Notes under the pieces: generated by a model
What the model was told of the DNA's origin: nothing
The model's database searches: none
The model's input: the letters and a program-made list of their open reading frames with translations, nothing else
DNA from: an uncultured Chloroflexia bacterium
GTDB taxonomy: Bacteria; Chloroflexota; Dehalococcoidia; DSTF01; WHTK01
Length of the DNA stretch: 64,000 bases
Reading direction: 5' to 3'
NCBI GenBank assembly: GCA_963711035.1
Contig: CAVQCN010000003.1
Span: forward strand, 398,290-462,289
Program-made: the position numbers and the translations under genes
Shown: piece by piece, positions 1 through 64,000 of the stretch
Layout: the number at the start of each line of letters is the position of its first letter
How positions within the stretch are numbered: the first letter of the stretch is position 1

Positions 1-1261
1 CTGCGACGTCTGCCTCGTTGGCTACTGCTGGCTCTCGAATTGCCAGGAACAGCCCCGCACCCAACGCGACCATGATCCCCGCCAGGATCACGAACCCCAT
101 GTCGATCGAAACGGCGGCGATAAGCGTGGCGCTGAACGGCCCTACGATGAAGGCGACGGCCTGGGCGCTGGAGGCGATGCCGAAGGCGGTGCCGCGTCGC
201 GACCGCGTCACGTTCATGGCGATCAGCGTGTTCGTTGCCGGGATCATGGCTGAGATCATGATCGTGATCAGGATGAAACCCGCGATGTAGACGGCCGCGT
301 TGAGCGAGAGCGATAGCGCCATGAGCAGCATGCCGCCGCCCGCGATGAGGCAGCTCACGGAGATCGCCTGGCGCAGCCTCCCGGGCACGAATACGCGCAT
401 GGCAATGACGAGGACACCGAAGGCGCTGAAGGCGCCCGCCATCGTGAAGGCGACGCTGGAGATTGCCTTCACGTCGTCGGCGTGCTCGATGGCGCGCAGG
501 GCGATGGGCGTGATCAGGCGCGCCAGCTGGTTCGTGGCGAACAGCATCATGAACAGGAAGATGGCGATGGCGAACTGCATGGTGGGACGGAAGGGCTCGA
601 GTCCGGCGGGTTTGCCGGATGCCTCCACGCGCGCGGTCTCGATGCGGTCGCGCGGCACGAAGGCGTGGATGATGGCGCCGGCGACGAGGGGCAGCATGGC
701 GCCGATCAGGATCGTGCCGCGAAAGCCGAGTATCACGGCCAGTACGCCGCCGACGGCCGGCCCCACCGTCGAGCCGAGGTATTGGGCGCCGGTGACGATG
801 CTGATGCTCTTGTTCAGCTTCACGTCCGGCACGCTGACGCTGACCAACGCTACGGCGGGCGCGATGAAGCCCGAGAAGATGCCTTGCAGCGCCAGCGCAA
901 AGGTGAGCTGCCACGGGTGCGCGATCAGGGCCGCCGCGGTGCCGGTGAGGGCGGCCAGGTACAGCGTGCGCAGGAACATGATCTTGCGCCCCAGCTTGTC
1001 GGCCAGCACGCCCCAGATCGGGCTGGTCGCGAGGCGGCAGATGCCCTGCGCCGACGTGGCAGTGGCGACCCAGAACAGGGCGTTGGCATCGCTGGTGGCG
1101 CCCAGGTCCAGCATGTACAGCGGCATGAAGGGCCACCAGAAGTTGAAGGACGAGCTGCCCAGGAAGACGGCGAGCGCGGTCAGGTAAGTGGTGCGCGTCC
1201 CGGCGCTGTCGGCGAGGCGATCGTCCGAGTCGGCCGGGGGCTCGGCTGGCGCCGCGTTCAT
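1..1261 (-). CDS. MFS transporter (partial, C-terminus beyond window start)
   Basis: Reverse-complement translation from ATG at 1259-1261 gives a highly hydrophobic multi-TM protein with MFS-like motifs (GxLaDrxGrr-like loop). Not in the ORF track because it runs off the window edge. Confidence 0.65.
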   Translation of the reverse strand, partial: MNAAPAEPPADSDDRLADSAGTRTTYLTALAVFLGSSSFNFWWPFMPLYMLDLGATSDANALFWVATATSAQGICRLATSPIWGVLADKLGRKIMFLRTLYLAALTGTAAALIAHPWQLTFALALQGIFSGFIAPAVALVSVSVPDVKLNKSISIVTGAQYLGSTVGPAVGGVLAVILGFRGTILIGAMLPLVAGAIIHAFVPRDRIETARVEASGKPAGLEPFRPTMQFAIAIFLFMMLFATNQLARLITPIALRAIEHADDVKAISSVAFTMAGAFSAFGVLVIAMRVFVPGRLRQAISVSCLIAGGGMLLMALSLSLNAAVYIAGFILITIMISAMIPATNTLIAMNVTRSRRGTAFGIASSAQAVAFIVGPFSATLIAAVSIDMGFVILAGIMVALGAGLFLAIREPAVANEADVA

Positions 1262-1675
1262 GAAGCAGGTGCCTTTCGCATGTCGAGTCCCCGTCTGAGC
1301 AGGGTAGGATGATGCGGCTCATAGTACGGCTCAATTTCCGATAAGGACAGTACGGAATACGACCTATAGACAGGTTTGCGACCTGCTATTCGACGCTCGC
1401 GAGCGCGTTACTCACAAGCGATTACGGCTTTCATAAGCCTCGAGGCTTGTCATAAGGGGTACAATAATAGTGAAGGAAAAAAGAGAAAACCGAAGAGAAA
1501 GAGAGGTCAGGTGATTCCGCCGACTGAAGTCAATCGACATCACCCCGGTTCCAGGCTCCTGACCCGCGTTTCCTGAGCAAAGTGGGGCATCGGTCCCGAG
1601 GGACGGCCCGGACAGCGGTTAGTAACGCTGAGGCGACGGGGATGTGAGCTGCGGCGGAACCGGACAAGACAGTGC

Positions 1676-1717
1676 GAGGAGAGGTCCCACGGATGGGACC
1701 TCTCCTCTTTTTCTTTG
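1676..1717 (+). terminator. Intrinsic terminator: perfect 14-bp stem (GAGGAGAGGTCCCA / TGGGACCTCTCCTC), CGGA loop, followed by TTTTTCTTT
   Basis: Seen directly in the sequence. The U-run is present only in the + orientation. No + strand CDS lies upstream. Confidence 0.7.
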
Positions 1718-1793
1718 CCTCTCCCCTTCGCGGATCGTCGACGGTGGGCGGCCGTCGGACGGTTTCCGTACGCGGTTCGCCGCCACGCAGTGG

Positions 1794-2201
1794 CTAGGCT
1801 TCGAGGCGGTTGGCGAAGTACTTCTGCGGTTCGATGACGATGATCACACGCTCGCCGCCGGAGCGGGTTTGCGCCGGCCGGCTGCCGCCTCCGCCGCCTT
1901 GCCGCCCCGAGGCGAGGCGATCCTGATACGCCTCGGCGGCGCTGCCGCGGACGATGCGCGCCGTGCCGTAGACGGTGACCGCCTTCGGTCCGTCCGTCAC
2001 CAGCAGCGAGACCTGGCCGCGCTTGACCACGTTCTTCGCCTTGGCCGAGTCGTCCGAGGTGCTGATGGCGATGTCGTTGCCGTCGTAGTTGTAGGCGATG
2101 AGCGCCTGCTGCGGCGAGCCGTCTTTGCGCCCCGTCGCCAGCACGCCGAGACGGTGGCTCTTGAGGAACTCGCTTTGAATGTCGCTGGGTTGCGTCGTCA
2201 T
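1794..2201 (-). CDS. PPOX-class / pyridoxamine 5'-phosphate oxidase-family protein, probably F420-dependent (135 aa)
   Basis: C-terminal 135 aa of the 315-aa track ORF. ATG at 2199-2201. Family-typical block ...LATGRKDGSPQQALIAYNYDGNDIAISTS...VTVYGTARIV. The longer N-extension is rejected because it overlaps the paralog. Confidence 0.7.
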   Translation of the reverse strand: MTTQPSDIQSEFLKSHRLGVLATGRKDGSPQQALIAYNYDGNDIAISTSDDSAKAKNVVKRGQVSLLVTDGPKAVTVYGTARIVRGSAAEAYQDRLASGRQGGGGGSRPAQTRSGGERVIIVIEPQKYFANRLEA

Positions 2202-2218
2202 GTCGGCCTCGGTTCCGG

Positions 2219-2626
2219 TCAGAGAGTGGCGGGGTAGAAGCGCTCCGGCGTCAGCACGATCATGACGCGGTCCTCGCGCTTGAGGCGGTCGGCCAGCTCT
2301 GCCTCGGACTCGGGCGGTTGGCGCAGGGCACGCAGGCGCGCCGCATGCAGGCGAAACACCTCGTCCGGGTCGCGCACGACGCGCGCCGTCCCGTAGACGA
2401 CGAGCTGGTCGCCGCCGTCGATCACGGCCATCGAGACGGCGGGACGCGCGCTGATGTTCTTCGTCTTCAGCCGCTGCGCCCGCGTGCTGAAGACGATGTC
2501 GTTGCCGTCGAAGTGGTAGGTGATCAGCGTCTGCTGCGGCGTGCCGCTCCGGTTCGTCGTCGCGACGACGCCGTTGCGATGCGCCTGCAGGTAGCTGGCG
2601 ATGCTGCTGGGAACCTGGTTTGTCAT
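2219..2626 (-). CDS. PPOX-class / pyridoxamine 5'-phosphate oxidase-family protein (tandem paralog)
   Basis: 135 aa, ~45% identical to the downstream paralog (VATTNRSGTPQQTLITYHFDGNDIVFSTR...VVYGTARVV). Confidence 0.7.
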   Translation of the reverse strand: MTNQVPSSIASYLQAHRNGVVATTNRSGTPQQTLITYHFDGNDIVFSTRAQRLKTKNISARPAVSMAVIDGGDQLVVYGTARVVRDPDEVFRLHAARLRALRQPPESEAELADRLKREDRVMIVLTPERFYPATL

Positions 2627-2816
2627 CGTTGTGCTCCTCTAGTCCCCCCGAGTCAGAGACTCGACACAGTGGTTGCTCTAGCTGCTGCGCATCCCTCTCG
2701 GTCTGCTCCACTCCCGGTGGGAAGGAAGGAAAGGGGGACACCCATTCCCCCGCGTATGGCTTCCCCCCGCTACCCGCGGTTTGCCGCGGAACCCCGAACG
2801 TGTCTGACTCGTCATG

Positions 2817-3776
2817 CTAAACGTCGATCAGGACCTTGATCACGTTGTCTTCGCGGCTGGCGAACTGCCGGAAGGCTGCGTCCACGTCGTCGAACTTGTA
2901 GCGGTGCGTGACCATGTACGACAGGTCGATGCCGCCGCGCGCCGCCAGGTCGACGGCCGCCTGCACGGAGGGCACCACGTCGTTGGAGCGGCGGCTGTTG
3001 GTGACGACGATGGTCGGCAGCTTGTTGTACATCGTGAACCAGTCGAAGACGATCGGACCATCGCCGTGCGGCATGCCGAAAACGATGGCAGTGCCCTGCA
3101 GGCGCAGGATGTGAAACAGATCGTTCATGGTCTCGGCGTGGCCGCAGGCGTCGATCGCGACGTCGACCATCTCGCCCTTGGTGAGCTCGGAGACGGCTTC
3201 GACGAGGTCCTGCTTCTGGGGGTTGATGCCCGCCGTCGCTCCCAGGCTCTTCGCCACATCGAGGCGGTGGTCAACCACATCAGTGACGATGACCTCGCTG
3301 GCGCCACTGCGTACGAGCAGGTCGGTGAAGATGAGACCGATTGGGCCCTGGCCCAGCACGGCGACGCGCTTGCCAAGCACGCTGCCGGCGCGCTGCAGGG
3401 CGTAGATCACGGTGCCGACCGGCTGGCACATGACGCCGAGGTCGGGGCCGATGCTGTCCGGAATCGGTATCAGCAGCTCGGGCGGTACGGAGGAGTACTC
3501 GACCAGGCCGCCGGCGTAGGCGAGGGAGATGACGCGCTGGCCCTTCTGGAAGACGCCGTTGTAGCTTTCCTCGACGATGCCGGCGCACTCGTGGCACGGA
3601 TAGCCGGTGCGGCCGGGGTAGTCCTCTTCGGGCAGGACGCGCTCATAGGTCAGCAGGTCGCTGCCGCAGATCGAGAGGTGCTCCATGCGGATCAGCACCT
3701 CGCCCGGCTGGGCCTTGGGCATGTCGATGTCGAGAACTTCTAGCCGCTGGGGGCCTACGATGCGCGCTGCCTTCAT
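2817..3776 (-). CDS. Zn-dependent alcohol dehydrogenase, MDR family (threonine/sorbitol dehydrogenase-like)
   Basis: 319 aa. Has the CHECAG catalytic-zinc region (here CGSD...CHECAGIVEE) and a GxGxxG Rossmann motif (VLGQGPIGL). Confidence 0.8.
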   Translation of the reverse strand: MKAARIVGPQRLEVLDIDMPKAQPGEVLIRMEHLSICGSDLLTYERVLPEEDYPGRTGYPCHECAGIVEESYNGVFQKGQRVISLAYAGGLVEYSSVPPELLIPIPDSIGPDLGVMCQPVGTVIYALQRAGSVLGKRVAVLGQGPIGLIFTDLLVRSGASEVIVTDVVDHRLDVAKSLGATAGINPQKQDLVEAVSELTKGEMVDVAIDACGHAETMNDLFHILRLQGTAIVFGMPHGDGPIVFDWFTMYNKLPTIVVTNSRRSNDVVPSVQAAVDLAARGGIDLSYMVTHRYKFDDVDAAFRQFASREDNVIKVLIDV

Positions 3777-3866
3777 GAGCGTCTTCCTCTCCTCGTGCTG
3801 CTGTCTGCGTACGATGTCGCCCGCATTATAAGAGGCGGGACGGCGCCGTCGATCAGGAGGAGAGGG

Positions 3867-3997
3867 TTTAGCAGGGCGCTGAGAAACAGAGATAACGTCC
3901 TTCGCGAACCTCAGAATGAGCGTGATTCAAATTCCGCTCGTGGTGAGGCTCTCGAACCACAACTTTGATCGAGAACTGGTTTCTCAGCGCCCTGCTA
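3867..3997. repeat. Perfect 19-bp inverted repeat (TAGCAGGGCGCTGAGAAAC ... GTTTCTCAGCGCCCTGCTA) flanking a 91-bp spacer; MITE-like or long stem-loop
   Basis: Seen directly. The second arm abuts the stop codon of the selenoprotein gene. Confidence 0.6.
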
Positions 3998-4000
3998 GCG

Positions 4001-5233
4001 TTACTCGGGCCGCTTGGTGAAGGCGTTGGGGATGATCGCGGGCGGGCGAGCCTGCGGGTCCGTCTGAGCCGCGGCCAAGCGGTCGCGGACGTCGTAGAGC
4101 ACGGCGCCGAGACGCGTCTCGTGGAAGAGCCAGCGGTTCAACGTCGCCGAGTCGGGTGCGTGCTTGCCGGGCTGCATCGAGACGGCCTCGAGGTAGTAGG
4201 TCTTGAGGTCATCCGCGGCGGCGCGCAGGGCGGCCGGCACCGGCAGGCCCATAGCGGCGGGCGGCTCCACGTCGGCGCCCTTCGCGTAACTCGCGACGAA
4301 GCCTGCGAGCTGGTCGATGGCGCCGATCTCCACCTTGCTCAAGCCGAAGAGGGTGCGGTCGTGGACGTGGATGAACTCGTCATACCACGGCTTCAGCTGG
4401 CCGATCTCCGCCATGAGGCCGTCGATGGTGCGCTGGACCTCATCTTCGCTCTCGTCCACGGGCGGCAGCGGCAGCATGCAGGCCCAGTCCTCGTCGGAGT
4501 CGGCGGCGACCGGCGCGTCCTTGGGGAAGTCGTGCAGTACCGGTCCCGACGTCTCTTTCAGGGTGTCGAGCAGGGCGTGCAGCACCTCCATCTGGAACTC
4601 GGGCTCGTTCGGCGGCCCCAGAGGACGGCCCAGCTCGAACGGCACCCAGAGGGCGCGAGGCGGCTTCATCTTCTCCGTCTGCTCGCGGATCAGGCTGATA
4701 CCGGCGGTCGAGACTCCCTGCGCCTCGATGTGGTGGCTGAGCGTACCCACGGTACGCGTGCAGAGCGGTCAGACGGGTGTGAGGAGCACGACGTCGACGC
4801 CGTCCTCCTTCAACAACCTCCCTACTTCGGGGCCGGCTTCCACCAGGCGCGTGTAGTCCGTCGCGCCCATGAATGAGTAGTGCCACCGGGCCAGCGAGCC
4901 GATCTCGCCGCGCTCCAGCAGCGTGCGCAGGTGCGGCAGCGGGAAGACGACGTTGACGTCCTGCTGGAAGCCGGTGCGATCGAAGTTGATGCTGAGGTGG
5001 CTCATGATGAGCTCATCCGGGTCGATGTCGCCGGGGATGATGCGGTAGTCGGAGGCGCCGGGATTGAACCGCGCGTCCGAGCGGCGATGCAGGCCAGCCG
5101 TCGTGACGAGGGCGACGCGCGCCGTCTTGAGATCCGGGGGCGCCGGCGTCCACGGCGCCGAGTCGAACTCGGGCAGTGGCAGGCGGAGATAGCCTTCGGC
5201 GACTTCGGGGGGAAGGGACGAGAGCCTGACCAC
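4001..5233 (-). CDS. GrdB/PrdB-family selenoprotein B-like protein with in-frame UGA (Sec) at 4769-4771; GTG start with AGGAGG SD
   Basis: Track ORFs 4769..5233 and 4001..4750 lie in the same frame, separated only by a TGA and 6 codons. The joined protein reads ...KEDGVDVVLLTPV-U-PLCTRTVGT..., matching the Sec region I recall in GrdB (...AAILTST-U-GTCTRCGATM..., recalled from memory, not checked). Flanking similarity to the GrdB C-terminal half is extensive. Confidence 0.7.
4737..4763 (-). promoter_or_regulatory. Candidate bacterial SECIS hairpin downstream of the UGA
   Basis: mRNA UGA CCG CUC UGC AC-GCGUACC-GUG-GGUACGC: a 7-bp stem begins 11 nt after the UGA with a G/U-containing apical loop, plus a possible 3-bp lower stem. 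Confidence 0.5.
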
Positions 5234-5313
5234 GAGACCTCCTCAGGTGTCTTACTCAGCGACTCTACCACATGAGGCGCTGGGAAAAATACACCGCCAA
5301 CTTCGTTCCTTCC

Positions 5314-6258
5314 TCAAAACCGATCCGGATAGAGGCACTTCGCGAGCGCCTGCAGTGCCTGGACGATGTGCGGGCCGGGCTGGCTCACGAGGTCGGGATC
5401 GATAGTGCAGATGCGGTCGTTTTGCACGGCGTCGATCACGTCCCAGCCGGCGCGCGCCTTCACCGACGCTGCATCCACGCCGGCGTCCTCGTCCGCCAAC
5501 ACGATTACCTGCGGGTTGCGTTGCAGGATGACCTCGGCGGACAGCTGCGGGTACTCCTGGTCCGCGCCGGCGGCGATGTTCTGCGCCTTGAGCAGATGGT
5601 AGAGGTCGCCGATGAAGCTCTGCGGCGCTGCCGTGTAGTAGGTATTGTCGAGCTCGTGGTAGACACGCGGCCCCTGCCCGACGTCCGTGATCTTGCTGGC
5701 AAGGTCCTGGATGCCCTGCAGCATCGACATTTGGAGCTGGCCCGCCTCGTCACTGTGGCCTGTGATCCGGCCGAACAGGCCAATCTGGTCAACGACGCCA
5801 GCGACAGTCGTTGGGAGCGGCAGATACAGGACGGGGATGTCGAGCCGCTTCAACGCGTCGACCAGGCCGGACGGGTCGTACGCCGTGAAGACGAGGTCGG
5901 GCTTGTAACCGGCGATGGCCTCGACGTTGGGCTGGAACGAATCGAGCTCCGGCTTGGCGCTCGAGCCTTCCGGACAGTTGGCGTACGTGTCGACGGCGAT
6001 CAGCTGATCGCCGGCGCCGATCGCGCAGAAGATCTCGGTCGCGGCCGGCGAGAGCGAGACGATGCGCTGCGGCGTGGCGTCGAGCGTGAGCTGCCCGCCG
6101 CCCGGCAGATCGAAGACGGTTGGGGTCGCCGTGGCGGCCGGCGCCGTGGTCGTGGCGACGATGGTGGCGGTTGACGAAGTCGCCGCATGAGAGCCGCTGC
6201 TGCATCCGCCGAGCAGCAGGGCGAACAGAACGGCAAACCCGAAGATGGTGCGTTTCAT
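5314..6258 (-). CDS. ABC transporter substrate-binding lipoprotein, cobalamin/siderophore (BtuF/FecB-like, Peripla_BP_2) family
   Basis: Lipobox LLGGCSS. Sequence family typical of BtuF-like binding proteins. A cobalamin riboswitch sits upstream. Confidence 0.75.
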   Translation of the reverse strand: MKRTIFGFAVLFALLLGGCSSGSHAATSSTATIVATTTAPAATATPTVFDLPGGGQLTLDATPQRIVSLSPAATEIFCAIGAGDQLIAVDTYANCPEGSSAKPELDSFQPNVEAIAGYKPDLVFTAYDPSGLVDALKRLDIPVLYLPLPTTVAGVVDQIGLFGRITGHSDEAGQLQMSMLQGIQDLASKITDVGQGPRVYHELDNTYYTAAPQSFIGDLYHLLKAQNIAAGADQEYPQLSAEVILQRNPQVIVLADEDAGVDAASVKARAGWDVIDAVQNDRICTIDPDLVSQPGPHIVQALQALAKCLYPDRF

Positions 6259-6319
6259 GGGAGCTCCTTTCCTTGCTGGATCAGGAGCCTCATTGGCTCG
6301 ACCGCTGTGAGCCGGGCAA

Positions 6320-6545
6320 TGAAAAACCCCGGCTCGAAGCTGGTGCCGGGGCGACAGTCACCCTCGTAGGGCGAGTCTCGGTCCGGGCCTTGTACCTCGA
6401 AGGCTCCTGACTTGTTGCTAAGGGCTGGCGACCTGGCTCTCCTCCACCCGAGCGGAGGACTACAGTTGCGGGACAGCGCCGGACTTCGACCGGCTTCGCA
6501 TTTACCCTCCCCGACCTTAATCGGGACCAAGGCACCCTTGAGCGT
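6320..6545 (-). ncRNA. Cobalamin (B12) riboswitch with expression-platform intrinsic terminator
   Basis: Minus-strand RNA contains GGUGCC..., AAGCCGGUCGAAGUCCGGCGCUGUCCCGCAACUGUA (core consensus) and a B12-box-like AGCCAGGUCGCCAGCC. A terminator hairpin CCCCGGCaccagcuucgaGCCGGGG+UUUUU lies at 6322-6351, then the SD AGGAG and ATG of the binding-protein gene. Confidence 0.8.
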
Positions 6546-6649
6546 TTCTCTTCAGTTGTGAAGGTTGCTGGCCGGATGATAGGCGGCAGGCCGATCTTCG
6601 TCAATGGCCGGTCGATGCGCTACTCTCGGGGGAGCGAAACGGAGGAAGC

Positions 6650-7726
6650 ATGCAAGCCGAGCTGCCCGAAAAGCTGAACGTCCTGGTCATCATGCCCGGC
6701 GGCGAAACCACCATGGAGCGCATCCGCGCCGTGGCGCCGGACCGCCTCAACGTCGTCTCACTCTGGAACGAGCTCATCCCGGAGATCGAGCCCGACTGGC
6801 CGGAGCGCATGATGCGCCGCAACGTGGGCCAGGCGCGCCCGCCGAAGTTCACGGCCGAAGAGACCGAAGCGCTGCTCCGCGATGCGCACATCGCCCTGAT
6901 GGGCGTGCCGTTTCCCTATCACCTGGTGCACCGCGCGCCCAGCCTGATCTGGGCCCACTTCACCTTCGCGGGCATCAGCAACGTCAAGCCCAGCGACTGG
7001 TGGGGCTCGTCCGTGGTGACGACCAGCTCACGGGGCCATACGGGCGCTCGGCCCATCGCCGAGACGGCCGTCGCCGGCGCCATGATGCTGGCCAAGCGCC
7101 TCGACCTGGCGGCGCGCAATAGCACGCCGGACTTCGACCCGAATCTCGTGCCGGACATGCTGATCATCGAGGGCAAGACGATGGGCATCGTCGGCCTGGG
7201 AGGCATCGGCGGGCAGGTCGCGAAGATGTCGAAGGGCCTCGGCATGCGCGTGCTGGCGACGCGCCATTCGGCCACGACGCGCCAGAAGGACGTTGACGGC
7301 GTCGACGAGCTATTCCCCGTCTCCGAGACGAAGGAGATGCTCGCCGAGTGCGATTTCCTGGCCGTCTGCGCCATCTGGACGCCCGAGACGGAGAACATGT
7401 TCAACCGCGAGACCTTCGCGGCGATGAAGCCGGGTGCTTTCCTCCTCAACGTTGCGCGCGGCGAGCTCGTGGACGACGAGGCGCTGGTCGAGTCGCTGCG
7501 CTCAGGCCATCTCGGCGGCGCCTACCTCGACGTCTGGCCCGATGACTTCTCGCGGCCGCCGCACCCCGAGCTGCTGGCGATGGACAACGTCGTCTTCACG
7601 CCCCACATCTCGGGCCGCGGCGAGGTCTCGCACAACTTCGGCTTCGAGCTTTTCCTCGACAACCTCGGCAAGCTGCTGCACGGCGAGCCGTTGATCAACG
7701 TCGTGGACTGGGACCGCAACTACTAG
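6650..7726 (+). CDS. D-isomer-specific 2-hydroxyacid dehydrogenase family protein (NAD-binding)
   Basis: 358 aa. GxGxIGxxVA motif (GIVGLGGIGGQVA), catalytic RGE...H region, family-typical C-terminus. Confidence 0.8.
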   Translation: MQAELPEKLNVLVIMPGGETTMERIRAVAPDRLNVVSLWNELIPEIEPDWPERMMRRNVGQARPPKFTAEETEALLRDAHIALMGVPFPYHLVHRAPSLIWAHFTFAGISNVKPSDWWGSSVVTTSSRGHTGARPIAETAVAGAMMLAKRLDLAARNSTPDFDPNLVPDMLIIEGKTMGIVGLGGIGGQVAKMSKGLGMRVLATRHSATTRQKDVDGVDELFPVSETKEMLAECDFLAVCAIWTPETENMFNRETFAAMKPGAFLLNVARGELVDDEALVESLRSGHLGGAYLDVWPDDFSRPPHPELLAMDNVVFTPHISGRGEVSHNFGFELFLDNLGKLLHGEPLINVVDWDRNY

Positions 7727-7770
7727 GCTCGTTTCGGGCAATCGGGCAAGGCATGCCGTCGCCCCAATGC

Positions 7771-7806
7771 CGTCATTCTGAGCGGAGCGAAGAATCTCCC
7801 CGGACA
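7771..7806 (+). repeat. Copy A of ~38-nt interspersed hairpin repeat (CGTCATTCTGAGCGGAGCGAAGAATCTCCCCGGAC)
   Basis: Near-identical copies at 14000-14037 (-), 17288-17326 (+) and 17373-17410 (+), and a degenerate copy at 41063-41100 (-). Confidence 0.8.
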
Positions 7807-7941
7807 GCACAACGTGTGTGGGACTACGGTCCGACCGGGATTGGTTCGTCGCTCCGCTCCTCGCAATGACGATGCCGCCGCCCTTTTGCCCCGGTGCCCC
7901 GTCGCGTATGCTCCAGAAAACGACAGAAGGACCCACCCCGA

Positions 7942-8204
7942 TGGCTGCCTACCTCGCCCGCGTCTACGTCTCCCTCAAGCCGACGGTCAACGATCCCCAG
8001 GGCCTGACCATCGCCGACGGCTTGCGCTCGCTGGGCTTTCGTGAGGTGGAGGGCGTGCGCGCTGGCAAGTACATCGAGATTCGGCTCAACGCCGCAAGCT
8101 TCGAAGCCGCGCGCCTCCAGGTCGACGCGATGTGCGACCGGATGCTGGCAAACCCAATCATCGAGTCCTACCGCTTCGAGATCGAGGAGATGGTCTCGGC
8201 CTGA
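7942..8204 (+). CDS. purS: Phosphoribosylformylglycinamidine synthase subunit PurS
   Basis: 87 aa from the internal ATG (MAAYLARVYVSLKPTVNDPQG...); classic PurS length and sequence. The track ORF is extended upstream. Confidence 0.8.
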
Positions 8205-8286
8205 GGGGATTGCATCTCACGCACTCCCGCGCGGTAGGCATGTGCCAGAAGAGAACCTCCGCGGGAAACCGTCCGACAGAGGTCCG

Positions 8287-9147
8287 TCAGGTAGTGGCGA
8301 CGAGAAATTCTTCCGCGTTGTTCGGCGGACGCAGGCCATCGGCTCGGCCGGCAAAGTAGCGTTCGGTGAGAGAGGCCGCCGAAACGTGCTCGGCGTGTCG
8401 AAAACCGGCCTCTCGGGCCAGCGTCAGTATTTCGTCCGGTGTGAAGAAGCTGATGAACGGCGTCCCGCTGGCCCGCGCGCCCTGCGCCGCACCCTGGATC
8501 CCCGGACGCGCTGCCGACTCCGCCAGCTCGAACGGCAGCAGGAACGACATGGCGAACGTCGACCCCGGCGCCAGAGTCGCAAGCTGGCGCAGCGTTGCCG
8601 CGTTCGCCTCCTTGGTCAGGTACATGCTCACGCCCGTCGACGCCACGACCGCCGGCTGCCCAGCGTCGAAGCCGGCAGCGAGCAGTCGTTCCCACCAGCC
8701 TTCGCCCGCCTCGAAGTCGACCGGCACGAAGCGCAGCCACTCCGGGACGCCGAAGCCGAGTTCGATGAGGCGCTGGCGCTTCCAGGCCTGAGGACCAGGC
8801 TCGTCCACCTCGAACAGGTGCAGGCGGGAGGCGATCTCCGGCCGTCGCTGCGCGAACGTGTCCAGACCCGCTCCGAGGATCACGTACTGGCCGACGCCAC
8901 GACCCGCCTGCTCCTCGACCAGGTCTTCAATGAAACGGGCGCGGGCCACGATGGAGGCGCGAAACTGGCTCGTCCCCTGGGGATGCATGTCGCCGCGTTG
9001 ACGCCAGCCCTCCTCCGGCGCCACCAGGGTCAGCCCGATCTCGTCCTCGATGACGTGCGGCGGCGCATCGACCTCGACGTGCAGGGCTCGCCACAGGGCG
9101 ACTCTCACGGCCGTGCTTTCGGGGGCCACCTCTTCCTTGTCAGGCAT
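8287..9147 (-). CDS. Class I SAM-dependent methyltransferase, leucine carboxyl methyltransferase / TcmP-like family
   Basis: 286 aa. VILGAGLDT SAM-binding motif. Family typical of the Mycobacterium-like 'putative S-adenosyl-L-methionine-dependent methyltransferase' (LCM family). Confidence 0.7.
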   Translation of the reverse strand: MPDKEEVAPESTAVRVALWRALHVEVDAPPHVIEDEIGLTLVAPEEGWRQRGDMHPQGTSQFRASIVARARFIEDLVEEQAGRGVGQYVILGAGLDTFAQRRPEIASRLHLFEVDEPGPQAWKRQRLIELGFGVPEWLRFVPVDFEAGEGWWERLLAAGFDAGQPAVVASTGVSMYLTKEANAATLRQLATLAPGSTFAMSFLLPFELAESAARPGIQGAAQGARASGTPFISFFTPDEILTLAREAGFRHAEHVSAASLTERYFAGRADGLRPPNNAEEFLVATT

Positions 9148-9511
9148 GATGCTGGCCTCCGGAACCGTCCGTCTTACCCGGCGCCTGCAGGTTCCAGAGG
9201 TGCCCGTCGGGGTCGCGGACGATCATTTCTCTGGTTCCGTAATGGGTGTCCTCGAACGGCGTCACCACCTCGATGGCGGAGTCGGGACGAAACGCGGCAG
9301 CATCCGGCACCTTCAGGACGATCTGCATCCGCGTCTCCTGGTTTTCGGGCACTTCGGCGATGAAGACGTACGGGCCGTCGCCGTTCTTGAGCTGACCGGA
9401 GTCATGGTCGGTCTCGAACTCCAACTCGAAGCCCAGCGCCTGAAAGAACTTTGCTGCCTTGCCCCAGTTGTGAGTCTCCAGGAACACGGCCTCAATGCCC
9501 TCGGTCGTCAT
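9140..9511 (-). CDS. VOC (glyoxalase/bleomycin-resistance) family protein
   Basis: 123 aa with a VOC-fold sequence pattern. Overlaps its neighbours by 8 nt and 4 nt, so it is operonic. Confidence 0.65.
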
Positions 9512-9693
9512 GTCCTCTCTCCTTCTTCAGACGATTCCTGCTGCTTCCTGTGGGTGTCGTCGAGGTAGGCGCGCAGCGCATCGGCAACCAATGCCGAGAG
9601 GGACAGACCCGACTCGATGGAGTAGTGCTTGACCTGCTTGATCAGACTGATCGGCAGGTACACGTTGAACTGCTTGACCTCTTCGTCACTCAC
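9508..9693 (-). CDS. Ribbon-helix-helix (CopG-like) small DNA-binding protein
   Basis: 61 aa; [37 protein letters not shown] is RHH-like. Confidence 0.5.
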
Positions 9694-9784
9694 GGCGCTA
9701 GTATGCTAGCAAACTAGCTTGACGGCAAGCAACGCCCTTGGAGGCCGATTCTCCATTCAATCCGAACGGTAGAACGCCGGTTCC

Positions 9785-10384
9785 CTACCCGAGCGCTTCT
9801 TTCGTGCTCGGCGTCTGGCCGGCGCGGCGCGGGTCGATGCGCGTGGCGTTGCAGAGGGCGCGCCCCAGCGCTTTCGCCATCGCCTCGGCTTTGTGGTGGT
9901 CGTTGACGCCGGCGAGGATGCGCGCGTGCAGGTTGAAGCGGCCCTCGTCTGCCAGCGACTGCAGGAAGTGCTCGACGAGGTCGCAGGGCAGCTCGCCGAC
10001 GCTGACGCCGGACCACGAGACGCCGATCACGGCGTAGCCGCGGCCTGAGAGGTCGACGGCCACCTGCGCCAGAGCTTCGTCCAGCGGCACGAGCGCGTCG
10101 GCCATGCGCACGATGCCGCGGCCGTCGCCGACCGCCGCGGCCAGCGACCGCCCCAGGGCAATGCCAACGTCTTCGGTCGTGTGGTGCGGGTCGATGTGCA
10201 GGTCGCCGGTGGCCTTGACGCTGATGTCAAAGATGCCGTGGCGCGCGATCTGCGAGACGATATGGTCGAGCATGCCGATGCCCGTCGAGATGTCGGCCTG
10301 GCCGCTGCCGTCCAGGTCCCAGGTGACCTCGACGCTGGTCTCGCGCGTCTCGCGTTTGTAGGTGCCGGTGCGTTCTGATGCCAT
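9785..10384 (-). CDS. hisB: Imidazoleglycerol-phosphate dehydratase
   Basis: 199 aa; conserved HisB motifs (TRETSVEV, DPHHTTED, GINDHH). Confidence 0.9.
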   Translation of the reverse strand: MASERTGTYKRETRETSVEVTWDLDGSGQADISTGIGMLDHIVSQIARHGIFDISVKATGDLHIDPHHTTEDVGIALGRSLAAAVGDGRGIVRMADALVPLDEALAQVAVDLSGRGYAVIGVSWSGVSVGELPCDLVEHFLQSLADEGRFNLHARILAGVNDHHKAEAMAKALGRALCNATRIDPRRAGQTPSTKEALG

Positions 10385-10435
10385 AGTCGTACTAGAGTCG
10401 CCGTACGGGCGCGAAAACGCAATCGGTCATTTCGC

Positions 10436-11545
10436 CTAATACCCTGCCCTGACGCTGGCGACAGCCTCGCGCAGGGCGGCAAGCACACGGTCCGTCTGCT
10501 CGGGCCGGCCAACGCTGAAGCGCAGGTGGTTCTGCAGTAGCGGCGTATCGAAGTAGCGCACCATGATGCCTCGATCCATCAGCGCCGTCTGCAGCCGCTT
10601 CGCCTCGACGCCGTCGATGCGGCAGAGGATGAAGTTAGCGCGTGACGGATACACCGTGAACCCGGTCAGCAGCGCCAGCCCCTCCGCCAGGCGCTCGCGC
10701 TCGGTCTGCACCGCCGCGACGCGCTCCTGCAGCAGCGCCAGGTCTTCGAAGCTGGCCAGGGTCGCCACTTCGGCCGCGACGTTGATGCTGTAGGGCTGCT
10801 TGATGCGCATCGCGATCTCGGCGACGGCCGGATCGCAGATCATGTAGCCGATGCGCAGACCGGCGAGGCCTGCCCACTTGCTCAGCGTACGGATGATGAT
10901 CAGGTTTGAGCGCTCTCGTACCAGGTTGACGTAGCTCTCACCGGCGTACTCGGCGTAAGCCTCGTCGACCACGACAGGCAGGCCGGTGGCGAGCAGCGCC
11001 TCCAGCTCCTGACGAGTCAGCAGGTTGCCGGTCGGGTTGTTGGGTGAGACGGCGAAGATCAGGCGTGTGCCCTGCGCCGCATCGAGCGACGCCTCGATGT
11101 CCAGCGCGAAGTCCTCGCGGCGCGTGACGTGAACCGCCTCCTGGCCCAGCGTGCCGGCGAGGAAGGAGTACATGCCGAACGTGGGCGGGAAGTCGAGCAG
11201 CGCCTGTCCGGGGCCGACGAAGAGGCGGCAGCAGAGCTCGATGAGCTCATCGCTGCCCGCGCCGGGCACGATCCACTCGGGGCCGTAGCCAACATAACGG
11301 CCCACAACCTCCCGCAGCCGCATCTGCTCCGGATCGGGGTAGATGTGGTAGCTGCGGTAGGCCGCCAGCGCTTCGAGCGCCTTCGGGGCCGGACCGTAGG
11401 GGTTCTCGTTGGCGTCCAGCTTGTCGATGCGCTCTACCGACACACCCAGGCGCGAGGCGAGCGCCTCCGGCGGCTGAACGGGTACGTAGGGCGGCGCCGA
11501 CAGTAGATGCGGCTGTACGAGATCGAGGAGACGGTCCGAGCTCAT
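10436..11545 (-). CDS. hisC: Histidinol-phosphate aminotransferase
   Basis: 369 aa; class II aminotransferase (LDANENPYGP, KW pyridoxal-lysine region). Confidence 0.9.
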   Translation of the reverse strand: MSSDRLLDLVQPHLLSAPPYVPVQPPEALASRLGVSVERIDKLDANENPYGPAPKALEALAAYRSYHIYPDPEQMRLREVVGRYVGYGPEWIVPGAGSDELIELCCRLFVGPGQALLDFPPTFGMYSFLAGTLGQEAVHVTRREDFALDIEASLDAAQGTRLIFAVSPNNPTGNLLTRQELEALLATGLPVVVDEAYAEYAGESYVNLVRERSNLIIIRTLSKWAGLAGLRIGYMICDPAVAEIAMRIKQPYSINVAAEVATLASFEDLALLQERVAAVQTERERLAEGLALLTGFTVYPSRANFILCRIDGVEAKRLQTALMDRGIMVRYFDTPLLQNHLRFSVGRPEQTDRVLAALREAVASVRAGY

Positions 11546-12871
11546 TGCGGCAGGCGCTCTTCGATGGCGCGCGCGTGGCCGACGAAGCCCTCGGCGCGGG
11601 CGATGACGGCGCCGGCCGGGCCGAGGTCGAAGACGCCATCGGAGCTGAGGTCGATGACGGTGCTGAACTTGAGGAAGTCCTGCACGCTGAGCGGCGACGC
11701 GAAGCGCGCGGCGCCGCCCGTCGGCATGACGTGGCTGGGTCCCGCCGTGTAGTCGCCGATCGCTTCCGGCGACCCGTCGCCGATGAAGACGCCGCCGGCG
11801 TTGCGCACCAGGCCTGCCAAGCGGTGCGCGTCTTGCGCCAGGATGCAGAGGTGCTCGGGCGCGTACTCGCTGGCCAGCTCGACCGCCTCTTCGATGGTCG
11901 CGGCCACGACGGCTCCGCCACGATTGGCGAAGGCGGCACTGGCCACATTGCGTCGCGGCAGCACGGCAATGCGCTGCTCCAGCTCGGCGGCGACGTTGTC
12001 AGCCAGCTCCCGCGAGTTCGTTATGAAGATGGGCGAGGCGAGCTCGTCGTGCTCTGCCTGCGCCAGCAAGTCGGCGGCGCACAGCGCCGGGTCGGCCGTC
12101 TCGTCCGCCACGACCACCGTCTCCGTGGGGCCGTAGAGCGAATCGATGCCCACATCGCCGAAGACGGCGCGCTTGGCCAGCGTCACAAAGATGTTGCCGG
12201 GTCCGCAGAATCTTGTCGACGCGCGGGAAGCTCTCCGTGCCGTAGGCGAGCGCCGCGACGGCCTGGGCGCCGCTGGCCGCGAAGACGCGGTCGGCGCCGG
12301 CCATGGCGGCTGCTGCCAGCTTGACCGGCGGCACGACGCCGTCCGGCCCCGCCGGGCTGACCAGGACGAGGTTCTCGACGCCGGCGACCTTGGCCGGGAT
12401 CAGCGTGTGCAAGACGGAGGACGGGTACACCGTCAAAGTGCCGGGGGCGTAGACGCCGACGTTGCGGATGGCGCGCACCTGCACGCCCAGGCCCTCGTCG
12501 ACGTAGGAGGCGAGCACGCGGCGCATCTGCCCCTCGTGGTAGCGGCGCACGCGGCCGGCCGCGAACTCCAGCGCGTCGCGCAGCTGCGGCTCGATGGCGT
12601 CGACGGCGGCCTCGACCTCGGCGCGCGGGATCTCGAAGCGCGGGTACGGGAAGCCATCGAAGACCTCGCAGTAGCGGCGCACGGCCGCGTCACCCTCGCG
12701 ACGCACATCGGCGATGATGCGCTGCACGCTCTGGCCAGCGGTAAGCTCCTCGCCAAAGACGGCCGCGGTCATCGAGCGGCCCGCTTCGCCCAGCTCAAGC
12801 TCGGATGCTGCGCCGCGGCGCAGGATGGTGCGTCGTGCTTCGTCGGCGCCGACGAAGATACGCAGCGTCAT
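11542..12871 (-). CDS. hisD: Histidinol dehydrogenase, interrupted by an apparent 1-nt insertion frameshift near 12196-12210
   Basis: Track ORFs 11999..12871 (N-part, ...AQAVAALAYGTESFPRVDKI) and 11542..12186 (C-part, TLAKRAVFGDVGID...) are adjacent frames. The expected ...DKI(L)GPGNIFVTLAKR... is recovered by removing one base from attctgCggaccc. Confidence 0.8.
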
Positions 12872-12941
12872 AGCGCGCCGCCATCTCGAACGGCGCAGGC
12901 GCTGGTCGGAGCCGGGCCTGGTCGTAGCGCTGTGATAGGGC

Positions 12942-13886
12942 TTACTCGATGATCTTGTTCAACGGGTACTCGACGATACCGTGGGCGCCCGCCTTCTTCA
13001 GCCGGGGCACGATCACGTGAACGAGGTCCTCGAGGACGATCGTCGTGACGTCCACCCACGCCGGGTCGGAGAGCGAGGCGACGGTGGGCTTGTCGAGGGC
13101 GGGCAGGATGGCGAGGACGCTGTCCAGATCGTCTCGCGCGACGTTCATCGAGAGCCAGACCTTGCCTTCGGCCGCGAGCGCGCCGCTGAGCATCAAGGCA
13201 ACGTCCTCGATCTTCTGACGTTTCCAGTCGTCCTGCATGGCCTGCGGGCTGGCAATGAGACGAGGCCTGCTCTCGATGACGGTGTCGATGATGCGGAGAC
13301 CGTTGGCCCGCAGAGAGTTCCCGGTGACCGTCGCCTCCATGATCGCGTCGGCGAGGAGCGGAACTTTGACCTCCGTGGCGCCGTACGAGTACTCGACGAG
13401 GGCGTTGACGCCACGCGCTTCGAGAAACTCTCTTGTCAGCGACACCAGCTCCGTGGCAATCCTCTTGCCTTCGAGGTCGCGCACCTCGTGGACGGGGGAG
13501 TCATTCGGCACACAGAGCACCCAGCGCGTGAAGAAGCCGCTGGTCTTCGAGTTGACCTCGAGGATCTCGACTACGTTTGCTTTGGCCTCGCGAATGAGGT
13601 CCAGGCCCGTGAAGCCCGCGTCGATGAGGCCGTCCTGGATGTAGCGGGGCTGCTCTTGCGGCCTCACCAGCATGCACTCCATTTCGGGGTCGTCGACGCT
13701 GGGATGATAGGAACGGCTGGATACATTCATGTTGTAGCCGGCTTTGCGGAACAAGTCCACAGCCGCCTGCTGCAGGTTGCCGTTGGGAATGGCCAACCGG
13801 ATCCGCCGGGACTCCACGATGCGTTCCTCGTAGAAAAAAGAGCGCCTGCCGAGTGGCAGGCTGCCAGGGTACTGCCTTTCGCACAT
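12942..13886 (-). CDS. hisG: ATP phosphoribosyltransferase, long form
   Basis: ~300 aa with catalytic and C-terminal regulatory domains. The true start is probably a few codons inside the track ORF (RIRLAIPNGNL...). Confidence 0.85.
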   Translation of the reverse strand: MCERQYPGSLPLGRRSFFYEERIVESRRIRLAIPNGNLQQAAVDLFRKAGYNMNVSSRSYHPSVDDPEMECMLVRPQEQPRYIQDGLIDAGFTGLDLIREAKANVVEILEVNSKTSGFFTRWVLCVPNDSPVHEVRDLEGKRIATELVSLTREFLEARGVNALVEYSYGATEVKVPLLADAIMEATVTGNSLRANGLRIIDTVIESRPRLIASPQAMQDDWKRQKIEDVALMLSGALAAEGKVWLSMNVARDDLDSVLAILPALDKPTVASLSDPAWVDVTTIVLEDLVHVIVPRLKKAGAHGIVEYPLNKIIE

Positions 13887-13999
13887 AGTACCGCAGCCCC
13901 TCAGGAGCGTCCAACTGAGGTGACGGTCCGTCGTTGCGGGGAGCGGCAGCGACGAAGCAATCCCGGGCTCGGCGGCGTTATCTCTCAGACGGAGCGTTG

Positions 14000-14037
14000 T
14001 CCGAGGGGAGATTCTTCGCTCCGCTCAGAATGACAGC
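14000..14037 (-). repeat. Copy B of the ~38-nt interspersed repeat (upstream of hisG, downstream of purC)
   Basis: The reverse complement reads TGTCATTCTGAGCGGAGCGAAGAATCTCCCCTCGGAC. Confidence 0.8.
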
Positions 14038-14087
14038 GCTGGTGGCGGCGGCCGGCCTTGCCCGACTGCACGATTGCGGCCGCCGCG

Positions 14088-14987
14088 CTAGAACCGCAGC
14101 AGCTCGCGGCCGGTGAGGCGCCGGTAGGCCTCGTGGTAGCGCTCGCTGGTCTTGAGGACGATGTCGTCGGGAAGGGTGGGCGGCGGCGGCTCGCGGTTCC
14201 AGCCTGAGTCGAGCAGCCAGTTGCGTACGAACTGCTTGTCGAAGCTGGGCTGTGATCGGCCCGTCTCGTACTGGTCGGCGGGCCAGAAGCGGGACGAGTC
14301 CGGCGTCAGCATCTCGTCGATGATGATCGGCTCGCCGTCGACGATGCCGAACTCGAGTTTCGTGTCGGCGATGATGATGCCGCGCTCGCGGGCGTACTGC
14401 AGGGCGTACTTGTAGATCGCCAGCGTGCGGATACGGATGGCGTTGGCGACCTCGGCGCCGACGAGGTCGATCAGCTCATCCGAGCTCATGTTCGTGTCGT
14501 GGCCAACTTCTGCTTTCGTCGTCGGTGTGAACAGCGGCTCCGGGAACGCCTCCGATTCGACCATGCCGGCCGGCATGCGCAGGCCGCAGACGCGCCCCGT
14601 CTCCTGATACTCGGCCCATGCTGAGCCCGTGAGGTAGCCCCGCGCGATGCACTCCACGTCGAGGCGCTGTGCCTTGCGCACGATCGTGCTGCGGCCGAGC
14701 AGCTCCGGCGGCAGCGCGAAGGGGAGCTCGTCTGCCTCGGAGCCGTCGGCGAGGCGCAGGAAGTGATTCGGCACCACGTCCTCGGTGAGCTGGAACCAGA
14801 AGGCAGACATCTGGCTGAGCACGGCGCCCTTGTCCGGGATGCCGTTGGGCAGGATGGAATCGAAAGCGGAGATGCGGTCCGTGGCGACGATCAGCAGGCG
14901 GCCATCGCCGAGGTCGTACGTGTCGCGCACCTTGCCGCGGTATGTGCGGTCGGGCAGCTCGGTGTCAAGCAGGACTTGCGGGCTCAT
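14088..14987 (-). CDS. purC: Phosphoribosylaminoimidazole-succinocarboxamide synthase (SAICAR synthetase)
   Basis: 299 aa; typical PurC N-terminal (YRGKVRDTYDLGDGRLLIVATDRISAFD) and ATP-grasp-like motifs. Confidence 0.9.
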   Translation of the reverse strand: MSPQVLLDTELPDRTYRGKVRDTYDLGDGRLLIVATDRISAFDSILPNGIPDKGAVLSQMSAFWFQLTEDVVPNHFLRLADGSEADELPFALPPELLGRSTIVRKAQRLDVECIARGYLTGSAWAEYQETGRVCGLRMPAGMVESEAFPEPLFTPTTKAEVGHDTNMSSDELIDLVGAEVANAIRIRTLAIYKYALQYARERGIIIADTKLEFGIVDGEPIIIDEMLTPDSSRFWPADQYETGRSQPSFDKQFVRNWLLDSGWNREPPPPTLPDDIVLKTSERYHEAYRRLTGRELLRF

Positions 14988-15777
14988 TGTCGGACACTGC
15001 TTTCTTTGCTTTGAGATCGTAGAACATCAGCGTCGCCGAGACGGCGAGGAACGAAAACGTCGCCAGGTTGGGCAGTGACGAGAACAGGATACCACCGATA
15101 CCCGGTATCGCTGCCTGCAGGATGCCCGCCAGCAGGCTGGTCGGGATGCCGATGACGAGGCCTACCACCGCCGATCGGCCGAAGGTGCGCCACCAGTTGT
15201 CCTTGACCAGCGCTGCGCTGTAGGCGAGCGCATCGCGGCCCTTCTGACCGTCGATCATGATCGCCTGGATCAGGAACAGCCAGCAGATGCCGCGGTGGAT
15301 GGCGAAGACGATGCCCGCACCGATGATGATGGAGGCGAAAACGACGCCAACCCAGCCCAGCGTGACCACGAGAGCCAGCCCCGCGCCGAGACAGCCCAGC
15401 ACGACGAACATGATGATGGCGAGCGCCTTGAACTCCGCCAGCATGAGGTCCGCGAAGTGGTCCTGGGCGGCGTCGAGCGCGTCGCCGACCGAGGTCTCCT
15501 TGCGCTGGTCGAGCTGCAGCAGGCGAAAGCAGACACCGGCCGTCACCAGCTGCTCCGCCGCAAAGAGAAAGGGCAGGCCGCCGAGGAAGATGGCCTCAAT
15601 CAGGACGGTGTTTTCCTGTCTCGGAAGCTGAGCAAGCAGCTGCGTCGCCAGGCTGACGAGCAGTGCCGGCGCCACGATCATGAAGAGCGAGGGCATGTCG
15701 CCGAAGAACATGGCGAACGAGTCCTGGATCAGCTCGCCGAGCGGTCGCTGCCGGTTGAGCAGTGGGCGTGGATTCAT
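14965..15777 (-). CDS. Hypothetical polytopic membrane protein
   Basis: 270 aa with multiple TM segments and no recognisable family. Overlaps the purC start by 23 nt. Confidence 0.5.
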   Translation of the reverse strand: MNPRPLLNRQRPLGELIQDSFAMFFGDMPSLFMIVAPALLVSLATQLLAQLPRQENTVLIEAIFLGGLPFLFAAEQLVTAGVCFRLLQLDQRKETSVGDALDAAQDHFADLMLAEFKALAIIMFVVLGCLGAGLALVVTLGWVGVVFASIIIGAGIVFAIHRGICWLFLIQAIMIDGQKGRDALAYSAALVKDNWWRTFGRSAVVGLVIGIPTSLLAGILQAAIPGIGGILFSSLPNLATFSFLAVSATLMFYDLKAKKAVSDNEPASPA

Positions 15778-15838
15778 GTGCGAGTCTCCCTGCGGATTCT
15801 CGCAGATGCCGGCGGCCGGGGTCGAGGCGGGTTCGGGG

Positions 15839-17194
15839 TCAGGCTTCGAGGAGGCCGACGCGGGCGAAGCTCTTGTCGACCTCGCGGGTGAAGTAGCCGT
15901 AGTCGAAGAGGGCGTCGAGCTCGGCCGGCGTCAGCAGCTTCTGCACGGCGGACTGCTCGCCGATCGTCTCGCGGAAGGGGCGCCGCTCGGCCAGCGCCTG
16001 GTGGGCGGCGTACTGGACAATGGGGTAGGCGGTCTGGCGCGCCATATCCTTCTCGACCAGCGTGAGCAGCACGCGCTGCGAGAAGACGACGCCGTGGGTC
16101 AGATTCATGTTCTCCAGCATGCGCTGCGGATAGACGACCAGCCCCCGCACGATGCCGGTGAACAGCGTCAGCATGTAATCCAGCGCCAGGCAGGAGTCCG
16201 GGATGATGACGCGCTCGACGGACGACTGGCTGATGTCCCGCTCGTGCCAGAGGGCGACATTCTCAAGGGCGGCGTTGGCGTTGGCGCGGAGGATACGGGC
16301 CAGGCCGCAGATGCGCTCGCACTTCTCAGGGTTGCGCTTGTGCGGCATCGAGCTGGAGCCCTGCTGGTGCAGGCCGGAGGTCGAGCCGCCCTCGATGGGG
16401 CGCAGGTGCAGGTCCATGCCGCCGGTGCTGAACGGCTCCTCGGCTTCGCCGACCTCGGTGCGCTGCAGGTGACGGATCTCGGTGGCGAAGCGCTCCAGCG
16501 AGGCGCCGATCAGGGCCAGCGTCTGCAGGTAATGGGCGTGGCGGTCACGCGAGACGATCTGGGTGCTGACCTTGTCGACGCCGAGGCCGATGCGCTCGCA
16601 GACGCGCTCTTCCAGCTCCGGTGGCACCGTCGCGTGGCTACCCACCGGCCCGCTGAGCTTGCCAACGGCGATGTCTGCGCGCGCAGCTTCCAGGCGCTCC
16701 CGGCCGCGGCGCACCTCGTCGAGCCAATTGATCAGCTTGAGGCCGAAAGTGATGGGCTCGGCGTGCATGCCGTGCGTGCGGCCCATGCAGATCGTGTCCT
16801 TGTACTCGAGGGCACGAGAGGCGATCGCCGCGTCGAGCTGCTGCAGGTCTTCGGCGATAAGCTCGGCGGCCTCGACCATGCGCAGGGCGGTGGCCGGGTC
16901 CTCCGTGTCGTACGAGGTGAGGCCGAGGTGCAGCCAGCGCTGCTCCTCGCCCAGGCTGTCGTTCACGGAGCGCAGGAATGCATTCATGTCGTGGTGCATC
17001 TCGCGCTCGTAGCGGTCAATGTCCTCGACACGGAAGGAGGCGTTGCGGGCGATCTTGTCGGCGTCCTCGCGCGGCACGGCTCCGAGGTCGGCCCAGGCCT
17101 GTACGGCCGCGATCTCCACCTTGAGCCAGGAGGCGAACTTGTTCTCCTCCGACCAGATGCGGGCCATTTCGGGACGGGAATATCGGGATATCAC
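15839..17194 (-). CDS. purB: Adenylosuccinate lyase
   Basis: 451 aa; fumarase/lyase class II signature (GSSSMPHKRNP). Confidence 0.9.
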   Translation of the reverse strand: MISRYSRPEMARIWSEENKFASWLKVEIAAVQAWADLGAVPREDADKIARNASFRVEDIDRYEREMHHDMNAFLRSVNDSLGEEQRWLHLGLTSYDTEDPATALRMVEAAELIAEDLQQLDAAIASRALEYKDTICMGRTHGMHAEPITFGLKLINWLDEVRRGRERLEAARADIAVGKLSGPVGSHATVPPELEERVCERIGLGVDKVSTQIVSRDRHAHYLQTLALIGASLERFATEIRHLQRTEVGEAEEPFSTGGMDLHLRPIEGGSTSGLHQQGSSSMPHKRNPEKCERICGLARILRANANAALENVALWHERDISQSSVERVIIPDSCLALDYMLTLFTGIVRGLVVYPQRMLENMNLTHGVVFSQRVLLTLVEKDMARQTAYPIVQYAAHQALAERRPFRETIGEQSAVQKLLTPAELDALFDYGYFTREVDKSFARVGLLEA

Positions 17195-17287
17195 AGCTTA
17201 GTCTACTCCGGCGCTGAGGAGCCGAACAACGGCGGGACGACATCGGGCAACCGGGCAGTCCGGCAACGACGTCGCATCATCCGCCAG

Positions 17288-17460
17288 CGTTGTCATTCTG
17301 AGCGGAGCGAAGAATCTCCCTCGGTCACGGCTCGACCGACCGAGATGCCGCTTCTCGCATGACGAAGGGCGGCGTTGTCATTCTGAGCGGAGCGAAGAAT
17401 CTCCCCGGACGACGCGCCGCCCGTGAGACGGCGGCCCCGACCGAGATTGCTTCGTCGCTA
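17288..17460 (+). repeat. Two tandem ~85-bp units, each the ~38-nt repeat core (C1 17288-17326, C2 17373-17410) followed by a variable hairpin
   Basis: Cores CGTTGTCATTCTGAGCGGAGCGAAGAATCTCCC(TCGGTC / CGGAC). Each is followed by CGACCGAGAT(T)GC... containing short hairpins (CTTCTCG...CGAAG, CTTCGTC...GACGAAG). Confidence 0.75.
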
Positions 17461-17491
17461 TCGCTCCTCGCAAGGACGAAGGACGACGCTC

Positions 17492-18570
17492 CTACTCCTG
17501 CGCGATCGTCACACGTCGCCCCGTCTTCGCCGACTCACGCACGGCATCGAGGATCTGCTGGTTGCGCCAGCCGTCGTAGAAGTTCGGCGCGCGTGACGTG
17601 CCGGTCTCGATCCCCCTGAGGAAATCGCGCACCTGGAGGCGGAAAGGCGGCAGCCGCTCGTCGCGCTCGTCCACGATCGGACCCAGGCGGGCCGGCACCT
17701 CGAGGTCGTGGCGCTCGCTCTCGCCCGCCTTTGCGCCGCTGAGGCTGCCGTGGGCCGGAGGGTTGGGGCCGACCTGGGGTGCGAAGATCGTGCCCGCGTC
17801 GCCGTAGATTTCCACCGAGGCGGCGGAGGGGAAGAGGCCGGAGCGGCTGGAAATCATCTGGGCGGAGCCGCCCTTCACGAAGTTCAGCGTGAACGTGAAG
17901 GTGTCATCATCGAAGGCATCGACGGCCTCGTCCCGAGAAAGGTTCTGCGAGTAGTTCGAGAGCTCGCCGCTGACAGACTCGACCTCGCCGAACCAGTCGC
18001 GCAGGCAGTCGATGTAGTGGGAGCCGAGCCCGAAGAGCATGCCGCCGCCGGGCACACCGCCCATCCGGCGAGGCGGCTGGTTCGGGTTGGGCGGCGGAAA
18101 GTTGAGAAGCAGCTTCATCAGGCAGAAGCGCAGGTTGCCGACGTACCCGGCGTCGATCAGCTCCTTGGCGGCGCTGCGGCCGGAGGAGTAGCGGAACTCG
18201 TGGGCGATGACCGCCGTCAGGCCGCTTGCCTCCGCGGCGTCGTACATCTCGCGTGCCTCGGTCTCGTCCACGGCGAAGGGCTTCTCGCAGATGATGTGCT
18301 TCTTCGCGGCGATCGCCTTCATCACCATCTCGTGATGGAGGTTGGCGGGCGTGACGATGCTGACGGCGTCGAGTCCGTCCAGCTTCAGCATCGCGTCGTA
18401 GTCGGTGAAGGTGTGCGGGATGTTGAACTTCTTCGCTGCTTCCTCGGCGCGCTCCGGCCGGCGCGTGCAAACGGCGACGACTTCGAGGCCCTCCGACTGA
18501 AATGCGGGGATGTGGACGGTCGCGCCGAAGCCGACGCCGGCGACGCCGATCTTGAGGCTGTCGCGTGTCA
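17492..18570 (-). CDS. Gfo/Idh/MocA family NAD(P)-dependent oxidoreductase
   Basis: Starts at MTRDSLKIGVAGVGFGA... (Rossmann fold), with the EKP motif. The 150-aa N-extension in the track is rejected as low-complexity with no RBS. The start coordinate is approximate (within 1 nt). Confidence 0.75.
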
Positions 18571-18599
18571 TGTTGCGGTCCCTTCTTGCTAGGAGTTGT

Positions 18600-19352
18600 C
18601 TACTGGCTGACTGCTGCTTCGCGTTCCGGCGCCGGCAGGATGTCCACCTGCTGGCCGGCGTGGAAGATGGTGCGGCTGCCGTCCTGATCGAAGACGACGG
18701 CGCGTTTGTGGCCCATGACGTGCCAGCCGCCGTCGTCCCACACGAGGGCGGTGTCTTCGTCGACGCCGACGACCTTCTGGCCGGGCTGTACGAGACGGAG
18801 AGCGCGCTGCAGAAACTCGGGACGGCGCGCCTCCATGCGGTCGAAGTGGGGCAGGGCGCGCAGCGGCGCCGCCAAACCGAGACCGGTAGGCGGTTGCGTG
18901 CCCTCAATCTCCGGGTCGTGGGTGTGGACGTTGAGCACGCCGAGGCCGCCGCTGGAGCCGGCGACGATGGTGCCGGCGCGGTTCGCCGCTTCGAGGGCTC
19001 GCCAGGCCAGCGTGTCATGGAACGCCTCGGCCAAGTAGGTGGCGCGGCCGCCGGAGAACCAGACGAGGCCCGCCTCGGCGATGCGTTCGGAGTGCTCCGG
19101 CTGGTTGGCGTCGTGCTGATCGCGGATTCGTACGGGGGTTGCCTCGACGCCGTGGCGCTGGAAGTGAGCGGCGCCCATACGCTCCCAGCGGTCCATGACG
19201 TCTTCTCCCTCAGGCGCGCAGGCCGTGGCGATGAGCAGCACGCTGCGGCCGCCGAGCCGCTGGATCAGATGGCGGTCCACGATGTCCATGGTCGGCGTGT
19301 ACTCGCCGGAGCCGGCCAGGACCAGGGTCCCCAGGGTTTGCATTGCAGTCAT
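18600..19352 (-). CDS. Peptidase S51 / cyanophycinase-like (class I glutamine amidotransferase-like fold) protein
   Basis: Sequence ...LVLAGSGEY...VWFSGG...; the likely start is the internal Met (MTAMQTLG). Confidence 0.55.
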   Translation of the reverse strand: MTAMQTLGTLVLAGSGEYTPTMDIVDRHLIQRLGGRSVLLIATACAPEGEDVMDRWERMGAAHFQRHGVEATPVRIRDQHDANQPEHSERIAEAGLVWFSGGRATYLAEAFHDTLAWRALEAANRAGTIVAGSSGGLGVLNVHTHDPEIEGTQPPTGLGLAAPLRALPHFDRMEARRPEFLQRALRLVQPGQKVVGVDEDTALVWDDGGWHVMGHKRAVVFDQDGSRTIFHAGQQVDILPAPEREAAVSQ

Positions 19353-19522
19353 GGGTTCAGCGCCTCCCCGCGCCTGGCTAAGAATGTAGCGCTCGGCTGG
19401 CAGCGGCGGCAACGTTGTCTTGATCACGAGCGAAAAACGCGATGCGTTTCACTGTCTATGCAGCGCCGGCTCCTTTACTATCGTTTCATGCAGGCCGGGT
19501 TTCCCAACCGGGGGCAGCGCTC

Positions 19523-21490
19523 ATGAGAGACCTACCCGCTGACGGCGCCATTCCGCCGCGGGTTGTCATCGAGCACGTCCAGCCAGAGGTCGATGGCGGT
19601 CGATTCGCCGTGAAGCGCGTCGAGGGCGATCTCGTGCGCGTCGAGGCCGACATCTTCGCCGACGGCCACGACGAGCTGGACGCGCGTCTCTTCTATCGCA
19701 AGGCCGGCGAGCCGCATTGGCACGAAACGGCGATGACGCTGATTAACAACGACCACTGGTTCGGCGAGTTCACCGTCGAAGAGCTCGGCGAGTACGTCTA
19801 CCGCCTCACCGGCTGGGTGGACCACTTCGCCACCTGGCGCCGCGACTTCCGCAAGTGGTTGGAGGTGCGCCAGGACATCGAGTCGGAGCTGCTCGTGGCG
19901 GCGGGCCTCGTGCGGAATGCGGCGGCCAACGCCTCCGGGCAGGACGCGAGGCTGCTGGCGGAGCGCGCGGCCGCCCTGGCCGCCGCCACGGACGTCGATA
20001 CTCGCGCCGAGCTGGCGCTGGACGACTCGTTGGCCGATCTGATGGTGACCTACGGCGATCACGGCACGATTACCGAGTACGACCGCGGCCAGCGCATCTT
20101 CGTGGACCGCGAGCGGGCGCGCTTCGGCACCTGGTACGAGATGTTCCCGCGCTCGACGTCGCCGGATGAGAGCCGGCAGGGCACCTTCCGCGACTGTATC
20201 GCGCGCTTGCCGTACGTCAGCGACATGGGCTTCGACGTCGTCTACTTCCCGCCTATCCACCCTATCGGTGAGACGAACCGCAAAGGGCGCAACAACTCGC
20301 CGATCTCGCAGCCGGGCGAGCCGGGCAGCCCCTGGGGCATCGGCTCGGCGGCGGGCGGCCACAAGGCCATTGACCCGAAGCTCGGCACACTCGAGGACTT
20401 CCGGGCGCTCGTGGCGGCAGCGCAGGATCGCGGTATGGAGGTGGCGCTCGACATAGCCTTCCAGTGCTCGCCGGACCACCCGTACGTCAAAGAGCAGCCG
20501 CAGTGGTTCCGGCACCGGCCGGACGGCTCGTTGCGCTACGCCGAGAACCCCCCGAAGAAGTACGAGGACATCTACCCGATTAACTTCGAGACGGAGGACT
20601 GGCAGGCGCTCTGGCAAGAGTTGACCAGCGTGATCCTGTTCTGGGCGGAGCAGGGCGTGCAGATCTTCCGCGTCGATAACCCACACACGAAGTCGTTTGC
20701 CTTCTGGGAGTACGCGATCGCAGCCGTGAAAGCGCAGCACCCGGGCGCCATCTTCCTGGCCGAGGCGTTCACGCGACCGCGCATCATGTATCAGCTGGCC
20801 AAGCTGGGCTTTACGCAGTCGTACACGTACTTCACCTGGCGCAACGACCCCAGGGAGATGAACGAATATCTCACCGAGCTCACGACCACCGAGGTGAAGG
20901 AGTACTTCCGCCCCAACTTCTGGCCCAATACGCCAGACATCCTGCATGAGGTCCTGCAGACGGGCGGGCGCCCCACCTTCCTCATGCGCTACGTCCTCGC
21001 CGCGACTCTGACGGCGAACATCGGCATTTACGGGCCGGCGTACGAGCTCATTGTCAACGAGCCGCGGGAGCCGGGCAGCGAGGAGTATCTGCACTCGGAG
21101 AAGTACGAGGTCAAGCACTGGGACCTGGATGCACCAGATAGCCTGGCGACGTTCATCGGCCTCGTGAATCGCATCCGGCGCGACAATCCGGCGCTGCAGT
21201 GGAACGAAACGTTGCGCTTTCTCGACAACAGCAACGGCATGATCCTCGCTTACACCAAGACGAGCCGTGACGGCTCGAATGTCGTGCTCGCCGTCGTGAA
21301 CATGGACCTCTTCAACCGCCAGGAGGTCAGCTTCCGCCTGCCACTAGCGGAGCTTGGCCTGCCGACCGACAATCCGTACGAGGTCGAAGATCTGCTGCAC
21401 CAAACGCGGTTCACATGGTCCGGCGAGTGGCAGACCGTTTCTCTCGACCCGGCAGAGCTTCCGGCCCTGATCTTCAAGCTGAATCCGTAG
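19523..21490 (+). CDS. glgE: Alpha-1,4-glucan:maltose-1-phosphate maltosyltransferase
   Basis: ~655 aa GH13_3 protein with GlgE-specific N-terminus (...RVVIEHVQPEVDGGRFAVKRVEGD...). An alternative start is 19442. Confidence 0.85.
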   Translation: MRDLPADGAIPPRVVIEHVQPEVDGGRFAVKRVEGDLVRVEADIFADGHDELDARLFYRKAGEPHWHETAMTLINNDHWFGEFTVEELGEYVYRLTGWVDHFATWRRDFRKWLEVRQDIESELLVAAGLVRNAAANASGQDARLLAERAAALAAATDVDTRAELALDDSLADLMVTYGDHGTITEYDRGQRIFVDRERARFGTWYEMFPRSTSPDESRQGTFRDCIARLPYVSDMGFDVVYFPPIHPIGETNRKGRNNSPISQPGEPGSPWGIGSAAGGHKAIDPKLGTLEDFRALVAAAQDRGMEVALDIAFQCSPDHPYVKEQPQWFRHRPDGSLRYAENPPKKYEDIYPINFETEDWQALWQELTSVILFWAEQGVQIFRVDNPHTKSFAFWEYAIAAVKAQHPGAIFLAEAFTRPRIMYQLAKLGFTQSYTYFTWRNDPREMNEYLTELTTTEVKEYFRPNFWPNTPDILHEVLQTGGRPTFLMRYVLAATLTANIGIYGPAYELIVNEPREPGSEEYLHSEKYEVKHWDLDAPDSLATFIGLVNRIRRDNPALQWNETLRFLDNSNGMILAYTKTSRDGSNVVLAVVNMDLFNRQEVSFRLPLAELGLPTDNPYEVEDLLHQTRFTWSGEWQTVSLDPAELPALIFKLNP

Positions 21491-21496
21491 GAATCG

Positions 21497-24846
<3,350 letters not shown>

Positions 24847-24847
<1 letters not shown>

Positions 24848-25056
24848 TGTTCGAATACCCGGACTGGCAACAGTCGGCGCGGCTCAGCCTGGAAGAGATC
24901 AGGGCGGATGCGAAGGTAGCTGAGGTCGTCGAGGTGCTGCGGCGGACGCGCGGCCGCGAGCGCAGAGAGAAGACGCAGCGGCGGACGGCCCGCCCGTCAG
25001 GTCAGCAGATTCCTCACAACCCGTTTATCGAGAAGAGGTCGCCGGGCGGTCACTGA
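24847..25056 (+). CDS. Hypothetical small protein (69 aa), start overlaps the treS-mak stop (ATGA)
   Basis: Arrangement suggests translational coupling; no recognisable family. Confidence 0.25.
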
Positions 25057-25110
25057 CCAGGGGCGCCGTTATCTGAGCTTCTGCGGGGTTATGCCTGGGC
25101 TGCCAATCCC

Positions 25111-25952
25111 TCAGGTACCGGCCTCGAACACCCGGCCCAGCGTCACGATCAGCACACCCAATAAGGCGATGGCCAGGAACTCCATCACGACCGGCGCACG
25201 CAGATCGTCGTTGAGGTGGTGCTGCACCAGGCCGCTGACCATGTAGAAGACGAGCAGCAGGAAGACGCCTGCCAGGTAGCTCTCCACCGGCAGGAAGTAC
25301 AGCACCCAGCGCGCCTCGGCCACGATCAGGCCGACGATGCCCGCGAACACCAGGGCGCGGAACGGGTCGGCTTCCGCCTCGCGCAGGATCTCGACGGACA
25401 GCAGCATGCTGACGAGTCCCACGGTGAGCGCCGCAGGCACGAGCGAGATGTCGAAGGCGTAGACGACGGCGTAAAAGCCGAAGGCAGTGAGGTAGGTTCC
25501 GATGTTCAGCACGAACCGCGCCGTGGGGTAGAAGGGCGTCAGCGGGTCGATCGACGCCTGCTCCGAGAACAGCACCGCCGACATGAGAGCTGAGACCACC
25601 ACGACGCCTGGGATGACGACGTAACCGCTGAGCGCGTCTTCCAGGAAGAGTCCGGCAGAGAGGGTCAGCAGCGTCGGCAAGAAGAGGAGGGGCGCCGTCC
25701 AGGCGACGTCCTCTTCGCGGCCGCCGGCCTGCTCGCGCAGGACGCCATCGGAGCCGACGGCCATGATCGCGGTGACGACGAGCAGTATCCAGGGCTGCGT
25801 CGGCTCGATCGCCAGGAACAGCGTCTGACCAACGGCGAAGGCAGCGACCAGGAGCAGTACGCGGGAGGAGCGGAAGGGCGCCGGAAGGTCTTCCTCCGGC
25901 TGATAGCGTCAGCGGTTGACTCGAGCTCGTCCGCCTCCAGCGTTTCTTCCAT
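25111..25952 (-). CDS. Hypothetical membrane protein with apparent frameshift near 25860-25880
   Basis: Frame A gives MEETLEADELESTADAISRRKTFRR... (cytoplasmic, basic). An adjacent frame continues ...RVLLLVAAFAVGQTLFLAIEPTQPWILLVVTAIMAVGSDG... into the 217-aa TM-rich ORF. Confidence 0.5.
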
Positions 25953-26094
25953 ATCGTCTTCGGTTGGTTGCAATGTGGATTGATGCCCGGTGGTGTCGGG
26001 TTCTCGCGGCGCCTGAGAGTTCAGACCGGGGCGATTGTACGGCCGGACATGGCTTGGAGCAAGGTGAACCGTATACGGGCCCAATACGGAAGCA

Positions 26095-27045
26095 CTATTC
26101 CTCGGCCCAGACCGGCTCCTCCAACTCGAAAAGCTGGGCCGCGTTGCGGTACCAGATCAGGTCCTTCTCTTCCTCCGAGAGGCCGAGCTTGTCGAAGATG
26201 GCGGTGAAGCGCTCGACGTGCTCGTGGATCTCGTCTGCCGGGCAGTCGGAGCCGAAGATCAGCTTCTCGATCGCGATCTCGCCGCCGATCAGGCCTCGCT
26301 CTACCGCGTGGCGCTCGATGGTGCGGCCGCCGGACATGTCGAAGTACACCCAGCGGCGCCAGCGTGCCACCGAAGCCGCCTCGTCGTAGTTGCCGGTGCC
26401 TCCCAAATGCGCGCCGATGATCTTCAGCTTCGGGAAGTAGTTCGACAGCGTCTCGAGCTGGAAGGGGCGCATGTTCATGGCGGACGTCTCGCGTGGCCCG
26501 CGACGTGGCGGCTGAGCTCCCGGCTGACCCTCAGCAGCGGCGGTTTCCTGGGCGTCCTGTTCGCGCAGGCGCTTGGCGGTCGAGGCGTCGCGGCGCGGGT
26601 GGCGGTTGAGCCAGTCGACGCCGCCGCCGATCACGCCGCAGTGGAAGACGATCGGCATCGAGAGCTCCTCAGCAGCGCGGTAGACAGGCGAGTAATCCTT
26701 GGTGTCATACGGCCGGCGCACGCCGATCATCTTGAGACCGCGGTAGCCCATGTCGTGCAGCGCGTGGATGCGCTGGTAGGTCGTCACCTCCGGGTCGACG
26801 ACAGCGTGTGGCACGAAGAGGTCGGGGTGCTTCTGGGCCATCTCAATGCAGCTCTCGTGGGTCAGAGGCATCTGCTGATTGGCCATGGGGCCGGTCGTCG
26901 TGGGGCAGAGGAGGCTGGCCTTGACGGCGCCGCTCTCGCGCAGGCGTTCGGCCAGGTGATCGAGCAGTTGCTGCGGGTCCTGCGGCTCCTTTTCGGGGTC
27001 GCGAGGCCGGGGAAAGTGCACGTGAATGTCCCAGATTCTCGGCAT
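26095..27045 (-). CDS. Amidohydrolase-2 family (TIM-barrel metal-dependent hydrolase) protein
   Basis: Starts at MPRIWDIHVHFP... (HxH metal site); ...IFGSDCP. Contains a low-complexity insertion (QETAAAEGQPGAQPPRRGPRE). The track N-extension is rejected. Confidence 0.7.
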   Translation of the reverse strand: MPRIWDIHVHFPRPRDPEKEPQDPQQLLDHLAERLRESGAVKASLLCPTTTGPMANQQMPLTHESCIEMAQKHPDLFVPHAVVDPEVTTYQRIHALHDMGYRGLKMIGVRRPYDTKDYSPVYRAAEELSMPIVFHCGVIGGGVDWLNRHPRRDASTAKRLREQDAQETAAAEGQPGAQPPRRGPRETSAMNMRPFQLETLSNYFPKLKIIGAHLGGTGNYDEAASVARWRRWVYFDMSGGRTIERHAVERGLIGGEIAIEKLIFGSDCPADEIHEHVERFTAIFDKLGLSEEEKDLIWYRNAAQLFELEEPVWAEE

Positions 27046-27176
27046 CGAAGAGCCTTTCTGTCTGCGAATCTCGCCGAACGTCTGCAGAAAGCTTAAAGGA
27101 AGTCGAGATTTTACAGGGGAGTTCGGGCCGTAAAGAGCTAGACTTCGGCCGCTCCTGGATCGAATATCTAGTTGCC

Positions 27177-27665
27177 TTGGAAGATAACGAAGCACCCGTT
27201 GACCTGACATTTGCCGGCGCGATCCGCATGAAGATCGAGCGCTGGCTGCAGCAAGAGGGCTGGACGGTGGAGCCGCGCGCCGGCCAGGGCTCCGTCTGGA
27301 CTCTGCTCGCCGTCGACCGCCTCAAACGGCGCCTGCTCATCGCCCAGCACAAGGGCCACGAGGATCGTGTGTTGCTGGAGGCGCGCGTCGTGCCCAGCGC
27401 CGACCAGGCTGCGCGCCTGACCGAGGCCTCGCCCGACCTCGCCGCCGAGCTCATGTGGGACATCCGCATGGAGCTGAACCGCATGGGCATCGACTTCCAG
27501 GGCGTCAGCCTGCCCTTCCAGCGCGCCGTCCTCACCGAGGCGATCTACTTCGAGGGCGCCTTCGACTCAGGTCTCGCCAAGGACACCTTCTTCCAGCGCA
27601 TCGAGCACGTGCGCCGCGGCATCGCCATGGTGCAGTTCCTGCTGCAGCGTCGCCTCATCGGCTAG
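27177..27665 (+). CDS. Hypothetical cytosolic protein (DUF2299/YbjN-like?)
   Basis: 162 aa; the start may be the internal MKIERW. Not a firm family match. Confidence 0.4.
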   Translation: MEDNEAPVDLTFAGAIRMKIERWLQQEGWTVEPRAGQGSVWTLLAVDRLKRRLLIAQHKGHEDRVLLEARVVPSADQAARLTEASPDLAAELMWDIRMELNRMGIDFQGVSLPFQRAVLTEAIYFEGAFDSGLAKDTFFQRIEHVRRGIAMVQFLLQRRLIG

Positions 27666-27721
27666 CGATCAGCTTCTCTGAAGTGAGCCTGCGGGATGAA
27701 TTCCACGGCATCGATCTGTCG

Positions 27722-28039
27722 TTACGGCTCTGGTGTCACCGTGAGCAACGGCGTCCCTGTCGGGATGGCCGCAACGCCTTGTCCTGGTGATGGGGTGGAT
27801 GCGGGCGGCAAAAGCTCATTGTTCACAACAGTTGGGTTGGAGAGCTCGGGCGTCCCCGTCGGGACGGGCGTGATGCCGGCGGTCTGTTGCGCCTCGACCG
27901 TCGCCGTCTGGTCTTCGGGGGCGACATAGCCGATCTGGCGGGTGGCGAAGTAGAGGACGCAGGTAATGACGACGATAATGGCGATGCCGGCGAAGATCGC
28001 GAGGATCACCGTCCGGCCCTTCGTGCCCTGTTCGTTCAC
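27722..28039 (-). CDS. Small membrane-anchored Pro/Thr-rich protein
   Basis: 105 aa: N-terminal TM helix, then a PT-rich tail. Start overlaps the mfd stop. Confidence 0.4.
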   Translation of the reverse strand: MNEQGTKGRTVILAIFAGIAIIVVITCVLYFATRQIGYVAPEDQTATVEAQQTAGITPVPTGTPELSNPTVVNNELLPPASTPSPGQGVAAIPTGTPLLTVTPEP

Positions 28040-31000
28040 GTGCTGGCCGCCGCTTCCAGGGCGCTGTTGATCGCGTCGACGGCGCGCACGAGGCCTTCGC
28101 GCCAGCCCTCGCCGAGCGCGTCGCGGTCCAGCCGCACCTGGTGTTGCGTAATCTGAGAGCCGGGTGGCACCTTGCCGCTGACGGCGCGGCGGTCGAGGCT
28201 GAGGCCCGGCAGCATGCGGATGACGAGCTGATCGTTCTCGGTCTGGATCGCGCCGATGCCCGCCATGCTTGCCATTAGCCTCAAGCGTACAACCCAGACC
28301 AGGTTACGAGCAGCAGGCGGCAGCTCGCCGAAGCGGTCGCGCAGCTCCTGCTCGATGGCGGCGACCTCGGCGTCGTCGGCCGCTTGTGCCAGCCGTTGGT
28401 AGACGGCGAGACGCAGGTTGAGGTCGGGAATGTAGCCCTCCGGCAAATATGCCGTGATCGGCAGATCGAGGTTCACGGCCGGTTTGGACGATGCCGGCGG
28501 CGGAGGCGTCTCGCCGCGCTTCAGTGCCTTGAGCCGCTCGACGGCCTCGGAGAGTAACTTCACATAAAGATCAAAACCGATCGCCGCCATATGGCCGCTC
28601 TGCTCCGCGCCCAGCAGGTTGCCGGCGCCGCGAATCTCCAGGTCACGCATAGCGATCTGGAAGCCGGCGCCGAGCTCCGTTGCCTCGAAGATGGCCTGCA
28701 GGCGGCGCTGTGCCGTCTCCGACAGGGCGCGGCCGCGGTCGTAGAGCAGGTAAGCGTAGGCGCGCACGGCGCCCCGGCCGACCCGGCCGCGAAGCTGGTA
28801 GAGCTGCGCCAGGCCGAGGCGGTCCGCCTGGTTGATGATGATCGTGTTGGCGTTAGGGATGTCGAGGCCGGACTCGATGATCGTCGTGCAGACCAGCACG
28901 TCGATCTCGCCGTTGGCGAAGTCGAGCATCGTGCGCTCGAGCTGGTCCTCGTGCATCTGACCGTGGCCGATGCCGACGTTCGCCTCAGGCACGAGCTGGC
29001 GGATGTGCGCCGCGATCATCTCGATGTTGTAGACGCGGTTGTGGACGAAGAAGACCTGGCCGCCGCGCTCCAGCTCGCGCACGATGGCCTCGCGGATGAT
29101 GTGGTCGTCCGACTCCAAGACGTAAGTGCGGATCGGGATGCGGTCCTCCGGCGGCGTCACCATGTTCGAGAGGTCGCGGATGCCGGCTAGCGACATGTGC
29201 AGCGTGCGCGGGATCGGCGTGGCCGAGAGCGTGAGCACGTCCACCTCCTGGCGCATCTGCTTGAGGCGCTCCTTGTGCGCGACTCCGAAGCGCTGCTCCT
29301 CGTCGATGATCACGAGGCCGAGCTTGTTGAACTGCACGTCCTTCTGCAGGATGCGATGCGTGCCGATCAGGATGTCGACGCTGCCGTCGGCGACCGCCTC
29401 GATCACCTGGCGCTGCTCGTGGTCGGTGAGGAAGCGCGAAAGCATGGCGACGCGCGCGGGCAGGCTGGCGAGACGGTTCTTGAAGGTGTTGTAGTGCTGT
29501 TGGGCCAGGACTGTCGTCGGCACCAGCATCGCAACCTGGTAGCCGTCCATGACTGCCTTGAAGGCGGCGCGCACCGCCACCTCCGTCTTGCCGTAGCCGA
29601 CGTCGCCGCAGATCAGACGGTCCATCGGCTGCGAGCGCTCCATGTCTTCTTTGACGGAGCGGATCGCGGCCATCTGGTCCGGCGTCTCGACGTAGCCGAA
29701 GGACGCCTCCATCTCCTGCTGCCAGGGCGTGTCCGGGGAGTAGGCGTGGCCCGGCAGCACCTGGCGCGCCGCGTAGAGATCGAGCAGATCGTGGGCCACG
29801 TCGGCAACTGCGCGGCGCACGCGTTCGCGGGTGCGGGCCCAGTCGCCGCTGCCGAGGCGGGTGAGCGACGGGCGCGCGTCGCCGGGGCCGACGTAGCGAG
29901 CCACGCGGTCTGACTGATCGACGGGAACGTAGAGGCGGTCGCCTTCCGCGTAGGAGAGTTCCAGGAACTCGCGCTCGACGCCCTCGACGTTGCGCACGAT
30001 GAGGCCGGTGAATCGGGCGATGCCGTGCTCGAGATGCACGACGTAGTCGCCGGGCGAGAGCTCGGCGACGAGGCCGGTGCGGTCCGGCCCCGGCTGGCGC
30101 AGGGCGCGCCTCTGCTTGACGAAGCCGAAAATCTCGGCGTCCGAGAGCAGCGTGAGGTGCGTGTCGCCGCGCAGCAGCCAGCCGTGCGGTAGCGAGCCAC
30201 GCAGGATCTGCGCCACGCGCGGCTGCGGCTCCTCCGCCGCGTCCTCGACGCGCTTGATGCTCACGCCATCGTCTGCGAGAAGCGTTGCGAGGCGGGATGC
30301 CTGCTGTGAGACGATGACGATGGCCTCGCCGTGACGCGCCGCCTCGTTGAGCTCGCTGCTCAGCACGCGCACGCGGCCGCCGAAGGCCGGCGCCGGACCG
30401 AAGGCGGGACGGATGCCGCCGGACTCCTCGGTGAGGAAACGCAGCAGCTGCACGACTTTCACGGAATCGAGAGCGGGCTGCAGGTCGCTCCAGTTCGCTT
30501 GCGCCGGCGGCAGGCCGGGCGGCAGCAGGCGGCGGCTCTCCCGCTCAATGCGCATCGTCGCGGTTTCGGCGACGTACTCGTCCAGGGCGCGGTTGAGGTC
30601 GACCGGCTCGTCGAGGATGACGGTGGCGTCGGCCGGCAGGTGGTCGAGCAGGCTGTAGGGCGAGAGTAGCGACGGAACGAAGGATGGGCCGTCCGGCTGC
30701 CGGCCCTGCGTCAGCGCTTCCAACTCCTCCTGCAGGCGGGATCCGGCCTCTTCTTCGCAGGCGTCGAAGTCGAGCTCCTGCAGCAGCTCCTGTGCCAGCT
30801 CGCTGTCGGGCGAGAACTCGAGCGCGCCGCCGAGATTCACACTCTCGAGGCGCTCCTGTGAGCGCTGCGTTGCGGGGTCGAAGGAGCGGATGCTCTCGAC
30901 CGTCGAGCCGAAGAATTCGATGCGCACCGGCAGATCCGCTTGCGGCGGGTAGACGTCGATGATGCCGCCGCGCCGCGCTGCCTGCCCCGGCGCCTCGACC

Positions 31001-31497
31001 AGAGGGACGACGTCGTAGCCGCCGTCTTGCAGCCGGCGCAGCAGTTCGTCCGGCGTCAGGCGCGCATCGACCGTGACGGCGGAGACGGCCTCTCGCGCTG
31101 CACGGCGGGACAGTGTGCGCTGCGCTACCGCCTCGACGGACGCAACGACGATGAGCGCTTCGCCGCGATGCAGCGCCGCAGACGTGTCGAGGCGGCTGCG
31201 GACGTCCCAGGGGTCGTCGGCAGCACGTTCGTAGGGCATGACGTCGCGCTCCGGGTAGAGGCGGACGTTGGCGCCGCGCTCAGGGCCGAGCCAGAATGTC
31301 AGCTCCTCGGCCAGATCGTGGGCGCGGCCAAAGCGCGGCACGACGACCAGCGCCGGCGCCGTCGCGTTGCGCACCAGCGCCGCGATCACGGCGGGCTTGG
31401 CGGCATCGCCGACCCCGACGCGCGCGGCAGCGCCCGGGCGCGGCTCGACCGGCCCCAGGGCGGCATCGACGGCTGGCAGTAGCTGCGAAAGGTCCAT
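28036..31497 (-). CDS. mfd: Transcription-repair coupling factor
   Basis: 1153 aa; UvrB-homology domain, DEAD/DEAH helicase motifs (GDVGYGKTEVA, DEEQRFG), TRG motif. Confidence 0.95.
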   Translation of the reverse strand: MDLSQLLPAVDAALGPVEPRPGAAARVGVGDAAKPAVIAALVRNATAPALVVVPRFGRAHDLAEELTFWLGPERGANVRLYPERDVMPYERAADDPWDVRSRLDTSAALHRGEALIVVASVEAVAQRTLSRRAAREAVSAVTVDARLTPDELLRRLQDGGYDVVPLVEAPGQAARRGGIIDVYPPQADLPVRIEFFGSTVESIRSFDPATQRSQERLESVNLGGALEFSPDSELAQELLQELDFDACEEEAGSRLQEELEALTQGRQPDGPSFVPSLLSPYSLLDHLPADATVILDEPVDLNRALDEYVAETATMRIERESRRLLPPGLPPAQANWSDLQPALDSVKVVQLLRFLTEESGGIRPAFGPAPAFGGRVRVLSSELNEAARHGEAIVIVSQQASRLATLLADDGVSIKRVEDAAEEPQPRVAQILRGSLPHGWLLRGDTHLTLLSDAEIFGFVKQRRALRQPGPDRTGLVAELSPGDYVVHLEHGIARFTGLIVRNVEGVEREFLELSYAEGDRLYVPVDQSDRVARYVGPGDARPSLTRLGSGDWARTRERVRRAVADVAHDLLDLYAARQVLPGHAYSPDTPWQQEMEASFGYVETPDQMAAIRSVKEDMERSQPMDRLICGDVGYGKTEVAVRAAFKAVMDGYQVAMLVPTTVLAQQHYNTFKNRLASLPARVAMLSRFLTDHEQRQVIEAVADGSVDILIGTHRILQKDVQFNKLGLVIIDEEQRFGVAHKERLKQMRQEVDVLTLSATPIPRTLHMSLAGIRDLSNMVTPPEDRIPIRTYVLESDDHIIREAIVRELERGGQVFFVHNRVYNIEMIAAHIRQLVPEANVGIGHGQMHEDQLERTMLDFANGEIDVLVCTTIIESGLDIPNANTIIINQADRLGLAQLYQLRGRVGRGAVRAYAYLLYDRGRALSETAQRRLQAIFEATELGAGFQIAMRDLEIRGAGNLLGAEQSGHMAAIGFDLYVKLLSEAVERLKALKRGETPPPPASSKPAVNLDLPITAYLPEGYIPDLNLRLAVYQRLAQAADDAEVAAIEQELRDRFGELPPAARNLVWVVRLRLMASMAGIGAIQTENDQLVIRMLPGLSLDRRAVSGKVPPGSQITQHQVRLDRDALGEGWREGLVRAVDAINSALEAAAST

Positions 31498-31576
31498 CGT
31501 TACACGGCAAAAGGGCCCTCACCCGCTGTGGGGGCCTCTGCATTCAGGGTACCAAGTTAGGCGTGTGGGGATAAGC

Positions 31577-31942
31577 CTAGCGCTTCTTCTCAGCTCTGGA
31601 CTCTGCTCGCGGCCGTTGTTGGAGGCGGTAACCGACGCCGTGTAGTGTCTCAATTGCGGTACGGGAGATACCTATCGCGGCGAATGCGTTACGCAGTCTC
31701 GAGACATAGTCGTGCAGAAGATGGGCGTCTTGGCAGTACTCAGGCCCCCAGATCTGGGCCAGCAGGGCATCGCTGCGAACGAAGACACCTGGACGTTCGG
31801 TCAAAGCGAGGAGCAGACCCCGCTCGAGGCGAGTCAATGTTTTGGTTCCCTTTGGCCCCTTGATGACGTAGCCGTCTTGCCCAAAATGCAGGTCTCCGAC
31901 GGCATGGCCGTCTCCGAGTTCACCATCCCTGCGCCAACGCAT
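31577..31942 (-). CDS. Stand-alone OmpR/PhoB-type winged-helix DNA-binding protein (no receiver domain)
   Basis: 121 aa; the Trans_reg_C pattern ...LTRLERGLLLALTERPGVFVRSDALLAQIWG...VGYRL. Confidence 0.6.
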   Translation of the reverse strand: MRWRRDGELGDGHAVGDLHFGQDGYVIKGPKGTKTLTRLERGLLLALTERPGVFVRSDALLAQIWGPEYCQDAHLLHDYVSRLRNAFAAIGISRTAIETLHGVGYRLQQRPRAESRAEKKR

Positions 31943-32078
31943 TCCTTTATGCCTCCGGGAGCGGATCTAATGTGGATTGGCTCTTCTTCGATTGTAAGGA
32001 AACAGTTGTTACGTCGCGAAGCCCTGAACGGCTCGGTTCAGTCGGGGAATCGGCTTGGCGTCAGGGGCCATTCGGCCT

Positions 32079-32675
32079 TCAGGTTGTCGTCGCGCGGTTG
32101 AAGACGTCCATGGCGCGCTCCCAGCCGACGCGAATGACCGCCTCGATGGCATCGCAAGCCCGTTCCACGGCATCGTGGAGCATCTGCTTCGAGACGGCGG
32201 GCGGGTCGCCGAGCACGTAGTCCATGACGATGTCTGGATCCCAGGTCGGAACGCCCTGGTGGTACGGCCGCCCGATGCCGACACGCACACGGCCGAAGTC
32301 GCTGCTGTTCGTGGCGGCGATGATCGACTTGAGGCCGTTGTGGCCGCCGGAACCGCCGTGCTGGCGGATGCGGATGCGCCCCTCCGGCAGGTCGAGTTCG
32401 TCGTAGATCACGAGCAGGTGATTCGCCTCCACACGCTCGCGTTTCAGCGCCGGACCGATTGCCCTCCCGCTCTGGTTCATCCAGGTGCGAGGCTTGATCA
32501 GCAGCACCTCGGCGCCCTCGATCGTCCCCTTGCCCTCGGCGGCGGTGCGGCTGCTCTTCATGGGGATCGAGTGGCGGCGTGCCAGCTCGTCCACGCACCA
32601 GAAGCCCGCGTTGTGGCGCTGGCCTGCATGCTCGGCGCCGGGATTGCCCAGCCCGGCAATGACGTAGTCGGTCAT
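32079..32675 (-). CDS. pth: Peptidyl-tRNA hydrolase
   Basis: 198 aa; GLGNPG...RHNAGF and HGGSGGHNGLKS signatures. Confidence 0.95.
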   Translation of the reverse strand: MTDYVIAGLGNPGAEHAGQRHNAGFWCVDELARRHSIPMKSSRTAAEGKGTIEGAEVLLIKPRTWMNQSGRAIGPALKRERVEANHLLVIYDELDLPEGRIRIRQHGGSGGHNGLKSIIAATNSSDFGRVRVGIGRPYHQGVPTWDPDIVMDYVLGDPPAVSKQMLHDAVERACDAIEAVIRVGWERAMDVFNRATTT

Positions 32676-33892
32676 CGGGTCTCGTCCGTTCCCTGCAAGC
32701 GAACCGTTCCTTCCCGTCGTAACTGCTCGGTTAGTAGACGCCGCAGTTCGGCAACGGCTTCGTCCAGATTATCGACTGTGACCTCCGGGTATGCCTCGGC
32801 CAACGCGGCCATGACGTCCGGCTCCGGCTGGTCGGCCAGGAGCCCGTCCAGGAAGCGCACCAGCTCATCGTCCAGCACCAGCGTGAGACCGGCAAGATCG
32901 GATGCCTGCACGACTTCGATGAAACGCTGCAGCTTGGCCTCGCTGCCGGCGGCGGGCCGGCCCAGCAGGCGCGAGACGACGCGGCGGGCCAGCCGCGCCT
33001 GCTGACCAACGAGGCCGCGTTCCAACGCCTGGCCGACCTGTCGCGCCTCGGCCAGCGGCGCCTCATCGCCCAGGGCAAAGCCGCATGCCGGGCAAATGGG
33101 CGCTTCGGCCAGATCGACGCGCAGAGTGGCTTCCTCGCGCTGGCAGGGGAAGAGGCGCTGCAGCTCTCGAAAGCGCTGCAGCGGCGTGACCGCCAGCGCG
33201 GGGCCGAGGCGTCTCAATCCATTGAGCCGTTCCAGCGCTGCCGCGACGTTCTGCAGCGCGTCGATCTGATCTGCGACCTGGGCAAGGGCGGCCTGGTGCT
33301 CTGCGTGGGCGGCCAGGTAGGGCCGAATGTAGGCTCGCTTCCAGAGGTCGATGACCCTGAGCATCCATTCGAGGAGTGTGGGCTCTGACCAGAGCCGGGC
33401 AAACGAGGTCGAGTCGAGGGTGGCGACGCGGTCGGTGGCGAGTTCGGTCTGACCTGGCGGCAGGGACGCTGCTCCCAGATACGTGCGTCCCGCCAGCAGC
33501 TGCAGTGTCCGGGCGGCGTCGCGGCCGAGGCAGCGTGCGCAGTAGATCGTTTCGCTGAAGGCCTCTGGCGTGGCGAAGCGCTCCCGGGCCCGCGCGATGG
33601 CGGCTTCAAGGCTGCGCTCGGCCGCGACGTCGGCCAGCGGCGTCAGGACGGGCAGCGCGACCGTCTGCGCGTTCGAGGCCGCAATCGCATCGGCCGTCAC
33701 GCGGTCGAGGAGGAGGAGAGGCGACGCGTCGCGGACGGCGGTCGTGGCGCCTGCCAGCGATTCGTAGAGGGCGTTCTGATAGGCGCGATATTCGGGGTCG
33801 GCCGCCATCGAGCTAATGATAGCGATGCGACCGCCCAATGGGCTTCTAGCGGGAAGTGGGCCTTGGACTCCTGCCCACAAAGCTACAAACAA
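32672..33892 (-). CDS. Hypothetical protein with CPACGF zinc-ribbon-like motif, co-transcribed with pth
   Basis: ~380-406 aa, Ala/Leu/Arg-rich, no recognised family. Overlaps the pth start by 4 nt. The start may be the internal MAADPEY. Confidence 0.45.
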   Translation of the reverse strand: MFVALWAGVQGPLPARSPLGGRIAIISSMAADPEYRAYQNALYESLAGATTAVRDASPLLLLDRVTADAIAASNAQTVALPVLTPLADVAAERSLEAAIARARERFATPEAFSETIYCARCLGRDAARTLQLLAGRTYLGAASLPPGQTELATDRVATLDSTSFARLWSEPTLLEWMLRVIDLWKRAYIRPYLAAHAEHQAALAQVADQIDALQNVAAALERLNGLRRLGPALAVTPLQRFRELQRLFPCQREEATLRVDLAEAPICPACGFALGDEAPLAEARQVGQALERGLVGQQARLARRVVSRLLGRPAAGSEAKLQRFIEVVQASDLAGLTLVLDDELVRFLDGLLADQPEPDVMAALAEAYPEVTVDNLDEAVAELRRLLTEQLRREGTVRLQGTDETR

Positions 33893-33960
33893 GCGCCCCG
33901 TGCTTCAGGCCGGGGCTTCGTGTCGAGTAGCCGCGGCTTTCAAGCCGCAGTGGGCTCGTC

Positions 33961-35133
33961 TTACCGTGCGGCGGCCACGGGCCGCATGCGCGCGACGATG
34001 TCGGGCAGCACGGCCAGCAACTGGTCGAGCTCGGCGTCGGTGTTGGCGTCCGAGAGCGTGAGGCGCAGGCCGCTGACCGCGTCGGGCATGGAGAGGCCCA
34101 TCGCGAGCAGAACGTGGGAGGGCTCCCAGGACGACATGCCGCACGCGGCGCCGGCGCTGGCCGCGACGCCGGCCTTGTCCAGGGCCAGTACGAGGTCGTC
34201 GCCGCGTACGCCGCGAATGCTGATGTTGACGTTGTTGGCCAGCCGCTCGGTCGGGTGGCCGTTGAGGCGCGAGTCGGGCACTGCCGCGAGGATGCGCTCG
34301 ATCAGCTGGTCGCGCAGCCGCAGGCAGGCCTCGACCTTGGTCTCGCGCTCGGCGGTGGCGATGGTCAGCGCCTTTGCCAGGCCGACGATGGCCGCGACGT
34401 TCTCGGTGCCCGCGCGGCGCTGTCGCTCCTGGCCGCCGCCGGTGATCTGCGAGACGAAGGGCACGCCGCGGCGCAGCACGAGCAGGCCGGAGCCCTTGGG
34501 ACCGCCAAACTTGTGGCCCGAGAGGCTGAGCAGGTCGACGCCCAGCGCGGCGACGTCGAGGGGCAGCAGGCCGGGCGCCTGCACCGCGTCGGTGTGGAAG
34601 GGGATGCGCTTGCGTAGCTCGCGGGCCCGTTCCGACACGAGGCGCGCTGCTTCCGCCACGGGCTGCAGTGTGCCGACCTCGTTGTTGGCCAGCATGACCG
34701 AGACGAGGACTGTGCGGTCGGTCACGGCGGCGGCGACGTCCGCGGGGTCGGCGCGGCCGTTATTGTCGACGGGCACGTAGGTGACCTCGAAGCCGAACTG
34801 CTCCAGGTAGTTGCAGGTATGCAGCACCGCGTGGTGCTCGACCTCGGTGGTGACGATGTGATTGCCGGCGCGCGCCTTCATCTGGGCGAAGGCGACGCCG
34901 CGCAGCGCCGTGTTGATCGATTCCGTGCCGCCGCTGGTGAAGACGATGTCGGAGGGGCGGCAGTTGAGGATGCTCGCGACCTCTTTGCGCGCGTCGTCGA
35001 TCGCCTTCTGGGCCTGTCGTGCCAGCGAGTAGGTGGCGGACGGGTTCCCGAAGCTGCCGCTGAGGTAGGGCAGCATCGTCTCCAGCACTTGGGGATGGAG
35101 GGGCGTCGTTGCGGCGTTGTCGAGGTAGATCAA
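33961..35133 (-). CDS. Cysteine desulfurase (NifS/IscS, class V aminotransferase)
   Basis: 390 aa; SGHKFGGPKG pyridoxal-lysine motif and catalytic-Cys loop (GAACGMSS). Confidence 0.9.
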   Translation of the reverse strand: MIYLDNAATTPLHPQVLETMLPYLSGSFGNPSATYSLARQAQKAIDDARKEVASILNCRPSDIVFTSGGTESINTALRGVAFAQMKARAGNHIVTTEVEHHAVLHTCNYLEQFGFEVTYVPVDNNGRADPADVAAAVTDRTVLVSVMLANNEVGTLQPVAEAARLVSERARELRKRIPFHTDAVQAPGLLPLDVAALGVDLLSLSGHKFGGPKGSGLLVLRRGVPFVSQITGGGQERQRRAGTENVAAIVGLAKALTIATAERETKVEACLRLRDQLIERILAAVPDSRLNGHPTERLANNVNISIRGVRGDDLVLALDKAGVAASAGAACGMSSWEPSHVLLAMGLSMPDAVSGLRLTLSDANTDAELDQLLAVLPDIVARMRPVAAAR

Positions 35134-35267
35134 GGTTAGGAGCTACAGGGAGAATCCGTGATCACGTGCGTACGATACGGCGGCGGGGGTGCGCTGTCAA
35201 TTTTACAGTGCCCAACCGTTCGATTGCTGAGAGTCTGCCTTCTCCATGAACATATGCTCCGAAAATC

Positions 35268-35870
35268 TTGAAAGAAATTGCTGCATATCCTATCGACATG
35301 GTCGATTTTCTGATAGAGTGCTTCTACCTGACCGCGCGGTCACGGCGAGGCAGGAGTGGAGGAGCAACGACATTGACCTCGGTGCAACATGTACCTGATA
35401 CCGCCTGGTCCGGCTACGCCGACATGGAAGAAGGCGAGCGCGAACCAATGATGCTCGATCGCATGCGCGCGCTCGCGAGCCTTGACGAGGAGGAGCGGCG
35501 CGATCAGTTGCACGGCGTCGTCGCTGCGGAATACAGCTTGCCAAACGACAAGCTGAAGCCGCTCTCGAAGTCGCGCCTGCGGGCGCTGCTGCAGCTCGAA
35601 CGCGAAGAGGCGCAGCGCTTCGCCGGCTCCTATGACGCGGCCATGCAGGCAATGCCCGCCGCGGCCGCCATGCGTCGCGTCACCATCGTCCAGTCGTTGG
35701 CCAGCGAGTTCTCGACGGAGGAAGAGGCTCAGCTCGTCGAGCTGCTGCCCAACGTCTTCGCGGGCGCCACCAGCCGCGGCGGCATCGAGGCAACGATGGG
35801 TCTCGTGCATGGCCTCGGCTCGCGCGGAGAGACGAAGAGCAAGCCCTTCTGGGCGTTCTGGAAGAAATAG
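35268..35870 (+). CDS. Hypothetical protein
   Basis: 200 aa, acidic and helical, no family recognised. Followed by a strong hairpin. Confidence 0.35.
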   Translation: MKEIAAYPIDMVDFLIECFYLTARSRRGRSGGATTLTSVQHVPDTAWSGYADMEEGEREPMMLDRMRALASLDEEERRDQLHGVVAAEYSLPNDKLKPLSKSRLRALLQLEREEAQRFAGSYDAAMQAMPAAAAMRRVTIVQSLASEFSTEEEAQLVELLPNVFAGATSRGGIEATMGLVHGLGSRGETKSKPFWAFWKK

Positions 35871-35883
35871 GCGCGTCGTTTCA

Positions 35884-35927
35884 GAAGAAGACGGCCCCGG
35901 GGTTGCGGACCCGGGGCCGTCTTCTTC
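35884..35927. terminator. 18-bp perfect hairpin (GAAGAAGACGGCCCCGGG / CCCGGGGCCGTCTTCTTC); probable terminator with a weak U-run
   Basis: Seen directly, 14 nt after the stop of the upstream + gene. Confidence 0.5.
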
Positions 35928-36018
35928 TTATACCACCTGAGTGCTCGCAAGACGGGAGCCTGGCTCATCCTGAGGCTCTCAAAGGATGAGCGACTACGAT
36001 CACAGCCTTCGCTGACAC

Positions 36019-37111
36019 CTAGTCGAACGTGATGACGGTGCGGACGACCTCGCCGGCTTCCATCGCCCGGAAGGCCTCCATCAGGTCATCGAGATGGGCG
36101 CGGCGCGTGACCATCTCGTCCAGACGCAAGTTGCCCTGCATGTAGAACTCGACGTAGCGCGGCATGTCGATGCGGAAGCGGTTGCTGCCCATCTGGCTGC
36201 CCTGAAACTTGCCCCGCATCAGCCAGCGCCCGTCGATCTCGACGTTCTGGCCCACCGGCACCAGGCCGATTACCGTCGCCGTGCCGCCCACCGCGATCGA
36301 CTGGATGCACTGCTCCGCCGTCTTCTTGCCGCCGATCGCCTCGAAGGCGTAGTCGACGCCGCCGCCCGTCATGTCGCGGATCGCCTGCACCGGGTCGTGC
36401 GAGGACGCATCGATGACGTGCGTGGCGCCGAATTCCTTCGCCGTCGCCAGCTTGTTCTCGAATACGTCCACGGCGATGATCTGCCGCGCTCCGGAGATGC
36501 GGGCGCCCTGGATCGCCGAGATGCCGATGCCGCCGGCGCCGAACACCGCGACGGTCGAGCCCGGCTCCACCTTGGCCGTGTTCATGACGGCGCCCATGCC
36601 GGTCGTGACGCCGCAGCCGATGAGCGCGGCCTGCTCGAAGGGCATGTCGTCGCGGATCTTCACCAGGGCGTGCTCGTGCACCAGCATCTTCTCGGCGTGC
36701 GTGGAGAGGCCGCTGTGCTGGAAGAGCGACTGGCCGTTCCAGCTCAGGCGTGGCTTCTGGTCCGGCGCGCGCAGCAGGTCCGGGCGGTTGGTGCAGCGGA
36801 AGGGGTTGCCGCTGAGGCACTGGTCGCAGTTTCCGCAGAAGGACGAGAGGCACATGATCACGTGGTCGCCCGGCTTCACATAAGTGACGTTGGGGCCTAC
36901 CGCTTCGACGATGCCGGCACCCTCGTGCCCCATGACGGCCGGGATGTTCATGATCGGAGTCGCCGTGCAGGTAGTGCAGGTCACTGTGGCAGACACCACT
37001 CGCCATGGTGCGCACCAGCACCTCGTTGGCCATCGGCGAGTCGATCTCGACGTCTTCGATGGCGACTTCGGGGAACGGCGCGCTGGTCTTGCGCAAAACG
37101 GCAGCTTTCAC
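36019..37111 (-). CDS. Zn-dependent alcohol dehydrogenase (MDR family) with apparent frameshift near 36950-36965
   Basis: The N-terminal frame gives MKAAVLRKTSAPFPEV...GVCHSDLHYLHGD then goes off-frame. The adjacent frame gives ...PIMNIPAVMGHEGAGIVEAVG... through the C-terminus. The two track ORFs overlap in different frames. Confidence 0.75.
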
Positions 37112-37329
37112 GATCTCTCTCCCTCTGCTTGCGTGGCGTGGTGGTGGCTGGCCGCAGTCTCGTCAAAGCGGCGTGGCGTGTCAAGGCGAAGCGGCGCCGA
37201 GGGTGACACACGTGGCGCGGAAGCGCGTTAGAACATAAGAGACCAGGACAAGGATCGTCTGGTGTCGCTGTGCCGGGAAGGAGCCGTTCGGCCTTCGCTT
37301 AACCCCTCTTCTCGACAATAACATCCAGA

Positions 37330-37932
37330 TTGACGACGGATTCGTATCTCCACTGGACGGATCTGTCGCCTCGCCCGTCTCGCTCGAAATTCGCTCTGAA
37401 TTGGGGGCCTCTTACCCTGTCCGTCGACCAATCTGCTCAGCCCGAGGGGCGAACCATGGTGACAGACGTCCGGGTCGCGACCTCGGTTGGACACGTGCCT
37501 CAAGACCTGGCACGGCAAGCGGGACGTCGCCGTGAATCGTTGCGTCTGACGCGCGGCTGGTGCGTCCTCTTCATCCTGGCCCTGACGGTTGCCGTCGATC
37601 TGCTGATCATCTCGCGCATGGTGTTCCTGATAGTCGGCGTGTCGAGCGGTGTCGGCTCGACGGTCGTCGACGTGACGAACCCCCTGGTCACGCCGTTCCT
37701 GGGCGACATCTCGCGCCACATCGACCACGACCAGACCTTCGAGCCGGAGCTGCTCATCGCCGTGGCGTTCTACGGCGGCATGGGGCTGCTGGCCGCGTTC
37801 CTGTTGCTCATCGCCGGCCTCCTTGCTCGGCTGTTCGGGTTCGTGCTCGGCGTCTTCCACTCGGAGCCTCGCGCGCCTCTGCCGATCGATGAGGGGCAGG
37901 AGGCTCGGATCCGGGACCGGGTCGGTCGATGA
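37330..37932 (+). CDS. Hypothetical small membrane protein (YggT-like?)
   Basis: TM helices. Probable start at the internal MVTDVRV (~37455). ATGA overlap with the PBP gene. Confidence 0.4.
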   Translation: MTTDSYLHWTDLSPRPSRSKFALNWGPLTLSVDQSAQPEGRTMVTDVRVATSVGHVPQDLARQAGRRRESLRLTRGWCVLFILALTVAVDLLIISRMVFLIVGVSSGVGSTVVDVTNPLVTPFLGDISRHIDHDQTFEPELLIAVAFYGGMGLLAAFLLLIAGLLARLFGFVLGVFHSEPRAPLPIDEGQEARIRDRVGR

Positions 37933-40575
37933 TCCAGCGGCGCCGGCGCAGGTCGATCCTCTTTCACCTCAGCATCCTGGCCATCCTCGCCTTCGTCGGC
38001 GTGTTCATCGCGGGCCTCGTCGCGTCGAGCGCCGCGTATGTCGTCTACCGCAACGAGGTCAGCGACTTCGTTTCGCCCGATGAGCTGGCCGTGAACCAGC
38101 CGGCGGTCGGCGCCAAGATTCTGGACCGCAACGGCAACCTCCTCTACCAGGTCGTCAGCAGCGACTACGGTATCCGCAACCCGGTGACGCTGGACAACGT
38201 GGCGCCTGCGTTCCTGGCGGCAACGATCGCGACCGAGGACAAATCGTTCTACCAGAACGCGGGCATCAACCTGCAGGGCATCCTGCGCGCGTCTACCGAA
38301 AACCTGAACTTCCTGGGCGGGAAGGACCTGTTCCAGGGCAGCGGCGGCAGCTCGATCACGCAGCAGCTGGTCAAGAACCTCTACATCCCCCAGGACGAGC
38401 GCTACGAACGCAGCCTCGACCGCAAGGTCAAAGAGGTCGTCTACGCCCTGGAGATGACGCGCCGCTACAGCAAGGACCAGATCCTGCAGTGGTACGTGAA
38501 CCAGATCAGCTACGGCGGCCTGCTCAACGGCATCGAGGCGGCGTCCGAGGGCTACTTCGGCAAGACGGCGAGCGAGCTGACCCTGGCCGAAGCAGCGCTC
38601 ATCGCCGGCCTGCCCCAGTCACCGGCCGAGTACGACCCGTACGAGCATCCCGACACCGCCATCGCGCGCCGCAACGAAGTGCTCGACCTCATGGCAAAGA
38701 TGAAGCGCGTCCAGATCGGGCCGGACCGGTACTTCGACATATCGCAGCAGGACATCGACGCCGCGAAGGATGCTCCTCTCGAGCTGAAACCGCGCGACAT
38801 CGACATCCGGGCGCCGCACTTCGTCCTCACCTACGTCATGCCGCGCCTGGAGCAGATGTTTGGCACCGAGGCCCTGCAGCGTGACGGCCTCGTCATTCAG
38901 ACGTCGCTCGACCTCGATCTGCAGAACGAGGTGCAGGGCACCCTAGAGAAGTGGGTGGCGCAGTACGAGGACGCTTCCAACAGCCACAACGGCGCCGTCA
39001 CCGTCCTCGACTCGCAGACCAGCCAGATCCTGGTCATGCTCGGCAGCCGCGACTACTACCGCAAGGACATCCAGGGCGAGAACAACAACCTGCTGGCACT
39101 GAACTCGCCCGGCTCGTCATTCAAGCCGTTCGTGTACCTGACGGGCTTCGCCGACCTGGGCTGGACGCCCGCGACCATGCTGGACGACAAGCCGACGCAG
39201 TACGTCGAGTCGGACGGCTCCATCTTCGTGCCGCACGATCCAATCAAGAACCAGTACCTGGGGCGGGTCACGGTGCGCTCGGCGCTCGGCAACTCGCTGA
39301 ACATCCCGGCCTTCAACGCGGCCAAAGCGATCGGCATCCAGTCGATCGTCGACATGGCGCACAAGTTCGGCTTCACGACGTTCAACGGCCAGTACGGTCC
39401 GTCCATCGCCATCGGCGGCACCGATATCCGCGTCCTCGATCTCGCCTACGCCTACAGCACGCTGGCGCGCGCCGGCGAGATGGTCGGCGACCCGACGGTG
39501 CTGCCGGACGATCTCGACAAGCGGCAGATGGAGCCCGTCTCGATCCTCTCGGTGAAGGCGGCGGATGGCACCGTGCTCTACGACTGGAACCAGCGCCTGC
39601 TACGCACGCAGGTCGTCTCACCGGAGCAGGCGTTCCTCGTGACCTCGATCCTGACCGACGGCCACGCCGAGTGCATCACCTTCGGCTGCGGCGGCCTGCA
39701 GTTCAGCGGCATGACCGTCGCCGTGAAGACGGGCACCAGCGAGCCCTTCGCTCCGGACGGCCCGGACGCGGGCAAGATCGGCGAGACGCTGGCCTTTGGC
39801 TACACGCCCGACTACGTCGTCGGTGTCTGGGCCGGCAACGCGGATAACTCACCCGTGCAGAACATCTACAGCACGACGATCGCGTACCAGATCATGCACG
39901 ACGCGATGCTGGAGACGTACAACGGCCGCCAGGCGACGCCGTTCGCGGAGCCGCCTGGCGTCACGCACGTCCGCATCTGCGATCGACGACGGCTGTCGCA
40001 CGGACCTCGCCCTGAAATCGCAGGTCGCTGAGCTGACGCGTGCGGCGCAGAGCAGCCCCACGCCGGCGGTGATCGATCAGCGCACCGGCCAGCCGGCGAA
40101 TGACTCGACGCCGCCGCAGTTTCTCGTGACGGCCACTCCGACGCCGACCACCACGAGCGCCAACGGCCAGCAGAACCAGGCCCAGGCTGCTCCGACGCCA
40201 TCACCGACGTCCACGCCGATCCCGGCTGCCACGACCGCTCCGACGAATAGCGGCGGCAACGCCGTGCCGCCGAGCGGCGGAAATCCCGTGGCGGTGATTA
40301 CGGCACCAAATGGCTCCGTGGCTGCGGGTAGCGTGGTTCAGATCACGGGCACGGCCACGTCTATCGCCTTCGACCACTACACGTTGCAGTACAGCAGCAC
40401 TGCGTTACCCGGGAGCTGGGTCACGATCGGCACGTCGCCGACGCCGGTGACTAGTGGCACGCTGGGCACCTGGGTCCTGAGCGGCGTTCCCAGTGGGCAA
40501 TACGTCATCCGTCTGGTCGTCGCCGACAAGGTCGGCCAGACGGCGAGTTCGATCGCCCAGATCGCGGTGCAGTAG
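37929..40575 (+). CDS. Class A penicillin-binding protein (transglycosylase/transpeptidase, PBP1A-like) with C-terminal PT-linker and beta-rich extension; apparent frameshift near 39978-39995
   Basis: GT51 motifs (GSSITQQLVKNLY), transpeptidase SSFKP, SLN, KTGT. The track ORF ends abruptly at ...VTHVRICDRRRLSHG*, and the adjacent frame continues as ...DDGCRTDLALKSQ...PT-rich...VIRLVVADKVGQ. Confidence 0.8.
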
Positions 40576-40581
40576 GAGCGT

Positions 40582-40992
40582 ATGACGAACAACGGGTTCA
40601 ACGGCGGCGGAGGCTCGCGCGTACGGTTGGCGTTCATCGCCGGCCTGACGTTCGCCGTCCTTGCCCTGGTCTGGGTTGCCGTCTTCTACGTAGCGGCCGG
40701 ACTGGCGCACGACCAGGTCGACTCCCTGAGCGACGCTACGGCGCCTGCGGCTACGCCCTCGATGGACATTCGCTTCGACTGCGAGGAGATCGAACGCACC
40801 GCCTTCCGGTCTGCCGCCGAACGCGACTGGTTCGAGTCGACGTGTCCACAGGCGCAGCGGGAGGTTCAGCCCACGCCTGCGCCGCTGCCGACGGCCGGCC
40901 CTGACCGCACCGACTGCAACGAGATTCGCGGCACGGCCTATCGCAGCCCGCAGGAGCGGCAGTTCTATCTCTCGAACTGCATCGCCAACTAG
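40582..40992 (+). CDS. Small membrane-anchored protein with two Cys-containing repeats
   Basis: 136 aa: N-terminal TM, then two ~28-aa repeats (DCEEIERTAFRSAAERDWFESTC / DCNEIRGTAYRSPQERQFYLSNC). Confidence 0.45.
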   Translation: MTNNGFNGGGGSRVRLAFIAGLTFAVLALVWVAVFYVAAGLAHDQVDSLSDATAPAATPSMDIRFDCEEIERTAFRSAAERDWFESTCPQAQREVQPTPAPLPTAGPDRTDCNEIRGTAYRSPQERQFYLSNCIAN

Positions 40993-41062
40993 GGAACGCT
41001 GCAGCATCGCCGAGGCCGCAGCGCGCTTGGACGTAAAGGACTTCTCGTCTTTTCGGGGTGCC

Positions 41063-41100
41063 TGCCGGGGGAGATGCTTCGCTGCGCTCAGCATGACAAC
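41063..41100 (-). repeat. Degenerate copy D of the ~38-nt repeat (GTTGTCATGCTGAGCGCAGCGAAGCATCTCCCCCGGCAGG)
   Basis: ATTCT/AGAAT in the other copies becomes ATGCT/AGCAT here, a compensatory change that preserves the 5-bp inverted repeat. Confidence 0.65.
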
Positions 41101-41218
41101 CGTGGGCCTCGCGGCCGCCCGAGGCCGACGCTGAGGAGCCGAGTTGCTACACTGCGCTGCGGAATGGGGCACGGCAGTGGCCGTCGCGCTTTGACACTGC
41201 AAGGGAGGAGACTGGGCA

Positions 41219-42037
41219 ATGGTTCGCACGAAAGACGGCGTTTTGCTTCTGGACAAGGAGGAGAACGGCCGTATCTGGGTGATAACCCTCAACCGGCCTG
41301 AGCGGCTCAATGCCTTCAACGGTGAGCTGCGCAAGACTCTGCACGAGACCTACTTCGAATTCGCGGCCGATGACGATGCCTGGGTCGCCATCCTCACAGG
41401 CAACGGCCGTGCATTCGGCTCCGGCCAGGATCTGAAGGAGCGGGCAGACCGCAACGCCGCAGCCCTGGAAGGCCGGCCCGATCCGATGGTGCAGATGCCG
41501 GACTACATGCGCGATATCTTCCCGCTGGCCGAATCGCTGAACTGCTGGAAGCCGATGATCGCGGCCGTCAACGGCATCGCCGTGGCCGGCGGCTTCAACC
41601 ATGCCATCCAGTGCGACATCCGTATCGCCGCCGAGTCGGCGGAGTTCGGCGTCACCGAGGTGCGCTGGAACCAGGGTGGTACGTGGATCTGGCAGCTGGC
41701 GCGCATCATCGGCATGGGCCATGCACTCGAGCTCTGTATGTGGGGCGACCGGCGAATCACGGCCCAGCGTGCCTACGAGATCGGCCTCGTCAATCAGGTC
41801 GTCCCGGACGATCAGCTGATGCCGACCGCGATGGAGTGGGCCACGCGCATGATCGACCTGGCGCCACGCTCGGTGCGCAACTTCAAAGAGCAGGTCTACA
41901 AGGCCTTCTACACAGGCCCCTTCGAGGCGCGGCGGGCCGGTGCACACCTCGAGCAGAACCTGCGCGGCATGCAGGACTCGATCGAGGGGCCGAAGGCCTT
42001 CGCGGAGAAGCGCCGGCCGAAGTTCACGAACAGCTAG
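41219..42037 (+). CDS. Enoyl-CoA hydratase/isomerase (crotonase) family protein
   Basis: 272 aa; ...ILTGNGRAFGSGQDLKE... oxyanion-hole region. Confidence 0.85.
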   Translation: MVRTKDGVLLLDKEENGRIWVITLNRPERLNAFNGELRKTLHETYFEFAADDDAWVAILTGNGRAFGSGQDLKERADRNAAALEGRPDPMVQMPDYMRDIFPLAESLNCWKPMIAAVNGIAVAGGFNHAIQCDIRIAAESAEFGVTEVRWNQGGTWIWQLARIIGMGHALELCMWGDRRITAQRAYEIGLVNQVVPDDQLMPTAMEWATRMIDLAPRSVRNFKEQVYKAFYTGPFEARRAGAHLEQNLRGMQDSIEGPKAFAEKRRPKFTNS

Positions 42038-42104
42038 GCCACTCGTTGGGCTAAAGAGAACCGGGAGCATCGCTTGCTCCCGGTTCTCTTGTCTCGGACG
42101 CTGC

Positions 42105-42512
42105 TCAGTCCCGCTTGGGACCAAAGAAGGGCATTTTGCGCGGATAATCCTTGGCATACGTGTTGCCCGGCGGCATCGCGTCCATCTGGTTGTAGCGGCC
42201 GATGACCTCGACCCAGCGTGAGAGGTAGCTGGATGTGACCTCGTAGCGGAAGAAGCGCGCCTTGCCGCGAATCTCCGGGTTCGGCTCGTTCTCCGAGAAG
42301 TGGTCGATGAGCTTGCCGCGCAGGCCGTAGCGGGCACGGCTACCGGCGTAGCCGACGTAGAGCACGCGCATCGACTCGTCGGCGATCTCGTAGACGCCGT
42401 TGCTGCCCGAGAGCTTGGCGGCGGCGGGCGTCCAGAGGGGCGTGCCCTCGTAGTTGCGCCAATCCTTCCATGGCATGCGAATCTGCCAGCTGGCGCGGTC
42501 GACGTTGGTCAT
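42105..42512 (-). CDS. Hypothetical protein with GIY-YIG-like motif
   Basis: 135 aa from ATG at 42510-42512; GVYEI...VLYVGYAG...LRGKLIDH. The track N-extension is rejected. Confidence 0.4.
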   Translation of the reverse strand: MTNVDRASWQIRMPWKDWRNYEGTPLWTPAAAKLSGSNGVYEIADESMRVLYVGYAGSRARYGLRGKLIDHFSENEPNPEIRGKARFFRYEVTSSYLSRWVEVIGRYNQMDAMPPGNTYAKDYPRKMPFFGPKRD

Positions 42513-43740
42513 GGTGCAGTCCTTTCGACTGGGAGAACGGTGGCGCCGGCCTCGACAAGGGCGTCGATCTCCGCCTCGGTCATGCCGAGGAGGTCGCGCA
42601 GCACCGTTTCGGTGTGTTCGCTTTGTTGCGGGCCGCGTCGTGAGACGATGCGTGAGTGACGCGCCGTCCAGCCGGCGCGGCTGACGCGCAGAGTTTGGCC
42701 GTCGCCCATGTCGATTGCGTTGAAGGCGTTGCGATGCAGGTACTGAGCGTCCTCCGCGATCTCGGCAGTACTCAGTACGGCACCGGCCGGCACGCCGGCC
42801 TGCTGCAGCAGGTGCATCGCCTCGATGTGGTCTTGTGTCGCCGTCCAGGCCGTGATCTCGGCGTCGAGGCGGTCCTCGTTGCGCTTGCGGTCGACGGCTG
42901 TAGCGAAGGTGGGCTCGGTGGCGAGGTCCGGACGGCTCATAACGTTGCACAGCGCCGTCCATTCCGCATCGTTCGTCGCCGTGATCGCGAGCCACTTGTC
43001 GTCGCCGCGGCAGGGGTAGATCGAGTGCGGCGCCAGCATCGGGTCGCGGTTTGCCATGCGCTGGTCGACGCGGCCGTTGAGCGCGTAGTCGAGCACGTAC
43101 TCGCCGACGAGCTGCGTCTCGCCGTCGCGCATCGCCACCTCGATCATCTGCCCCTCGCCCGTCTTGCGTCGGTGGTAGAGGCCGGCCATGACGGCAAGGG
43201 CGGCGTGGACGCCGGCGTTGTAGTCGCAGTAGTAGTTGCCGGGCTTGAGGGGAGGCTTGTCCGGGTAGCCCGTCAGGAACGAGAGGCCGCTCATAGCGTC
43301 GATGCCGGGGCCGTAGGAGGTCATGTTGGCGCGCGGGCCGGTCCGTCCGAAGGCGGGCATGGACACGGAGATGATGCCGGGGTTGATCTTCGCCAGATCT
43401 TCGTACTCCAGGCCCCAGTTACGCATGACGCGCGGGCTGAAGTTCTCGATGACGACGTCGCTGATGGCGACGAGGCGTTTGATTACGTCACGCGCTTCCG
43501 CCGTGCCCATGTCGAGAGCAATACCGAGCTTGCTGCGGTTGCGCTCCTGGAAGCTGGACCAGTGGTTCGTGCTGCCCCAGCCATCGGCCGGCGCCGTGGG
43601 GCGGGCTGCGCGTGTGCTCGACCTTGATCACCTCGGCGCCGAGCTCGCCCAGCAGCGACGTGCCGACCGGGCCTGCGACCACGATCGTGAAGTCGAGGAC
43701 GCGGACGCCAGCCAGTGGCGGTACGGAAGCGTCGACGCGC
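42509..43740 (-). CDS. CoA transferase family III (CaiB/BaiF) protein with apparent frameshift near 43590-43640
   Basis: The N-terminus MRVDASVPPLAGVRVLDFTIVVAGP...GAEVIKVE is in one frame. The rest (...FQERNRSKLGIALDMGTAEARDVIKRLV...) is in the adjacent frame. ATG overlaps the upstream TGA. Confidence 0.7.
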
Positions 43741-43741
43741 A

Positions 43742-44941
43742 TCAGATGATCCCCTGCTCGCGCATCAGCGAGAGCTCCTCGTGCGAGTAGCCCAGCCTGT
43801 CGCCGTAAATCTCGACGTTGTGCTCGCCGAGCAGCGGGGCGCGCTCCACCTTCAGTGGCGTCTTGGTCATCGAGAAGGCAGCGCCAACGTGCGGAAAGCG
43901 GCCGACGATGGGGTGGTCGCGCTCCGTGAAGAAGCCGCGCTCCACGAACTGCTCGTCGTTGAGCAGGTCGGAGGGGTCCATGACCTCCGTCCAGGGGTGG
44001 CGGAACTCCTGGGCGATGGCCACCGCGTCGCGCTTGTTCTTGTCGGCCAGCCAGGCCGTGATTAGCCGGTCGACTTCGTCCGCGTGGCCGCGCGGCGTCT
44101 CCCACAGCTCCGGGTCGCTGAGGCGCGGCGTCTCGGTGAATAGGCCGAGCAGCGTTGGATCGCTGGGAGCCCAATGGCAGTGCATGAAGCCGTCTTTGCA
44201 GGGCAGGATCGTGGACGGATAGAGGGCCGCCGGTGACTGCGAGAGGAGGCGCGCGCCGACGCGCTCGAAGACGATGCCGGCGTTGAGGGCGGGTGGCATG
44301 CCGGCGTGCGTGAAGCAGGTCGCCTCCGTGATCGACACGTCGAGGTGGTCGCCGTCGCCGTGCGAGTCGGCGTAGAGCAGAGCCGCCATCGTCGCGGCAC
44401 CGGCGTGCAGGCCGCCCTGGTACTGCGCCTGGTGGCCTCCCGCCTTCAGCGGCTCGCGGTCCGGCAGTCCCGTGAGGTTGGCGTAGCCGGCGACGGAGTA
44501 GTCGACCAGCTCGTTGCCCTTGTAGTCCGCGTACGGACCTTCTGTGCCGAAGTGCGTGACCGACGTGACGATGAGGTCTGGGCGGTCGTGCTCCAGCCCG
44601 TCATAGGTGAGGCCGGCCGCGGCGAGTTGCTTCGCGCCGCCGCTCTCGACCAGCACCTGGCTGCGAGCGATGAGGTCGCGCAGGATTGCCTGGCCGGAGG
44701 GCGTCGTGATGTCGAGCGTGACGCTCTTCTTCGCCATCGAGAGGTGCAGGTGCAGGATCGACGTCTCCACGTTGGGCACGTCGTCCTTGAAGGGCGCCAG
44801 TCCGCGGATCGCGTCGCCCGAGCCCGGCCGCTCGACCTTGATCACCTCGGCGCCGAGCGCGGCGAGCAGCTTGGTGCAGTAGCCCCCGGCAATGCCCTCG
44901 CTGAGGTCGGTGACGACGATGCCGTCCAGGACGCCGGCCAT
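43742..44941 (-). CDS. CoA transferase family III (CaiB/BaiF) protein
   Basis: 399 aa; GIVVTDLSEGIAGGYCTKLLAALGAEVIKVERPGSGD. Confidence 0.85.
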   Translation of the reverse strand: MAGVLDGIVVTDLSEGIAGGYCTKLLAALGAEVIKVERPGSGDAIRGLAPFKDDVPNVETSILHLHLSMAKKSVTLDITTPSGQAILRDLIARSQVLVESGGAKQLAAAGLTYDGLEHDRPDLIVTSVTHFGTEGPYADYKGNELVDYSVAGYANLTGLPDREPLKAGGHQAQYQGGLHAGAATMAALLYADSHGDGDHLDVSITEATCFTHAGMPPALNAGIVFERVGARLLSQSPAALYPSTILPCKDGFMHCHWAPSDPTLLGLFTETPRLSDPELWETPRGHADEVDRLITAWLADKNKRDAVAIAQEFRHPWTEVMDPSDLLNDEQFVERGFFTERDHPIVGRFPHVGAAFSMTKTPLKVERAPLLGEHNVEIYGDRLGYSHEELSLMREQGII

Positions 44942-44947
44942 GCGCGA

Positions 44948-46077
44948 CTAGAAGTCCTGCTCGAACTTGCCGGGCTGCACCGAGCCGTAAGCCAGGTCGC
45001 GAGCCATGATCAGCCGCTGGATCTCGGACGGACCTTCGCCGATGCGGCGGATGCGCAGCTCGCGGTACCAGCGTTCGAAGGGCATGTCCTTGGTCATGCC
45101 GTAGCCGCCGTGGATCTGCATCGAGCGGTCGACGACCCGGCCGGCGGCCTCCGTCGCGTACACCTTGGCCATCGCGGCTTCGAAGCGGAAGGGTTCGTTG
45201 TTGTCGAACTTCTCGGCGGCGGTGAGGATCAGCCAGCGCGAGGTGCGGAGGTCGATCTCGTTGTCGACGAGCATCCACTGGATTGCCTGGCGGCTGGCGA
45301 GCGGCTCGCCGAAGGTGACCCGGTTGCGCGCGTACTCGACCGCCATGCGGTGCGCCGCGACGGCGACGCCGATGCCGGCGGCCGCATAGGTGATGCGGTT
45401 ACTGCTGAGACGGGCGTTGGCGTTGGCGAAACCTTCGCCTTCCTTGCCGATGAGGGCGGAAGCGGGCACGCGCATGTCGGTGAACGACAGTTCGGTCGTG
45501 TAGTGCGAGCGCAGCACGTGAATCAGAGCGGCGCACCTCGAACCCAGGGGTGTCGGTGCGTACCTTGAAGGCGCTGATGCTCTCACGGCCTTGCGTATCG
45601 CCGGTGCGGGCGTAGACGGTGCCCCAGTTCGCGGTGTCGGCGCGTGAGTTGAAGACCTTCGAGCCGTTGATCACGTACTCGTCGCCGTCGCGCACGGCGC
45701 GGGTGCGGATGGCTCGGCCGGGGTCGGAGCCGCCGGTAGGCTCCGTCAGGCCGATGAAGCTCTCGCCCGTATACTCACCGTCGCCGCCTTCCTCCTCCTC
45801 AGCCTCGTCGCCGCCAAGGCGGAAGAGGCCGTAGCAGGGGTGGTAGAGGCCAGCGCGGTGCTGCGCCGCCTCCTCGACCATGAACACCTTCGTCTTGACA
45901 TCGAGGCCCTCGGCGCCCGGCAGGCCGGTCGATTCGGCGATGGCGCGCAGACGCTCCTCTTGCTCCTCCGGCAGCTCATAGGCGTCGGCGTCGAGCTCCG
46001 ACTCCTCCAGCGGGACAATCTCCTCCCGCACGAAGCGCCGGATCGTGGCGCAGATCATCTTCTGCTCTTCGGTCATC
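44948..46077 (-). CDS. Acyl-CoA dehydrogenase with apparent frameshift near 45510-45560
   Basis: The N-half (MTEEQKMICATIRRFVREEI...SFIGLTEPTGGSD...YVINGSKVF) and C-half (...TTELSFTDMRVPASALIGKEGEGF...QIHGGYG...) are in adjacent frames. Confidence 0.75.
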
Positions 46078-46361
46078 CGCAGGTCCACGGCTTCATCCTC
46101 TCCTGGGCTCACGTCGGCGTCCTGGAGTGCCCAGGACGCAGGCAACTGCTCGAATCTGAGCAAAGCCCGCTCGAATCTAAATAGTGCTCTCGTCAATGTC
46201 AATGCGGCCCCGAAACAGTTGTTTGGTCGACGCGCCAAAGGCTGCTACTCTTCAATTGACACCACCGGGGACCGGCCCTAGCATTGGGGCGCTTTTCGCC
46301 GGCCCGGTTCCGACGTCATTCGCCGCCTCGAGGTCGGGGCGTTTGCTCTCGGAGGGGATTC

Positions 46362-47501
46362 ATGCCCAAGACCACCAAGCGCATCGCCTTCGTCGGCTGC
46401 GGCTATACACCGATGACCCGCAATGCCACCAAGCCGGAGACGGAGCTCGCCGTCGAGGCCTGCCTCATGGCAGCGGCCGACGCGGGCATGGACCCGGCCG
46501 ATATCGACGGCATCAACACGCAGGTGCACCACTGGCCGCCGCCCTCGACAGCCGAGATCGTCAGAGGCATCGGCATGCGCGAGGTGAACTGGCAGCGCGA
46601 AGGCGGTCTCGGCATCTTGCCGGCCGGCATCGCGGCGCAGGCGCTGGATGAGGGCAAGTGCAAGGCGATCCTCGTCTGCAAGATCATGAACACGATCGCG
46701 CCGGTGACGACGCCGCAGATCGATCCGGAGACGGGCCGCATCGGCGGCTGGCAGCAGTTCGAGGTGCCTTACGGCCTCGGCTACTCAATGCAGCGCATCG
46801 GCCTGCGCGCCCGCGCTTACATGCACCGCTACGGCGTGACCGAGGAGCAGGTAGGCTGGGTCTGTATCACGGAGCGCCAGCACGCGCTGATGAACCCCTG
46901 GGCGGTGATGAAGAAGCCGCTGACGATGGAGGACTACCTGAGCTCCCGCTGGATCGCGGAGCCGGTGCGCCTACTGGACTGCGACATGCCGGTCAACGGC
47001 GCCTTTGCTTTCCTGATGACCACGGAGGACATCGCGAAGGATCTGAAATGGCCGCCCGTCTATTTGCAGGCCTGGGCGCCGCAGGTCACCGACTACCCGG
47101 ACCACCTGCAGCCCGAGATCCTGCAAGGCATGTCGCCGTTCGCCGAGACGCTGTACCGCGACGCCGGCCTGGGCCCGGCCGACATGGACGTCTGGTTCAT
47201 GTACGACGGCTTCAGCTTCTTCGTGCTGCACTGGATGGAGAACCTGGGTCTCGTGCCGCGCGGCGAAGCCGGCCGCTACGTCGACGGCGGCACACGCATC
47301 CGCTTCGACGGCGAGCACCCGCTCAACCCGCACGGCGGCCAGCTGTCCGAAGGGCGGCTACACGGCCACGGCCACGTCCTGGAGGCGGTGCAGCAGCTGC
47401 GTGGCAACGCCGGACCGCGCCAGGCGAAGAAGGCGAACACCGCGATCATCTCGTCCGTCTTCCCGGACACGGGCGCGGCGGGCATCCTGGTTCGAGACTG
47501 A
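46362..47501 (+). CDS. Thiolase-like SCP-x type (lipid-transfer protein / nonspecific thiolase)
   Basis: ~380 aa; KRIAFVGCGYTP N-terminal Cys region. RBS GGAGGGG. Confidence 0.8.
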   Translation: MPKTTKRIAFVGCGYTPMTRNATKPETELAVEACLMAAADAGMDPADIDGINTQVHHWPPPSTAEIVRGIGMREVNWQREGGLGILPAGIAAQALDEGKCKAILVCKIMNTIAPVTTPQIDPETGRIGGWQQFEVPYGLGYSMQRIGLRARAYMHRYGVTEEQVGWVCITERQHALMNPWAVMKKPLTMEDYLSSRWIAEPVRLLDCDMPVNGAFAFLMTTEDIAKDLKWPPVYLQAWAPQVTDYPDHLQPEILQGMSPFAETLYRDAGLGPADMDVWFMYDGFSFFVLHWMENLGLVPRGEAGRYVDGGTRIRFDGEHPLNPHGGQLSEGRLHGHGHVLEAVQQLRGNAGPRQAKKANTAIISSVFPDTGAAGILVRD

Positions 47502-47512
47502 GGAGTACGGCG

Positions 47513-47983
47513 ATGACGAATCAGCAACCCAACGTCCAGACCAAAGAGGGCCAGCAGCAGCTACGCGAGATGGGCATCCGTGTCGTCCCGCAGCCGGACC
47601 AGCTCACCGCGCCGTACTGGGACGCGGCCCGCCGTCACGAGCTGCGTATCCAGCACTGCCGCTCCTGCGGCACATACCAGCATCCGCCGGAGCCGACCTG
47701 CCGAGGCTGTCAGGGCGGCGAGTTTGAGTGGGTGCAGCTCAGCGGCCGTGGCACCGTCTACGCCTTCATCATCGACCACCGGCTGATGGTGCCGGGGTTC
47801 GATGAGCCGTACGTCGTTGCGCAGATTACGCCGGTTGAGACGGACGACAACATGGTGCGCATCACGGCTAACATCAAGGGCTGCGACATCCACGACGTCA
47901 CCGTCGGCATGCCGGTGGAGGTCTTCTTCGAAGACGTGACCAACGAGGTCTCGCTGCCGCAGTTCAGGCCGGTTACCGGATGA
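47513..47983 (+). CDS. Zn-ribbon OB-fold protein (DUF35), thiolase partner
   Basis: 156 aa; CRSCG...C..C zinc ribbon plus OB fold. RBS GAGGAG. Confidence 0.75.
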   Translation: MTNQQPNVQTKEGQQQLREMGIRVVPQPDQLTAPYWDAARRHELRIQHCRSCGTYQHPPEPTCRGCQGGEFEWVQLSGRGTVYAFIIDHRLMVPGFDEPYVVAQITPVETDDNMVRITANIKGCDIHDVTVGMPVEVFFEDVTNEVSLPQFRPVTG

Positions 47984-48384
47984 CGCTCGACGCCGCGGGC
48001 CGTCCGCCGCACATCCTGCTGGCCGAGGACATCCCGGCCTACCTCGACCGCATTGTCGGCCTCTTCGATCACCTCGATCTCGTGATGAACCGCGCCATCG
48101 ACGGCCAGGAGGCCATCGAATACATCGAGGACCTGCAGCGGCCGCTCGACCTGCTGATCACCGACCTCGACATGCCGCGCCGCAACGGCTGGCACGTCAT
48201 CGAGTCGCTGCGCCGGCATCGTGGCGAAGCGGTACCGGTCATCATCCAGTCAGGCGATGCGAAGTACCCCGAGGTGCAGGCGCAGGCCGCCGCTCTCGGC
48301 ATCCTCCTCATCGACAAGATTCATGTCGACATCCGCCTCGTCGCCGCTGTCGAGCAGGCGCTCACGCTCGACGCCGCGCGTTAG
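47980..48384 (+). CDS. Stand-alone response regulator receiver (CheY-like) domain protein
   Basis: 134 aa; ...ILLAEDIPA...DLLITDLDMPRRNGW...VIIQSGD. Confidence 0.7.
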   Translation: MTLDAAGRPPHILLAEDIPAYLDRIVGLFDHLDLVMNRAIDGQEAIEYIEDLQRPLDLLITDLDMPRRNGWHVIESLRRHRGEAVPVIIQSGDAKYPEVQAQAAALGILLIDKIHVDIRLVAAVEQALTLDAAR

Positions 48385-48510
48385 GCGCAGCGCTTCTCGA
48401 CCGGCCGAACCGTCTGCTTCACGCTCTTGCGAGTCTGCGTCTCAATCAGCGAGGATGCGCAAGGCCCGTGGACCCGATCCTGACCGCGGCGCTATCCAGG
48501 AGAGGTATAG

Positions 48511-49263
48511 ATGGAAGTTCCGAACCACCACGAAGGACATGATCACGCCAGTCACGGCCATGTCGAGTCGCCAGGGCCCGACCGAGACTGGCAAAGCCAG
48601 GAAGTCGTGGCCGAGTGGTTGCAGCGCGAGGCAGCGCGTGCTCCGGTGAGGCACCGCCAATTCGTCGTGATGCGCGCCCTGATCCCCAAGGCGCCGGACC
48701 AGGAGTTTGCTTACGTCAACATTGGAGCCGGCTCAGGCAACCTTGATGAGGTTCTCCTGACACACTTCAAGCAGGCACGCGCGACGCTGGTGGATGGTTC
48801 CCAGGCAATGCTCGATTCCGCGCGTGAGCGACTCAAACCATTCTCCGATCGCGTGGAGTTCGTGGTTTCGGACTTGTCTCGCCCCGATTGGTTGACTGCG
48901 GTCACCGGCCCATTCGAAGTGGTCGTGTCCAGCTTCGCTGCTCACCATGCCGGCGCCGCCGAACGAGTCCGGGAGCTTTACGCCGAGGTACATGGCCTTC
49001 TCGAGTCAGGCGGCGTCTTTGTGAATCTGGAGTACGTTCGCTCGTCCCGGCCGGACCTGGTTGCTCTTTCTGAATGGGCGGCGAACGATCCGGATGCACA
49101 ACTCAGCGCTGCGACGCCACGACACTCCTTACCGGGCACAATGATCGAGCAGATTGGCTGGCTCTCCGAAGCGGGTTTTGCGACTGCAGACGCGATGTGG
49201 AAGAACCTGAGCGTGGTTTGCTTCTGTGCGCTCAAGGATCAACTGCATCTACCCGAAGCGTAG
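48511..49263 (+). CDS. Class I SAM-dependent methyltransferase
   Basis: 250 aa; VNIGAGSGN SAM-binding motif. Confidence 0.7.
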   Translation: MEVPNHHEGHDHASHGHVESPGPDRDWQSQEVVAEWLQREAARAPVRHRQFVVMRALIPKAPDQEFAYVNIGAGSGNLDEVLLTHFKQARATLVDGSQAMLDSARERLKPFSDRVEFVVSDLSRPDWLTAVTGPFEVVVSSFAAHHAGAAERVRELYAEVHGLLESGGVFVNLEYVRSSRPDLVALSEWAANDPDAQLSAATPRHSLPGTMIEQIGWLSEAGFATADAMWKNLSVVCFCALKDQLHLPEA

Positions 49264-49433
49264 AGTTCTCCCAACCTCGAATCGTCGCCGCCGTGGAGAA
49301 GCCGCTAGCGATGGGCGGCGCCGGCCGGAGGAGCAGTGCTTCTCGAAAGACGAACTAAGTCAGCCCCGGGCTGTAGGCGTCTGCGATTCAGGATCCTGGC
49401 TGCTGATACAATGACGGCGCGTTCGTGCCGCGA

Positions 49434-49509
49434 GCGGGGGTAGCTCAGTTGGTAGAGCTCCTGCCTTCCAAGCAGGTTGTCGCGGGTTCGAGTCCCGTCC
49501 CCCGCTCCA
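49434..49509 (+). tRNA. tRNA-Gly (anticodon UCC)
   Basis: 76 nt cloverleaf: acceptor GCGGGGG/CCCCCGC, D arm GCTCagttggtaGAGC, anticodon stem CCTGC/GCAGG with loop cuUCCaa, T arm GCGGGttcgagtCCCGT, discriminator U, encoded CCA. Confidence 0.9.
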
Positions 49510-49574
49510 AACATCAAGCAGGCTATCGTTCTTAGATTCAAAGCGTGTCTTGATTGACATTGTGGTTCGCCCAA

Positions 49575-49600
49575 CAACCCGACAGCCTGCTTTTCAAGCG
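49575..49600. repeat. Inverted degenerate copy of the tRNA-Gly 3'-half fragment (AACCCGACAGCCTGCTTTTCAAGCG)
   Basis: Resembles the reverse complement of the CCTTCCAAGCAGGCTGTCGCGGGTT variant found at 54570-54615. A shorter copy (AACCCGACAGCCT) lies at 54476-54488. Confidence 0.5.
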
Positions 49601-49687
49601 CCAGCCTTCCTTCCCAGAGAAGACCTTCGGCTCGTCTGGACGCTCTCTCGAGTGACAGCCTGACTTTCAGGAAGCAGCCCACAGATT

Positions 49688-49706
49688 AGAACACTAGTGC
49701 TATAAT
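49688..49706 (+). promoter_or_regulatory. Candidate LexA/SOS-box-like operator (GAAC-N4-GTGC) abutting a TATAAT -10 hexamer upstream of imuB
   Basis: Sequence AGAACACTAGTGC-TATAAT, 44 nt upstream of the imuB GTG start. One mismatch to the GAAC-N4-GTTC Cheo-type box. Confidence 0.4.
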
Positions 49707-49749
49707 CACCTCGATGCTCCGACCCCGCCCGGAGTGATGGGGCAGCTTT

Positions 49750-50934
49750 GTGCGGATCGCCTTCGTTTCGATTCCTCGATTCCCTTGCGCCGTAGAGGTG
49801 CAGCGTCAGCCTCGGCTGGCTCATGGCCCGCTGATCGTGGGCGACGCGGAGCAACCGAAGCGTGTCTTTGATTGCTCTGAGAGCGCTCGTGAGCAAGGTG
49901 TGCGCTATGGCATGACGATTCGGCAGGCGTTGAGTCGCTGTCAGGAAGCTGAGATCGTGCCCCCGGACCCCGTGCTGTACCGCACTACTTGGGAGTCAGT
50001 GCTCGCCGCATTGGGTGAGGTCAGCCCGGAGGTGGAGGACGAGGAATTAGGCCGCGCTTACGTTAATGTCGAGGGTCTCGGCAGTCACTACCGCGACGAC
50101 GCAGCCCTTGCATCGCATCTCGTCCAGACCGTCCATGATGCTTCGGATCTCGATGCTCGCGTTGGGTTGGCAGAGGGGAAGCTTCCCGCCTTCGCCGTCG
50201 CTACGACGTGTGGACCGCAGGAGAGCCGCATCGTCCCCGCAGGCAGCGAGCGGGAGTTTCTTGCGCCTCTTACGATCCAGATGCTCCCGCTGGAGGCAGA
50301 GGTGGTTTCCCGGCTGCAGCTGCTCGGCCTCGATTGCATCGGCGATGTGGCCGAGCTGACTGTCCCCGAGCTCATGGGCCAGTTCGGCTTCGAGGGTAAG
50401 CGCATCTGGCAGCTTGCGAACGGCATCGATGACGAACCGCTGAGGCCGCGAAAGCTGCCGGAGACACTGCAAGCGACGGCGATGCTCGAATCCGCTGTCG
50501 CCGGCATCGATGTCATGATCGCGATCACCGGTCAGTTGCTCTCGCGTATGCGGCTCTCGCTGGCTGGCCGTGCCGTACGGGACCTCACGGTGCAAGCCGA
50601 GCTCGAATCGGGCCGGAGCTGGCAGCATCGCCTCGTCTTCCGGGAGGCGGTGAGCGAGGACGAGCGCCTGTCCTTCCTGCTGCGCGCCGCCCTCGCGAAC
50701 AACCCACCACCCCAGGCGGTCCGTAGTCTTTCCCTGCGTTTGAGCGGTCTGACGGGAGAGACGGGCAAGCAACTCACCTTGGGGCAGAAGCAACGTCAGC
50801 AGCGACAGCTAGAGGAGGCGATTCGACAACTCAAGACCCGGTACGGGTACTCGCCCGTGTATCGCTGTGTGGAGGTAGAACCATGGTCAGTCATACCGGA
50901 AGATCGTCAGATCCTCGTCGAGTCCGACGCCTGA
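49750..50934 (+). CDS. imuB: ImuB (catalytically inactive Y-family polymerase-like protein of the mutasome cassette)
   Basis: 394 aa with Y-family fold; the catalytic acidic residues are replaced (AFVSIPRF instead of VDMDCFF). HhH region LGLDCIGDVAEL. Immediately upstream of dnaE2. Confidence 0.8.
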   Translation: MRIAFVSIPRFPCAVEVQRQPRLAHGPLIVGDAEQPKRVFDCSESAREQGVRYGMTIRQALSRCQEAEIVPPDPVLYRTTWESVLAALGEVSPEVEDEELGRAYVNVEGLGSHYRDDAALASHLVQTVHDASDLDARVGLAEGKLPAFAVATTCGPQESRIVPAGSEREFLAPLTIQMLPLEAEVVSRLQLLGLDCIGDVAELTVPELMGQFGFEGKRIWQLANGIDDEPLRPRKLPETLQATAMLESAVAGIDVMIAITGQLLSRMRLSLAGRAVRDLTVQAELESGRSWQHRLVFREAVSEDERLSFLLRAALANNPPPQAVRSLSLRLSGLTGETGKQLTLGQKQRQQRQLEEAIRQLKTRYGYSPVYRCVEVEPWSVIPEDRQILVESDA

Positions 50935-51170
50935 AGTCGACTCGGGCGGTCGAGGTCAAGGACGGAGACGACGGTGTGCCGGTGAGCATGCGAGTACACG
51001 GCGTCTGGCAGAACGTCAGCTTGGTGCGCCGTCCCTGGCGCATCGACCAGCACTGGTGGCGCAGCGAGCCGATCAGCCGTCTCTACTACCGTGTCGCGCC
51101 AGATGACGGGCCGGCACTGACCATCTACTACGACTTCAGAACGAAGACTTGGGCGCGGCAGGAGTATTGA
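50883..51170 (+). CDS. Small ORF (95 aa) overlapping the imuB 3' end by 52 nt and ending TGA overlapping the dnaE2 ATG; probably the ImuB C-terminal (DUF4113-like) domain displaced by a frameshift
   Basis: ...RPWRIDQHWWRSEPISRLYYRVAPDDGPALTIYYDFRTKTWARQEY. ImuB is usually ~470-520 aa, and 394+~80 restores that length. Confidence 0.45.
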   Translation: MVSHTGRSSDPRRVRRLKSTRAVEVKDGDDGVPVSMRVHGVWQNVSLVRRPWRIDQHWWRSEPISRLYYRVAPDDGPALTIYYDFRTKTWARQEY

Positions 51171-54100
51171 TGCGTCCCTATCGCGGCCCTGTCTCTGCAG
51201 GCATCATGCGTGGCTGGCCCACGGGCGAGAAGCGTCACCCTACACCCACCGCCGTCGCACGACGTATGCCAGCCGGTCGCTACGTGGAATTGCACTGCCA
51301 TAGTGCCTTTTCCTTGCACCAAGGTACGTCGCGGCCGGAGAACCTGGCCGAAATGGCAGCCGCGCTAGGATACCGTGCGCTCGCCATCACCGACCACGAT
51401 AGCCTCGCCGGCGCCATGCTGTTCGCCCAGACCGCGAAAGAACTGGGGCTGCAGGCGATCATCGGCGCCGAGATTACCCTTGAAAATGAAACCCACCTCA
51501 CCTTGCTCTGCGAATCGCCGCGCGGTTACGCAAACCTCTCACGATTGCTCAGCCGTGCTCACCTCGAAGCCTTGAATCGGGATGAGCCCAGGGTCCCGTT
51601 CGAGTGGCTGTCCGACTATGCCGAGGGACTCATCGCCCTTTCGGGCTGTCGCAAAGGCGAAGTTGCGTCGCTGGCTGAACACGGAGAGCTCATCGCGGCA
51701 CGAGAAGCAGCGACGCGCTATCGCGACGTCTTTGGCCCAGCCAACTTCTTCATCGAACTCCAAGACAATCTGGTCTACGAGGATCAGACCCGCAACGAAC
51801 ACCTCGTCGCCCTGGCACGAGACCTCGGCCTCGGCATCGTGGCGACCAACAACGTTCATTACGCCGTGCGGGAGCAGCACCGCCTGCACGATGTGCTGAC
51901 CGCCGTTCAGCACCACACAAATCTGGAGGAAGCAAGGCCGCACCTTCATGCTAACTCCGAGTTCTACCTCAAGACACCCGCGGAGATGGAGCGCCTGTTT
52001 GCCGAACTACCGGAGGCAATCGAGAACACAGCCCTTATCGCCGAGCGCTGCTCCCGCTTCGATTTGACGCGCGATCTGAGCTACGAATTCCCAGACTTCG
52101 ACTCCGGAGACGGTCGCAGCGCCGACGAGTTTCTGCGTGACGAGTGCTACCGGCTGGCGAAGGAACGCTATGGGACCGTGCTGGGTTCCCTGCCAGGAAA
52201 CGTACAGGAAAGGCTCGACAAAGAGCTCCGGTTAATCCGGTCCAGCCGCCGCGCCGGATTCTTCTTGCGACTGTGGGACATCCTGCGCTACGCCCACGAC
52301 AATGACCTGCCTGTGCGCGGGCGCGGCTCCTCTGTGGGCTCTCTGGTCTGCTACCTGCTCGGCCTGTCCGGCATCGATCCGATTACCTATGAGCTGGCGG
52401 TCGAGCGCTTCCTCAGCGAGGACCGGCCCCAGAGCGACGTGCCGGACGTCGACCTCGATTTCGGGCGTGACGCGCGCGACCGAATGTTCAAGTACGTCTT
52501 CGAGACCTATACGACCGATCGTGCCGCCATGGTCTGCACGTTCATTGAGTATCGCTGGGCCAGCGCTATCCGTGACGTAGGCAAGGCGCTGGGGCTGCCG
52601 GAGAGCCAGGTCGACCACATCGCCAAGCGCATGCACAGCCGGTTCGCCCAGGGGCTGCGATATGAGATGTCGCAGATGCCTGAGTTTGCCGGGCGTATGC
52701 GCTTCCGCATCTGGGAGGAGTTCATCGATCTGGTGGAGCAGATCATCGGCCTACCGCGCCACCTCAGTCAGCACTCCGGTGGGATCATCGTCGCAGCGAA
52801 TCGCATGGACGAACAGGTGCCGCTGCAGCGGACGGCCATGGAGGGGCGCTACATCTGCCAGTGGGACAAAGACTCGATTGCGGATGCAGGCTTCATCAAG
52901 CTCGACTTCCTCGGCTATCCCAGCCTCGATCAGCTCAATCGAGGTCTGCGTTACGTGCGTGAGCGTTATGGCAGGATGGTCGATCCGATGAAGGACATCG
53001 ATCTCGCAGACCAGGAGGTCTACGCGATGATCCAGCGCGGCGACGTCCTCGGCATCGTCCAGATCCAGAGCCGGGCTCAGATCCAGGTGCTATTGCGCAT
53101 CAAGGTCGCCTGTATTCAGGACATGATCATCCAGGTCGCCCTCATCCGCCCCGGTCCGATCCAGGGCGGCGCCGTGCACCCTTACGTCTCGCGCTGCCTA
53201 GGCGAGGAGGAGGTGACGTATGACCATCCTCTGCTCGAACCGTTCCTGGAGGAGACGAAAGGTGTCTTTGTCTATCAGGAGCAGGTGATCCAGGCAGCAA
53301 TGGCGATAGCGGGCTTTACCAGCCTTCAAGCCGACCAGCTTCGGCGTGCGATGAGCCGCAAGCGCTCTCGAGAGGAGATGGAGAAGCATCGCCTGGACTT
53401 CATGGCCGGCGCCGAGCGCAATGGTGTGAACCTGGAGACGGCGAACACGATCTACACCAAGATTCTCGCCTTCGCATCGTTCGGTTTTCCGAAGTCACAC
53501 GCGGCGGCGATGGCGGTGACAGCGTTCCAGGTCGCATGGCTCAAGCGCTACTACCCGGCGGAGTTCTACTGCGCCTTACTCAACGAGCAGCCGATGGGCT
53601 TCTACACGCCTGAGGTCATTGCAAATGATGCCCGCCGCCACGACATCGAGATCCGGCCCGTCGACGTCAACCGCAGCGAGGTGGAGTGCACGATCGAGGA
53701 TAACGTTGAGCTTCCATCCAGGGGCGCTGTGCGATTGGGCTATCGCTACGTCAAGGGCGTGGGGCAGGCATCTTTGAACCGGCTTGAAGCCGAGCGGACG
53801 AATGGACCGTATCGGTCGCTCTGGGACTTCTGGCGGCGCACTCGGTTGAGCCGGGAGGCCATCGAGAACTTGATCCAGGTTGGCGCCTTCGCCTGGACCG
53901 GCCTGCATGAACGATCGTTGCTCTGGCAGCTCGGCACGTTCTATCGGCCGCTGGGTGCTCAATTGCCCCTGGCACTACTCCCAGCAGAGACCACGCCCTC
54001 TCTCGCCGAGCCGGTGCACAACGAGCGCGTTGTTACGGACTTCATGCTCGTTGGCATCGCGGTTCGCGGTCGCATGATGGACCTGGTGCGCGATGGCCTG

Positions 54101-54433
54101 CACGAAGGCGTCACGCCGAGCAACCGCCTCGAAGAGCTGGAGCAGGGTGCGCGGGTGACGGTCGGCGGCCTCGTTGCTGTGCGCCAGTCGCCGGAGACAG
54201 CGAAGGGCTTCGTCTTCCACACCCTGGAGGACGACTACGGGTTGATGAACGTGATCACATCCCCACAACTCGTGAGAGACAAGCGATGGCGCCCCTTGAT
54301 CGAGAGCGCCCCGGCCCTCGTCGTCCACGGCCACATCGAGCGCCACGAGCGCTCCATCAACGTCATCGCCGAGCGCTTCGAGGAGCTCGGCGCCATTCAC
54401 TACGCCGAGAAGCGCGTGCACAACTTCGGGTAG
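51170..54433 (+). CDS. dnaE2: Error-prone DNA polymerase III alpha subunit homolog DnaE2 (ImuC)
   Basis: ~1088 aa from ATG at 51170. PHP domain (YVELHCHSAFSLHQG...ITDHD), pol III alpha catalytic core, OB fold. Shorter than DnaE1 and adjacent to imuB. Confidence 0.9.
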   Translation: MRPYRGPVSAGIMRGWPTGEKRHPTPTAVARRMPAGRYVELHCHSAFSLHQGTSRPENLAEMAAALGYRALAITDHDSLAGAMLFAQTAKELGLQAIIGAEITLENETHLTLLCESPRGYANLSRLLSRAHLEALNRDEPRVPFEWLSDYAEGLIALSGCRKGEVASLAEHGELIAAREAATRYRDVFGPANFFIELQDNLVYEDQTRNEHLVALARDLGLGIVATNNVHYAVREQHRLHDVLTAVQHHTNLEEARPHLHANSEFYLKTPAEMERLFAELPEAIENTALIAERCSRFDLTRDLSYEFPDFDSGDGRSADEFLRDECYRLAKERYGTVLGSLPGNVQERLDKELRLIRSSRRAGFFLRLWDILRYAHDNDLPVRGRGSSVGSLVCYLLGLSGIDPITYELAVERFLSEDRPQSDVPDVDLDFGRDARDRMFKYVFETYTTDRAAMVCTFIEYRWASAIRDVGKALGLPESQVDHIAKRMHSRFAQGLRYEMSQMPEFAGRMRFRIWEEFIDLVEQIIGLPRHLSQHSGGIIVAANRMDEQVPLQRTAMEGRYICQWDKDSIADAGFIKLDFLGYPSLDQLNRGLRYVRERYGRMVDPMKDIDLADQEVYAMIQRGDVLGIVQIQSRAQIQVLLRIKVACIQDMIIQVALIRPGPIQGGAVHPYVSRCLGEEEVTYDHPLLEPFLEETKGVFVYQEQVIQAAMAIAGFTSLQADQLRRAMSRKRSREEMEKHRLDFMAGAERNGVNLETANTIYTKILAFASFGFPKSHAAAMAVTAFQVAWLKRYYPAEFYCALLNEQPMGFYTPEVIANDARRHDIEIRPVDVNRSEVECTIEDNVELPSRGAVRLGYRYVKGVGQASLNRLEAERTNGPYRSLWDFWRRTRLSREAIENLIQVGAFAWTGLHERSLLWQLGTFYRPLGAQLPLALLPAETTPSLAEPVHNERVVTDFMLVGIAVRGRMMDLVRDGLHEGVTPSNRLEELEQGARVTVGGLVAVRQSPETAKGFVFHTLEDDYGLMNVITSPQLVRDKRWRPLIESAPALVVHGHIERHERSINVIAERFEELGAIHYAEKRVHNFG

Positions 54434-54569
54434 AAGCTGCACGCGAAGATTTAACTTCGCTGGTACGGATGCATAAACCCGACAGCCTAACTCTCGCCCT
54501 TAGGGGCACAGGTCGGAGGCGAGTGCAGATTCAGAGGCGTTAACCTTCCTTCGCAGTTGGGTGCCTATC

Positions 54570-54615
54570 CCTTCCAAGCAGGCTGTCGCGGGTTCGAGTC
54601 CCGTCCCCCGCTCCA
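54570..54615 (+). repeat. 46-nt direct repeat of the tRNA-Gly 3' half (anticodon loop to CCA, 1 mismatch); att-like boundary of the imuB-dnaE2 islet
   Basis: CCTTCCAAGCAGGcTGTCGCGGGTTCGAGTCCCGTCCCCCGCTCCA matches tRNA positions 49464-49509. Confidence 0.85.
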
Positions 54616-54772
54616 AATTGCAAATTTGAAATCTGGCTAGACACCAAACACCAACCGGTCCGGAGCCGGTGACCTGCGCCGTCGCGGTGAATCCTCGCGC
54701 GACAATAGTCGACTAACTGCCCCCTGCCATGCTCAGAAAGACTATCCTTGCTACATCGCGGGGGGTATCTTC

Positions 54773-55849
54773 GTGGCTGCAGCCCTCTCCCAGAGCAGTG
54801 AGGAAATATTGCAAACGACCCAGGCTTTCGGCTCAACACGCAACACAATCGCAGATCCTCGACGCATTCATCAGGAAAGCGCATACACGGAACTCAAAGC
54901 CCTCATCAGAGCCAAGGGCCTCTTGGAACGGGAGCCGTCTTACTACCTGGTCCAGGCAGGGGTGACCGCTGGTCTGGTCTTGCTCACGATTGTTCTGCTA
55001 GTGACCGCTCACAGCCTCTCGGTACGACTCCTCACGGCCGTTCTCATGGCCGTAACGTCGGCTCAACTAGGTTTCCTCGGCCATGACCTCGGACACAGAC
55101 AAGTCTTCAAGAAGCCGCTGTATGACGATCTGGTGATGCTTGTGATCACCCCACTCCTGGGGATCCTTCCGAGTTGGTGGATCGACGCTCATAATCGGCA
55201 CCACAGCACGCCAAATGATCTTGAACGTGACCCACACACGACGATCCCTGTACTGGCGTTTTCTGAAGGACAGGTTCGGAGGAAGACGGGGATTTCCCGG
55301 TTTCTCATAAGACAGCAGGCGTATTACTTCTTACCGCTCCTATGCCTCTCAATAGTCGGGACCAAGCTAAACGGCATCGTCCATGTCGCAAGAGGACAAG
55401 CGAAGTATCCTCTTGCTGAGGTCTTCGGGTTTTCCCTTCACGTCGTCCTGTATTCCGGGTTGCTCATCTGGACTATGCCTCTTGCAGATGCATTGCTCGT
55501 CGCGACAGTGCATCACGCTTTGACCGGCTTGTATTTCGGATTGATGTTTGCGCCCAACCACAAAGGCATGCCGACCTTCTCGTCCGCGCAACGACCGGAC
55601 TTTCTGCGTTCTCAGGTGCTAACTAGCCGTAACATACGGCCCAACCCGGTCACCGATTTCCTATATGGAGGCTTGAACTACCAAATCGAGCATCACCTCT
55701 TTCCGAACATGCCTCGCAATCACCTCAAAGCTGCCCAGCCGATCGTACGGTCTTTCTGTCTGGAGCGAGGAATAAGCTACTACGAGACATCGTTCTTGAG
55801 GTCTTACTCAGAGGTCTTCGGTCACCTCAAGAAGGTAGTGGCTGTCTGA
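54773..55849 (+). CDS. Membrane fatty-acid desaturase family protein
   Basis: 358 aa; three His boxes (HDLGH, HNRHH, HHLFP) and TM segments. Confidence 0.8.
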   Translation: MAAALSQSSEEILQTTQAFGSTRNTIADPRRIHQESAYTELKALIRAKGLLEREPSYYLVQAGVTAGLVLLTIVLLVTAHSLSVRLLTAVLMAVTSAQLGFLGHDLGHRQVFKKPLYDDLVMLVITPLLGILPSWWIDAHNRHHSTPNDLERDPHTTIPVLAFSEGQVRRKTGISRFLIRQQAYYFLPLLCLSIVGTKLNGIVHVARGQAKYPLAEVFGFSLHVVLYSGLLIWTMPLADALLVATVHHALTGLYFGLMFAPNHKGMPTFSSAQRPDFLRSQVLTSRNIRPNPVTDFLYGGLNYQIEHHLFPNMPRNHLKAAQPIVRSFCLERGISYYETSFLRSYSEVFGHLKKVVAV

Positions 55850-55972
55850 CTTCTCCAGCCATCTGGGCACGGACTTCACCGCTCCCGGATTCAAAGGGAG
55901 ATATAGCAACTTTTCTCGCGGAAGCAATCGGGGCAGTCTGAGACGGCGGTCCGGCCACGAGGAGAACGAACC

Positions 55973-56847
55973 CTACGGCAGAATCTCGATCTGCATCCGG
56001 CCGAGGCGCTCGGCATCGGCCACCAGCTCGATCTCGGTCACCTTGCCATCCCGGACCGTGAAGCTGAACGCCACCACCGGCCTGCCGCTAGCGGCCCACA
56101 CCCCGCCTGGCACGCCATCGATGAGGGCGAGCTGGGCGGCCTGCGCCTGACCCTTGAACTGGTTCGCCACGGCTGTTGCCCCGTGGATGTCCGAGGTGAT
56201 CCAGCCGTTCCGCCGACCCATTTGGAGCGCCGTCTCGTCAGGCCGTAATACGACGTCCGGATCGAGTACAGCCAGCAGCGCCTGCAAGTCACCGTCGCGC
56301 GAGGCTCTGAAGAACGCGTCCACGATGTCCCGCTGCCGCGCCACGTCCCCGCGCGGCCGTCCTCGGACGCGCCCTGCACCCGTCGGCGGCCACGGCTGGC
56401 GAGCTGGCGGGCTGCAGCAGGCGAGCGGCCGACGATGCCGGCGATTTCATCGAAGGACACGCCGAAGACGTCGTGCAACACGAATGCCACGCGCTCGGCG
56501 GGCGCCAAGCGCTGGAGCACTGCCAGCATGGCCAGTCCCACCGACTCCGAAAGTATCGCCTCGTGCTCTGGGTCAGCAGCATCCGGAATCGATTCGCCGT
56601 CCGGCACCAGCGGCTGCTCGCGCCGAGACCGGCGCGAGCGCAGCATATCCAGGCACACCCGCGACACGACCGTGGTTAGCCAGCCGCTCAGGTTCTCCAC
56701 CTGACTCGTGTCGGCACGGCTCAGCCGGAGCCAGGCTTCCTGCACCGCGTCGTCGGCCTCGCTGGCCGAGCCGAGCAGGCGATACGCCACCGTTTGCAAC
56801 CGTGTGCGGTCAGCCTCGAAGCGTTTCGCCAGCAATTCGTCGTCCAT
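55973..56847 (-). CDS. ECF sigma-70 factor with C-terminal SnoaL-like domain (SigJ-like), apparent frameshift near 56330-56350
   Basis: Sigma2 region (...VQEAWLRLSRAD...) and sigma4 (...ERVAFVLHDVFGVSFDEIAGIVGRSPAAARQLASR) are in one frame. The SnoaL-like C-terminus (MARQRDIVDAFFRASRDGDLQALLAVLDPDVVL...) is in the adjacent frame. Confidence 0.7.
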
Positions 56848-57036
56848 CGGTCACAGTCTCCCGTCTTGTTACGTCATATCACTGACGGCCGAGACGCGGC
56901 CGATGTGACAAAGGCATGATGGCGGGCATCACCAAGGTAGCGCACACGTCCGGTTAGGCGCGCCGTGTGGTACCAGCGAAACGGAGCCGGTCACATTCGC
57001 ACGACGTCACCCGTCAGATCGGTGAAGGAGGACGAC

Positions 57037-57390
57037 ATGCAATTCGTAATGGTTATCTATCACGGGAGCTTCCCTCTGCCGGGGTCGGCTGCTTGGAAGG
57101 CGCTGCCCGAAGCGGAAGAGCAGGCGATCTATGCGGACTACGCAGAGCTCAACAAGACGCCGGGGATCACGTTGCGACTTCCCACCATCGCGCCGGCCAA
57201 GGCCACGACGGTGCAGGTACGGGACGGCAAGGCGGAGGTCAAGGATGGGCCGCATCTTGGCGAGGGCATAGGTGGAGCGTTCGTCTTCGACGCTGAAGAC
57301 CTCGATGCAGCGATCGCGCTGGCTTCCCGCATTCCGCAGGCACGCCTGGGTGGTGCGGTGGAGATCCGGCCCGTCGAGAAGTACTTCTGA
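57037..57390 (+). CDS. YciI-like / DGPF-domain small protein (often partnered with SigJ-type ECF sigma factors)
   Basis: 117 aa from the internal ATG (MQFVMVIYHG...). Confidence 0.5.
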   Translation: MQFVMVIYHGSFPLPGSAAWKALPEAEEQAIYADYAELNKTPGITLRLPTIAPAKATTVQVRDGKAEVKDGPHLGEGIGGAFVFDAEDLDAAIALASRIPQARLGGAVEIRPVEKYF

Positions 57391-57439
57391 GCATATCCGC
57401 TCCTCGTTGAGCCTCAAGTCACTGGGAAGGAATCAGAGC

Positions 57440-57835
57440 ATGAAGATCAAGCTGACCAGCATCTACGTGGACGACCAGGAAAAGGCCCTGCGCTTCTACA
57501 CGGACGTCCTCGGTTTCACCAAGAAGGGTGACTTCACCCAGGGCCCATATCGCTGGCTGACGGTTGCCTCTCCCGAGGAGCCCGATGGCACCGAGCTGCA
57601 GCTGGCGCCGAACGCCAATCCGGCCGCCGAGGCCTACCAGCAGGCGATCTTCGGGCAAGGCCAGCCGGCTGCCATGTTCTACACCAACGACGTTCAGGCC
57701 GACTATGAGCGCATCAAGGCTGCCGGGGCCGAATTCACGATGCCGCCCACCAGCCAGCCCTGGGGATCCATGGCAATGCTCAAGGACACCTGCGGCAATC
57801 TGATCCAGCTGACGCAACTGTCCTGGCAAGCCTAA
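57440..57835 (+). CDS. VOC (glyoxalase/bleomycin-resistance) family protein
   Basis: 131 aa from MKIKLTSIYVDDQEKALRFYTDVLGF... Confidence 0.7.
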   Translation: MKIKLTSIYVDDQEKALRFYTDVLGFTKKGDFTQGPYRWLTVASPEEPDGTELQLAPNANPAAEAYQQAIFGQGQPAAMFYTNDVQADYERIKAAGAEFTMPPTSQPWGSMAMLKDTCGNLIQLTQLSWQA

Positions 57836-57982
57836 CGTCTACTCACCGGCGTCGCCGCAACCGTTGCCGCGGCGGCGCCGAACGACGCAGTATCATCGAA
57901 GAACTGCGCTGAGCCGTCTGGCGATCGAGGATACGACCTGCGTAGACGGCTCGGCGTCCATGAGGGAGAGAGGCCTTTCGTC

Positions 57983-58447
57983 ATGCCCTACACCGTGGAT
58001 TTCACGACCGTCTCGACCGTCGGTCTGGAGTCGTCGCCGGTTGCGGCCGCGCTCGCTGGTCTCCGGGCCAACGAGGCCCGCTACTTCAAGAACAAGTACA
58101 ACCACACCTTCACGGTGGAGCCTGCCAGCAACGCCAAGACGGCCATCGACTGGGTGCACCGGATCCTCAAGGAGGAACGCGACATCGTCATCTCGTCGCC
58201 CCCTCTCGAGGCTACTGCCTTTCAGGTCGAGAACATCCGAATGGCCTACGTCTTCTACGAGAGCGGTCTGTCGATCAACGTGATGTATACCGTCGACGAT
58301 CCCAACAAACGAGCGGTCGGGTTCAAGCTCTCCGACGGGATGGAAATCCCCGCGGAGCTCGCCTCACGGTTCAAATTCGCGAGGCAGAAGTCGAGGCTGG
58401 CGGGAACCATTCGTGGTTCCTACTTCGCCTTCAAGACCGAGTACTGA
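57983..58447 (+). CDS. Hypothetical protein
   Basis: 154 aa, no family recognised. Confidence 0.35.
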   Translation: MPYTVDFTTVSTVGLESSPVAAALAGLRANEARYFKNKYNHTFTVEPASNAKTAIDWVHRILKEERDIVISSPPLEATAFQVENIRMAYVFYESGLSINVMYTVDDPNKRAVGFKLSDGMEIPAELASRFKFARQKSRLAGTIRGSYFAFKTEY

Positions 58448-58683
58448 TCCCGGATCGGCTCTCGTCAGGTCAGCCACTTCGTGCCGGTCCTGTCCCGCTG
58501 CTCATTGGGTGAGCCGGCCGTCTTACCGACATCCGACGGAAGAGTGAGCTTCCCGCAGCACGAGGTGTCGTGGGGAGCCCTATTGTCCCAACGACGCGGC
58601 GAACCTCGACGGAGGCGCCATGTGGCCGAAGGGAGACGACCTTTCCAACTCGACTCGCGTTCATCTTCTGGTGATTGAGCTGG

Positions 58684-59820
58684 CTATGACAGCCCGTACA
58701 GCGCGGCCGCGTTGTCGTGGGTGAGCGCCCGGCGTGTCTCCGGCGTCAGCTGCGCCATCTGACGCTCCACCGTTGCGCGAGAGTTGGGCCACGTGCTGTC
58801 CGGGTGAGGATAGTCGGAGGCCCAGAGGACGTGGCCTTCGCCGAAGAAGTCGAGCAGGCTCATCGCTACGTAATCTTCCTGGAACGTGACGTAGACCTGC
58901 CGCTTGAACAGCTCGCTCGGCTTGAGCTGCAGGTTGACGCCTCCGTGCTGCTGCCAGTACTCCCTTGCCTCCCAGAGTCGCCAGTGCCGGTAGTCCAGCT
59001 CCTGGACGATCCAGGGCAGCCATCCCAGGCCGCTTTCGGCCATGACCAGGCGGAGCTTTGGGTGGCGCTCCAGGATTCCCCAGGCGAACAGGTCGACGAA
59101 GGGGTCGAGAAACTGCCCCATGAACAGCTTCGCGTTTGAGAAGACGCTGGCGGGCGTGCCGGTGGCCGGATCGCTGGGGTCGTTGAGACCGAAGACGACG
59201 ACGTGGAACGACATGATGAGGCCGGTCTCTTCAAAGGCGTTCCACAGCGGCTCCCAGGCCTTGTCGTGCAGCCGCGGGTTCGCGAGCGCCACCTGGATGT
59301 TCGCCTGCCGTATGCCGCCCATCTTGGCCAGCCGGTAGACCTCCTGGGCGGCCATCTGCGGGTCCTCGGACGGCAGGATGGCGATGCCGAGCAGTCTGTC
59401 CGGTGCGACGGCGCAGAACTCGCCCAGCCAGTCGTTGTATGCCTTGATCGTGAACCCTCGTAGCTCGGGGTCCGGTATCTGCATGGACGCGACGGGGCCG
59501 AAGAGCGAGTGCGCCTGAACGCCGTCCCGGTCCATGTCCGCCAGCCGCATCCCGGGATCGGCCGGACGGCGCCCCACCTCGTCGATGCCGCCGCGGTCGA
59601 AGGCATTGAACGTCGCCTTGGGGCCCGCCGGTCGCGGCTTGCCGCCCGCCCAGGGCGCCCACCGCCGTCCGTCGATGACCCAGGACGGCGCGTCGTCCTG
59701 CTCCTCGACGTGCGCGACCCGTTCTCGAAGGTTCGCCGGGGCTCGCGAGGTCCAGAGGTCGGCGGGCAGGTACTGGATGTCAAGGTGGTCGTCGCACGAG
59801 ATCATCTTGTAGTCGTTCAT
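58684..59820 (-). CDS. Amidohydrolase-2 family protein (ACMSD-like TIM-barrel metal hydrolase)
   Basis: 378 aa; ISCDDHLD...DYPHPDSTWP. Confidence 0.75.
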   Translation of the reverse strand: MNDYKMISCDDHLDIQYLPADLWTSRAPANLRERVAHVEEQDDAPSWVIDGRRWAPWAGGKPRPAGPKATFNAFDRGGIDEVGRRPADPGMRLADMDRDGVQAHSLFGPVASMQIPDPELRGFTIKAYNDWLGEFCAVAPDRLLGIAILPSEDPQMAAQEVYRLAKMGGIRQANIQVALANPRLHDKAWEPLWNAFEETGLIMSFHVVVFGLNDPSDPATGTPASVFSNAKLFMGQFLDPFVDLFAWGILERHPKLRLVMAESGLGWLPWIVQELDYRHWRLWEAREYWQQHGGVNLQLKPSELFKRQVYVTFQEDYVAMSLLDFFGEGHVLWASDYPHPDSTWPNSRATVERQMAQLTPETRRALTHDNAAALYGLS

Positions 59821-59862
59821 GTGTCCATCTCCGGTGGTGCAGGCTTCTCCAGGTTCGCAGCC

Positions 59863-61011
59863 TCAGTCGGCGAGGCCGTACATCTGGTTGAGTTCTCGAT
59901 AGCGCTCCGGATCCAGCTCTCGGCCCGCGAGGCCGGGGAAGTCGGGCGCGTAGCGATGGGCGCGGAACACGGAGTTGCGCGCGCCGACGCGTGAGCTGAA
60001 CGGGCTGATCCATTCCCAGACGATCTGGCCGCGCTGGGTTACCTCGAAGATACGCCCCGTGCCGCCCTCGCAGATGAGCGTGTTGCCGTTGGGCTGTCGC
60101 TCGGCGCCTGAGATGTGACTGCTGAAGAACTGCGCCTCCGGCTCGGCGACGTATCGCCAGACCGTGCTGCTGTCCTTCGGGTTGACCTCGATGACGCTGG
60201 AGCGCGGGCCGCCGCGACGGTGCATGCCGTTGTCGAAGATCTGGATGTTGCCGTTGGGCAGGACCGTGGGGTGGTGCTGGTGCGACAGGTTGGGGAAGGT
60301 GTACTTCCAGATCACCTTCTCGCGCGACGGGTCGATCATGCCGACCAAGCTGTTGTTGCGGCAGGAGAAGACGAGGTCGCCGTCGCGGTCCATGGCGATG
60401 CCGTTGAGGTGCGTCCATTCGTTGCGCGCCTCCAGCGGGCAGATGGCGTCTCGCACCGGGTCGAGCAACTGCCACAGGTGTGTGCGGCCGACCTCCTTGC
60501 CGCGGGCGTCGATCTCGAGGATGTCGTCGGAGATCAGCTTCGGTTGCGGCCGCTCGCGAAAGCCGCCCCGCACGCGCTTTGCCATCTCTTCGTCCAGCTC
60601 GATCCACAGCGGCAGCAGGGTGTTGCCGTTGGGCAGGCGCATGAAGTCATGGTGGGTGGCGACGTTGTCGTAGGACCAGAGGACGTTGCCGTCCCAGTCC
60701 ATCTCCTGGATGCGCGTGTAGCCGCCGCCCAGGGTCCGGATACGTTGCTCGAAGGTGCCTGGCGCGGCGCCGCTAGCCGGGCGCAGCGGGATGTCCGTAT
60801 CGGTGCCGGTGACGAGCAGGGTGCCGTTGGATTGCAGGCGTCCGTACCAGCTTCGCAAGCCGGGGAGGCTCCAGCGATGCACGATGCGTCCCGCCATGTC
60901 CAAGAGGTAGCTCCCGTCGCCGCCGCTCGGCGTGATCAGCGTGTAGCCCTTGAACGAGTGCGGCGCAAAGTGATGCGTGAGGCCCGTAGGCCGAAATGGC
61001 GACCATCCCAT
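59863..61011 (-). CDS. Arylsulfotransferase (ASST)-family beta-propeller protein
   Basis: 382 aa; repeated LPNGN.. blade motifs typical of ASST. Confidence 0.6.
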   Translation of the reverse strand: MGWSPFRPTGLTHHFAPHSFKGYTLITPSGGDGSYLLDMAGRIVHRWSLPGLRSWYGRLQSNGTLLVTGTDTDIPLRPASGAAPGTFEQRIRTLGGGYTRIQEMDWDGNVLWSYDNVATHHDFMRLPNGNTLLPLWIELDEEMAKRVRGGFRERPQPKLISDDILEIDARGKEVGRTHLWQLLDPVRDAICPLEARNEWTHLNGIAMDRDGDLVFSCRNNSLVGMIDPSREKVIWKYTFPNLSHQHHPTVLPNGNIQIFDNGMHRRGGPRSSVIEVNPKDSSTVWRYVAEPEAQFFSSHISGAERQPNGNTLICEGGTGRIFEVTQRGQIVWEWISPFSSRVGARNSVFRAHRYAPDFPGLAGRELDPERYRELNQMYGLAD

Positions 61012-61051
61012 CTGGTACCCCTCTGCTAGCGGCGGCGCGCTCTCCTGTCGT

Positions 61052-61894
61052 TCACCCGGCCGTGAAGACTTGCAGGTCCTCGCCTACGGTTACCGGGCCT
61101 TTGAAGTCTCGTGCCGCCTCGTCCTGCAGCTTCTCAGTCGTGCCGCCGCGCATGACGAGGTGGCTGAGCACGAGGTGCTTGGCGGCGGCGTCCTGCGCGA
61201 TCTTGCCGACCTCGTCCGACGGAGTGTGGTAGGCGTTCACGGCCCGGCGTCGCATGATCAGCCACGGATCGGCGTCGGCGGGCGGTTCGGGGCCCGCCTC
61301 GATCACTTCGTGCACCAGGATGTCGGCGCCCTGCGCGCGCTGGATCAGGTTCTCGCAGCGTCTCGTGTCGCCGGAGATGACGATGGAGGCGTCGGGGCCG
61401 TCCATGCGATAGCCGAAGGCTTCATCGACCTGCACGTGGTCGACGCGGAAGGCGCCGAGTTGCCAGTCGGAGCCGGCACACTTCCAGCCTTCCTCCACCT
61501 CCTCGACCTTTGGGATAAGCCACTCCTTGTGCAGGCCTTCGCCGTCTGGCGTGCGGGTGCGCACGGCGATGTCGTAGGCGAAAGCGTCGAGCAGCGTCTC
61601 GACGAAGCGCTTTGTACCGGGCGGCCCGGCGATTTCGGGCGGCGCGTCCCACCAGCGACCTACCCAACCGGCCCAGAGCAGGTCGGCGAGGCCGGTGATG
61701 TGGTCGGAGTGCAGGTGGGTGATGGCTAATCGCCGGATGGAGCGGCGCGCGTAGCCAGCCTCGACGAGGCGATGGGCGACGCCAGCGCCGCAATCAATCA
61801 GCACCAGATCGCCGCCGGACTCGATGACTTGGCTGGGCCCGCGGCGTTGCGGATTGGCGCCCGGCGTGCCCGTGCCGAGCAGCGTGAGCTTCAT
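61052..61894 (-). CDS. MBL-fold metallo-hydrolase (RNase Z / beta-lactamase superfamily)
   Basis: 280 aa; HLHSDH metal-binding motif. Confidence 0.75.
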   Translation of the reverse strand: MKLTLLGTGTPGANPQRRGPSQVIESGGDLVLIDCGAGVAHRLVEAGYARRSIRRLAITHLHSDHITGLADLLWAGWVGRWWDAPPEIAGPPGTKRFVETLLDAFAYDIAVRTRTPDGEGLHKEWLIPKVEEVEEGWKCAGSDWQLGAFRVDHVQVDEAFGYRMDGPDASIVISGDTRRCENLIQRAQGADILVHEVIEAGPEPPADADPWLIMRRRAVNAYHTPSDEVGKIAQDAAAKHLVLSHLVMRGGTTEKLQDEAARDFKGPVTVGEDLQVFTAG

Positions 61895-61955
61895 ATCTTC
61901 CCTGTGCCCCTCTCTCGCCCCGCAAGCCTACGCTGAAGGCCGCGATTTCGCCAGA

Positions 61956-64000
61956 TCAGGACATAAGCTCTCGCGCGACCTCGGCCAGGTTCAGGCGTCT
62001 CACGAAGCGCACGGTCGGGATGCCGGCCAGCAGAACCGTGATCAGCGCGCCCAGGGCGGCGAGCACGTAGGTGCGCGTGAAGATCACGAGCGGCATGTCG
62101 ATGATGTCGCTTTGGTACAGCGACGCGAAGTAATGGGCAATGACCAGCCCGATCGGGATGCCAAGGACGACTCCCACGGCCCCCACCAGCGCGTTCTCGA
62201 CGAACAACACCTCGACCACGCGTCTGAGCGAGGTGCCGATGATGCGCATCGTCGCCAGCTCTCGCTGCCGTTCAAGCGTTCCGATCGTGATCGAGTTGAA
62301 GATGACGACGAAGCCGAGCACGGCGCCGAAGGCCAGCATGATTGTCACGAAGACGATGAACAGGGTGCTGAACTGGCCGATGTAGTCCTTCACGTCCTGC
62401 TTGAGCTGGACGGTAGCGACGCCGGAGACGTCGTAGAGATCGGCCTGCACCTGGCTGGCGTCCCTACCCTTGATCTGCACCAGCATCGAGGTGCCGGCTG
62501 GACCGTCGCCGAGCAGGCTCGAAGCCGTGTCGAGGTCCGTGACCAACACGCTGCCCAGCGGCTGGGTGACGATTCCGTCGACCGTGAGCTGCGTCGGCCC
62601 TGCGCTGCTCGCGAGGGGCTGCAGGCTCACCGTGTCGCCGGTGTGAAGGCCGAGGCTTTTGGCCTCCGTCTCGGGAAGCAGCAGGCCGTTGCCGGGGCGG
62701 ACCTGGTGGTGGTCGGGCGTGTAGACGCGCAGCAGATCCTTTTCCGGCTGCACGCCTTGCAGCAGCACGTCCGACTGCTTCCCGTTGGCTGATATCTGGA
62801 CTGGCACCTCCGCGATCGTCTCTACGGACTGGATGCCAGCGATCGTCTTGACGTCCTGCTCCGTGGAAAGCGGGAACGGCGCCGAGAAGTCGACGCGCGC
62901 GTCGTAGTTCTGGATCGAGTCGAACTGCAGGTTGACCGCGTTCTGGAACGAATCGAGCAGGCTGGCGGCGACGAGGACCAGCGCCACGCCCGCGCTGATG
63001 CCGAGCGCCGTGAACAGCGAGCGGCGTGGCACGCGGAAGATGTTGCGCAGCGGCAGCTTGACCACAGAGGGGAGCTTGCGAGCGCCGGGCAGCAGGCGCT
63101 CCAACGGCAGGCGCAGGCCGCGCGGCGGCGCCGGCGGGCGCATCGCTTCGGCGGGCGGGATGCGTGCGGCCGACCAGGCGGGCAGCAGGCTCGAGAGGAG
63201 TACGGCGCCGAGGCCCGCCGCGAAACCGATGACGATCAGGGACCAGTTCGCGCTGACGACCACGAACGGCACGTGCAGACTGCTGGCGTAGCCGCGCGTC
63301 GTCAGGTCGGCGAGCAGCCAGCCACCTATGGTGCCCAAGGTGGCGCCCACGAGCCCGACGAGCAGGCCGAAGCCCACGTAGTGGCGCATGATGGCGCCGC
63401 GTCCGTAGCCCATGGCGCGCATCACGCCGATCTGGCCGCGCTGGCTCTGCATCATGCGGTTGAGCAGGGTGTAGACGGCCAGGCCGCCCACCAGCAGGAA
63501 GAGCACCGGGAAGACCAACGCCAGGCTTCGGAAGCTATCGAGGTCCAGGTTCAGCAGACGGTTCGAGAGCTCGTGGGCGCGGTCGGTCATCTTGCTGGGT
63601 CCGTACGGTTGCAGCACCGAGGTCACCTGCCCCGTCGCCGTGTCCAGGCTGGCGCCGGGCGCGAGGCGGACAGCGACATCGTTGATCTGCCCCGACCGCC
63701 CCAGGAAGGACGCGAGCGTGTCGTAGGGCAGGAACAGCACGCCGAATTGCGAGGGCGGCGTGAACATCTCCTGCTCGTTGCGCGCCGCGAACAGGTACTC
63801 CGGTGAGACGACGAGGCCGGCGACGTTGAGGTCCAGCGTCGTGCCGTCCGGAGCCGTGGTTTGGATCTGGTCGCCGACCTTGAGGTGGTTGAAGCTGGCG
63901 AAGCCCTGCTCCAGCAGCACGTCGTTGGGGTTCTGCAGGTAGTGGCCCTTGATCACGGAGACGTCGTTCACGCCGGGGCGCTGGTCGCTGCCGGCCGTGA
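61956..64000 (-). CDS. ABC transporter permease, FtsX/MacB-like (N-terminus probably beyond window end)
   Basis: More than 670 aa with two FtsX-type 4-TM permease modules and large extracytoplasmic loops. Confidence 0.7.
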   Translation of the reverse strand, partial: TAGSDQRPGVNDVSVIKGHYLQNPNDVLLEQGFASFNHLKVGDQIQTTAPDGTTLDLNVAGLVVSPEYLFAARNEQEMFTPPSQFGVLFLPYDTLASFLGRSGQINDVAVRLAPGASLDTATGQVTSVLQPYGPSKMTDRAHELSNRLLNLDLDSFRSLALVFPVLFLLVGGLAVYTLLNRMMQSQRGQIGVMRAMGYGRGAIMRHYVGFGLLVGLVGATLGTIGGWLLADLTTRGYASSLHVPFVVVSANWSLIVIGFAAGLGAVLLSSLLPAWSAARIPPAEAMRPPAPPRGLRLPLERLLPGARKLPSVVKLPLRNIFRVPRRSLFTALGISAGVALVLVAASLLDSFQNAVNLQFDSIQNYDARVDFSAPFPLSTEQDVKTIAGIQSVETIAEVPVQISANGKQSDVLLQGVQPEKDLLRVYTPDHHQVRPGNGLLLPETEAKSLGLHTGDTVSLQPLASSAGPTQLTVDGIVTQPLGSVLVTDLDTASSLLGDGPAGTSMLVQIKGRDASQVQADLYDVSGVATVQLKQDVKDYIGQFSTLFIVFVTIMLAFGAVLGFVVIFNSITIGTLERQRELATMRIIGTSLRRVVEVLFVENALVGAVGVVLGIPIGLVIAHYFASLYQSDIIDMPLVIFTRTYVLAALGALITVLLAGIPTVRFVRRLNLAEVARELMS

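Follow-up and report, generated by a model that had tools for sequence, protein, structure and literature searches.

The window (the whole 64-kb stretch of DNA that was analysed) carries a cobalamin riboswitch, a lone BtuF-like gene, a selenoprotein gene and a Zn-ADH gene in a row. A preliminary description had read these as one unusual operon under B12 control. All elements it named are present in the sequence, and all lie on the minus strand. The riboswitch is predicted to switch off the BtuF-like uptake gene, which is the usual arrangement, and the selenoprotein and ADH genes are most likely separate neighbours of this unit, each with its own conserved promoter-like signals. We consider it probable, at about 75%, that the locus comprises three adjacent, separately controlled transcription units on the minus strand (riboswitch-btuF, the selenoprotein gene and the ADH gene). 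The apparent operon most likely arose by chance from the order of the genes. From the earlier interpretation, a terminator-type riboswitch in front of a lone BtuF gene is supported; an operon including the selenoprotein and ADH genes, and a tie of the selenoprotein to corrinoids, are not. The features of the locus are the following.

6604..6576, minus strand: sigma-70-like promoter of the riboswitch-btuF unit, TTGACG-17-TATCAT (consensus scan)
6554..6406, minus strand: cobalamin riboswitch aptamer, RF00174 (Rfam covariance-model match)
6405..6322, minus strand: expression platform (direct reading of the sequence, conservation in relatives)
6405..6381, minus strand: post-aptamer element AGCCUUCGAGG..GGCCCGGAC (conserved in relatives)
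6351..6327, minus strand: intrinsic terminator CCCCGG-loop-CCGGGG, with the U-tract UUUUU at 6326..6322 (sequence, scan)
6258..5314, minus strand: predicted BtuF-like corrinoid-binding lipoprotein gene, 314 aa (Pfam, context)
5295..5260, minus strand: promoter/operator-like block GGTGTATTTTT..TGGTAGAGTCG (alignment; putative promoter function)
5233..4001, minus strand: selenoprotein gene, 410 codons (translation, Pfam, homologues)
4771..4769, minus strand: UGA selenocysteine codon (in-frame TGA, kept in homologues)
4757..4741, minus strand: SECIS hairpin GCGUACC-GUG-GGUACGC (covariation)
3997..3869, minus strand: hairpin insertion, 19-bp perfect stem with an interior of ~90 nt, 3 nt past the selenoprotein stop
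3852..3825, minus strand: sigma-70-like ADH promoter, TCGACG-16-TATAAT (consensus scan)
3776..2817, minus strand: Zn-dependent medium-chain dehydrogenase (Zn-ADH) gene, 319 aa (PF00107 and PF08240)
2751..2733, minus strand: terminator-like hairpin after the ADH gene (scan)

The aptamer matches RF00174 over the full model (positions 1-189) at 40.6 bits, above the gathering score of 31.5 (cmscan, E 8e-7), which bears out the claim of a well-formed B12 riboswitch. It extends 9 nt beyond the end given before (6545). The conserved core is present in the cmscan alignment, with the B12 box (GAGCCAGG..GCC) and the GCCGGU..CCGGC / CCCGCAACUGUA segments, and its columns are invariant across the aptamer sequences of nine loci. 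The P6 region is short, with 13 nt where the model has 62 positions. From the aptamer end to the btuF start there are 148 nt, and the riboswitch leader folds better than shuffled sequences (z -3.29). A terminator-like site in this leader was also picked up by the promoter/terminator scan. The hairpin with U-tract at 6351..6322 agrees with the terminator-type expression platform proposed earlier; the window and the related loci L001, L025 and L083 share CCCCGG..CCGGGG with U5, which is weaker in other loci. L001 and L025 have the TTGACG-17-TATCAT site at an identical position.

The promoter at 6604..6576 would drive a canonical cobalamin OFF-riboswitch. With corrinoid bound, the terminator at 6351..6322 should form and halt transcription before btuF; with corrinoid scarce, the BtuF-like lipoprotein would be produced. 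A study that describes the btuF riboswitch reports platforms of the terminator type for 37 of 38 functional riboswitches (PMC9600662). A riboswitch-btuF pair with such a platform is the norm, which supports riboswitch-btuF as an ordinary unit. Like the riboswitch of Bacillus subtilis btuFCDR, the one in the window has the aptamer core with its B12 box, lies in the 5' leader ahead of a BtuF-family gene and uses an intrinsic-terminator platform. In contrast to btuFCDR, the accessory region P6 consists of one short hairpin and btuF stands alone, with no btuCD in the 64-kb window.

The BtuF-like protein contains a Peripla_BP_2 domain (PF01497, 115.5 bits), and starts with the N-terminus MKRTIFGFAVLFALLLGGC; a signal peptide with the lipobox LLGGC and a Thr/Ala-rich linker precede the domain. 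It combines the class III periplasmic binding protein fold with a lipoprotein signal. PDB relatives are 5ysc, 1n2z and 4dbl, including the B12-binding proteins 5ysc and 1n2z. The score stays below cutoff both for the BtuF equivalog NF002894 (83.5 bits, cutoff 234) and for the best NCBIfam match TIGR04281 (153 bits, cutoff 325); B12 is assigned to it by genomic context. The window was screened for ORFs, TM helices and Walker motifs, and the candidates were then scanned with Pfam; no FecCD permease or ABC ATPase came up. By this screen, the lack of btuCD next to a lone BtuF/FecB-family lipoprotein, as described earlier, extends to all 64 kb. No cobT, cobS or cobU was found in the window by tblastn. 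The lipoprotein would serve as an anchored corrinoid-binding subunit whose ABC importer is encoded elsewhere.

Nine BtuF loci were compared (the window, L001, L025 and L082-L087). All nine have an RF00174 match upstream of btuF, the aptamers of the eight related loci scoring 34.8-56.8 bits. The downstream genes are cobT-cobS-cobU in L001, L083 and L084, FecCD and ABC_tran in L085, and CbiZ-CobD-aminotransferase-CobQ-FecCD in L087; cob, cbi or btu genes adjoin 5/8 of the btuF orthologues. In L082 and L086 btuF has no downstream partner and the neighbour is convergent, i.e. the riboswitch-btuF unit is monocistronic. As the riboswitch is present in all of these btuF loci and the downstream genes vary, it goes with btuF. 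The selenoprotein gene is absent from L082 and L084-L087, and in L001 and L083 it is separated from btuF by cobT-cobS-cobU. The adjacency of btuF and the selenoprotein gene is a lineage-specific gene order.

Orthologous BtuF proteins and riboswitches head the riboswitch-controlled corrinoid salvage operons of Dehalococcoidia (btuF with cobT-cobS-cobU or cbiZ); in the loci with such operons (L001, L083, L084 and L087) BtuF is 55-61% identical to that of the window. The riboswitch-btuF module is followed by the salvage genes cobT-cobS-cobU in L001, L083 and L084, and these genes are simply missing at this site in the window and L025. Compared to the salvage operons, the window lost, or never had, the cob genes here. 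L083 is an orthologue locus whose genes stand in the same order, L084 is more distant. The same gene order persists in four genomes with proteins 56-82% identical, an observation that speaks against three separate units.

The selenoprotein gene starts with GTG at 5233, 5 nt after the Shine-Dalgarno sequence GAGGAGG, and the gap to btuF (5313..5234) measures 80 nt; distance, strand and strong SD are as described before. Homologues were collected at 80 loci, one genome each, from Chloroflexota, Acidimicrobiales and Pseudomonadales (44-63% identity). The designation as a selenoprotein is well founded, with the in-frame TGA located at the same codon in 80/80 loci. In the alignment, full-length homologues of the protein database have Cys at the Sec position. 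The SECIS hairpin begins 11 nt after the UGA and shows an apical loop with invariant G and U. Its covariation is clear: 93.9% of the cells are paired, 4/6 pairs are changed on both sides, and 0/500 shuffles reach the observed pairing score, slid controls being 37-70% paired. We assume that the UGA at 4771..4769 is read through with the help of the SECIS at 4757..4741. The N-terminal PrdB/GrdB-like alpha/beta domain carries the motif PV-U-PLC-T and is joined by a helical C-terminal domain of ~180 aa; the AlphaFold model of the Cys homologue P0004 has a pLDDT of 88.6.

The label GrdB-like given to this protein is partly justified. The GRDB domain PF07355 is found with 43 bits against 22, the match covering only model positions 206-345 of 347. 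With PrdB of D-proline reductase and GrdB of glycine reductase the protein shares a homologous alpha/beta domain and a UxxC motif with Sec, followed immediately by a SECIS. However, its scores are far under the equivalog cutoffs, with 122.9 bits for PrdB TIGR04483 (cutoff 300), 45.1 bits for GrdB TIGR01917 (cutoff 602) and 53.4 bits for TIGR01918 (cutoff 65.45). It further differs from PrdB and GrdB by the additional helical domain and by its hosts, which are Chloroflexota, Acidimicrobiia and marine Gammaproteobacteria instead of Stickland-fermenting clostridia. According to Pfam, no PrdA or GrdA/GrdE/GrdC/GrdD partner adjoins the gene in the window, and no PrdA or Grd partner is among the 25 most frequent of the 110 Pfam families found in 106 immediate neighbours of the homologues.

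Judged by its sequence, the protein is one of the widespread, stand-alone 'PrdB-like' UxxC selenoproteins, a family on record in marine metagenomes since 2005. The Sargasso Sea survey lists a 'proline reductase PrdB' selenoprotein family with 42 genes (PMC1088965), the GOS survey 235 Sec and 110 Cys forms (PMC2398784), which places PrdB among the most abundant marine selenoprotein families (PMC1088965, PMC2398784). In both surveys the family goes by the name proline reductase, with no discussion of a partner subunit, and PMC1088965 makes no mention of PrdA. The proteins of both surveys and that of the window are pfam07355-related with a UxxC motif, and the homologues found here stem from MAGs of the same marine and soil types. 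The placement in the marine family follows from shared Pfam family, motif and habitat.

Across the 80 loci, an Rfam scan of the fetched flanks detected a cobalamin riboswitch near the selenoprotein gene only in L001 and L025. The synteny of btuF, hadh and adh with the selenoprotein gene is likewise confined to these two, and the other 78 have neither riboswitch nor btuF within the fetched flanks. L001 and L025 are the closest relatives of the window and belong to one lineage. They are collinear with it over >13 kb including hisG and an MFS gene, therefore the adjacency of btuF and the selenoprotein gene reflects shared ancestry. With both riboswitch loci from one lineage, the selenoprotein does not go with the riboswitch, and control of this kind is not required by the family at large.

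A block at 5295..5260 within the junction is a candidate for an own promoter of the selenoprotein gene. GGTGTATTTTT holds a -10-like TATTTT box, TGGTAGAGTCG an extended -10-like TGnTAGAGT with TAGAGT at 5267..5262. Alignment of the window, L001 and L025 shows that the block is kept both behind btuF and behind cobU. L029 and L002 have its first half as well, immediately before the selenoprotein gene, which in these two genomes runs divergently from the adjacent gene. No -35 hexamer is recognisable in the block, and the promoter scan did not detect it. Based on this conservation, the selenoprotein gene is probably expressed mainly from this element. Comparative evidence thus places a candidate promoter within 5234-5313, where an independent promoter would, by the preliminary description's own reckoning, refute the operon. 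No terminator or significant structure was found there (z +0.23). Since a terminator after btuF is missing, partial read-through into the selenoprotein gene is possible. Riboswitch-ON transcripts would then continue through btuF, perhaps up to the hairpin at 3997..3869, and add a B12-responsive share to the gene's own promoter as a by-product of gene order. The structureless junction, the common strand, the short gap with a strong SD and the equivalent spacers of L001 and L025, which have no terminator-like site between btuF or cobU and the selenoprotein gene, are all consistent with such transcripts. On the other hand, the promoter-like block lies inside the junction, three cob genes intervene in L001 and L083, and 78/80 family loci have no riboswitch or btuF. 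We regard read-through as rather unlikely, and the same observations argue against a riboswitch-governed operon that includes the selenoprotein gene.

A functional coupling is far less probable still. Under this reading the selenoprotein would take part in corrinoid metabolism, e.g. as a reductase serving salvage or remodelling, or B12 would render it dispensable and for that reason repress it. Its position directly after btuF-cobT-cobS-cobU in L001 and L083 fits this idea, as does a lone cobT as divergent neighbour of the selenoprotein gene in L039 (Acidimicrobiales). However, L039 has no cobalamin riboswitch in the Rfam scan, tblastn detects relatives of btuF, cobT, cobS and cobU among the 80 loci only in L001, L025 and L039, and five loci have btuF and no selenoprotein gene. 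The neighbours are heterogeneous, no Pfam family being common to more than 6. The top Foldseek matches of the model are B12-binding photocobilins, yet they are weak (E 2.7e-3, TM 0.25-0.30) and no match reaches E 1e-3. A profile search of PDB sequences yields no B12-domain match, only a non-significant one to a glutaredoxin active site. Nor does the alignment show, after strand 1, a conserved His in the family such as serves in B12 binding. The suggestion that the selenoprotein is B12-repressed or linked to corrinoid uptake is thus unsupported. Equally improbable is a variant restricted to this Dehalococcoidia lineage, in which the selenoprotein, co-transcribed by read-through with btuF (and cobT-cobS-cobU in the lineage of L001), would serve corrinoid salvage as a selenol/thiol reductase on a corrinoid or lower-ligand intermediate. 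If true, this would offer a first lead on function for one of the most abundant marine selenoprotein families that are still uncharacterised.

The third of the three proposed units is the ADH gene. It encodes a genuine Zn-ADH, though it does not directly follow the selenoprotein gene as described before but lies 224 nt away. A Tdh equivalog, as the term threonine-dehydrogenase-like might imply, was ruled out by TIGR00692 (137.9 bits, cutoff 458). The gene would be transcribed from its own sigma-70-like promoter at 3852..3825. TTGAGG-16-TATAAT occurs at the equivalent position before the ADH gene in L001 and L025, and this position-conserved TTGAGG/TCGACG-16-TATAAT signal in all three genomes argues against inclusion in a riboswitch operon. 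The hairpin at 3997..3869 in the same spacer (fold z -4.7) is specific to the window and missing from the spacers of L001 and L025; its arms do not recur elsewhere in the window. The hairpin could act as a transcript end or represent a small inserted element.

Taken together, the comparative data set a standard, B12-repressed BtuF unit apart from the two genes next to it. The finding is ordinary in that the riboswitch-btuF unit and the 'PrdB' family are both already known. The locus sheds no light on the role of the 'PrdB-like' selenoproteins, which are abundant and lack partners in Chloroflexota, Acidimicrobiia and marine Gammaproteobacteria, and the neighbourhoods of the family are too varied to point to a pathway. 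For annotation, btuF can be named a riboswitch-controlled corrinoid-binding protein, and the ORFs 5233..4772 and 4750..4001 are to be merged as one selenoprotein gene. More generally, adjacency on the same strand behind a riboswitch should not be equated with an operon.

It is probable (roughly 0.75) that this locus consists of three juxtaposed units, namely a riboswitch with btuF, a selenoprotein gene and a medium-chain Zn dehydrogenase gene (ADH). The preliminary description had read it as a single riboswitch-controlled operon. All elements described there are present, but the aptamer is 9 nt longer than the end given for it and ADH is not immediately adjacent to the selenoprotein gene.

Features of the locus (window coordinates)
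6604..6576, minus strand: promoter-like site TTGACG-17-TATCAT from a consensus scan
6554..6406, minus strand: cobalamin riboswitch aptamer (RF00174, full model length)
6351..6322, minus strand: GC-rich terminator hairpin CCCCGG...CCGGGG followed by UUUUU
6258..5314, minus strand: BtuF-like gene (314 aa) with lipoprotein signal ..LLGGC, Thr/Ala-rich linker and Peripla_BP_2 domain (PF01497, 115 bits)
5233..4001, minus strand: selenoprotein gene, GTG start, in-frame TGA at 4771..4769, 80 nt past btuF, GAGGAGG 5 nt upstream of the start
4757..4741, minus strand: SECIS hairpin GCGUACC-GUG-GGUACGC, starting 11 nt past the UGA
3997..3869, minus strand: 129-nt hairpin insertion with 19-bp perfect inverted arms TAGCAGGGCGCTGAGAAAC / GTTTCTCAGCGCCCTGCTA and structured interior (fold z -4.7)
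3776..2817, minus strand: ADH, 224 nt beyond the selenoprotein gene

The presence of a cobalamin riboswitch was confirmed using Rfam (40.6 bits at a gathering score of 31.5, E 8e-7). B12 box and core helices are present in the alignment, and the P6 extension, which is long in the model, is replaced by a single short hairpin. Folding of the 166-nt leader is significantly more stable than that of shuffled sequences (z -3.29). Terminator-type platforms and an L5-L13 kissing loop have been described for btuF riboswitches (PMC9600662). L5 of the window (6486-6480, UCGAAGU) is complementary to CUUCGA, which is present twice downstream, in a conserved post-aptamer element (6402-6397) and in the terminator loop (6339-6334). 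L5 of the relatives reads UCAAAGU or UCAAAUU, and the partner sequence has not changed to match; we therefore do not claim a conserved kissing loop. An ORF of 91 aa (6255-6530, minus strand) overlaps riboswitch and leader. It shows an atypical codon-position GC (0.62/0.57/0.70), and that tblastn matches it in L001 and L025, the loci of the window's closest relatives, is due to the RNA itself being conserved. Very probably it is not a gene.

The BtuF-like protein scores under the BtuF equivalog cutoff (83.5 vs 234), and B12-, haem- and siderophore-binding proteins are among its PDB relatives. Orthologues were gathered at 55-61% identity, and the six located on long contigs (L082-L087) were inspected. 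In all six, an RF00174 match of 34.8-56.8 bits lies 150-330 nt before btuF. Including the window, L001 and L025, the riboswitch precedes btuF in 9/9 loci, in agreement with the riboswitch control proposed for this gene. The genes that follow btuF differ:

L082, L086: nothing; convergent P-type ATPase gene
L001, L083, L084: cobT-cobS-cobU
L085: FecCD and ABC_tran, then methylmalonyl-CoA mutase
L087: CbiZ-CobD-aminotransferase-CobQ-FecCD

Therefore the riboswitch and btuF make up the conserved module. It is accompanied by genes of corrinoid transport and salvage, which supports a putative corrinoid-binding role of the BtuF-like protein despite the missed curated cutoff. The lack of a btuCD permease or ATPase next to btuF, already remarked upon in the preliminary description, extends to the whole window: a screen of ORFs, TM helices and Walker motifs, with the candidates then checked against Pfam, found neither a FecCD permease nor a matching ABC ATPase. 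Solitary btuF genes under riboswitch control recur in the class Dehalococcoidia. A metagenome scan with the BtuF query returned one relative only (27% identity).

The selenoprotein gene was compared among one genome per GTDB species, resulting in 80 loci with relatives of 44-63% identity in Dehalococcoidia and other Chloroflexota, Acidimicrobiales and marine Pseudomonadales MAGs. TGA occupies the aligned codon in every one of the 80 within the motif P-[VI]-U-P-x-C-[TS], and full-length homologues of the protein database carry Cys at this position (alignment A5). The SECIS stem is paired in 93.9% of cells across homologues, with double-sided changes in 4/6 pairs and an invariant G and U in the apical loop. 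The covariation was matched by 0/500 shuffles, and slid controls were just 37-70% paired. As the stem lies within the coding sequence, part of this signal is shared with protein constraint; the pattern is nevertheless that of a bacterial SECIS. These comparisons show that the selenoprotein is real. The strong Shine-Dalgarno sequence and the 80-nt gap to btuF are as originally described.

The L025 copy of this gene shows a frame change near codon 327-331 (L025 6978-6989) that breaks it into two ORFs (6481..7023 and 6893..7228); either the assembly of this MAG is wrong there or the copy is a pseudogene. A tRNA-Sec is encoded within a few kb of the selenoprotein gene in several loci of Chloroflexota and Gammaproteobacteria (L003 2658-2750, L030 2724-2816, L014 12004-12097, L029 2781-2873, L071 7353-7441). 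Since selB and selD are also nearby in L014, L029 and L030, the decoding machinery is clustered with the selenoprotein gene in those three loci. The Rfam scan found no tRNA-Sec in the window.

The selenoprotein remains under the PrdB and GrdB equivalog cutoffs and no partner subunit genes were seen at its loci; it should be named PrdB-like, not PrdB. In Pfam family, UxxC motif and habitat it agrees with the marine 'proline reductase PrdB' family. In the Sargasso Sea survey this was the third-ranking selenoprotein family (42 genes, 1 Cys homologue; PMC1088965), and in GOS it was again one of the leading ones (235 Sec, 110 Cys; PMC2398784). Its structure was taken from the AlphaFold model of a Cys homologue, P0004 (pLDDT 88.6, pTM 0.89). 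The model consists of a PrdB/GrdB-like alpha/beta domain followed by a C-terminal helical domain of ~180 aa, and the U/C-P-x-C motif is located between a beta-strand and a helix N-terminus. No PDB structure matched at E<=1e-3. Foldseek ranks B12- and biliverdin-binding photocobilins highest among PDB entries (8j2y, E 2.7e-3, TM 0.25-0.30); a profile search of PDB chains recovered only the glutaredoxin CPYC active-site region, non-significantly (E ~0.5). We thus discounted the weak photocobilin matches as evidence for a B12-binding fold, as they find no support in the sequence-profile search. The chemistry is most likely a selenol/thiol redox cycle. In contrast to true proline and glycine reductases, which need a pyruvoyl partner, the window selenoprotein would work without one.

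Clustering of 882 ORFs of 81 loci and a Pfam scan of the 106 nearest neighbours did not reveal a constant partner gene, no family reaching beyond 6 loci. The neighbours spread over 110 Pfam families, of which DUF1326 is the commonest (6 times), and no PrdA, GrdA or GrdE-type partner is among the families listed. Among the 80 selenoprotein loci, L001 and L025 alone have the BtuF-like gene, the divergent 2-hydroxyacid dehydrogenase gene and ADH (tblastn) as well as cobalamin riboswitches (Rfam). These two are sisters (75-82% protein identity) to which the window is the outgroup (56-74%). Collinearity of the three regions extends over >13 kb and takes in hisG, an aminotransferase gene and an MFS gene, so that the adjacency represents inherited gene order, not recurrent clustering. 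L001 and L083, the latter a btuF orthologue locus, share the order riboswitch-btuF-cobT-cobS-cobU-selenoprotein-ADH. Neither these cob genes (tblastn) nor remnants of them are found anywhere in the window, nor are remnants in the 200-nt L025 spacer, so that cobTSU may have been either lost or gained. About 5 kb of the window between the 2-hydroxyacid dehydrogenase gene and hisG differ from L025 and L001 by rearrangement or insertion (window 7818-12900 vs L025 1-3300); this segment holds a leucine carboxyl methyltransferase-family gene (8287..9147).

Of the proposed operon, control of BtuF by the riboswitch is supported, but its extension to the selenoprotein and ADH is not, with riboswitches in just 2/80 selenoprotein loci. 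A true corrinoid link of the selenoprotein is very improbable. Only one further neighbour is related to B12: a solitary cobT (DBI_PRT gene), divergent and without riboswitch, in the Acidimicrobiales MAG locus L039 (4845-6185, minus strand, and 8645-9679). This single case was treated as chance. Two genes downstream in L039 there is an ornithine cyclodeaminase-family gene.

Read-through from btuF without functional link is less improbable, though still unlikely. The junction has no terminator in scans of the window, L001 and L025, and folding of 5345..5225 gives no significant structure (z +0.23), so co-transcription is physically possible. The region 5234-5313, where an independent promoter or terminator would have separated the genes, does hold a conserved promoter-like block. 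Upstream of the selenoprotein start ~36 nt align in the window (5295..5260), L001 and L025 (GGTGTATTTTT..CCAGCG..C.T.TGnTAGAGTCG), whether the preceding gene is btuF (two genomes) or cobU (the third), while the surrounding spacer is unalignable. The block contains two TAnnnT boxes, the second in the extended -10 context TGnTAGAGT; the consensus scan missed it because there is no clear -35. Its first half, (A/G)GTGTAyWTTWTCCAG, also directly precedes the start codon in L029 and L002, where the selenoprotein gene is divergent from selD (101-nt spacer) and from a 608-aa ORF, respectively. We infer a promoter or operator of the selenoprotein gene. The selenoprotein ATG of Acidimicrobiia copies (L038, L040, L042, L044-L046, L049, L052, L059, L068 and L069) is preceded at 7-12 nt by TACAAT or TAGAAT boxes, whose ends lie ~7 nt from it. 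This suggests leaderless mRNAs from own promoters.

ADH is preceded by a putative near-consensus promoter (TCGACG or TTGAGG, 16 nt, TATAATGCG) at a conserved position in the window, L001 and L025. The 129-nt hairpin, 3 nt past the selenoprotein stop, is absent from the equivalent spacers of both relatives and its arms do not recur in the window. A small inserted element is one possibility, a transcript end lacking a U-tract another.

Taken together, the three-unit reading involves no new kind of system anywhere in the locus, and compared with known btuF riboswitches the arrangement of riboswitch and btuF is textbook. By analogy with characterised examples, bound corrinoid would favour the terminator and transcription would stop before btuF. 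When corrinoids are scarce, the anchored BtuF-like protein would be made and would pass corrinoids to a permease encoded elsewhere.

Follow-up and report, generated by a model that had tools for sequence, protein, structure and literature searches.

A PrdB-like selenoprotein gene with an in-frame UGA and no proline reductase partner genes nearby in an uncultured Chloroflexia bacterium

The 64-kb stretch of DNA analysed here (the window) contains on its minus strand a genuine stand-alone PrdB-like selenoprotein gene which has been split erroneously in the databases. We consider it very likely that positions 5233..4001 form one gene for a selenoprotein of 410 residues of the GrdB/PrdB superfamily, that codon 155 is decoded as selenocysteine (Sec) with the help of a hairpin, and that this protein is encoded without the partner proteins PrdA, PrdD and PrdE. 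The kind of protein is already known, as surveys have listed PrdB-type selenoproteins (pfam07355, UxxC) from 2005 onwards (PMC1088965, PMC2398784).

By translating positions 5233..4001 we could confirm the starting point of the preliminary description of this DNA, namely that two open reading frames in the same frame are parted by a TGA and six codons. The reading frames 5233..4769 (154 aa followed by TGA) and 4750..4001 (249 aa) share one frame on the minus strand, and within the 411 codons, including the terminal TAA, the TGA at codon 155 (4771..4769) is the sole interruption. The joined sequence that had been quoted for this site, LLKEDGVDVVLLTPV-U-PLCTRTVGTLS, is exact, and the arrangement goes far past what chance would produce. 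Past the TGA, six codons for PLCTRT lead up to the GTG at position 4750, and these seemingly intergenic codons hold Cys158 and Arg160, two residues which are invariant in the family. The joined product has 410 aa, with Sec as residue 155 when counted from the GTG at position 5233. The syntenic homologue in locus L001 has a near-identical N-terminus, MVRLSSLPPEVAEGY, which confirms this start codon. The features of the gene are compiled in Table 1.

Table 1. Features of the PrdB-like selenoprotein gene and its upstream region (positions in the window)
Feature	Position	Strand	Remarks
PrdB-like selenoprotein gene, complete	4001..5233	minus	410 codons including Sec155; GTG start at 5233; TAA at 4003..4001
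In-frame UGA, read as Sec155	4769..4771	minus	aligns with the internal TGA of PrdB and with Cys of homologues
Codon of Cys158, UxxC partner of Sec155	4760..4762	minus	invariant in the window protein, in two real PrdB and in three Cys forms
SECIS-like hairpin GCGUACC-GUG-GGUACGC	4741..4757	minus	covariation and hairpin energy
PrdB-like catalytic core, residues 26–228, Rossmann-like alpha/beta fold	4550..5158	minus	
Family-specific helical C-terminal domain, residues 232–410	4004..4540	minus	no Pfam match at E<=10
Shine-Dalgarno-like GAGGAGG	5238..5244	minus	4 nt 5' of the GTG start; direct sequence reading
TGgTAGAGT, possible extended -10 element	5262..5270	minus	inside the conserved ~36 nt 5' of the gene

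The UGA lies in the column in which related proteins have Sec or Cys, as had been proposed. As reference we used two prdB genes annotated in RefSeq, those of Ligilactobacillus salivarius (WP_080550217.1) and Peptoclostridium acidaminophilum (WP_148296006.1), which were obtained by tblastn of plasmid records; that of L. salivarius lies in a canonical prdA-prdB-prdD-prdE-racemase operon. Each of these frames contains a single internal TGA (codon 151). In the joint alignment the TGA of the window falls into the same column as both of them, while three full-length homologues carry Cys at this place. Around the site KKDGVDAAVFTAG-U-GTCHR of PrdB is aligned with KEDGVDVVLLTPV-U-PLCTRT of the window protein, with Cys158 and Arg160 being invariant. 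The likeness to the GrdB/PrdB family at the Sec site, which the preliminary description had drawn mainly from glycine reductase, stands as far as the column is concerned but has to be corrected in two respects: the nearest characterised relative is PrdB and not GrdB, and the window motif U-P-L-C-T-R-T lacks the second Cys of the motif UxxCxxC of GrdB (PMC13188914), that is the third Cys if U is counted as the first. A use of UGA as a general sense codon could be ruled out, as other genes of the window end in TGA and the aligned residue of the homologues is Cys.

The same codon is found throughout the close relatives. A first protein search yielded 977 matches, and among the best 120 of them about 29 are proteins of 385–426 aa which run continuously through the site with Cys (motif PV-C-PxCTR), while about 90 are fragments of 230–270 aa beginning just past the position of the TGA. 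Such fragments are the signature of Sec forms that have been split by gene callers. In a scan with one genome per species at least 579 relatives were detected; we examined the codon in the best 80 of these and in three further loci. All 82 related loci have TGA at the identical position, and so do five tandem paralogues. The TGA form is carried by Chloroflexota/Dehalococcoidia, Desulfobacterota, Alpha- and Gammaproteobacteria, Entotheonella and Sumerlaeota, and the closest relatives, with up to 62% identity, are Chloroflexota/Dehalococcoidia. The family is dominated by Sec and spread across at least five phyla. As to the residue at this codon in close homologues, a point raised in the preliminary description, the close ones have Sec and the more distant ones Cys.

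All Sec forms share a 7-bp stem at +15..+31 from the U of the UGA, starting 12 nt past the UGA, with the family consensus GCGCGCC-GUN-GGCG(C/G)GC, in which the G and the U of the loop are invariant. In 85 distinct sequences 89% of the cells are paired, and six of the seven pairs show changes on both sides. These values were matched by none of 500 shuffles, and registers slid along the alignment pair only 30–55% of the cells. The hairpin of the window itself has two compensatory pair changes. In the Sec forms the hairpin energy has a median of -9.3 kcal/mol, as compared to -1.9 to -2.9 kcal/mol in four Cys forms, and in these four Cys-form genes no comparable hairpin was present. Since the stem overlaps the strongly conserved peptide TRAVGG, coding constraint supplies part of the conservation of the hairpin. 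An extension of the lower stem (columns 10–12 with 34–36) was rejected as poorly supported, because 34–40 of the 85 sequences are unpaired there. Bacterial SECIS elements directly follow the UGA and carry a G in their small apical loop (PMC1088965); judged by its sequence, the predicted hairpin of the window fits this description.

The window has no homologue of selA, selB or selD and no tRNA-Sec, and among the best 120 matches of a SelD search none could be assigned to the 793,867-bp contig of the window. In the relatives, selD (passing its equivalog cut-off) is located about 1–7 kb from the gene in eight of the 82 loci, which come from three phyla, and selB is near the gene in five or six loci, as is tRNA-Sec. 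One locus, L021, comprises in this order an ORF whose motifs, inspected by eye, are SelA-like, tRNA-Sec, selB, selD and the PrdB-like gene. We infer that Sec would also be inserted at codon 155 in the source organism of the window. The only other long same-frame pair of the window, at 59865..59863, turned out to be two ordinary adjacent genes, and no other selenoprotein candidates were found in the window.

For the assignment to a protein family the profile searches were run on the joined protein with Cys substituted for U. The Pfam family GRDB (PF07355), for which membership had been suggested, is matched with 43 bits at a cut-off of 22 (E=4.8e-11), residues 18–152 being aligned to positions 206–345 of the 347 profile positions. 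This match stops two residues before Sec, consistent with the Sec being located just past the end of the Pfam model. The best match among the NCBIfam models is the D-proline reductase PrdB (TIGR04483, E=1.3e-35), with residues 26–228 on positions 18–221 of 238, which spans the Sec site; with 122.9 bits the joined protein misses the equivalog cut-off of 300. Matches to the GrdF, GrdH and GrdB models begin at about position 203–208 of the profiles and reach 45–60 bits at cut-offs of 602–800. The subfamily TIGR01918 is likewise matched below its cut-off (53.4 at 65.45), and the cut-off of TIGR01917 is also missed. The N-terminal ~200 residues of GrdB are absent from the window protein, so that its description as a PrdB-like core devoid of the GrdB N-terminal domain was correct. 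According to the curated criteria the protein is a member of the GRDB superfamily with a PrdB-like core, yet it is neither a PrdB nor a GrdB.

PrdB is a single-domain protein of ~240 aa, and residues 232–410 of the window protein extend past its end. This additional C-terminal domain, whose length had been given as ~170 aa, comprises ~180 residues and has no match in a Pfam scan at E<=10. A search with this domain gave 377 representative matches among 1.84 billion proteins. The best 150 of these 377 consist of 149 truncated sequences, mostly post-UGA fragments, and one full-length Cys form, and no other architecture containing the domain is found among these 150. Near-invariant in the domain are W250, C252 and the motif D342-x-K-x-x-Y-x-E.

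When compared with GrdB, GrdF and GrdH (PF07355, TIGR01917/TIGR01918), the window protein passes the gathering score and shares the UxxC motif; in contrast to these proteins, which have a full length of ~435 aa, it lacks the N-terminal half in addition to the cysteine discussed above, and no grdA, grdC, grdD or grdE is seen near its gene. The two-domain architecture is found again in Cys homologues annotated as 'glycine/sarcosine/betaine reductase selenoprotein B family protein' (for example P0004 of Falsiroseomonas selenitidurans), which measure 385–420 aa and show 35–44% identity near full length. Unlike the window gene, these homologues have Cys in place of Sec, have no 3' hairpin and are found in varied catabolic and transport contexts.

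Partner genes of the known reductases are not found in the vicinity. With PrdA, PrdD, PrdE and proline racemase of L. salivarius as probes, tblastn gave no match in the window and 86 loci (~1.29 Mb), and the PrdB probe in the same search matched all 87 sequences; the lack of a nearby prdA, noted before for the window, is a property of these loci as well. Since PrdA is missing from these loci, this family is almost certainly mislabelled as 'proline reductase'. Among the window ORFs scanned there is no grd, prd, trxB or sel gene, in agreement with the preliminary description as regards grd and trxB. The scanned genes are mostly of housekeeping or catabolic type; they include his and pur genes, GlgE, a PBP and CoA-transferases. 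The hisD gene of the window carries a frameshift and several further genes look truncated; the assembly is thus not error-free.

Neighbouring genes were clustered all-against-all for the ORFs in a range of -7/+8 kb around the TGA of the 82 loci, and no partner is kept in more than eight loci. The recurrent neighbours are selD, a heterogeneous Zn-ADH cluster, a SufC-like ABC ATPase, an SDR, a luciferase-like oxidoreductase and a putative HTH regulator, all of which except selD and the ADH were named by eye. Among the 82 loci no conserved neighbour points to the substrate or the reductant. The Cys-form genes are surrounded by transporters, TauD, P450, SDR/dehydrogenases and PNPOx-like genes, and in the window the PrdB-like gene is followed 3' by genes for a Zn-ADH and a PNPOx-like protein.

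Several other explanations of the split gene and of its function have to be considered. Gene callers and databases report two proteins, P0121 and P0001, and Sec machinery is not seen in the 64-kb window, as would be expected if the TGA were a genuine stop codon that separates two genes or cuts a pseudogene at codon 155. We regard this as very unlikely, as invariant catalytic residues are encoded in the six codons past the TGA, the Cys-form homologues are continuous across the site, the TGA is found in 82 of 82 loci across phyla together with a covarying hairpin, and Sec machinery adjoins the gene in relatives. An assembly or sequencing error that turned a Cys codon (TGC or TGT) into TGA would be in keeping with the hisD frameshift and the apparently truncated genes of this assembly, but these known defects are indels and not substitutions, the TGA occurs independently in every close relative, and the window has the hairpin specific for Sec forms with its own two compensatory pair changes; such an error is extremely improbable. 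If the UGA is accepted as a Sec codon, the protein could be a canonical PrdB of D-proline reductase whose partner, a PrdA proprotein, is encoded at another place in the genome. The best family match is indeed TIGR04483, the identity to real PrdB is 33–35% over ~200 residues with the Sec codon in the same column and a shared U-x-x-C-x-R motif, both proteins are without the N-terminal half of GrdB and have the same predicted secondary structure around the active site, and some Cys homologues are labelled 'D-proline reductase (dithiol) PrdB' by JGI. However, the score is far under the equivalog cut-off, the 180 additional C-terminal residues are foreign to PrdB, the motif is PV-U-PxCTR and not AG-U-GTCHR, and the SECIS hairpin has a different shape. 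Moreover, real prdB genes are part of a prdA-prdB-prdD-prdE-racemase operon, whereas none of these partners is encoded in the window or the 86 loci. A canonical PrdB is therefore quite unlikely.

Two further proposals start from the genomic context. In the window a cobalamin riboswitch (RF00174, 6554..6406, minus strand) with a promoter-like site 5' of it, a btuF-like gene (6258..5314) and, after a gap of 80 nt, the PrdB-like gene follow each other on the same strand, and no terminator was called between them. The loci L001 and L004 repeat this layout with inserted cobT, cobS and cobU. In this lineage the gene might then be co-transcribed with these riboswitch-controlled genes and its protein act on a corrinoid, for example by nucleophilic removal of the upper ligand, or be a B12-independent alternative enzyme that is repressed by B12. 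But the arrangement is limited to the window and to its closest relatives L001 and L004, whose riboswitch scores are identical and whose gene offsets agree, so that they may represent one lineage; five further Chloroflexota loci that were checked have no riboswitch, and cobalamin gene clusters do not recur in the set of 82 loci. In addition, a stretch of ~36 nt with the element TGnTAGAGT right 5' of the gene is conserved between the window and L001 despite the different upstream gene (btuF-like and cobU, respectively). As this element is kept whichever gene precedes, it may be a promoter of the gene's own, although the promoter consensus scan made no call at TGgTAGAGT. A link to cobalamin is thus unlikely. 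With respect to selenium metabolism, the protein might release or deliver reduced selenium to SelD, considering that selD is found ~1–7 kb away in eight of the 82 loci from three phyla. This adjacency is missing in the other 74 loci, a selenoprotein gene can be expected beside Sec-insertion genes without any functional link, and the Cys-form homologues sit among transporters, TauD, P450 and dehydrogenases, which makes such a role very improbable.

Hence we favour a PrdB-like selenoprotein that is encoded without PrdA, PrdD and PrdE. No sequence-related solved structure was found for the window protein, and an AF2 model was made of the Cys homologue P0011, which shares 44% identity with it and likewise carries the CPLCTRT motif (pLDDT 93.6, pTM 0.92). 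The core of this model is a Rossmann-like alpha/beta fold, in which Cys150, the equivalent of U, follows a strand and precedes a helix whose first turn contains Cys153; from about residue 257 on the model is all-helical. In this predicted structure the U/C-x-x-C motif at the N-terminus of a helix following a strand has the geometry typical of classic redox motifs. By analogy to PrdB, the following reaction may be proposed. The UGA of codon 155 would be decoded as Sec, aided by the in-gene hairpin 12 nt 3' of it. The selenolate of U155 would then attack a small substrate at an electrophilic atom and displace a leaving group, whereupon Cys158 would attack the selenium, so that the reduced product is freed and a Se-S bond is formed. 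This bond could be re-reduced by a dithiol such as thioredoxin or by the near-invariant Cys252.

As no pyruvoyl-bearing partner is encoded, the substrate probably does not need activation as an imine or is bound by the C-terminal domain. A more far-reaching idea is that the enzyme is self-contained and not a subunit of a proline or glycine reductase, that its private C-terminal domain replaces the binding and activating role of PrdA or GrdE, and that cleavage takes place without pyruvoyl activation. The C-terminal domain would then provide Cys252 and the D-x-K-x-x-Y-x-E motif, and osmolytes of the quaternary ammonium or sulfonium type would be examples of a substrate. This idea in its complete form is doubtful. 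For the Dehalococcoidia lineage, the position of the gene behind the riboswitch and genes of corrinoid salvage might mean, as an alternative, that alkyl groups or upper ligands are removed from a corrinoid.

Proteins of this type have been noticed before in marine metagenomes. In the Sargasso Sea survey (Zhang et al. 2005) 'proline reductase PrdB' was represented by 42 Sec forms and 1 Cys form (PMC1088965), and in the GOS survey (Zhang & Gladyshev 2008) by 235 Sec forms and 110 Cys forms (PMC2398784). According to these surveys the PrdB family (pfam07355, UxxC) is among the most abundant selenoproteins of aerobic ocean samples (PMC1088965, PMC2398784). Both papers treat the family as proline reductase, and the missing PrdA and the C-terminal domain are not discussed in them (PMC1088965, PMC2398784). 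In the literature we searched there is no biochemical characterisation of the subfamily and no mention of a missing PrdA or an extra domain. The family of the window gene is likewise Sec-dominated and includes many marine MAGs, and the marine 'PrdB' entries probably belong to this family. Thus, the family, which often adjoins Sec-insertion genes, is probably one of the most abundant selenoprotein families of the ocean, and its substrate, once defined, would account for a substantial share of the selenium use of aerobic and marine bacteria. At present the public databases list the window gene as two unnamed hypothetical proteins, and the majority of its relatives are split in like manner; a dedicated model for the two-domain Sec architecture would fix thousands of such annotations. 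Outside the marine surveys, a comparative study of 2006 listed Anaeromyxobacter and Geobacter as bearers of a 'proline reductase' selenoprotein (PMC1794560), which most likely belongs here as well, and one Geobacter MAG is also among the carriers of the family described here.

The selenoprotein gene lies 80 nt beyond a btuF-like gene, and both follow a cobalamin riboswitch in the same order and on the same strand. This riboswitch-headed layout recurs in the closest syntenic relatives, the loci L001 and L004, where cobT, cobS and cobU are inserted. The genes for a Zn-dependent dehydrogenase and a PNPOx-like (FMN-binding) protein are likewise found downstream of the selenoprotein gene in these two relatives. 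In addition, an ADH-type gene directly follows the PrdB-like gene in the gammaproteobacterial locus L077, and in locus L085 a PNPOx-like gene stands on the upstream side of a form with Cys at the Sec codon. The dehydrogenase and PNPOx-like neighbours may be redox partners of the selenoprotein, or their proximity may be a coincidence.

Features of the window and of related loci carrying PrdB-like genes
Feature	Location	Strand	Remark
Sigma-70-like promoter	window 6604..6576	-	upstream of cobalamin riboswitch
Cobalamin riboswitch RF00174	window 6406-6554	-	40.6 bits
btuF-like periplasmic binding protein gene	window 5314-6258	-	downstream of riboswitch
Inverted repeat, 19 nt, perfect (TAGCAGGGCGCTGAGAAAC)	window 3869-3997		directly after stop codon of selenoprotein gene
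Zn-dependent dehydrogenase gene	window 2817-3776	-	downstream of selenoprotein gene
PNPOx-like (FMN-binding) gene	window 1794-2741	-	downstream of selenoprotein gene
tRNA-Gly(TCC)	window 49434-49509		
Sec-insertion gene block	L021 5304-11173; L006 6654-11173		SelA-like ORF (named by eye), tRNA-Sec, selB, selD
Long ORF encoding SelD	L077 5370-7589; L061 4112-6430		about 740-770 aa
Tandem PrdB-like gene copies (example)	L026 10460 and 11689		

The inverted repeat past the stop codon encloses 91 nt, and the whole element folds as RNA with -64.2 kcal/mol (z = -5.6). No second copy is present elsewhere in the window and no counterpart was found at the equivalent place in L001. It could act as a terminator or as a structured RNA, or represent a small mobile element.

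In two of the relatives, L021 and L006, the Sec-insertion genes immediately precede the PrdB-like selenoprotein gene, and all of these genes form a single block. In five proteobacterial loci, for the most part from Alphaproteobacteria (L026, L031, L039, L057 and L075), the PrdB-like gene is present in two tandem copies about 1.2 kb apart, each with its own TGA and its own hairpin.

Concerning the integrity of the window, comparison with the L001 orthologue showed that hisD (11545-12865, minus strand), coding for histidinol dehydrogenase, is split into two frames with the break at about 12209-12213. Two further proteins, one an acyl-CoA dehydrogenase (44948-45586) and the other a CoA-transferase (42509-43510), appear truncated at the N-terminus. 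These cases suggest either pseudogenes or an assembly with indel errors. The G+C content drops to 0.575 at positions 54001-56000, compared to about 0.65-0.68 elsewhere, and a tRNA-Gly(TCC) gene is located at 49434-49509; this could represent an acquired island. Another same-frame TGA (59863-59865, minus strand) was considered as a Sec codon and rejected, being an ordinary stop between two long ORFs which resemble, as named by eye, arylsulfotransferase-like and amidohydrolase_2-like genes.

In the L077 SelD ORF, the one of the two long ORFs that was scanned, an N-terminal pyridine nucleotide-disulfide oxidoreductase domain is fused to SelD (TIGR03169 and selD). At 816-913 of the same locus, ARAGORN calls an unusual tRNA whose anticodon has two bases.

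Follow-up and report, generated by a model that had tools for sequence, protein, structure and literature searches.

Clostridial D-proline reductase PrdB is a 26-kDa, selenocysteine-containing subunit that works with PrdA. More broadly, "proline reductase PrdB" (pfam07355, with a UxxC motif) is listed as a selenoprotein in surveys of marine metagenomes (PMC1088965, PMC2398784), and this selenoprotein family has already been reported to be abundant there. For the hairpins that accompany selenocysteine (Sec) codons in bacteria, the minimal SECIS of fdhF from E. coli is a 17-nt upper stem-loop, which spans nucleotides 15–31 and begins 11 nt after the UGA (PMC8659212; here and below, nucleotides of the mRNA are numbered with the U of the UGA as 1). 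This element has a bulged U17, and SelB contacts G23 and U24 of its loop (PMC8659212). The bSECISearch consensus for bacterial SECIS elements is wider. It has a loop of 3–9 nt, an upper stem of 4–16 bp, 16–37 nt from the UGA to the loop, a G among the first two loop positions, and a minimum free energy (MFE) of –7.5 kcal/mol or lower (PMC13188914 Fig 2). The consensus loop G is usually followed by G or U (PMC13188914).

We analyzed a stretch of 64 kb (the window) that carries a PrdB-like gene with an in-frame UGA and, just downstream of the UGA, a hairpin at nucleotides 15–31. We propose that this hairpin is, very probably, a bacterial SECIS within the coding region of a selenoprotein gene. 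Our proposal is based on the conservation of the UGA and of the hairpin, compensatory changes in the stem, selection on wobble positions, the absence of the hairpin from homologs with cysteine (Cys) in place of Sec, and the rarity of synonymous sequences that fold as well. Both the mechanism and the selenoprotein family are known, and the case is an ordinary one that leaves the understanding of Sec decoding unchanged. The features are:

4001..5233, minus strand: PrdB-like (GrdB/PrdB superfamily) gene for a putative selenoprotein, 410 codons (from the reading frame and profile matches)
5238..5244, minus strand: Shine-Dalgarno-like GAGGAGG, 4 nt 5' of the GTG start (from the sequence)
4769..4771, minus strand: in-frame UGA, the proposed Sec codon, U155 in PV-U-PLC-TR (from the alignment with Cys forms and with orthologs)
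4758..4768, minus strand: 11-nt spacer from the UGA to the stem, CCGCUCUGCAC (from the sequence)
4760..4762, minus strand: UGC for Cys158, the resolving cysteine of the UxxC redox motif (from the alignment)
4751..4757, minus strand: 5' arm of the proposed SECIS stem, GCGUACC, nucleotides 15–21 (from folds and the alignment)
4748..4750, minus strand: apical loop GUG, nucleotides 22–24, a Val codon (from the alignment)
4741..4747, minus strand: 3' arm of the proposed SECIS stem, GGUACGC, nucleotides 25–31 (from folds and the alignment)
4737..4763, minus strand: span given in the initial annotation, which included a possible lower stem of CUG (4763..4761) and CAG (4739..4737)

The gene starts with GTG at 5233, has the proposed Sec codon at residue 155, and ends with TAA (4003..4001). 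In the public gene calls it is two hypothetical proteins of 154 and 249 amino acids, which are separate database entries from one contig. These correspond to an ORF of 154 codons (5233..4769) and another at 4750..4001, both in the same frame. The UGA falls at a position that is Cys in 12 of 13 full-length homologs, giving a U/CxxC motif. Cys158 is invariant, both in the full-length homologs and in all 81 Sec-form sequences (80 orthologs and the gene in the window).

The protein belongs to the GrdB/PrdB superfamily. Pfam GRDB (PF07355) matches residues 18–152 at 43 bits, with a gathering cut-off of 22, and covers positions 206–345 of the 347 in the profile. The best NCBIfam match is to PrdB itself (TIGR04483), with residues 26–228 aligned to positions 18–221 of 238 (E = 1.3e-35). 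The UGA, and with it the UxxC motif U155-P-L-C158, lies inside this region. However, the match scores 122.9 bits, which falls far short of the 300 bits set as the equivalog cut-off. Also, the protein differs from clostridial PrdB in having 410 residues with a C-terminal extension of about 180 residues, which is mostly helical. A search of PDB sequences with the protein found nothing.

To find orthologous loci, we repeated the search with close C-terminal fragments, as a first search with a mixed Sec/Cys alignment was without a conserved stretch. The 80 loci retrieved are from Chloroflexota, Desulfobacterota, Alphaproteobacteria, and Gammaproteobacteria (four phyla or classes). The closest relative of the gene in the window is from a Dehalococcoidia metagenome-assembled genome and is 54% identical. 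As in the metagenomic PrdB family (PMC1088965, PMC2398784, PMC1976440), the Pfam family is GRDB and the Sec motif is UxxC. The taxa and habitats match as well, with marine Alphaproteobacteria including Puniceispirillum, Dehalococcoidia, and the Delta-1 symbiont of Olavius (L052) among the orthologs. The copy in the window differs from that family in not being annotated as a selenoprotein in the public gene calls.

We considered that the UGA might be a true stop codon. The locus could then be a pseudogene or contain a sequencing error, or it could hold two genes, of which the second would start at the loop's GUG and might be translationally coupled to the first. The public gene calls follow this reading, and most relatives in the databases are fragments of about 250 amino acids that begin at the same Val codon (GUG 4750). 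Furthermore, the assembly is error-prone: three genes in it are split by apparent frameshifts. Against this, TGA is present at the identical codon in all 80 of the orthologous loci, which are independent assemblies from several phyla. A sequencing error or a recent pseudogene is therefore excluded. The reading frame and its high G+C content at third codon positions also run on across the UGA (GC3 is 0.89 on the 5' side and 0.92 on the 3' side), and the Cys-form homologs are single polypeptides of about 400 amino acids that have the corresponding Cys within CxxC. Finally, GAGGAGG lies 5' of the start at 5233, while the GUG at 4750, the start of the 249-amino-acid call, has no Shine-Dalgarno motif before it. 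We conclude that a true stop is very unlikely and that the GUG at 4750 is the false start codon of the 249-amino-acid database fragments. A reassigned code, with UGA as a sense codon, was also ruled out, as true stops in the window are more often TGA than any other codon (25 of the 49 crude gene calls end with it).

To return to the proposed SECIS, the order in the mRNA, which is read from the minus strand, is UGA (4771..4769), spacer, GCGUACC, GUG, and GGUACGC. The stem (4757..4741) has seven Watson-Crick pairs with no mismatch and closes a loop of 3 nt. Thus the perfect 7-bp stem that the initial annotation placed 11 nt after the UGA is exactly as it claimed, and the apical loop with G and U that it described is the GUG at 4750..4748. 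Its proposed folding check also came out in favor of the hairpin, which is present in the MFE structure and in the centroid structure whether 63 nt or 121 nt are folded. The local energy of the hairpin (21 nt) is –10.8 kcal/mol. In Rfam, we found only chance-level matches and no hairpin family, either across the whole window with gathering thresholds or at 4650–4850 with E ≤ 10. A terminator was rejected, as the stem is without a following run of U and terminator-like sites were not reported at this position.

The hairpin agrees with every computable criterion of the bacterial SECIS consensus (PMC13188914). It lies directly 3' of an in-frame UGA and within the coding region; the 3-nt loop and the 7-bp stem are within the size limits; the loop begins with G, and U follows; the apical loop is 18 nt from the UGA; and the energy in the window is below the threshold. 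(If the closing C-G pair is opened, as in the consensus structure from RNAalifold, then the loop is 5 nt and the stem is 6 bp.) The homologs have Cys at the position of the UGA, and the structure is conserved in the Sec-form orthologs. Across all five constraints of the bSECISearch model, there is no difference between the model and the hairpin.

This agreement is necessary evidence but not sufficient evidence in DNA with 65% G+C. The window is 65.6% G+C, and a loose version of the SECIS geometry is satisfied after 71% of its 1616 TGA triplets (on both strands and in any frame), so fitting the consensus carries little weight by itself. If the stem must have 7 or more Watson-Crick pairs and the loop must start with G and lie 16–37 nt away, 12 TGA triplets (0.74%) qualify. 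Among those 12, only the TGA at 4771..4769 has a coding frame on both sides. By itself the hairpin is weak evidence, and the comparative evidence decides. Whole-segment folds gave z-scores of –1.0 and +1.05, which is ordinary for the general foldability of the region. These z-scores do not single out the region, so we take significance from the comparative data and from recoding tests.

In the alignment of 81 sequences, the orthologs have the hairpin in the same register, with 87.8% of cells paired, and five of the seven pairs have compensatory changes on both sides. The initial annotation had asked for covariance with orthologous genes, and this is what we see. All five of our measures of pairing exceed those from 500 of 500 shuffles, and sliding the register reduces pairing to just 28–50%. 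RNAalifold recovered the core pairs independently. The spacer has no insertions or deletions in any of the 81 sequences. Local folds have a median energy of –10.7 kcal/mol, with 91% of the sequences reaching the –7.5 threshold, and 80 of the 81 have the loop centered on nucleotides 22–24. Within the loop, G22 is invariant (81/81), nucleotide 23 is U in 80 sequences and G in the other one, and nucleotide 24 is free to vary.

The gene in the window itself illustrates the compensation. Relative to the family consensus for the 3' arm (GGCG[C/G]GC), it has two double compensatory changes, from C-G to U-A and from G-C to A-U. Ala has changed to Thr on both arms, and these changes are matched by synonymous changes of Arg from CGC to CGU and of Gly from GGC to GGU. 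CGU and GGU are minority codons (14% of Arg and 6% of Gly codons), and they supply the U-A and A-U pairs.

The lower stem that the initial annotation raised as a possibility fared less well. CUG and CAG are present and do pair in one MFE structure. However, the lower stem is absent from the MFE structure of the 63-nt fold and from the centroid of the 121-nt fold, and only 52% of its cells are paired across the 81 sequences. As it is not conserved, we dropped it as part of the element and as a feature of the family.

Could the hairpin be a by-product of coding, without any function at the RNA level? The peptide T-R-A/T-V-G-G/A/T-L, when encoded by G+C-rich codons, might fold by accident: CGC GCC GUN GGC GCG is nearly palindromic, and the stem lies wholly inside strongly conserved codons. 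The abundance of hairpins in G+C-rich DNA, including the model-like hairpins after most TGA triplets of the window, fits with this idea, as do the unremarkable z-scores of whole segments. But the codons are constrained beyond what the peptide calls for. The wobble sites within the stem (nucleotides 15, 18, and 21) are 89–96% conserved across phyla, even in lineages with low G+C, while wobble positions in the loop and the flanking sequence are free to vary. The entropy of third positions is 0.23–0.61 bits in the stem, as compared to 1.75 bits in the loop and 1.77–1.92 bits at flanking four-fold sites. Furthermore, if the same peptide is recoded synonymously with local codon usage, just 0.115% of the recodings fold as stably as the sequence in the window. 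And where amino acids do change, they change as compensating pairs.

The Cys-form homologs also argue against a by-product. We have seven of these sequences, all of which are more distant (33–41% identity). The hairpin is absent from them: they form 2–5 of the 7 pairs and have a median energy of –2.8 kcal/mol. The energies of the Cys and Sec forms do not overlap (Mann-Whitney p = 3e-6, which is only indicative, as the sequences are not phylogenetically independent). Even a Cys form with a nearly identical peptide (CSRTVGTLSH in L086) forms only 4 of the 7 pairs, at –2.6 kcal/mol, and L084 and L087 are alike in this. So we give very little credence to the idea that this hairpin is an accident of its codons. 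The UGA shared by all of the orthologs, the Cys in the homologs, and the absence of the hairpin from the Cys forms support recoding of the SelB type, as the initial annotation had suggested.

The proposed SECIS resembles that of E. coli fdhF. Both are in a coding region and span nucleotides 15–31 (17 nt) with an 11-nt spacer. In each, the distance between the UGA and the apical loop is 18 nt, and the loop is small and has G-U. There are several differences. First, the window has a triloop (GUG), with G-U at nucleotides 22–23, while fdhF has a tetraloop (GGUC), with G-U at nucleotides 23–24. Second, G17 in the window pairs with C29, so there is no bulged U17; E. coli SelB needs a bulge or mismatch at this position. 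The family does have an irregularity at the same nucleotide, though not universally and not as a bulged U: nucleotide 17 is unpaired in 46 of 81 members, where G is opposite G29 (a G-G mismatch). Third, the family of the window has no conserved lower helix. The comparison also bears on the 11-nt spacing, which the initial annotation considered to be required for SelB-dependent recoding in bacteria. The spacing is present, but as a rule it belongs to the minimal SECIS of E. coli fdhF (PMC8659212). In the general bacterial model, it is the distance from the UGA to the apical loop that matters (16–37 nt; 18 nt here).

By analogy with fdhF, binding by SelB and the actual insertion of Sec might proceed as follows. 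The C-terminal domain of SelB, with GTP and Sec-tRNA(Sec), would bind the apical G-U. With the UGA in the A site, the hairpin, 11 nt further along, would be positioned where the mRNA enters the ribosome. SelB, tethered there, would then compete with release factor 2 and deliver Sec-tRNA(Sec). The ribosome would read on across the hairpin, whose sequence is also the code for T-R-T-V-G-T-L, and would complete a protein of 410 residues with U155-P-L-C158 as a selenenylsulfide redox pair in its active site.

None of selA, selB, selD, or a tRNA-Sec gene was found in the 64-kb window, including among 30 further ORFs that were scanned with Pfam. This leads to another explanation: if the Sec machinery had been lost, the UGA might be read through by other means, such as by a near-cognate Trp or Cys tRNA, with stimulation by the hairpin. 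In other systems, a stable hairpin downstream can promote read-through. However, the loop (an invariant G and then U or G) and the fdhF-like geometry are specific to SelB-type elements (PMC13188914, PMC8659212). The UGA also falls at the catalytic U/C of a redox motif, and the family is known to use Sec (PMC1088965, PMC2398784). Also, lineages that lose Sec decoding normally change UGA to UGC or UGU (PMC1794560), which speaks against read-through of a UGA that was retained. Finally, a tRNA-Sec gene adjoins the ortholog, within 3 kb, in two genomes (L036 and L050). (The ORF between the two genes has no match in Pfam.) Read-through without Sec seems highly improbable to us, and the genome that encodes the proposed SECIS presumably also encodes selA, selB, selC, and selD.

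The 410-residue protein is probably a different enzyme from the D-proline reductase PrdB. Besides its low score and its extension, it is not in a prdA-type operon: among the genes that flank the 81 loci by up to 3 kb on each side, no family recurs in more than 7 loci. (We judged the absence of a prd operon with a PrdA partner from recurring neighbors. Another recurrent signal among the neighbors was rejected as an artifact of antisense ORFs.) In the window, the neighbors are a Peripla_BP_2 protein and a zinc-dependent alcohol dehydrogenase (Zn-ADH). We also considered that the protein is a stand-alone selenoenzyme, instead of a subunit of proline reductase, with a PrdB-like alpha/beta domain and a helical domain of about 180 residues; it would act without PrdA, and its gene might be co-transcribed with that of a BtuF-like binding protein behind a cobalamin riboswitch. 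If true, this co-transcription would link the use of selenium to the use of B12. We consider this combination unlikely. The BtuF-like gene is not conserved beside the orthologs, and the downstream ADH and PNPOx-like genes are shared with only one orthologous locus (L001).

For annotation, recognizing the SECIS joins the two database fragments into a selenoprotein of 410 residues whose active site is UxxC, and it flags the source organism, which is probably related to Chloroflexota, as a likely user of selenium. SECIS predictors perform poorly when genomes are rich in G+C, and the family alignment could also be used to benchmark them. We also noticed that this alignment is a clean case of RNA structure being selected on top of coding, with the Cys forms as an internal control.

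The PrdB-like gene at 5233..4001 (minus strand) adds an unannotated member to a selenoprotein family that is already known, and the hairpin after its UGA codon (residue 155) is very probably a SECIS element of the typical bacterial kind. The UGA at 4771 is in frame: the ORFs on either side of it form one frame. GC3 is 0.89 upstream of the UGA and 0.92 downstream, and read-through gives a product of 410 residues. As read from the sequence, the gene and its hairpin are laid out as follows:

5233..4769, minus strand: ORF of 154 codons with a GTG start and GAGGAGG just before it
4771..4769, minus strand: UGA
4768..4758, minus strand: 11-nt spacer, CCGCUCUGCAC
4757..4751, minus strand: 5' arm of the stem, GCGUACC
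4750..4748, minus strand: loop, GUG
4747..4741, minus strand: 3' arm of the stem, GGUACGC
4750..4001, minus strand: ORF after the UGA, in the same frame as 5233..4769

The initial annotation described this UGA, spacer, 7-bp stem, and GUG loop, and its layout agrees with the minus-strand mRNA. The hairpin is present in the MFE and centroid structures of both 63-nt and 121-nt folds, and its energy when folded locally is -10.8 kcal/mol. (The z-scores for the folds of the whole 63-nt and 121-nt segments were unremarkable.) The bacterial SECIS consensus, as outlined in PMC13188914 (Fig. 2 legend), has a loop of 3–9 nt and a stem of 4–16 bp, a G in the first two loop positions that is usually followed by G or U, 16–37 nt from the UGA to the loop, and an MFE of at most -7.5 kcal/mol. 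The window hairpin agrees with every part of this outline: its loop has 3 nt and starts with G and then U, its stem has 7 bp, the UGA lies 18 nt from the loop, and the energy is -10.8 kcal/mol. The minimal element of E. coli fdhF has 17 nt, at positions 15–31 (counting the U of UGA as 1), and lies 11 nt from the UGA; SelB contacts its bulged U17 and G23/U24 in the loop (PMC8659212). Our hairpin also spans exactly nt 15–31, but it has no bulge, and its G-U is at 22–23 in a triloop. So, it should work like the fdhF element, minus those two E. coli-specific features. The 11-nt spacing is indeed present, but it is not "required" as originally stated: it is the spacing in fdhF, while the consensus allows a range.

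By itself, the hairpin exceeds chance only moderately. In this window, with a G+C content of 65.6%, 71% of the 1616 TGA triplets are followed by a structure with the geometry that the bacterial SECIS model asks for. Just 12 of the triplets (0.74%) precede a stem with 7 or more Watson-Crick pairs, and among those 12, only the TGA at 4771 is flanked on either side by a coding frame. A test that holds the encoded peptide fixed tells us more than this count. Among 20,000 synonymous versions of T-R-T-V-G-T-L, with codons drawn from local usage, just 0.115% were as stable and 0.13% kept 7/7 pairs. CGU (14% of Arg codons) and GGU (6% of Gly codons) are placed exactly where the U-A and A-U pairs need them.

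The hairpin is conserved along with the TGA. A scan of one genome per species gave 579 confirmed relatives, and we kept the best 80, from Dehalococcoidia and other Chloroflexota, Desulfobacterota, Alpha- and Gammaproteobacteria, and the Olavius Delta-1 symbiont. In every one of the 80, the same codon is an in-frame TGA, and the 48 nt from the TGA onward align without gaps. Across the 81 sequences (including the window), 87.8% of the cells in stem columns 15–21/25–31 are standard pairs, and both partners have changed in five of the seven pairs. The five stem measures all beat 500 of 500 shuffles, and sliding the 3' arm by 1–3 columns drops the pairing to 28–50%. RNAalifold independently found pairs 16–30, 18–28, 19–27, and 20–26. 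The median energy of the local fold is -10.7 kcal/mol (at or below -7.5 in 91%); the apical loop is centered on nt 22–24 in 80 of 81 sequences and begins with GU in 80 and GG in one. Relative to the family consensus, GCGCGCC-GUN-GGCG[C/G]GC, the window has two double compensatory changes (C-G to U-A and G-C to A-U), via Ala to Thr on both arms and synonymous changes in Arg and Gly codons. In 46 of 81 sequences, columns 17 and 29 form a G-G mismatch, which makes 4 bp, then a 1x1 mismatch, then 2 bp the usual form of the stem in this family; in the window variant, the stem is perfect. The optional lower stem that had been suggested is not a family feature (52% of cells paired across the 81 sequences). 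In L014, an orthologous locus from a Dehalococcoidia MAG (4000 m depth), an apparent 1-nt insertion at ~3000–3010, ~55 nt past the TGA, shifts the frame relative to the near-identical locus L008; the tblastn match begins only at query residue 11.

Could the hairpin be a by-product of coding? Besides the recoding test, two other results contradict this. First, third codon positions within the stem (columns 15, 18, 21, 27, and 30) are 89–96% conserved (entropy 0.23–0.61 bits), across lineages of widely differing base composition; the third position of the loop's Val codon has 1.75 bits and flanking four-fold sites have 1.77–1.92 bits. Second, none of seven homologues with Cys at this site (Cys forms) has the hairpin in its DNA (2–5 of 7 pairs; local folds at 0 to -3.8 kcal/mol). 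One of the seven is L086, with a peptide (CSRTVGTLSH) nearly identical to the window's. The energies of Sec and Cys forms do not overlap (medians -10.7 vs. -2.8; Mann-Whitney p = 3e-6, which is indicative only, given the relatedness of the sequences and the small number of Cys forms, seven). Besides its value for annotation, this is a clean teaching or benchmark case of an RNA structure selected inside coding sequence.

The N-terminal part of the 410-residue product matches Pfam GRDB (PF07355; 43 bits vs. a cut-off of 22). Members of pfam07355 with UxxC, described as the selenoprotein "proline reductase PrdB," ranked third in abundance among the selenoprotein families of the Sargasso Sea survey, with 42 genes (PMC1088965). 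GOS has 235 selenoprotein sequences from this family (PMC2398784), and the Olavius Delta-1 symbiont, the source of orthologous locus L052, has five copies (PMC1976440). The product's top NCBIfam match is PrdB (TIGR04483; E = 1.3e-35). However, membership in the true D-proline reductase PrdB is not supported, because the score of 122.9 bits misses the equivalog cut-off of 300, the protein has a mostly helical C-terminal extension of ~180 residues, and no neighbor family recurs in more than 7 of the 81 loci.

Matches among 5.8 billion proteins fell into two classes: full-length proteins of ~400 amino acids, and many fragments of ~250 amino acids whose coverage is confined to the region after the UGA. 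Of 13 full-length homologues in the alignment, 12 have Cys opposite the UGA, with the motif PV-[U/C]-P-x-C-T-R. The two halves of the window's gene are separate entries in public collections, on one 793,867-bp contig. Four fragments that we examined in the alignment start at or just after the Val codon of the SECIS loop, which suggests that public gene calls systematically truncate this family at the UGA. Most of the 120 best matches to 4001–4750 are fragments of ~235–270 amino acids, "hypothetical" or nameless. For the Cys-form match P0004 (405 amino acids), the AlphaFold2 model (m89f9daa2d172) is confident (pLDDT 88.2, pTM 0.89); its N-terminal domain is alpha/beta, and its C-terminal domain, which starts at ~residue 268, is mostly helical. 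The model matched no PDB chain at E ≤ 1e-3. The weak top matches were B12-binding photocobilin proteins (E = 5.5e-3, TM 0.21–0.30, rmsd ~18 Å); the resemblance is probably no more than what Rossmann/flavodoxin-like folds share in general.

We also considered that the UGA might be a true stop or an error, or that translation re-initiates at the loop GUG to make the product of a second gene. The question merited a check: elsewhere in the window, three genes, which look like assembly indels or pseudogenes, are each split over two reading frames by apparent frameshifts:

11542-12871, minus strand: hisD; by profile, 11999-12871 covers Histidinol_dh positions 12-193 and 11542-12186 covers 201-411
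44948-46238, minus strand: acyl-CoA dehydrogenase; 45399-46238 has the N-terminal and middle domains and 44948-45586 the C-terminal domain
42509-43760, minus strand: family III CoA-transferase; 43488-43760 covers positions 1-36 and 42509-43510 covers 71-366

However, the TGA is kept in 80 of 80 assemblies, the Cys homologues are single polypeptides, and there is no Shine-Dalgarno motif upstream of the loop GUG. A reassigned genetic code is ruled out, as TGA is the commonest ordinary stop within the window. Read-through without Sec insertion is unlikely, since the loop has a signature of the SelB type and the family is known to use Sec.

Standard SelB-dependent recoding is the best-supported account of the UGA and the hairpin. 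This interpretation, from the initial annotation, is supported by the structure, the orthologues, and the Cys-form control. SelB with GTP and Sec-tRNA(Sec) would bind the apical G-U and would deliver Sec once the ribosome meets the UGA, 11 nt upstream of the hairpin; translation would then melt the hairpin and read through. We infer SelB binding, Sec insertion, and Sec machinery in the source genome; the 64-kb window contains no selA, selB, selD, or tRNA-Sec. In two alphaproteobacterial MAGs, tRNA-Sec lies within 3 kb of the orthologue, which is indirect support for Sec decoding:

L036 227-320: tRNA-Sec (anticodon UCA), ~2.7 kb upstream of the orthologous selenoprotein gene
L050 125-218: tRNA-Sec (anticodon UCA), ~2.7 kb upstream of the orthologous selenoprotein gene

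Between the tRNA-Sec and the orthologue is a conserved ORF of 530–558 amino acids (L036 270-1946, L050 370-1962) with no Pfam match.

Upstream of the selenoprotein gene are:

6604 to 6576, minus strand: sigma-70-like promoter match, preceding the riboswitch
6406-6554, minus strand: cobalamin riboswitch (40.6 bits vs. a cut-off of 31.5)
6341 to 6325, minus strand: terminator-like hairpin after the riboswitch
6258 to 5314, minus strand: Peripla_BP_2 (BtuF-like) gene, ending 80 nt before the selenoprotein gene

We found no terminator-like site between these two genes, and co-transcription is possible. No BtuF-like gene was found beside the orthologues.

The rest of the window (9785-24847 and 28036-54433) is housekeeping: hisG, hisD, an aminotransferase, an imidazoleglycerol-phosphate dehydratase gene, purC, and purB, as well as GlgE, a TreS-maltokinase fusion, Mfd, peptidyl-tRNA hydrolase, a class A PBP, and DnaE. 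It also includes:

33961-35133: class V aminotransferase, NifS/selenocysteine-lyase-like by family only
49434-49509: tRNA-Gly(UCC)

An inverted repeat at ~42054-42090, with a perfect 16-bp stem around a 5-nt loop, sits between the convergent genes for enoyl-CoA hydratase (plus strand, ending at 42037) and the CoA-transferase (minus strand, ending at 42509) and may be a bidirectional terminator.

Follow-up and report, generated by a model that had tools for sequence, protein, structure and literature searches.

Five copies of a short hairpin repeat lie in a stretch of DNA from an uncultured Chloroflexia bacterium, four of them close to purine and histidine biosynthesis genes, which raises the question whether the repeat takes part in the regulation of these genes or belongs to a family of dispersed elements. 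We analyzed the whole stretch of 64 kb, here called the window, together with other loci that carry the hairpin.

Hairpin copies and their anatomy

The 28-mer GTCATTCTGAGCGGAGCGAAGAATCTCC was present four times without mismatch in the window, at positions 7772-7799, 17292-17319, and 17377-17404 on the plus strand and 14007-14034 on the minus strand, and a fifth time with 3 mismatches (41070-41097, minus strand). The full 38-mer was exact at 17373-17410 only and had 3 mismatches at 7768-7805. When a covariance model was run without filters over the 64 kb, the same five hairpins (E1 to E5) were recovered and no credible sixth copy. All five are intergenic: E1 lies between a 2-hydroxyacid dehydrogenase gene and purS, E2 between purC and hisG, E3 and E4 share the gap that separates purB from a GFO/IDH/MocA oxidoreductase gene, and E5 is located between a hypothetical gene (40582-40992, plus strand) and an enoyl-CoA hydratase gene (41219-42037, plus strand). 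The initial annotation, which had reported a hairpin repeat at five or more intergenic sites, was thus correct, its coordinates to within a few bases. It had captured half of each element: four of the copies serve as left arms of inverted pairs, and the right arms (Table 1), which are related hairpins, had been overlooked, as had a shared 5' extension of 40 to 50 nt.

The basic unit is a hairpin of ~30 nt that consists of a YGTC tag, a covarying 5-bp stem, a cap, and a C-rich tail. The tag is unpaired, the stem opens with an A-T pair, and the cap, GAGC-GNA-GCGA, is invariant and can be read as two G.A mismatches, two G-C pairs, and a GNA triloop. In the left arm of E1 these parts are CGTC, ATTCT/AGAAT, GAGCGGAGCGA, and CTCC. 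The tag is CGTC in E1 and in the right arms and TGTC in E2 to E5, and the AT...AT start of the stem is present in every arm of the window. Four of the five copies are pairs of 75 to 110 nt (REPIN-like "head-head heterodimers"), in which two unlike units face outward across a variable spacer of 20 to 40 nt; two such dimers stand in tandem at 17.3 kb, and the copy at 41 kb is a single unit. The arms of E1 form a 101-nt pair with the tags outermost, and the whole element, the extension of which begins 7 nt past the dehydrogenase stop codon (7724-7726), folds as a long hairpin (-54.4 kcal/mol; z = -4.6).

Between E1 and E2, the arms were identical at 35 of 36 and (right arms) 34 of 38 positions, the spacers at 19 of 30, and the 5' extensions at 33 of 49 aligned positions. 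Arms that stay alike while spacer and extension have drifted are unlike the outcome of a recent copy-and-paste of the whole dimer, and to explain the pattern, one has to invoke purifying selection, gene conversion, or arms that are independent of each other.

Table 1. Parts of the repeat elements in the window and the gene block between E1 and E2
Feature	Position	Strand	Remarks
E1 5' extension	7733..7770	+	CGGGCAA-type heptamers; also in E2 and E3; from alignment and inverted repeat
E1 left arm, A type	7771..7799	+	Covariance model 44.9 bits, E = 2e-9
E1 right arm, B type, inverted	7839..7871	-	CGTCATTGCGAGGAGCGGAGCGACGAACCAATC
purS, LCM methyltransferase, hisB, hisC, hisD, hisG	7872..13928	.	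Block between E1 and E2
E2 right arm, B type	13929..13962	+	Whole element E2 on minus strand
E2 left arm, A type	14007..14035	-	Tag TGTC; covariance model 49.5 bits
E2 5' extension	14036..14079	-	Begins 8 nt past purC stop codon (14088-14090)
E3 5' extension	17242..17290	+	Upstream of purB start codon at 17194; from alignment
E3 left arm, A type	17291..17319	+	Tag TGTC; covariance model 48.8 bits
E3 short right arm	17340..17365	-	TCGTCATGCGAGAAGCGGCATCTCGG; tag CGTC, stem ATGC/GCAT; weak covariance-model match
E4 left arm, A type	17376..17404	+	Tandem, directly after E3
E4 right arm, B type	17443..17479	-	End 12 nt from GFO/IDH/MocA oxidoreductase stop codon (17492)
E5 single A-type hairpin	41070..41098	-	Stem ATGCT/AGCAT, loop apex C; 47.7 bits

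Selection on the stem and probable kinship with CGTC-tagged REPs

The change from ATTCT/AGAAT to ATGCT/AGCAT in E5, from which selection on a hairpin had been argued, is a real compensatory change; the third difference of this copy from the core is the apex base of the loop. The argument is borne out by copies elsewhere, which carry the alternative stems ATCCT/AGGAT (19), ACCCT/AGGGT (8), ATGCT/AGCAT, ATTCC/GGAAT, and GTTCT/AGAAC and which, when aligned, had double changes at 4 of the 5 variable stem pairs. The covariation score of this alignment, which had been restricted beforehand to rows with 4 or more of the 5 pairs, was attained in 0 of 500 shuffles. Columns 6 and 26 were A-T in 40 of 44 rows, columns 7 and 25 were T-A in 35 of 44 rows and C-G in the remainder, and G-U pairs were nearly absent (2 of 308 cells). 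What is under selection is the small hairpin within each arm and not arm-to-arm pairing; in 17 heterodimers, 9.5 of 10 positions paired within an arm versus 7.0 of 10 between arms. The structure of the single arm rests on covariation and on the known G.A and GNA motifs rather than on computed energies, since by nearest-neighbor energies a single arm was not stable (-1.9 kcal/mol as DNA; z = 0.24). Outside the stem, all four bases occurred at the loop apex, the base before GTC was T in 85 to 88% and C in 6 to 10% of 254 other copies, and C followed by TC was the commonest tail in other copies.

In a scan of 596 Gb of genome sequence, the core 25-mer was found in at least 120 stretches, the titles of which named 15 or more bacterial phyla, Dehalococcoidia being among the carriers, and it was also present in 92 viral stretches. 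Matches on plasmids came from cyanobacteria, Granulicella, Novosphingobium, and Methylosinus. No neighbor gene family recurred in the 120 genome loci, and across all 219 loci the recurring neighbors were phage structural proteins and a sensor-kinase-like family only. Dimers with the tags outside were the commonest class (83 of 127 genome loci in our own tally); among those with the exact cap in both arms, the median spacer was 36 nt and 17 of 39 were heterodimers. Gene-context counts in other genomes, based on crude ORF calls, revealed no clear shortage of hairpins in divergent gaps.

CGTC-tagged REPs were described by Di Nocera, De Gregorio, and Rocco (2013, BMC Genomics 14:522; PMC3733652) and include dRS3 of Neisseria and RPE-4 and RPE-6 of Rickettsia. 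According to that paper, their tag is unpaired and terminal, with TGTC or CCTC variants; the stem of 8 to 9 bp has complementary A-T residues at its first and second positions; the loop measures 4 to 5 nt; and the consensus tail is CCA. The paper also describes them as mostly HH dimers with spacers of 20 to 100 bp, often heterodimers, that follow coding regions between unidirectional genes and flank no transposase gene, and reports them in five phyla, Chloroflexi not being among these. The window elements agree with this description in the CGTC or TGTC tag, the A-T start of the stem, the heterodimeric HH arrangement with spacers of 20 to 39 nt, and the position downstream of genes without a flanked transposase gene. 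The right arm of the window elements is near-identical to arms in Novosphingobium aromaticivorans, a species listed in PMC3733652, and in Methylosinus; in a hand count, 32 of 34 positions of the E1 right arm matched the left-arm sequence of Methylosinus pOB3b1. The elements differ from the described stem and loop: to 5 Watson-Crick pairs they add a GA/GA-GC-GC cap and a GNA loop of 3 nt, and 9 stacked positions result only if both G.A mismatches are counted; elsewhere PMC3733652 allows noncomplementary stem residues. The tail is short (3 nt) and C-rich in both, but it reads CTC or CCC in the window rather than CCA, which we saw in alphaproteobacterial copies, those of Methylosinus included. 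Matched in this way through the published description at the level of the superfamily, which comprises the families CGTC-1 to CGTC-4, the elements are, with a probability of roughly three in four, palindromic repeats of the CGTC/TGTC-tagged REP kind. The proposal of a novel family is not supported, given this layout and the occurrence of the same 25-mer in at least 15 phyla, viral contigs, and plasmids.

Other dispersed repeats resemble the elements in part. REPIN-RAYT systems carry a GTAG tag, have a single-copy RAYT gene (encoding a Y1 HUH transposase) flanked by REPs, and have lineage-specific REPIN sequences (Bertels and Rainey 2011, PMC3116915; Nunvar et al. 2010, PMC2817692). The window elements are similar in their two inverted units with a spacer, long-hairpin fold, and dispersed intergenic location, but their tag is YGTC and their hairpin is nearly invariant across phyla. 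Transposase families were absent from the ~50 open reading frames of the window, and no transposase-like neighbor recurred across the 219 loci; the RAYT (Y1_Tnp) or IS200-like transposase for which the initial annotation had suggested a search was found neither in the window nor near the 219 other copies. With a MITE the elements share a length of 75 to 150 nt, imperfect terminal inverted repeats, lack of coding capacity, and presence/absence polymorphism between relatives; they differ in that their terminal repeats are hairpins under selection in their own right. We know of no parent insertion sequence and of no dedicated enzyme for the CGTC-tagged superfamily, no transposase having been tied to it since 2013. 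Inspection of the sequence around E1 to E4 revealed no consistent direct repeat as a target-site duplication; with neither this nor a mobilizing enzyme found, mobility is judged from presence versus absence alone. The earlier preference for a REP/MITE-like DNA repeat over a gene-specific cis-acting RNA is upheld.

Possible RNA-level selection and the purine and histidine genes

The window copies lie 7 to 80 nt past a stop codon with codirectional genes on either side. This setting, and the conservation of arms whose spacers drift, would suit a host-encoded structured RNA (an intercistronic terminator, attenuator, or mRNA-stabilizing hairpin) under selection at the RNA level, with dispersal being secondary. 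Phage loci point the same way: hairpins often stand after a stop codon and ahead of a ribosome-binding site and ATG, and at the one junction that follows the major head gene, closely related phages differ in their palindromic insert or lack one, which suggests that a stem-loop is wanted there. In 29 phage contigs, 31 of 35 hairpins were on the coding strand, but these contigs are interrelated and have all genes on one strand, and a replication-strand bias would look alike. We consider this explanation unlikely. None of the sites had a predicted U-tract terminator, and G-U pairs are as rare as noted above. With respect to transcription, E1 and E2 are sense and E3, E4, and E5 antisense, and a crude count of bacterial loci showed no orientation bias. 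In Rfam there was no match at gathering score, and at E values up to 10 only noise appeared; no curated covariance model of its riboswitch, ribozyme, or Chloroflexi, Acido, and Bacteroides motif families matched.

In the initial annotation, the clustering at purS, purC/hisG, and purB had been taken as a possible regulator site for the purine/histidine network. In four or five relatives with the same genes, which are distant (82 to 86% PurC identity), no copy was found in 86.8 kb of matching DNA. Their gene order is guaA-suhB-purD-purB-x-purC-purS, followed by hisB, hisC, hisD, and hisG on the opposite strand and then nfeD. Compared with this order, a 6.2-kb block of the window is inverted, with the oppositely oriented E1 and E2 at its ends, and the tandem copies E3 and E4 are located where the purD/guaA synteny stops; in a tblastn map, purD, guaA, and nfeD were absent from the window. 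The copies thus fall at the ends of a 6.2-kb inversion and at another break in gene order, and they lie beside pur and his genes because they mark the breakpoints of a local rearrangement and not through regulation. The source is probably a metagenome-assembled genome; as misjoins can arise at inverted repeats in such assemblies, the inversion could reflect a variant of the assembly or of the population.

That the copies are operators of a regulator coordinating purine and histidine biosynthesis is, accordingly, very improbable, even though four of the five stand within 10 kb next to these genes and each of the four also lies upstream of the gene that follows in its string. Besides the copy-free relatives and the breakpoints that account for the clustering, an identical 25-mer adjoins unrelated housekeeping genes across 15 or more phyla and is also found in phage head operons. 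The enrichment against gene function, assessed on the other hairpin-carrying loci (1.7 Mb), came to a pur or his homologue at just 1 of 219. No Escherichia coli PurR box with up to 3 mismatches was present near the elements, and the Bacillus subtilis PurBox gave one 9/12 match, which is at chance level. A PurR-type operator was rejected on its absence from the orthologous loci of the relatives and the lack of likeness to a PUR box.

Equally improbable is a programmed, reversible inversion switch for the his operon with E1 and E2 as its recombination sites. Oppositely oriented copies do bound exactly the inverted block, but the ~50 window ORFs included no member of an invertase or recombinase family, a single orientation is seen here, and the hairpin is common as a nonflanking dimer at hundreds of unrelated loci. 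Chance, low-complexity sequence, or assembly artifact has nothing in its favor other than the probable metagenomic source and is negligible, as the 28-mer had 0 matches in 100 shuffles, ~0.004 matches to the 25-mer would be expected in 596 Gb (our own estimate) versus the at least 120 stretches found, and the hairpin is also present in cultured isolates and finished plasmids.

Spread and possible function of the hairpin

A trans-acting factor encoded elsewhere would spread or maintain the units in the form of single-stranded hairpins. E1 and E2 may have led to the inversion as dispersed inverted homology or by replicative intramolecular insertion, an event that would have separated purS from purC and put hisGDCB downstream of purB-purC. 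REP/BIME elements of E. coli are stabilizers of mRNA 3' ends and recombination hotspots. They belong to another sequence family (GTAG-3 in E. coli), and the window elements resemble them in standing just past stop codons within operons, in their potential to form RNA hairpins, and in their association with rearrangement. Each window copy, at a few to 80 nt past a stop codon with codirectional genes on either side, would be cotranscribed with these genes. If the copies are active at all, they would, by analogy, probably act as intercistronic RNA hairpins in 3'-end protection or read-through attenuation, functions demonstrated for REPs of E. coli.

The YGTC-AT-stem-GAGCGNAGCGA hairpin is almost letter-for-letter constant across 15 or more phyla as well as on plasmids and within phage head operons. 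This near constancy, the arms that are fixed while spacers drift, and the want of a transposase since 2013 lead us to entertain, tentatively and as the less probable case, that a widespread trans-acting system uses the hairpin as its recognition module, so that the hairpin would be more than decaying selfish DNA; candidates may be a conserved host factor or enzyme by which the hairpin is bound, copied, or protected in single-stranded DNA or RNA. With the idea of a purine/histidine regulator set aside, the locus points to a known superfamily with a wider host range, which extends from the five phyla of the published description to at least 15, Dehalococcoidia included.

Hairpin copies in the window and the unit under selection

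The repeat described in the initial annotation was recovered, as was its placement between genes at five of five sites: the 28-nt core GTCATTCTGAGCGGAGCGAAGAATCTCC was exact at four of them and carried three changes at the fifth (see the table), and it had no match in 100 shuffles. The full-length 38-mer was exact solely at 17373-17410. When the whole window was searched, unfiltered, with a covariance model of the hairpin, five sites scored 45 to 50 bits and the rest was noise. An extra match to a generic tag-plus-stem pattern, at 32642-32663, falls in the conserved N terminus of peptidyl-tRNA hydrolase and was discarded as a chance match.

Each pur-proximal core copy belongs to a larger element (E1 to E4), in which it forms the left arm; a related hairpin, the right arm, follows in inverted orientation 20 to 40 nt downstream (reverse complement, CGTCATTGCGAGGAGCGGAGCGACGAAsCAATC). 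E3 and E4 are two such arm pairs in tandem; E5 is one arm. On folding, the arm pair of E1 could form one long imperfect hairpin (-54.4 kcal/mol; z = -4.6), the other elements being less distinct. Identity between E1 and E2 was 35/36 and 34/38 in the arms, 19/30 in the spacer, and 33/49 in a 5' extension of 40 to 50 nt, which is common to E1, E2, and E3, has two or three CGGGCAA/CGGGCAG heptamers in direct orientation, and could be either a third arm that has degenerated or a module of its own.

Coordinates of the hairpin elements and of other features in the window
Feature	Position (strand)	Description
E1, 5' extension	7733-7770
E1, core	7772-7799 (+)	Exact; between 2-hydroxyacid dehydrogenase gene and purS
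E1, right arm	7839-7871
E2, right arm	13929-13962
E2, core	14007-14034 (-)	Exact; between purC and hisG
E2, 5' extension	14036-14079
E3, 5' extension	17242-17290
E3, core	17292-17319 (+)	Exact; between purB and GFO/IDH/MocA oxidoreductase gene
E3, right arm	17340-17365	Short variant
E4, core	17377-17404 (+)	Exact; same intergenic region as E3
E4, right arm	17443-17479
E5, core	41070-41097 (-)	Three changes; between hypothetical gene and enoyl-CoA hydratase gene
Single-arm hairpin as DNA oligo		d(ATTCTGAGCGNAGCGAAGAAT), G/A strand
ORF, PNPOx-like	1794-2741
Direct repeats in PNPOx-like ORF	1946-2121, 2371-2546
Peripla_BP_2 gene	5314-6258 (-)	Periplasmic binding protein
Cobalamin riboswitch	6406-6554 (-)	Rfam RF00174, 40.6 bits
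hisD, frame change	12170-12250 (-)	Split near 12210
hisD, tblastn segments	12856-12209, 12213-11545
GlgE gene, then TreS-maltokinase fusion	19442-24847	GlgE alpha-glucan pathway
tRNA gene	49434-49506
ImuB-like gene	49750-50934	Y-family polymerase, IMS domain
DnaE2-like gene	51149-54433	Pol III alpha

A single arm consists of an unpaired YGTC tag, ATTCT, GAGC-GNA-GCGA, AGAAT, and C-Y-C. The compensatory double change from ATTCT/AGAAT to ATGCT/AGCAT that the initial annotation had pointed out is present in E5, where the third difference is the loop apex base, a position at which all four bases occur. In 1.87 Mb of sequence from other organisms, arms outside the search-pattern selection had the stems ATCCT/AGGAT (19 copies), ACCCT/AGGGT (8 copies), ATGCT/AGCAT, ATTCC/GGAAT, and GTTCT/AGAAC. 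When 44 distinct arms were aligned, changes on both sides were found at four of the five stem pairs; the rows had been preselected for at least 4/5 pairs, a choice that accounts for the percentage paired but not for the double changes. None of 500 shuffles had a stem covariation score as high, and sliding the partner columns abolished pairing. The stem is thus under selection, as had been argued from E5.

In 17 dimers with unlike stems, 9.5 of 10 positions paired within arms, compared to 7.0 of 10 matching between arms, and because of this difference the selected unit is the small hairpin, with its invariant tag and cap, and not the long one. By analogy, the cap would comprise two G.A mismatches, two G-C pairs, and a GNA triloop. 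Nearest-neighbour energies predicted no stable fold for a single arm (-1.9 kcal/mol as DNA; z = 0.24). The right-arm type follows this design and adds a second GAG...CGA layer.

Distribution and phage junctions

In a scan of one genome per species, cultured isolates included, the 25-mer GTCATTCTGAGCGNAGCGAAGAATC was found in at least 120 stretches, compared to a chance expectation, by our own estimate, of ~0.004 matches in 596 Gb. Among the matches listed, the record titles name at least 15 phyla, with carriers in Nitrospirota, Nitrospinota, Chloroflexota, Acidobacteriota, Planctomycetota, Verrucomicrobiota, Omnitrophota, Bacteroidota, Ignavibacteria/Chlorobi, Fibrobacterota, Abditibacteriota, Patescibacteria (Gracilibacteria and Saccharimonadales), Bacillota, Alpha- and Betaproteobacteria, and Desulfobacterota. 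The motif was also present in viral contigs (92 stretches) and on plasmids of cyanobacteria, Granulicella, Hymenobacter, and Novosphingobium, and the right-arm type was present on plasmids of Methylosinus, Methylocystis, Novosphingobium, Legionella, Halomonas, and Nostocales. A metagenome scan with an overly specific pattern yielded seven loci and no close relatives.

Most of the copies listed were inverted pairs with the tags outside, with a median spacer of 36 nt in pairs with the exact cap in both arms. ORF clustering around the first 120 loci listed gave ordinary housekeeping genes as neighbours, and the only recurrent families around the 219 loci listed were phage structural proteins and a sensor-kinase-like family. 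An associated transposase, for which the initial annotation had suggested a search, did not emerge: all-against-all ORF clustering at those 219 loci gave no transposase-like recurrent neighbour, and the ~50 ORFs of the window included no transposase or recombinase family.

In several of the stretches (L032, L044, and L104, also L005 and L011), the hairpin pair is nested in a larger element of ~130 nt. The element of Acidobacteriota has outer inverted repeats AACAGGCTGCGGAAAAA...TTTTTCCGCAGCCTGTT, and a nearly identical element occurs in L044, which, like L062, comes from a bin with the label Candidatus Saccharimonadales; this suggests mis-binning or recent transfer. Three metagenome contigs (L213, L215, and L217) hold near-identical ~130-nt copies in which the outer inverted repeat around the hairpin pair is a different one, AGCCATAAAAAATAC...GGTTTTTTACGGCT. 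Since the outer repeats differ between groups, the shells in which the hairpin module is embedded are lineage specific. In a Fibrobacter sp. MAG (L031, 7165-7260), the exact 25-mer lies within an apparent lipoprotein signal peptide (MKNSFPSVILSVAKNLAMLSIAAVMFVACGG), with a second, partial copy ~100 nt downstream; this may be a case of an intragenic REP, a kind mentioned by Di Nocera et al. (PMC3733652). A phage group of ~29 contigs (L121-L212, e.g., L152, L156, L132, L209, L182, and L178) has the portal, major head protein, and downstream module in common and carries the same hairpin at varying intergenic junctions. At its major-head junction, the other palindromic inserts are ~90 nt long, and the hairpin-less form is a direct stop/start overlap.

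An RNA-level effect on the operons that house the elements is possible. In the 29 viral contigs with the common portal and major-head gene module, 31 of 35 hairpins were on the coding strand, often preceded by a stop codon and followed by a ribosome-binding site and then ATG, and in close phage relatives the junction downstream of the major head gene held the hairpin, a compensatory ACCCT/AGGGT variant, other palindromic inserts, or nothing. However, hairpin orientation was mixed in the window and, by a crude count, unbiased in bacterial loci, G-U pairs were nearly absent from the stems of the 44-arm alignment, and a terminator and promoter scan found nothing at the element sites, U-tract terminators included.

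Rearrangement around the purine and histidine genes

The source organism is Dehalococcoidia-like. Four or five relatives (PurC identity, 82 to 86%) had one common gene order, guaA-suhB-purD-purB-x-purC-purS, followed by hisB, hisC, hisD, and hisG on the opposite strand and then nfeD, with purD missing in one relative. No hairpin copies were found in them, either by a Hamming-distance scan (two loci) or by the covariance model (all five; 86.8 kb), versus five copies in the 64-kb window; this lineage has the elements, and the relatives lack them. Because the window reads, on the minus strand, purB, DUF7847, purC, E2, hisG, hisD, hisC, hisB, methyltransferase, purS (reversed), E1, and 2-hydroxyacid dehydrogenase, the purS-to-hisG block is inverted with respect to the relatives, with the caveats that these are distant and that metagenome assembly can misjoin at inverted repeats. 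E1 and E2 lie exactly at the two ends of the inverted block in opposite orientation, and the E3-E4 tandem occupies the place expected for purD, suhB, and guaA, all three of which are absent from the window. Gene order is thus broken at each of the three element sites near pur genes, for which we roughly count a chance of ~1 in 120 if three of approximately ten junctions are breakpoints. The neighbours of the enoyl-CoA hydratase gene beside E5 vary among the relatives. The inversion could have arisen by recombination between inverted repeats or by replicative insertion within one molecule, both of which fit the data alike, and the elements would have provided the dispersed homology.

The clustering beside pur and his genes, from which a purine/histidine regulator site had been proposed, is a by-product of genome rearrangement. 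The relatives lack copies, and a homologue of any pur or his gene of the window was found at only 1 of the 219 loci listed (1.7 Mb). The elements are not a purine/histidine regulator, and this tempting but false lead is removed for annotation of the genome; repeat-associated rearrangement explains why purS is apart from purC, why hisGDCB lies behind purB-purC, and why purD and guaA are gone.

Several features were seen beside these. The GlgE (maltosyltransferase) and TreS-maltokinase genes adjoin the E3/E4 breakpoint, where the relatives carry purD, suhB, and guaA. hisD is in two reading frames, with Pfam Histidinol_dh positions 12-193 and 201-411 in separate ORFs and the frame shift within the conserved VDKI-GPGN stretch, so that the split is either a 1-nt indel assembly error or a pseudogene. 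The cobalamin riboswitch is directly upstream of the Peripla_BP_2 gene, which is probably a B12-regulated uptake gene. After the tRNA gene in 49434-54433, the ImuB-like and DnaE2-like genes look like an imuB-dnaE2 mutagenesis cassette. The two direct repeats in the PNPOx-like ORF (29 and 63 nt; 87-90% identical; 425 nt apart) suggest internal tandem duplication of a domain.

Assignment to CGTC-tagged REPs

Di Nocera et al. (2013; PMC3733652) describe CGTC-tagged REPs as having an unpaired CGTC tag, often TGTC, a stem starting with A-T, and 3-nt tails of about CCA. They are chiefly 'HH' dimers, often heterodimers, with tags outside and spacers of 20 to 100 bp, are sited after coding regions, and have no associated transposase; Chloroflexi are not among the five phyla that they report. 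The elements of the window agree with this description in tag, A-T start, dimer form, position, and the lack of a transposase, and fit it only loosely in stem and loop dimensions and tail. The right arm of E1 matched an arm in Methylosinus pOB3b1 at 32 of 34 positions (our own count) and was closely like an arm, with a CCA tail, in pNL2 of N. aromaticivorans, a species listed in that paper. From these matches and the agreement in layout, the elements are therefore filed under CGTC-tagged REPs: the repeat is real, but the family is not novel as a kind, contrary to the initial annotation.

REPIN-RAYT elements were excluded by their different tag, and no RAYT gene was seen in the 64-kb window. 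Rfam had no family match to the elements at gathering score or at permissive E-values, and full-text literature searches with the DNA sequence, its complement, its RNA spelling, and encoded peptides returned primer noise or nothing. A hammerhead-like (GUC ... CUGA ... GAA) or other ribozyme was rejected, as the core misfits CUGANGA and Rfam is silent, and a CRISPR repeat, an integron attC, and parS-like or CIRCE-like pan-bacterial operators, judged from their known forms, were wrong in layout and copy pattern.

If RAYT and GTAG REPs are taken as a guide, the elements would be spread or maintained through recognition of their single-stranded hairpin by a factor acting in trans. The range of CGTC-type REPs extends from five phyla in 2013 to Chloroflexota, at least 15 phyla among the matches listed, and phages. 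A hairpin of ~25 nt, near-invariant across bacteria and with no dedicated transposase known, sharpens the question, raised in earlier literature, of which factor recognises CGTC-type hairpins and makes them spread; the covariance model, together with the series of phage junctions, provides concrete material for the question of spread and invariance.
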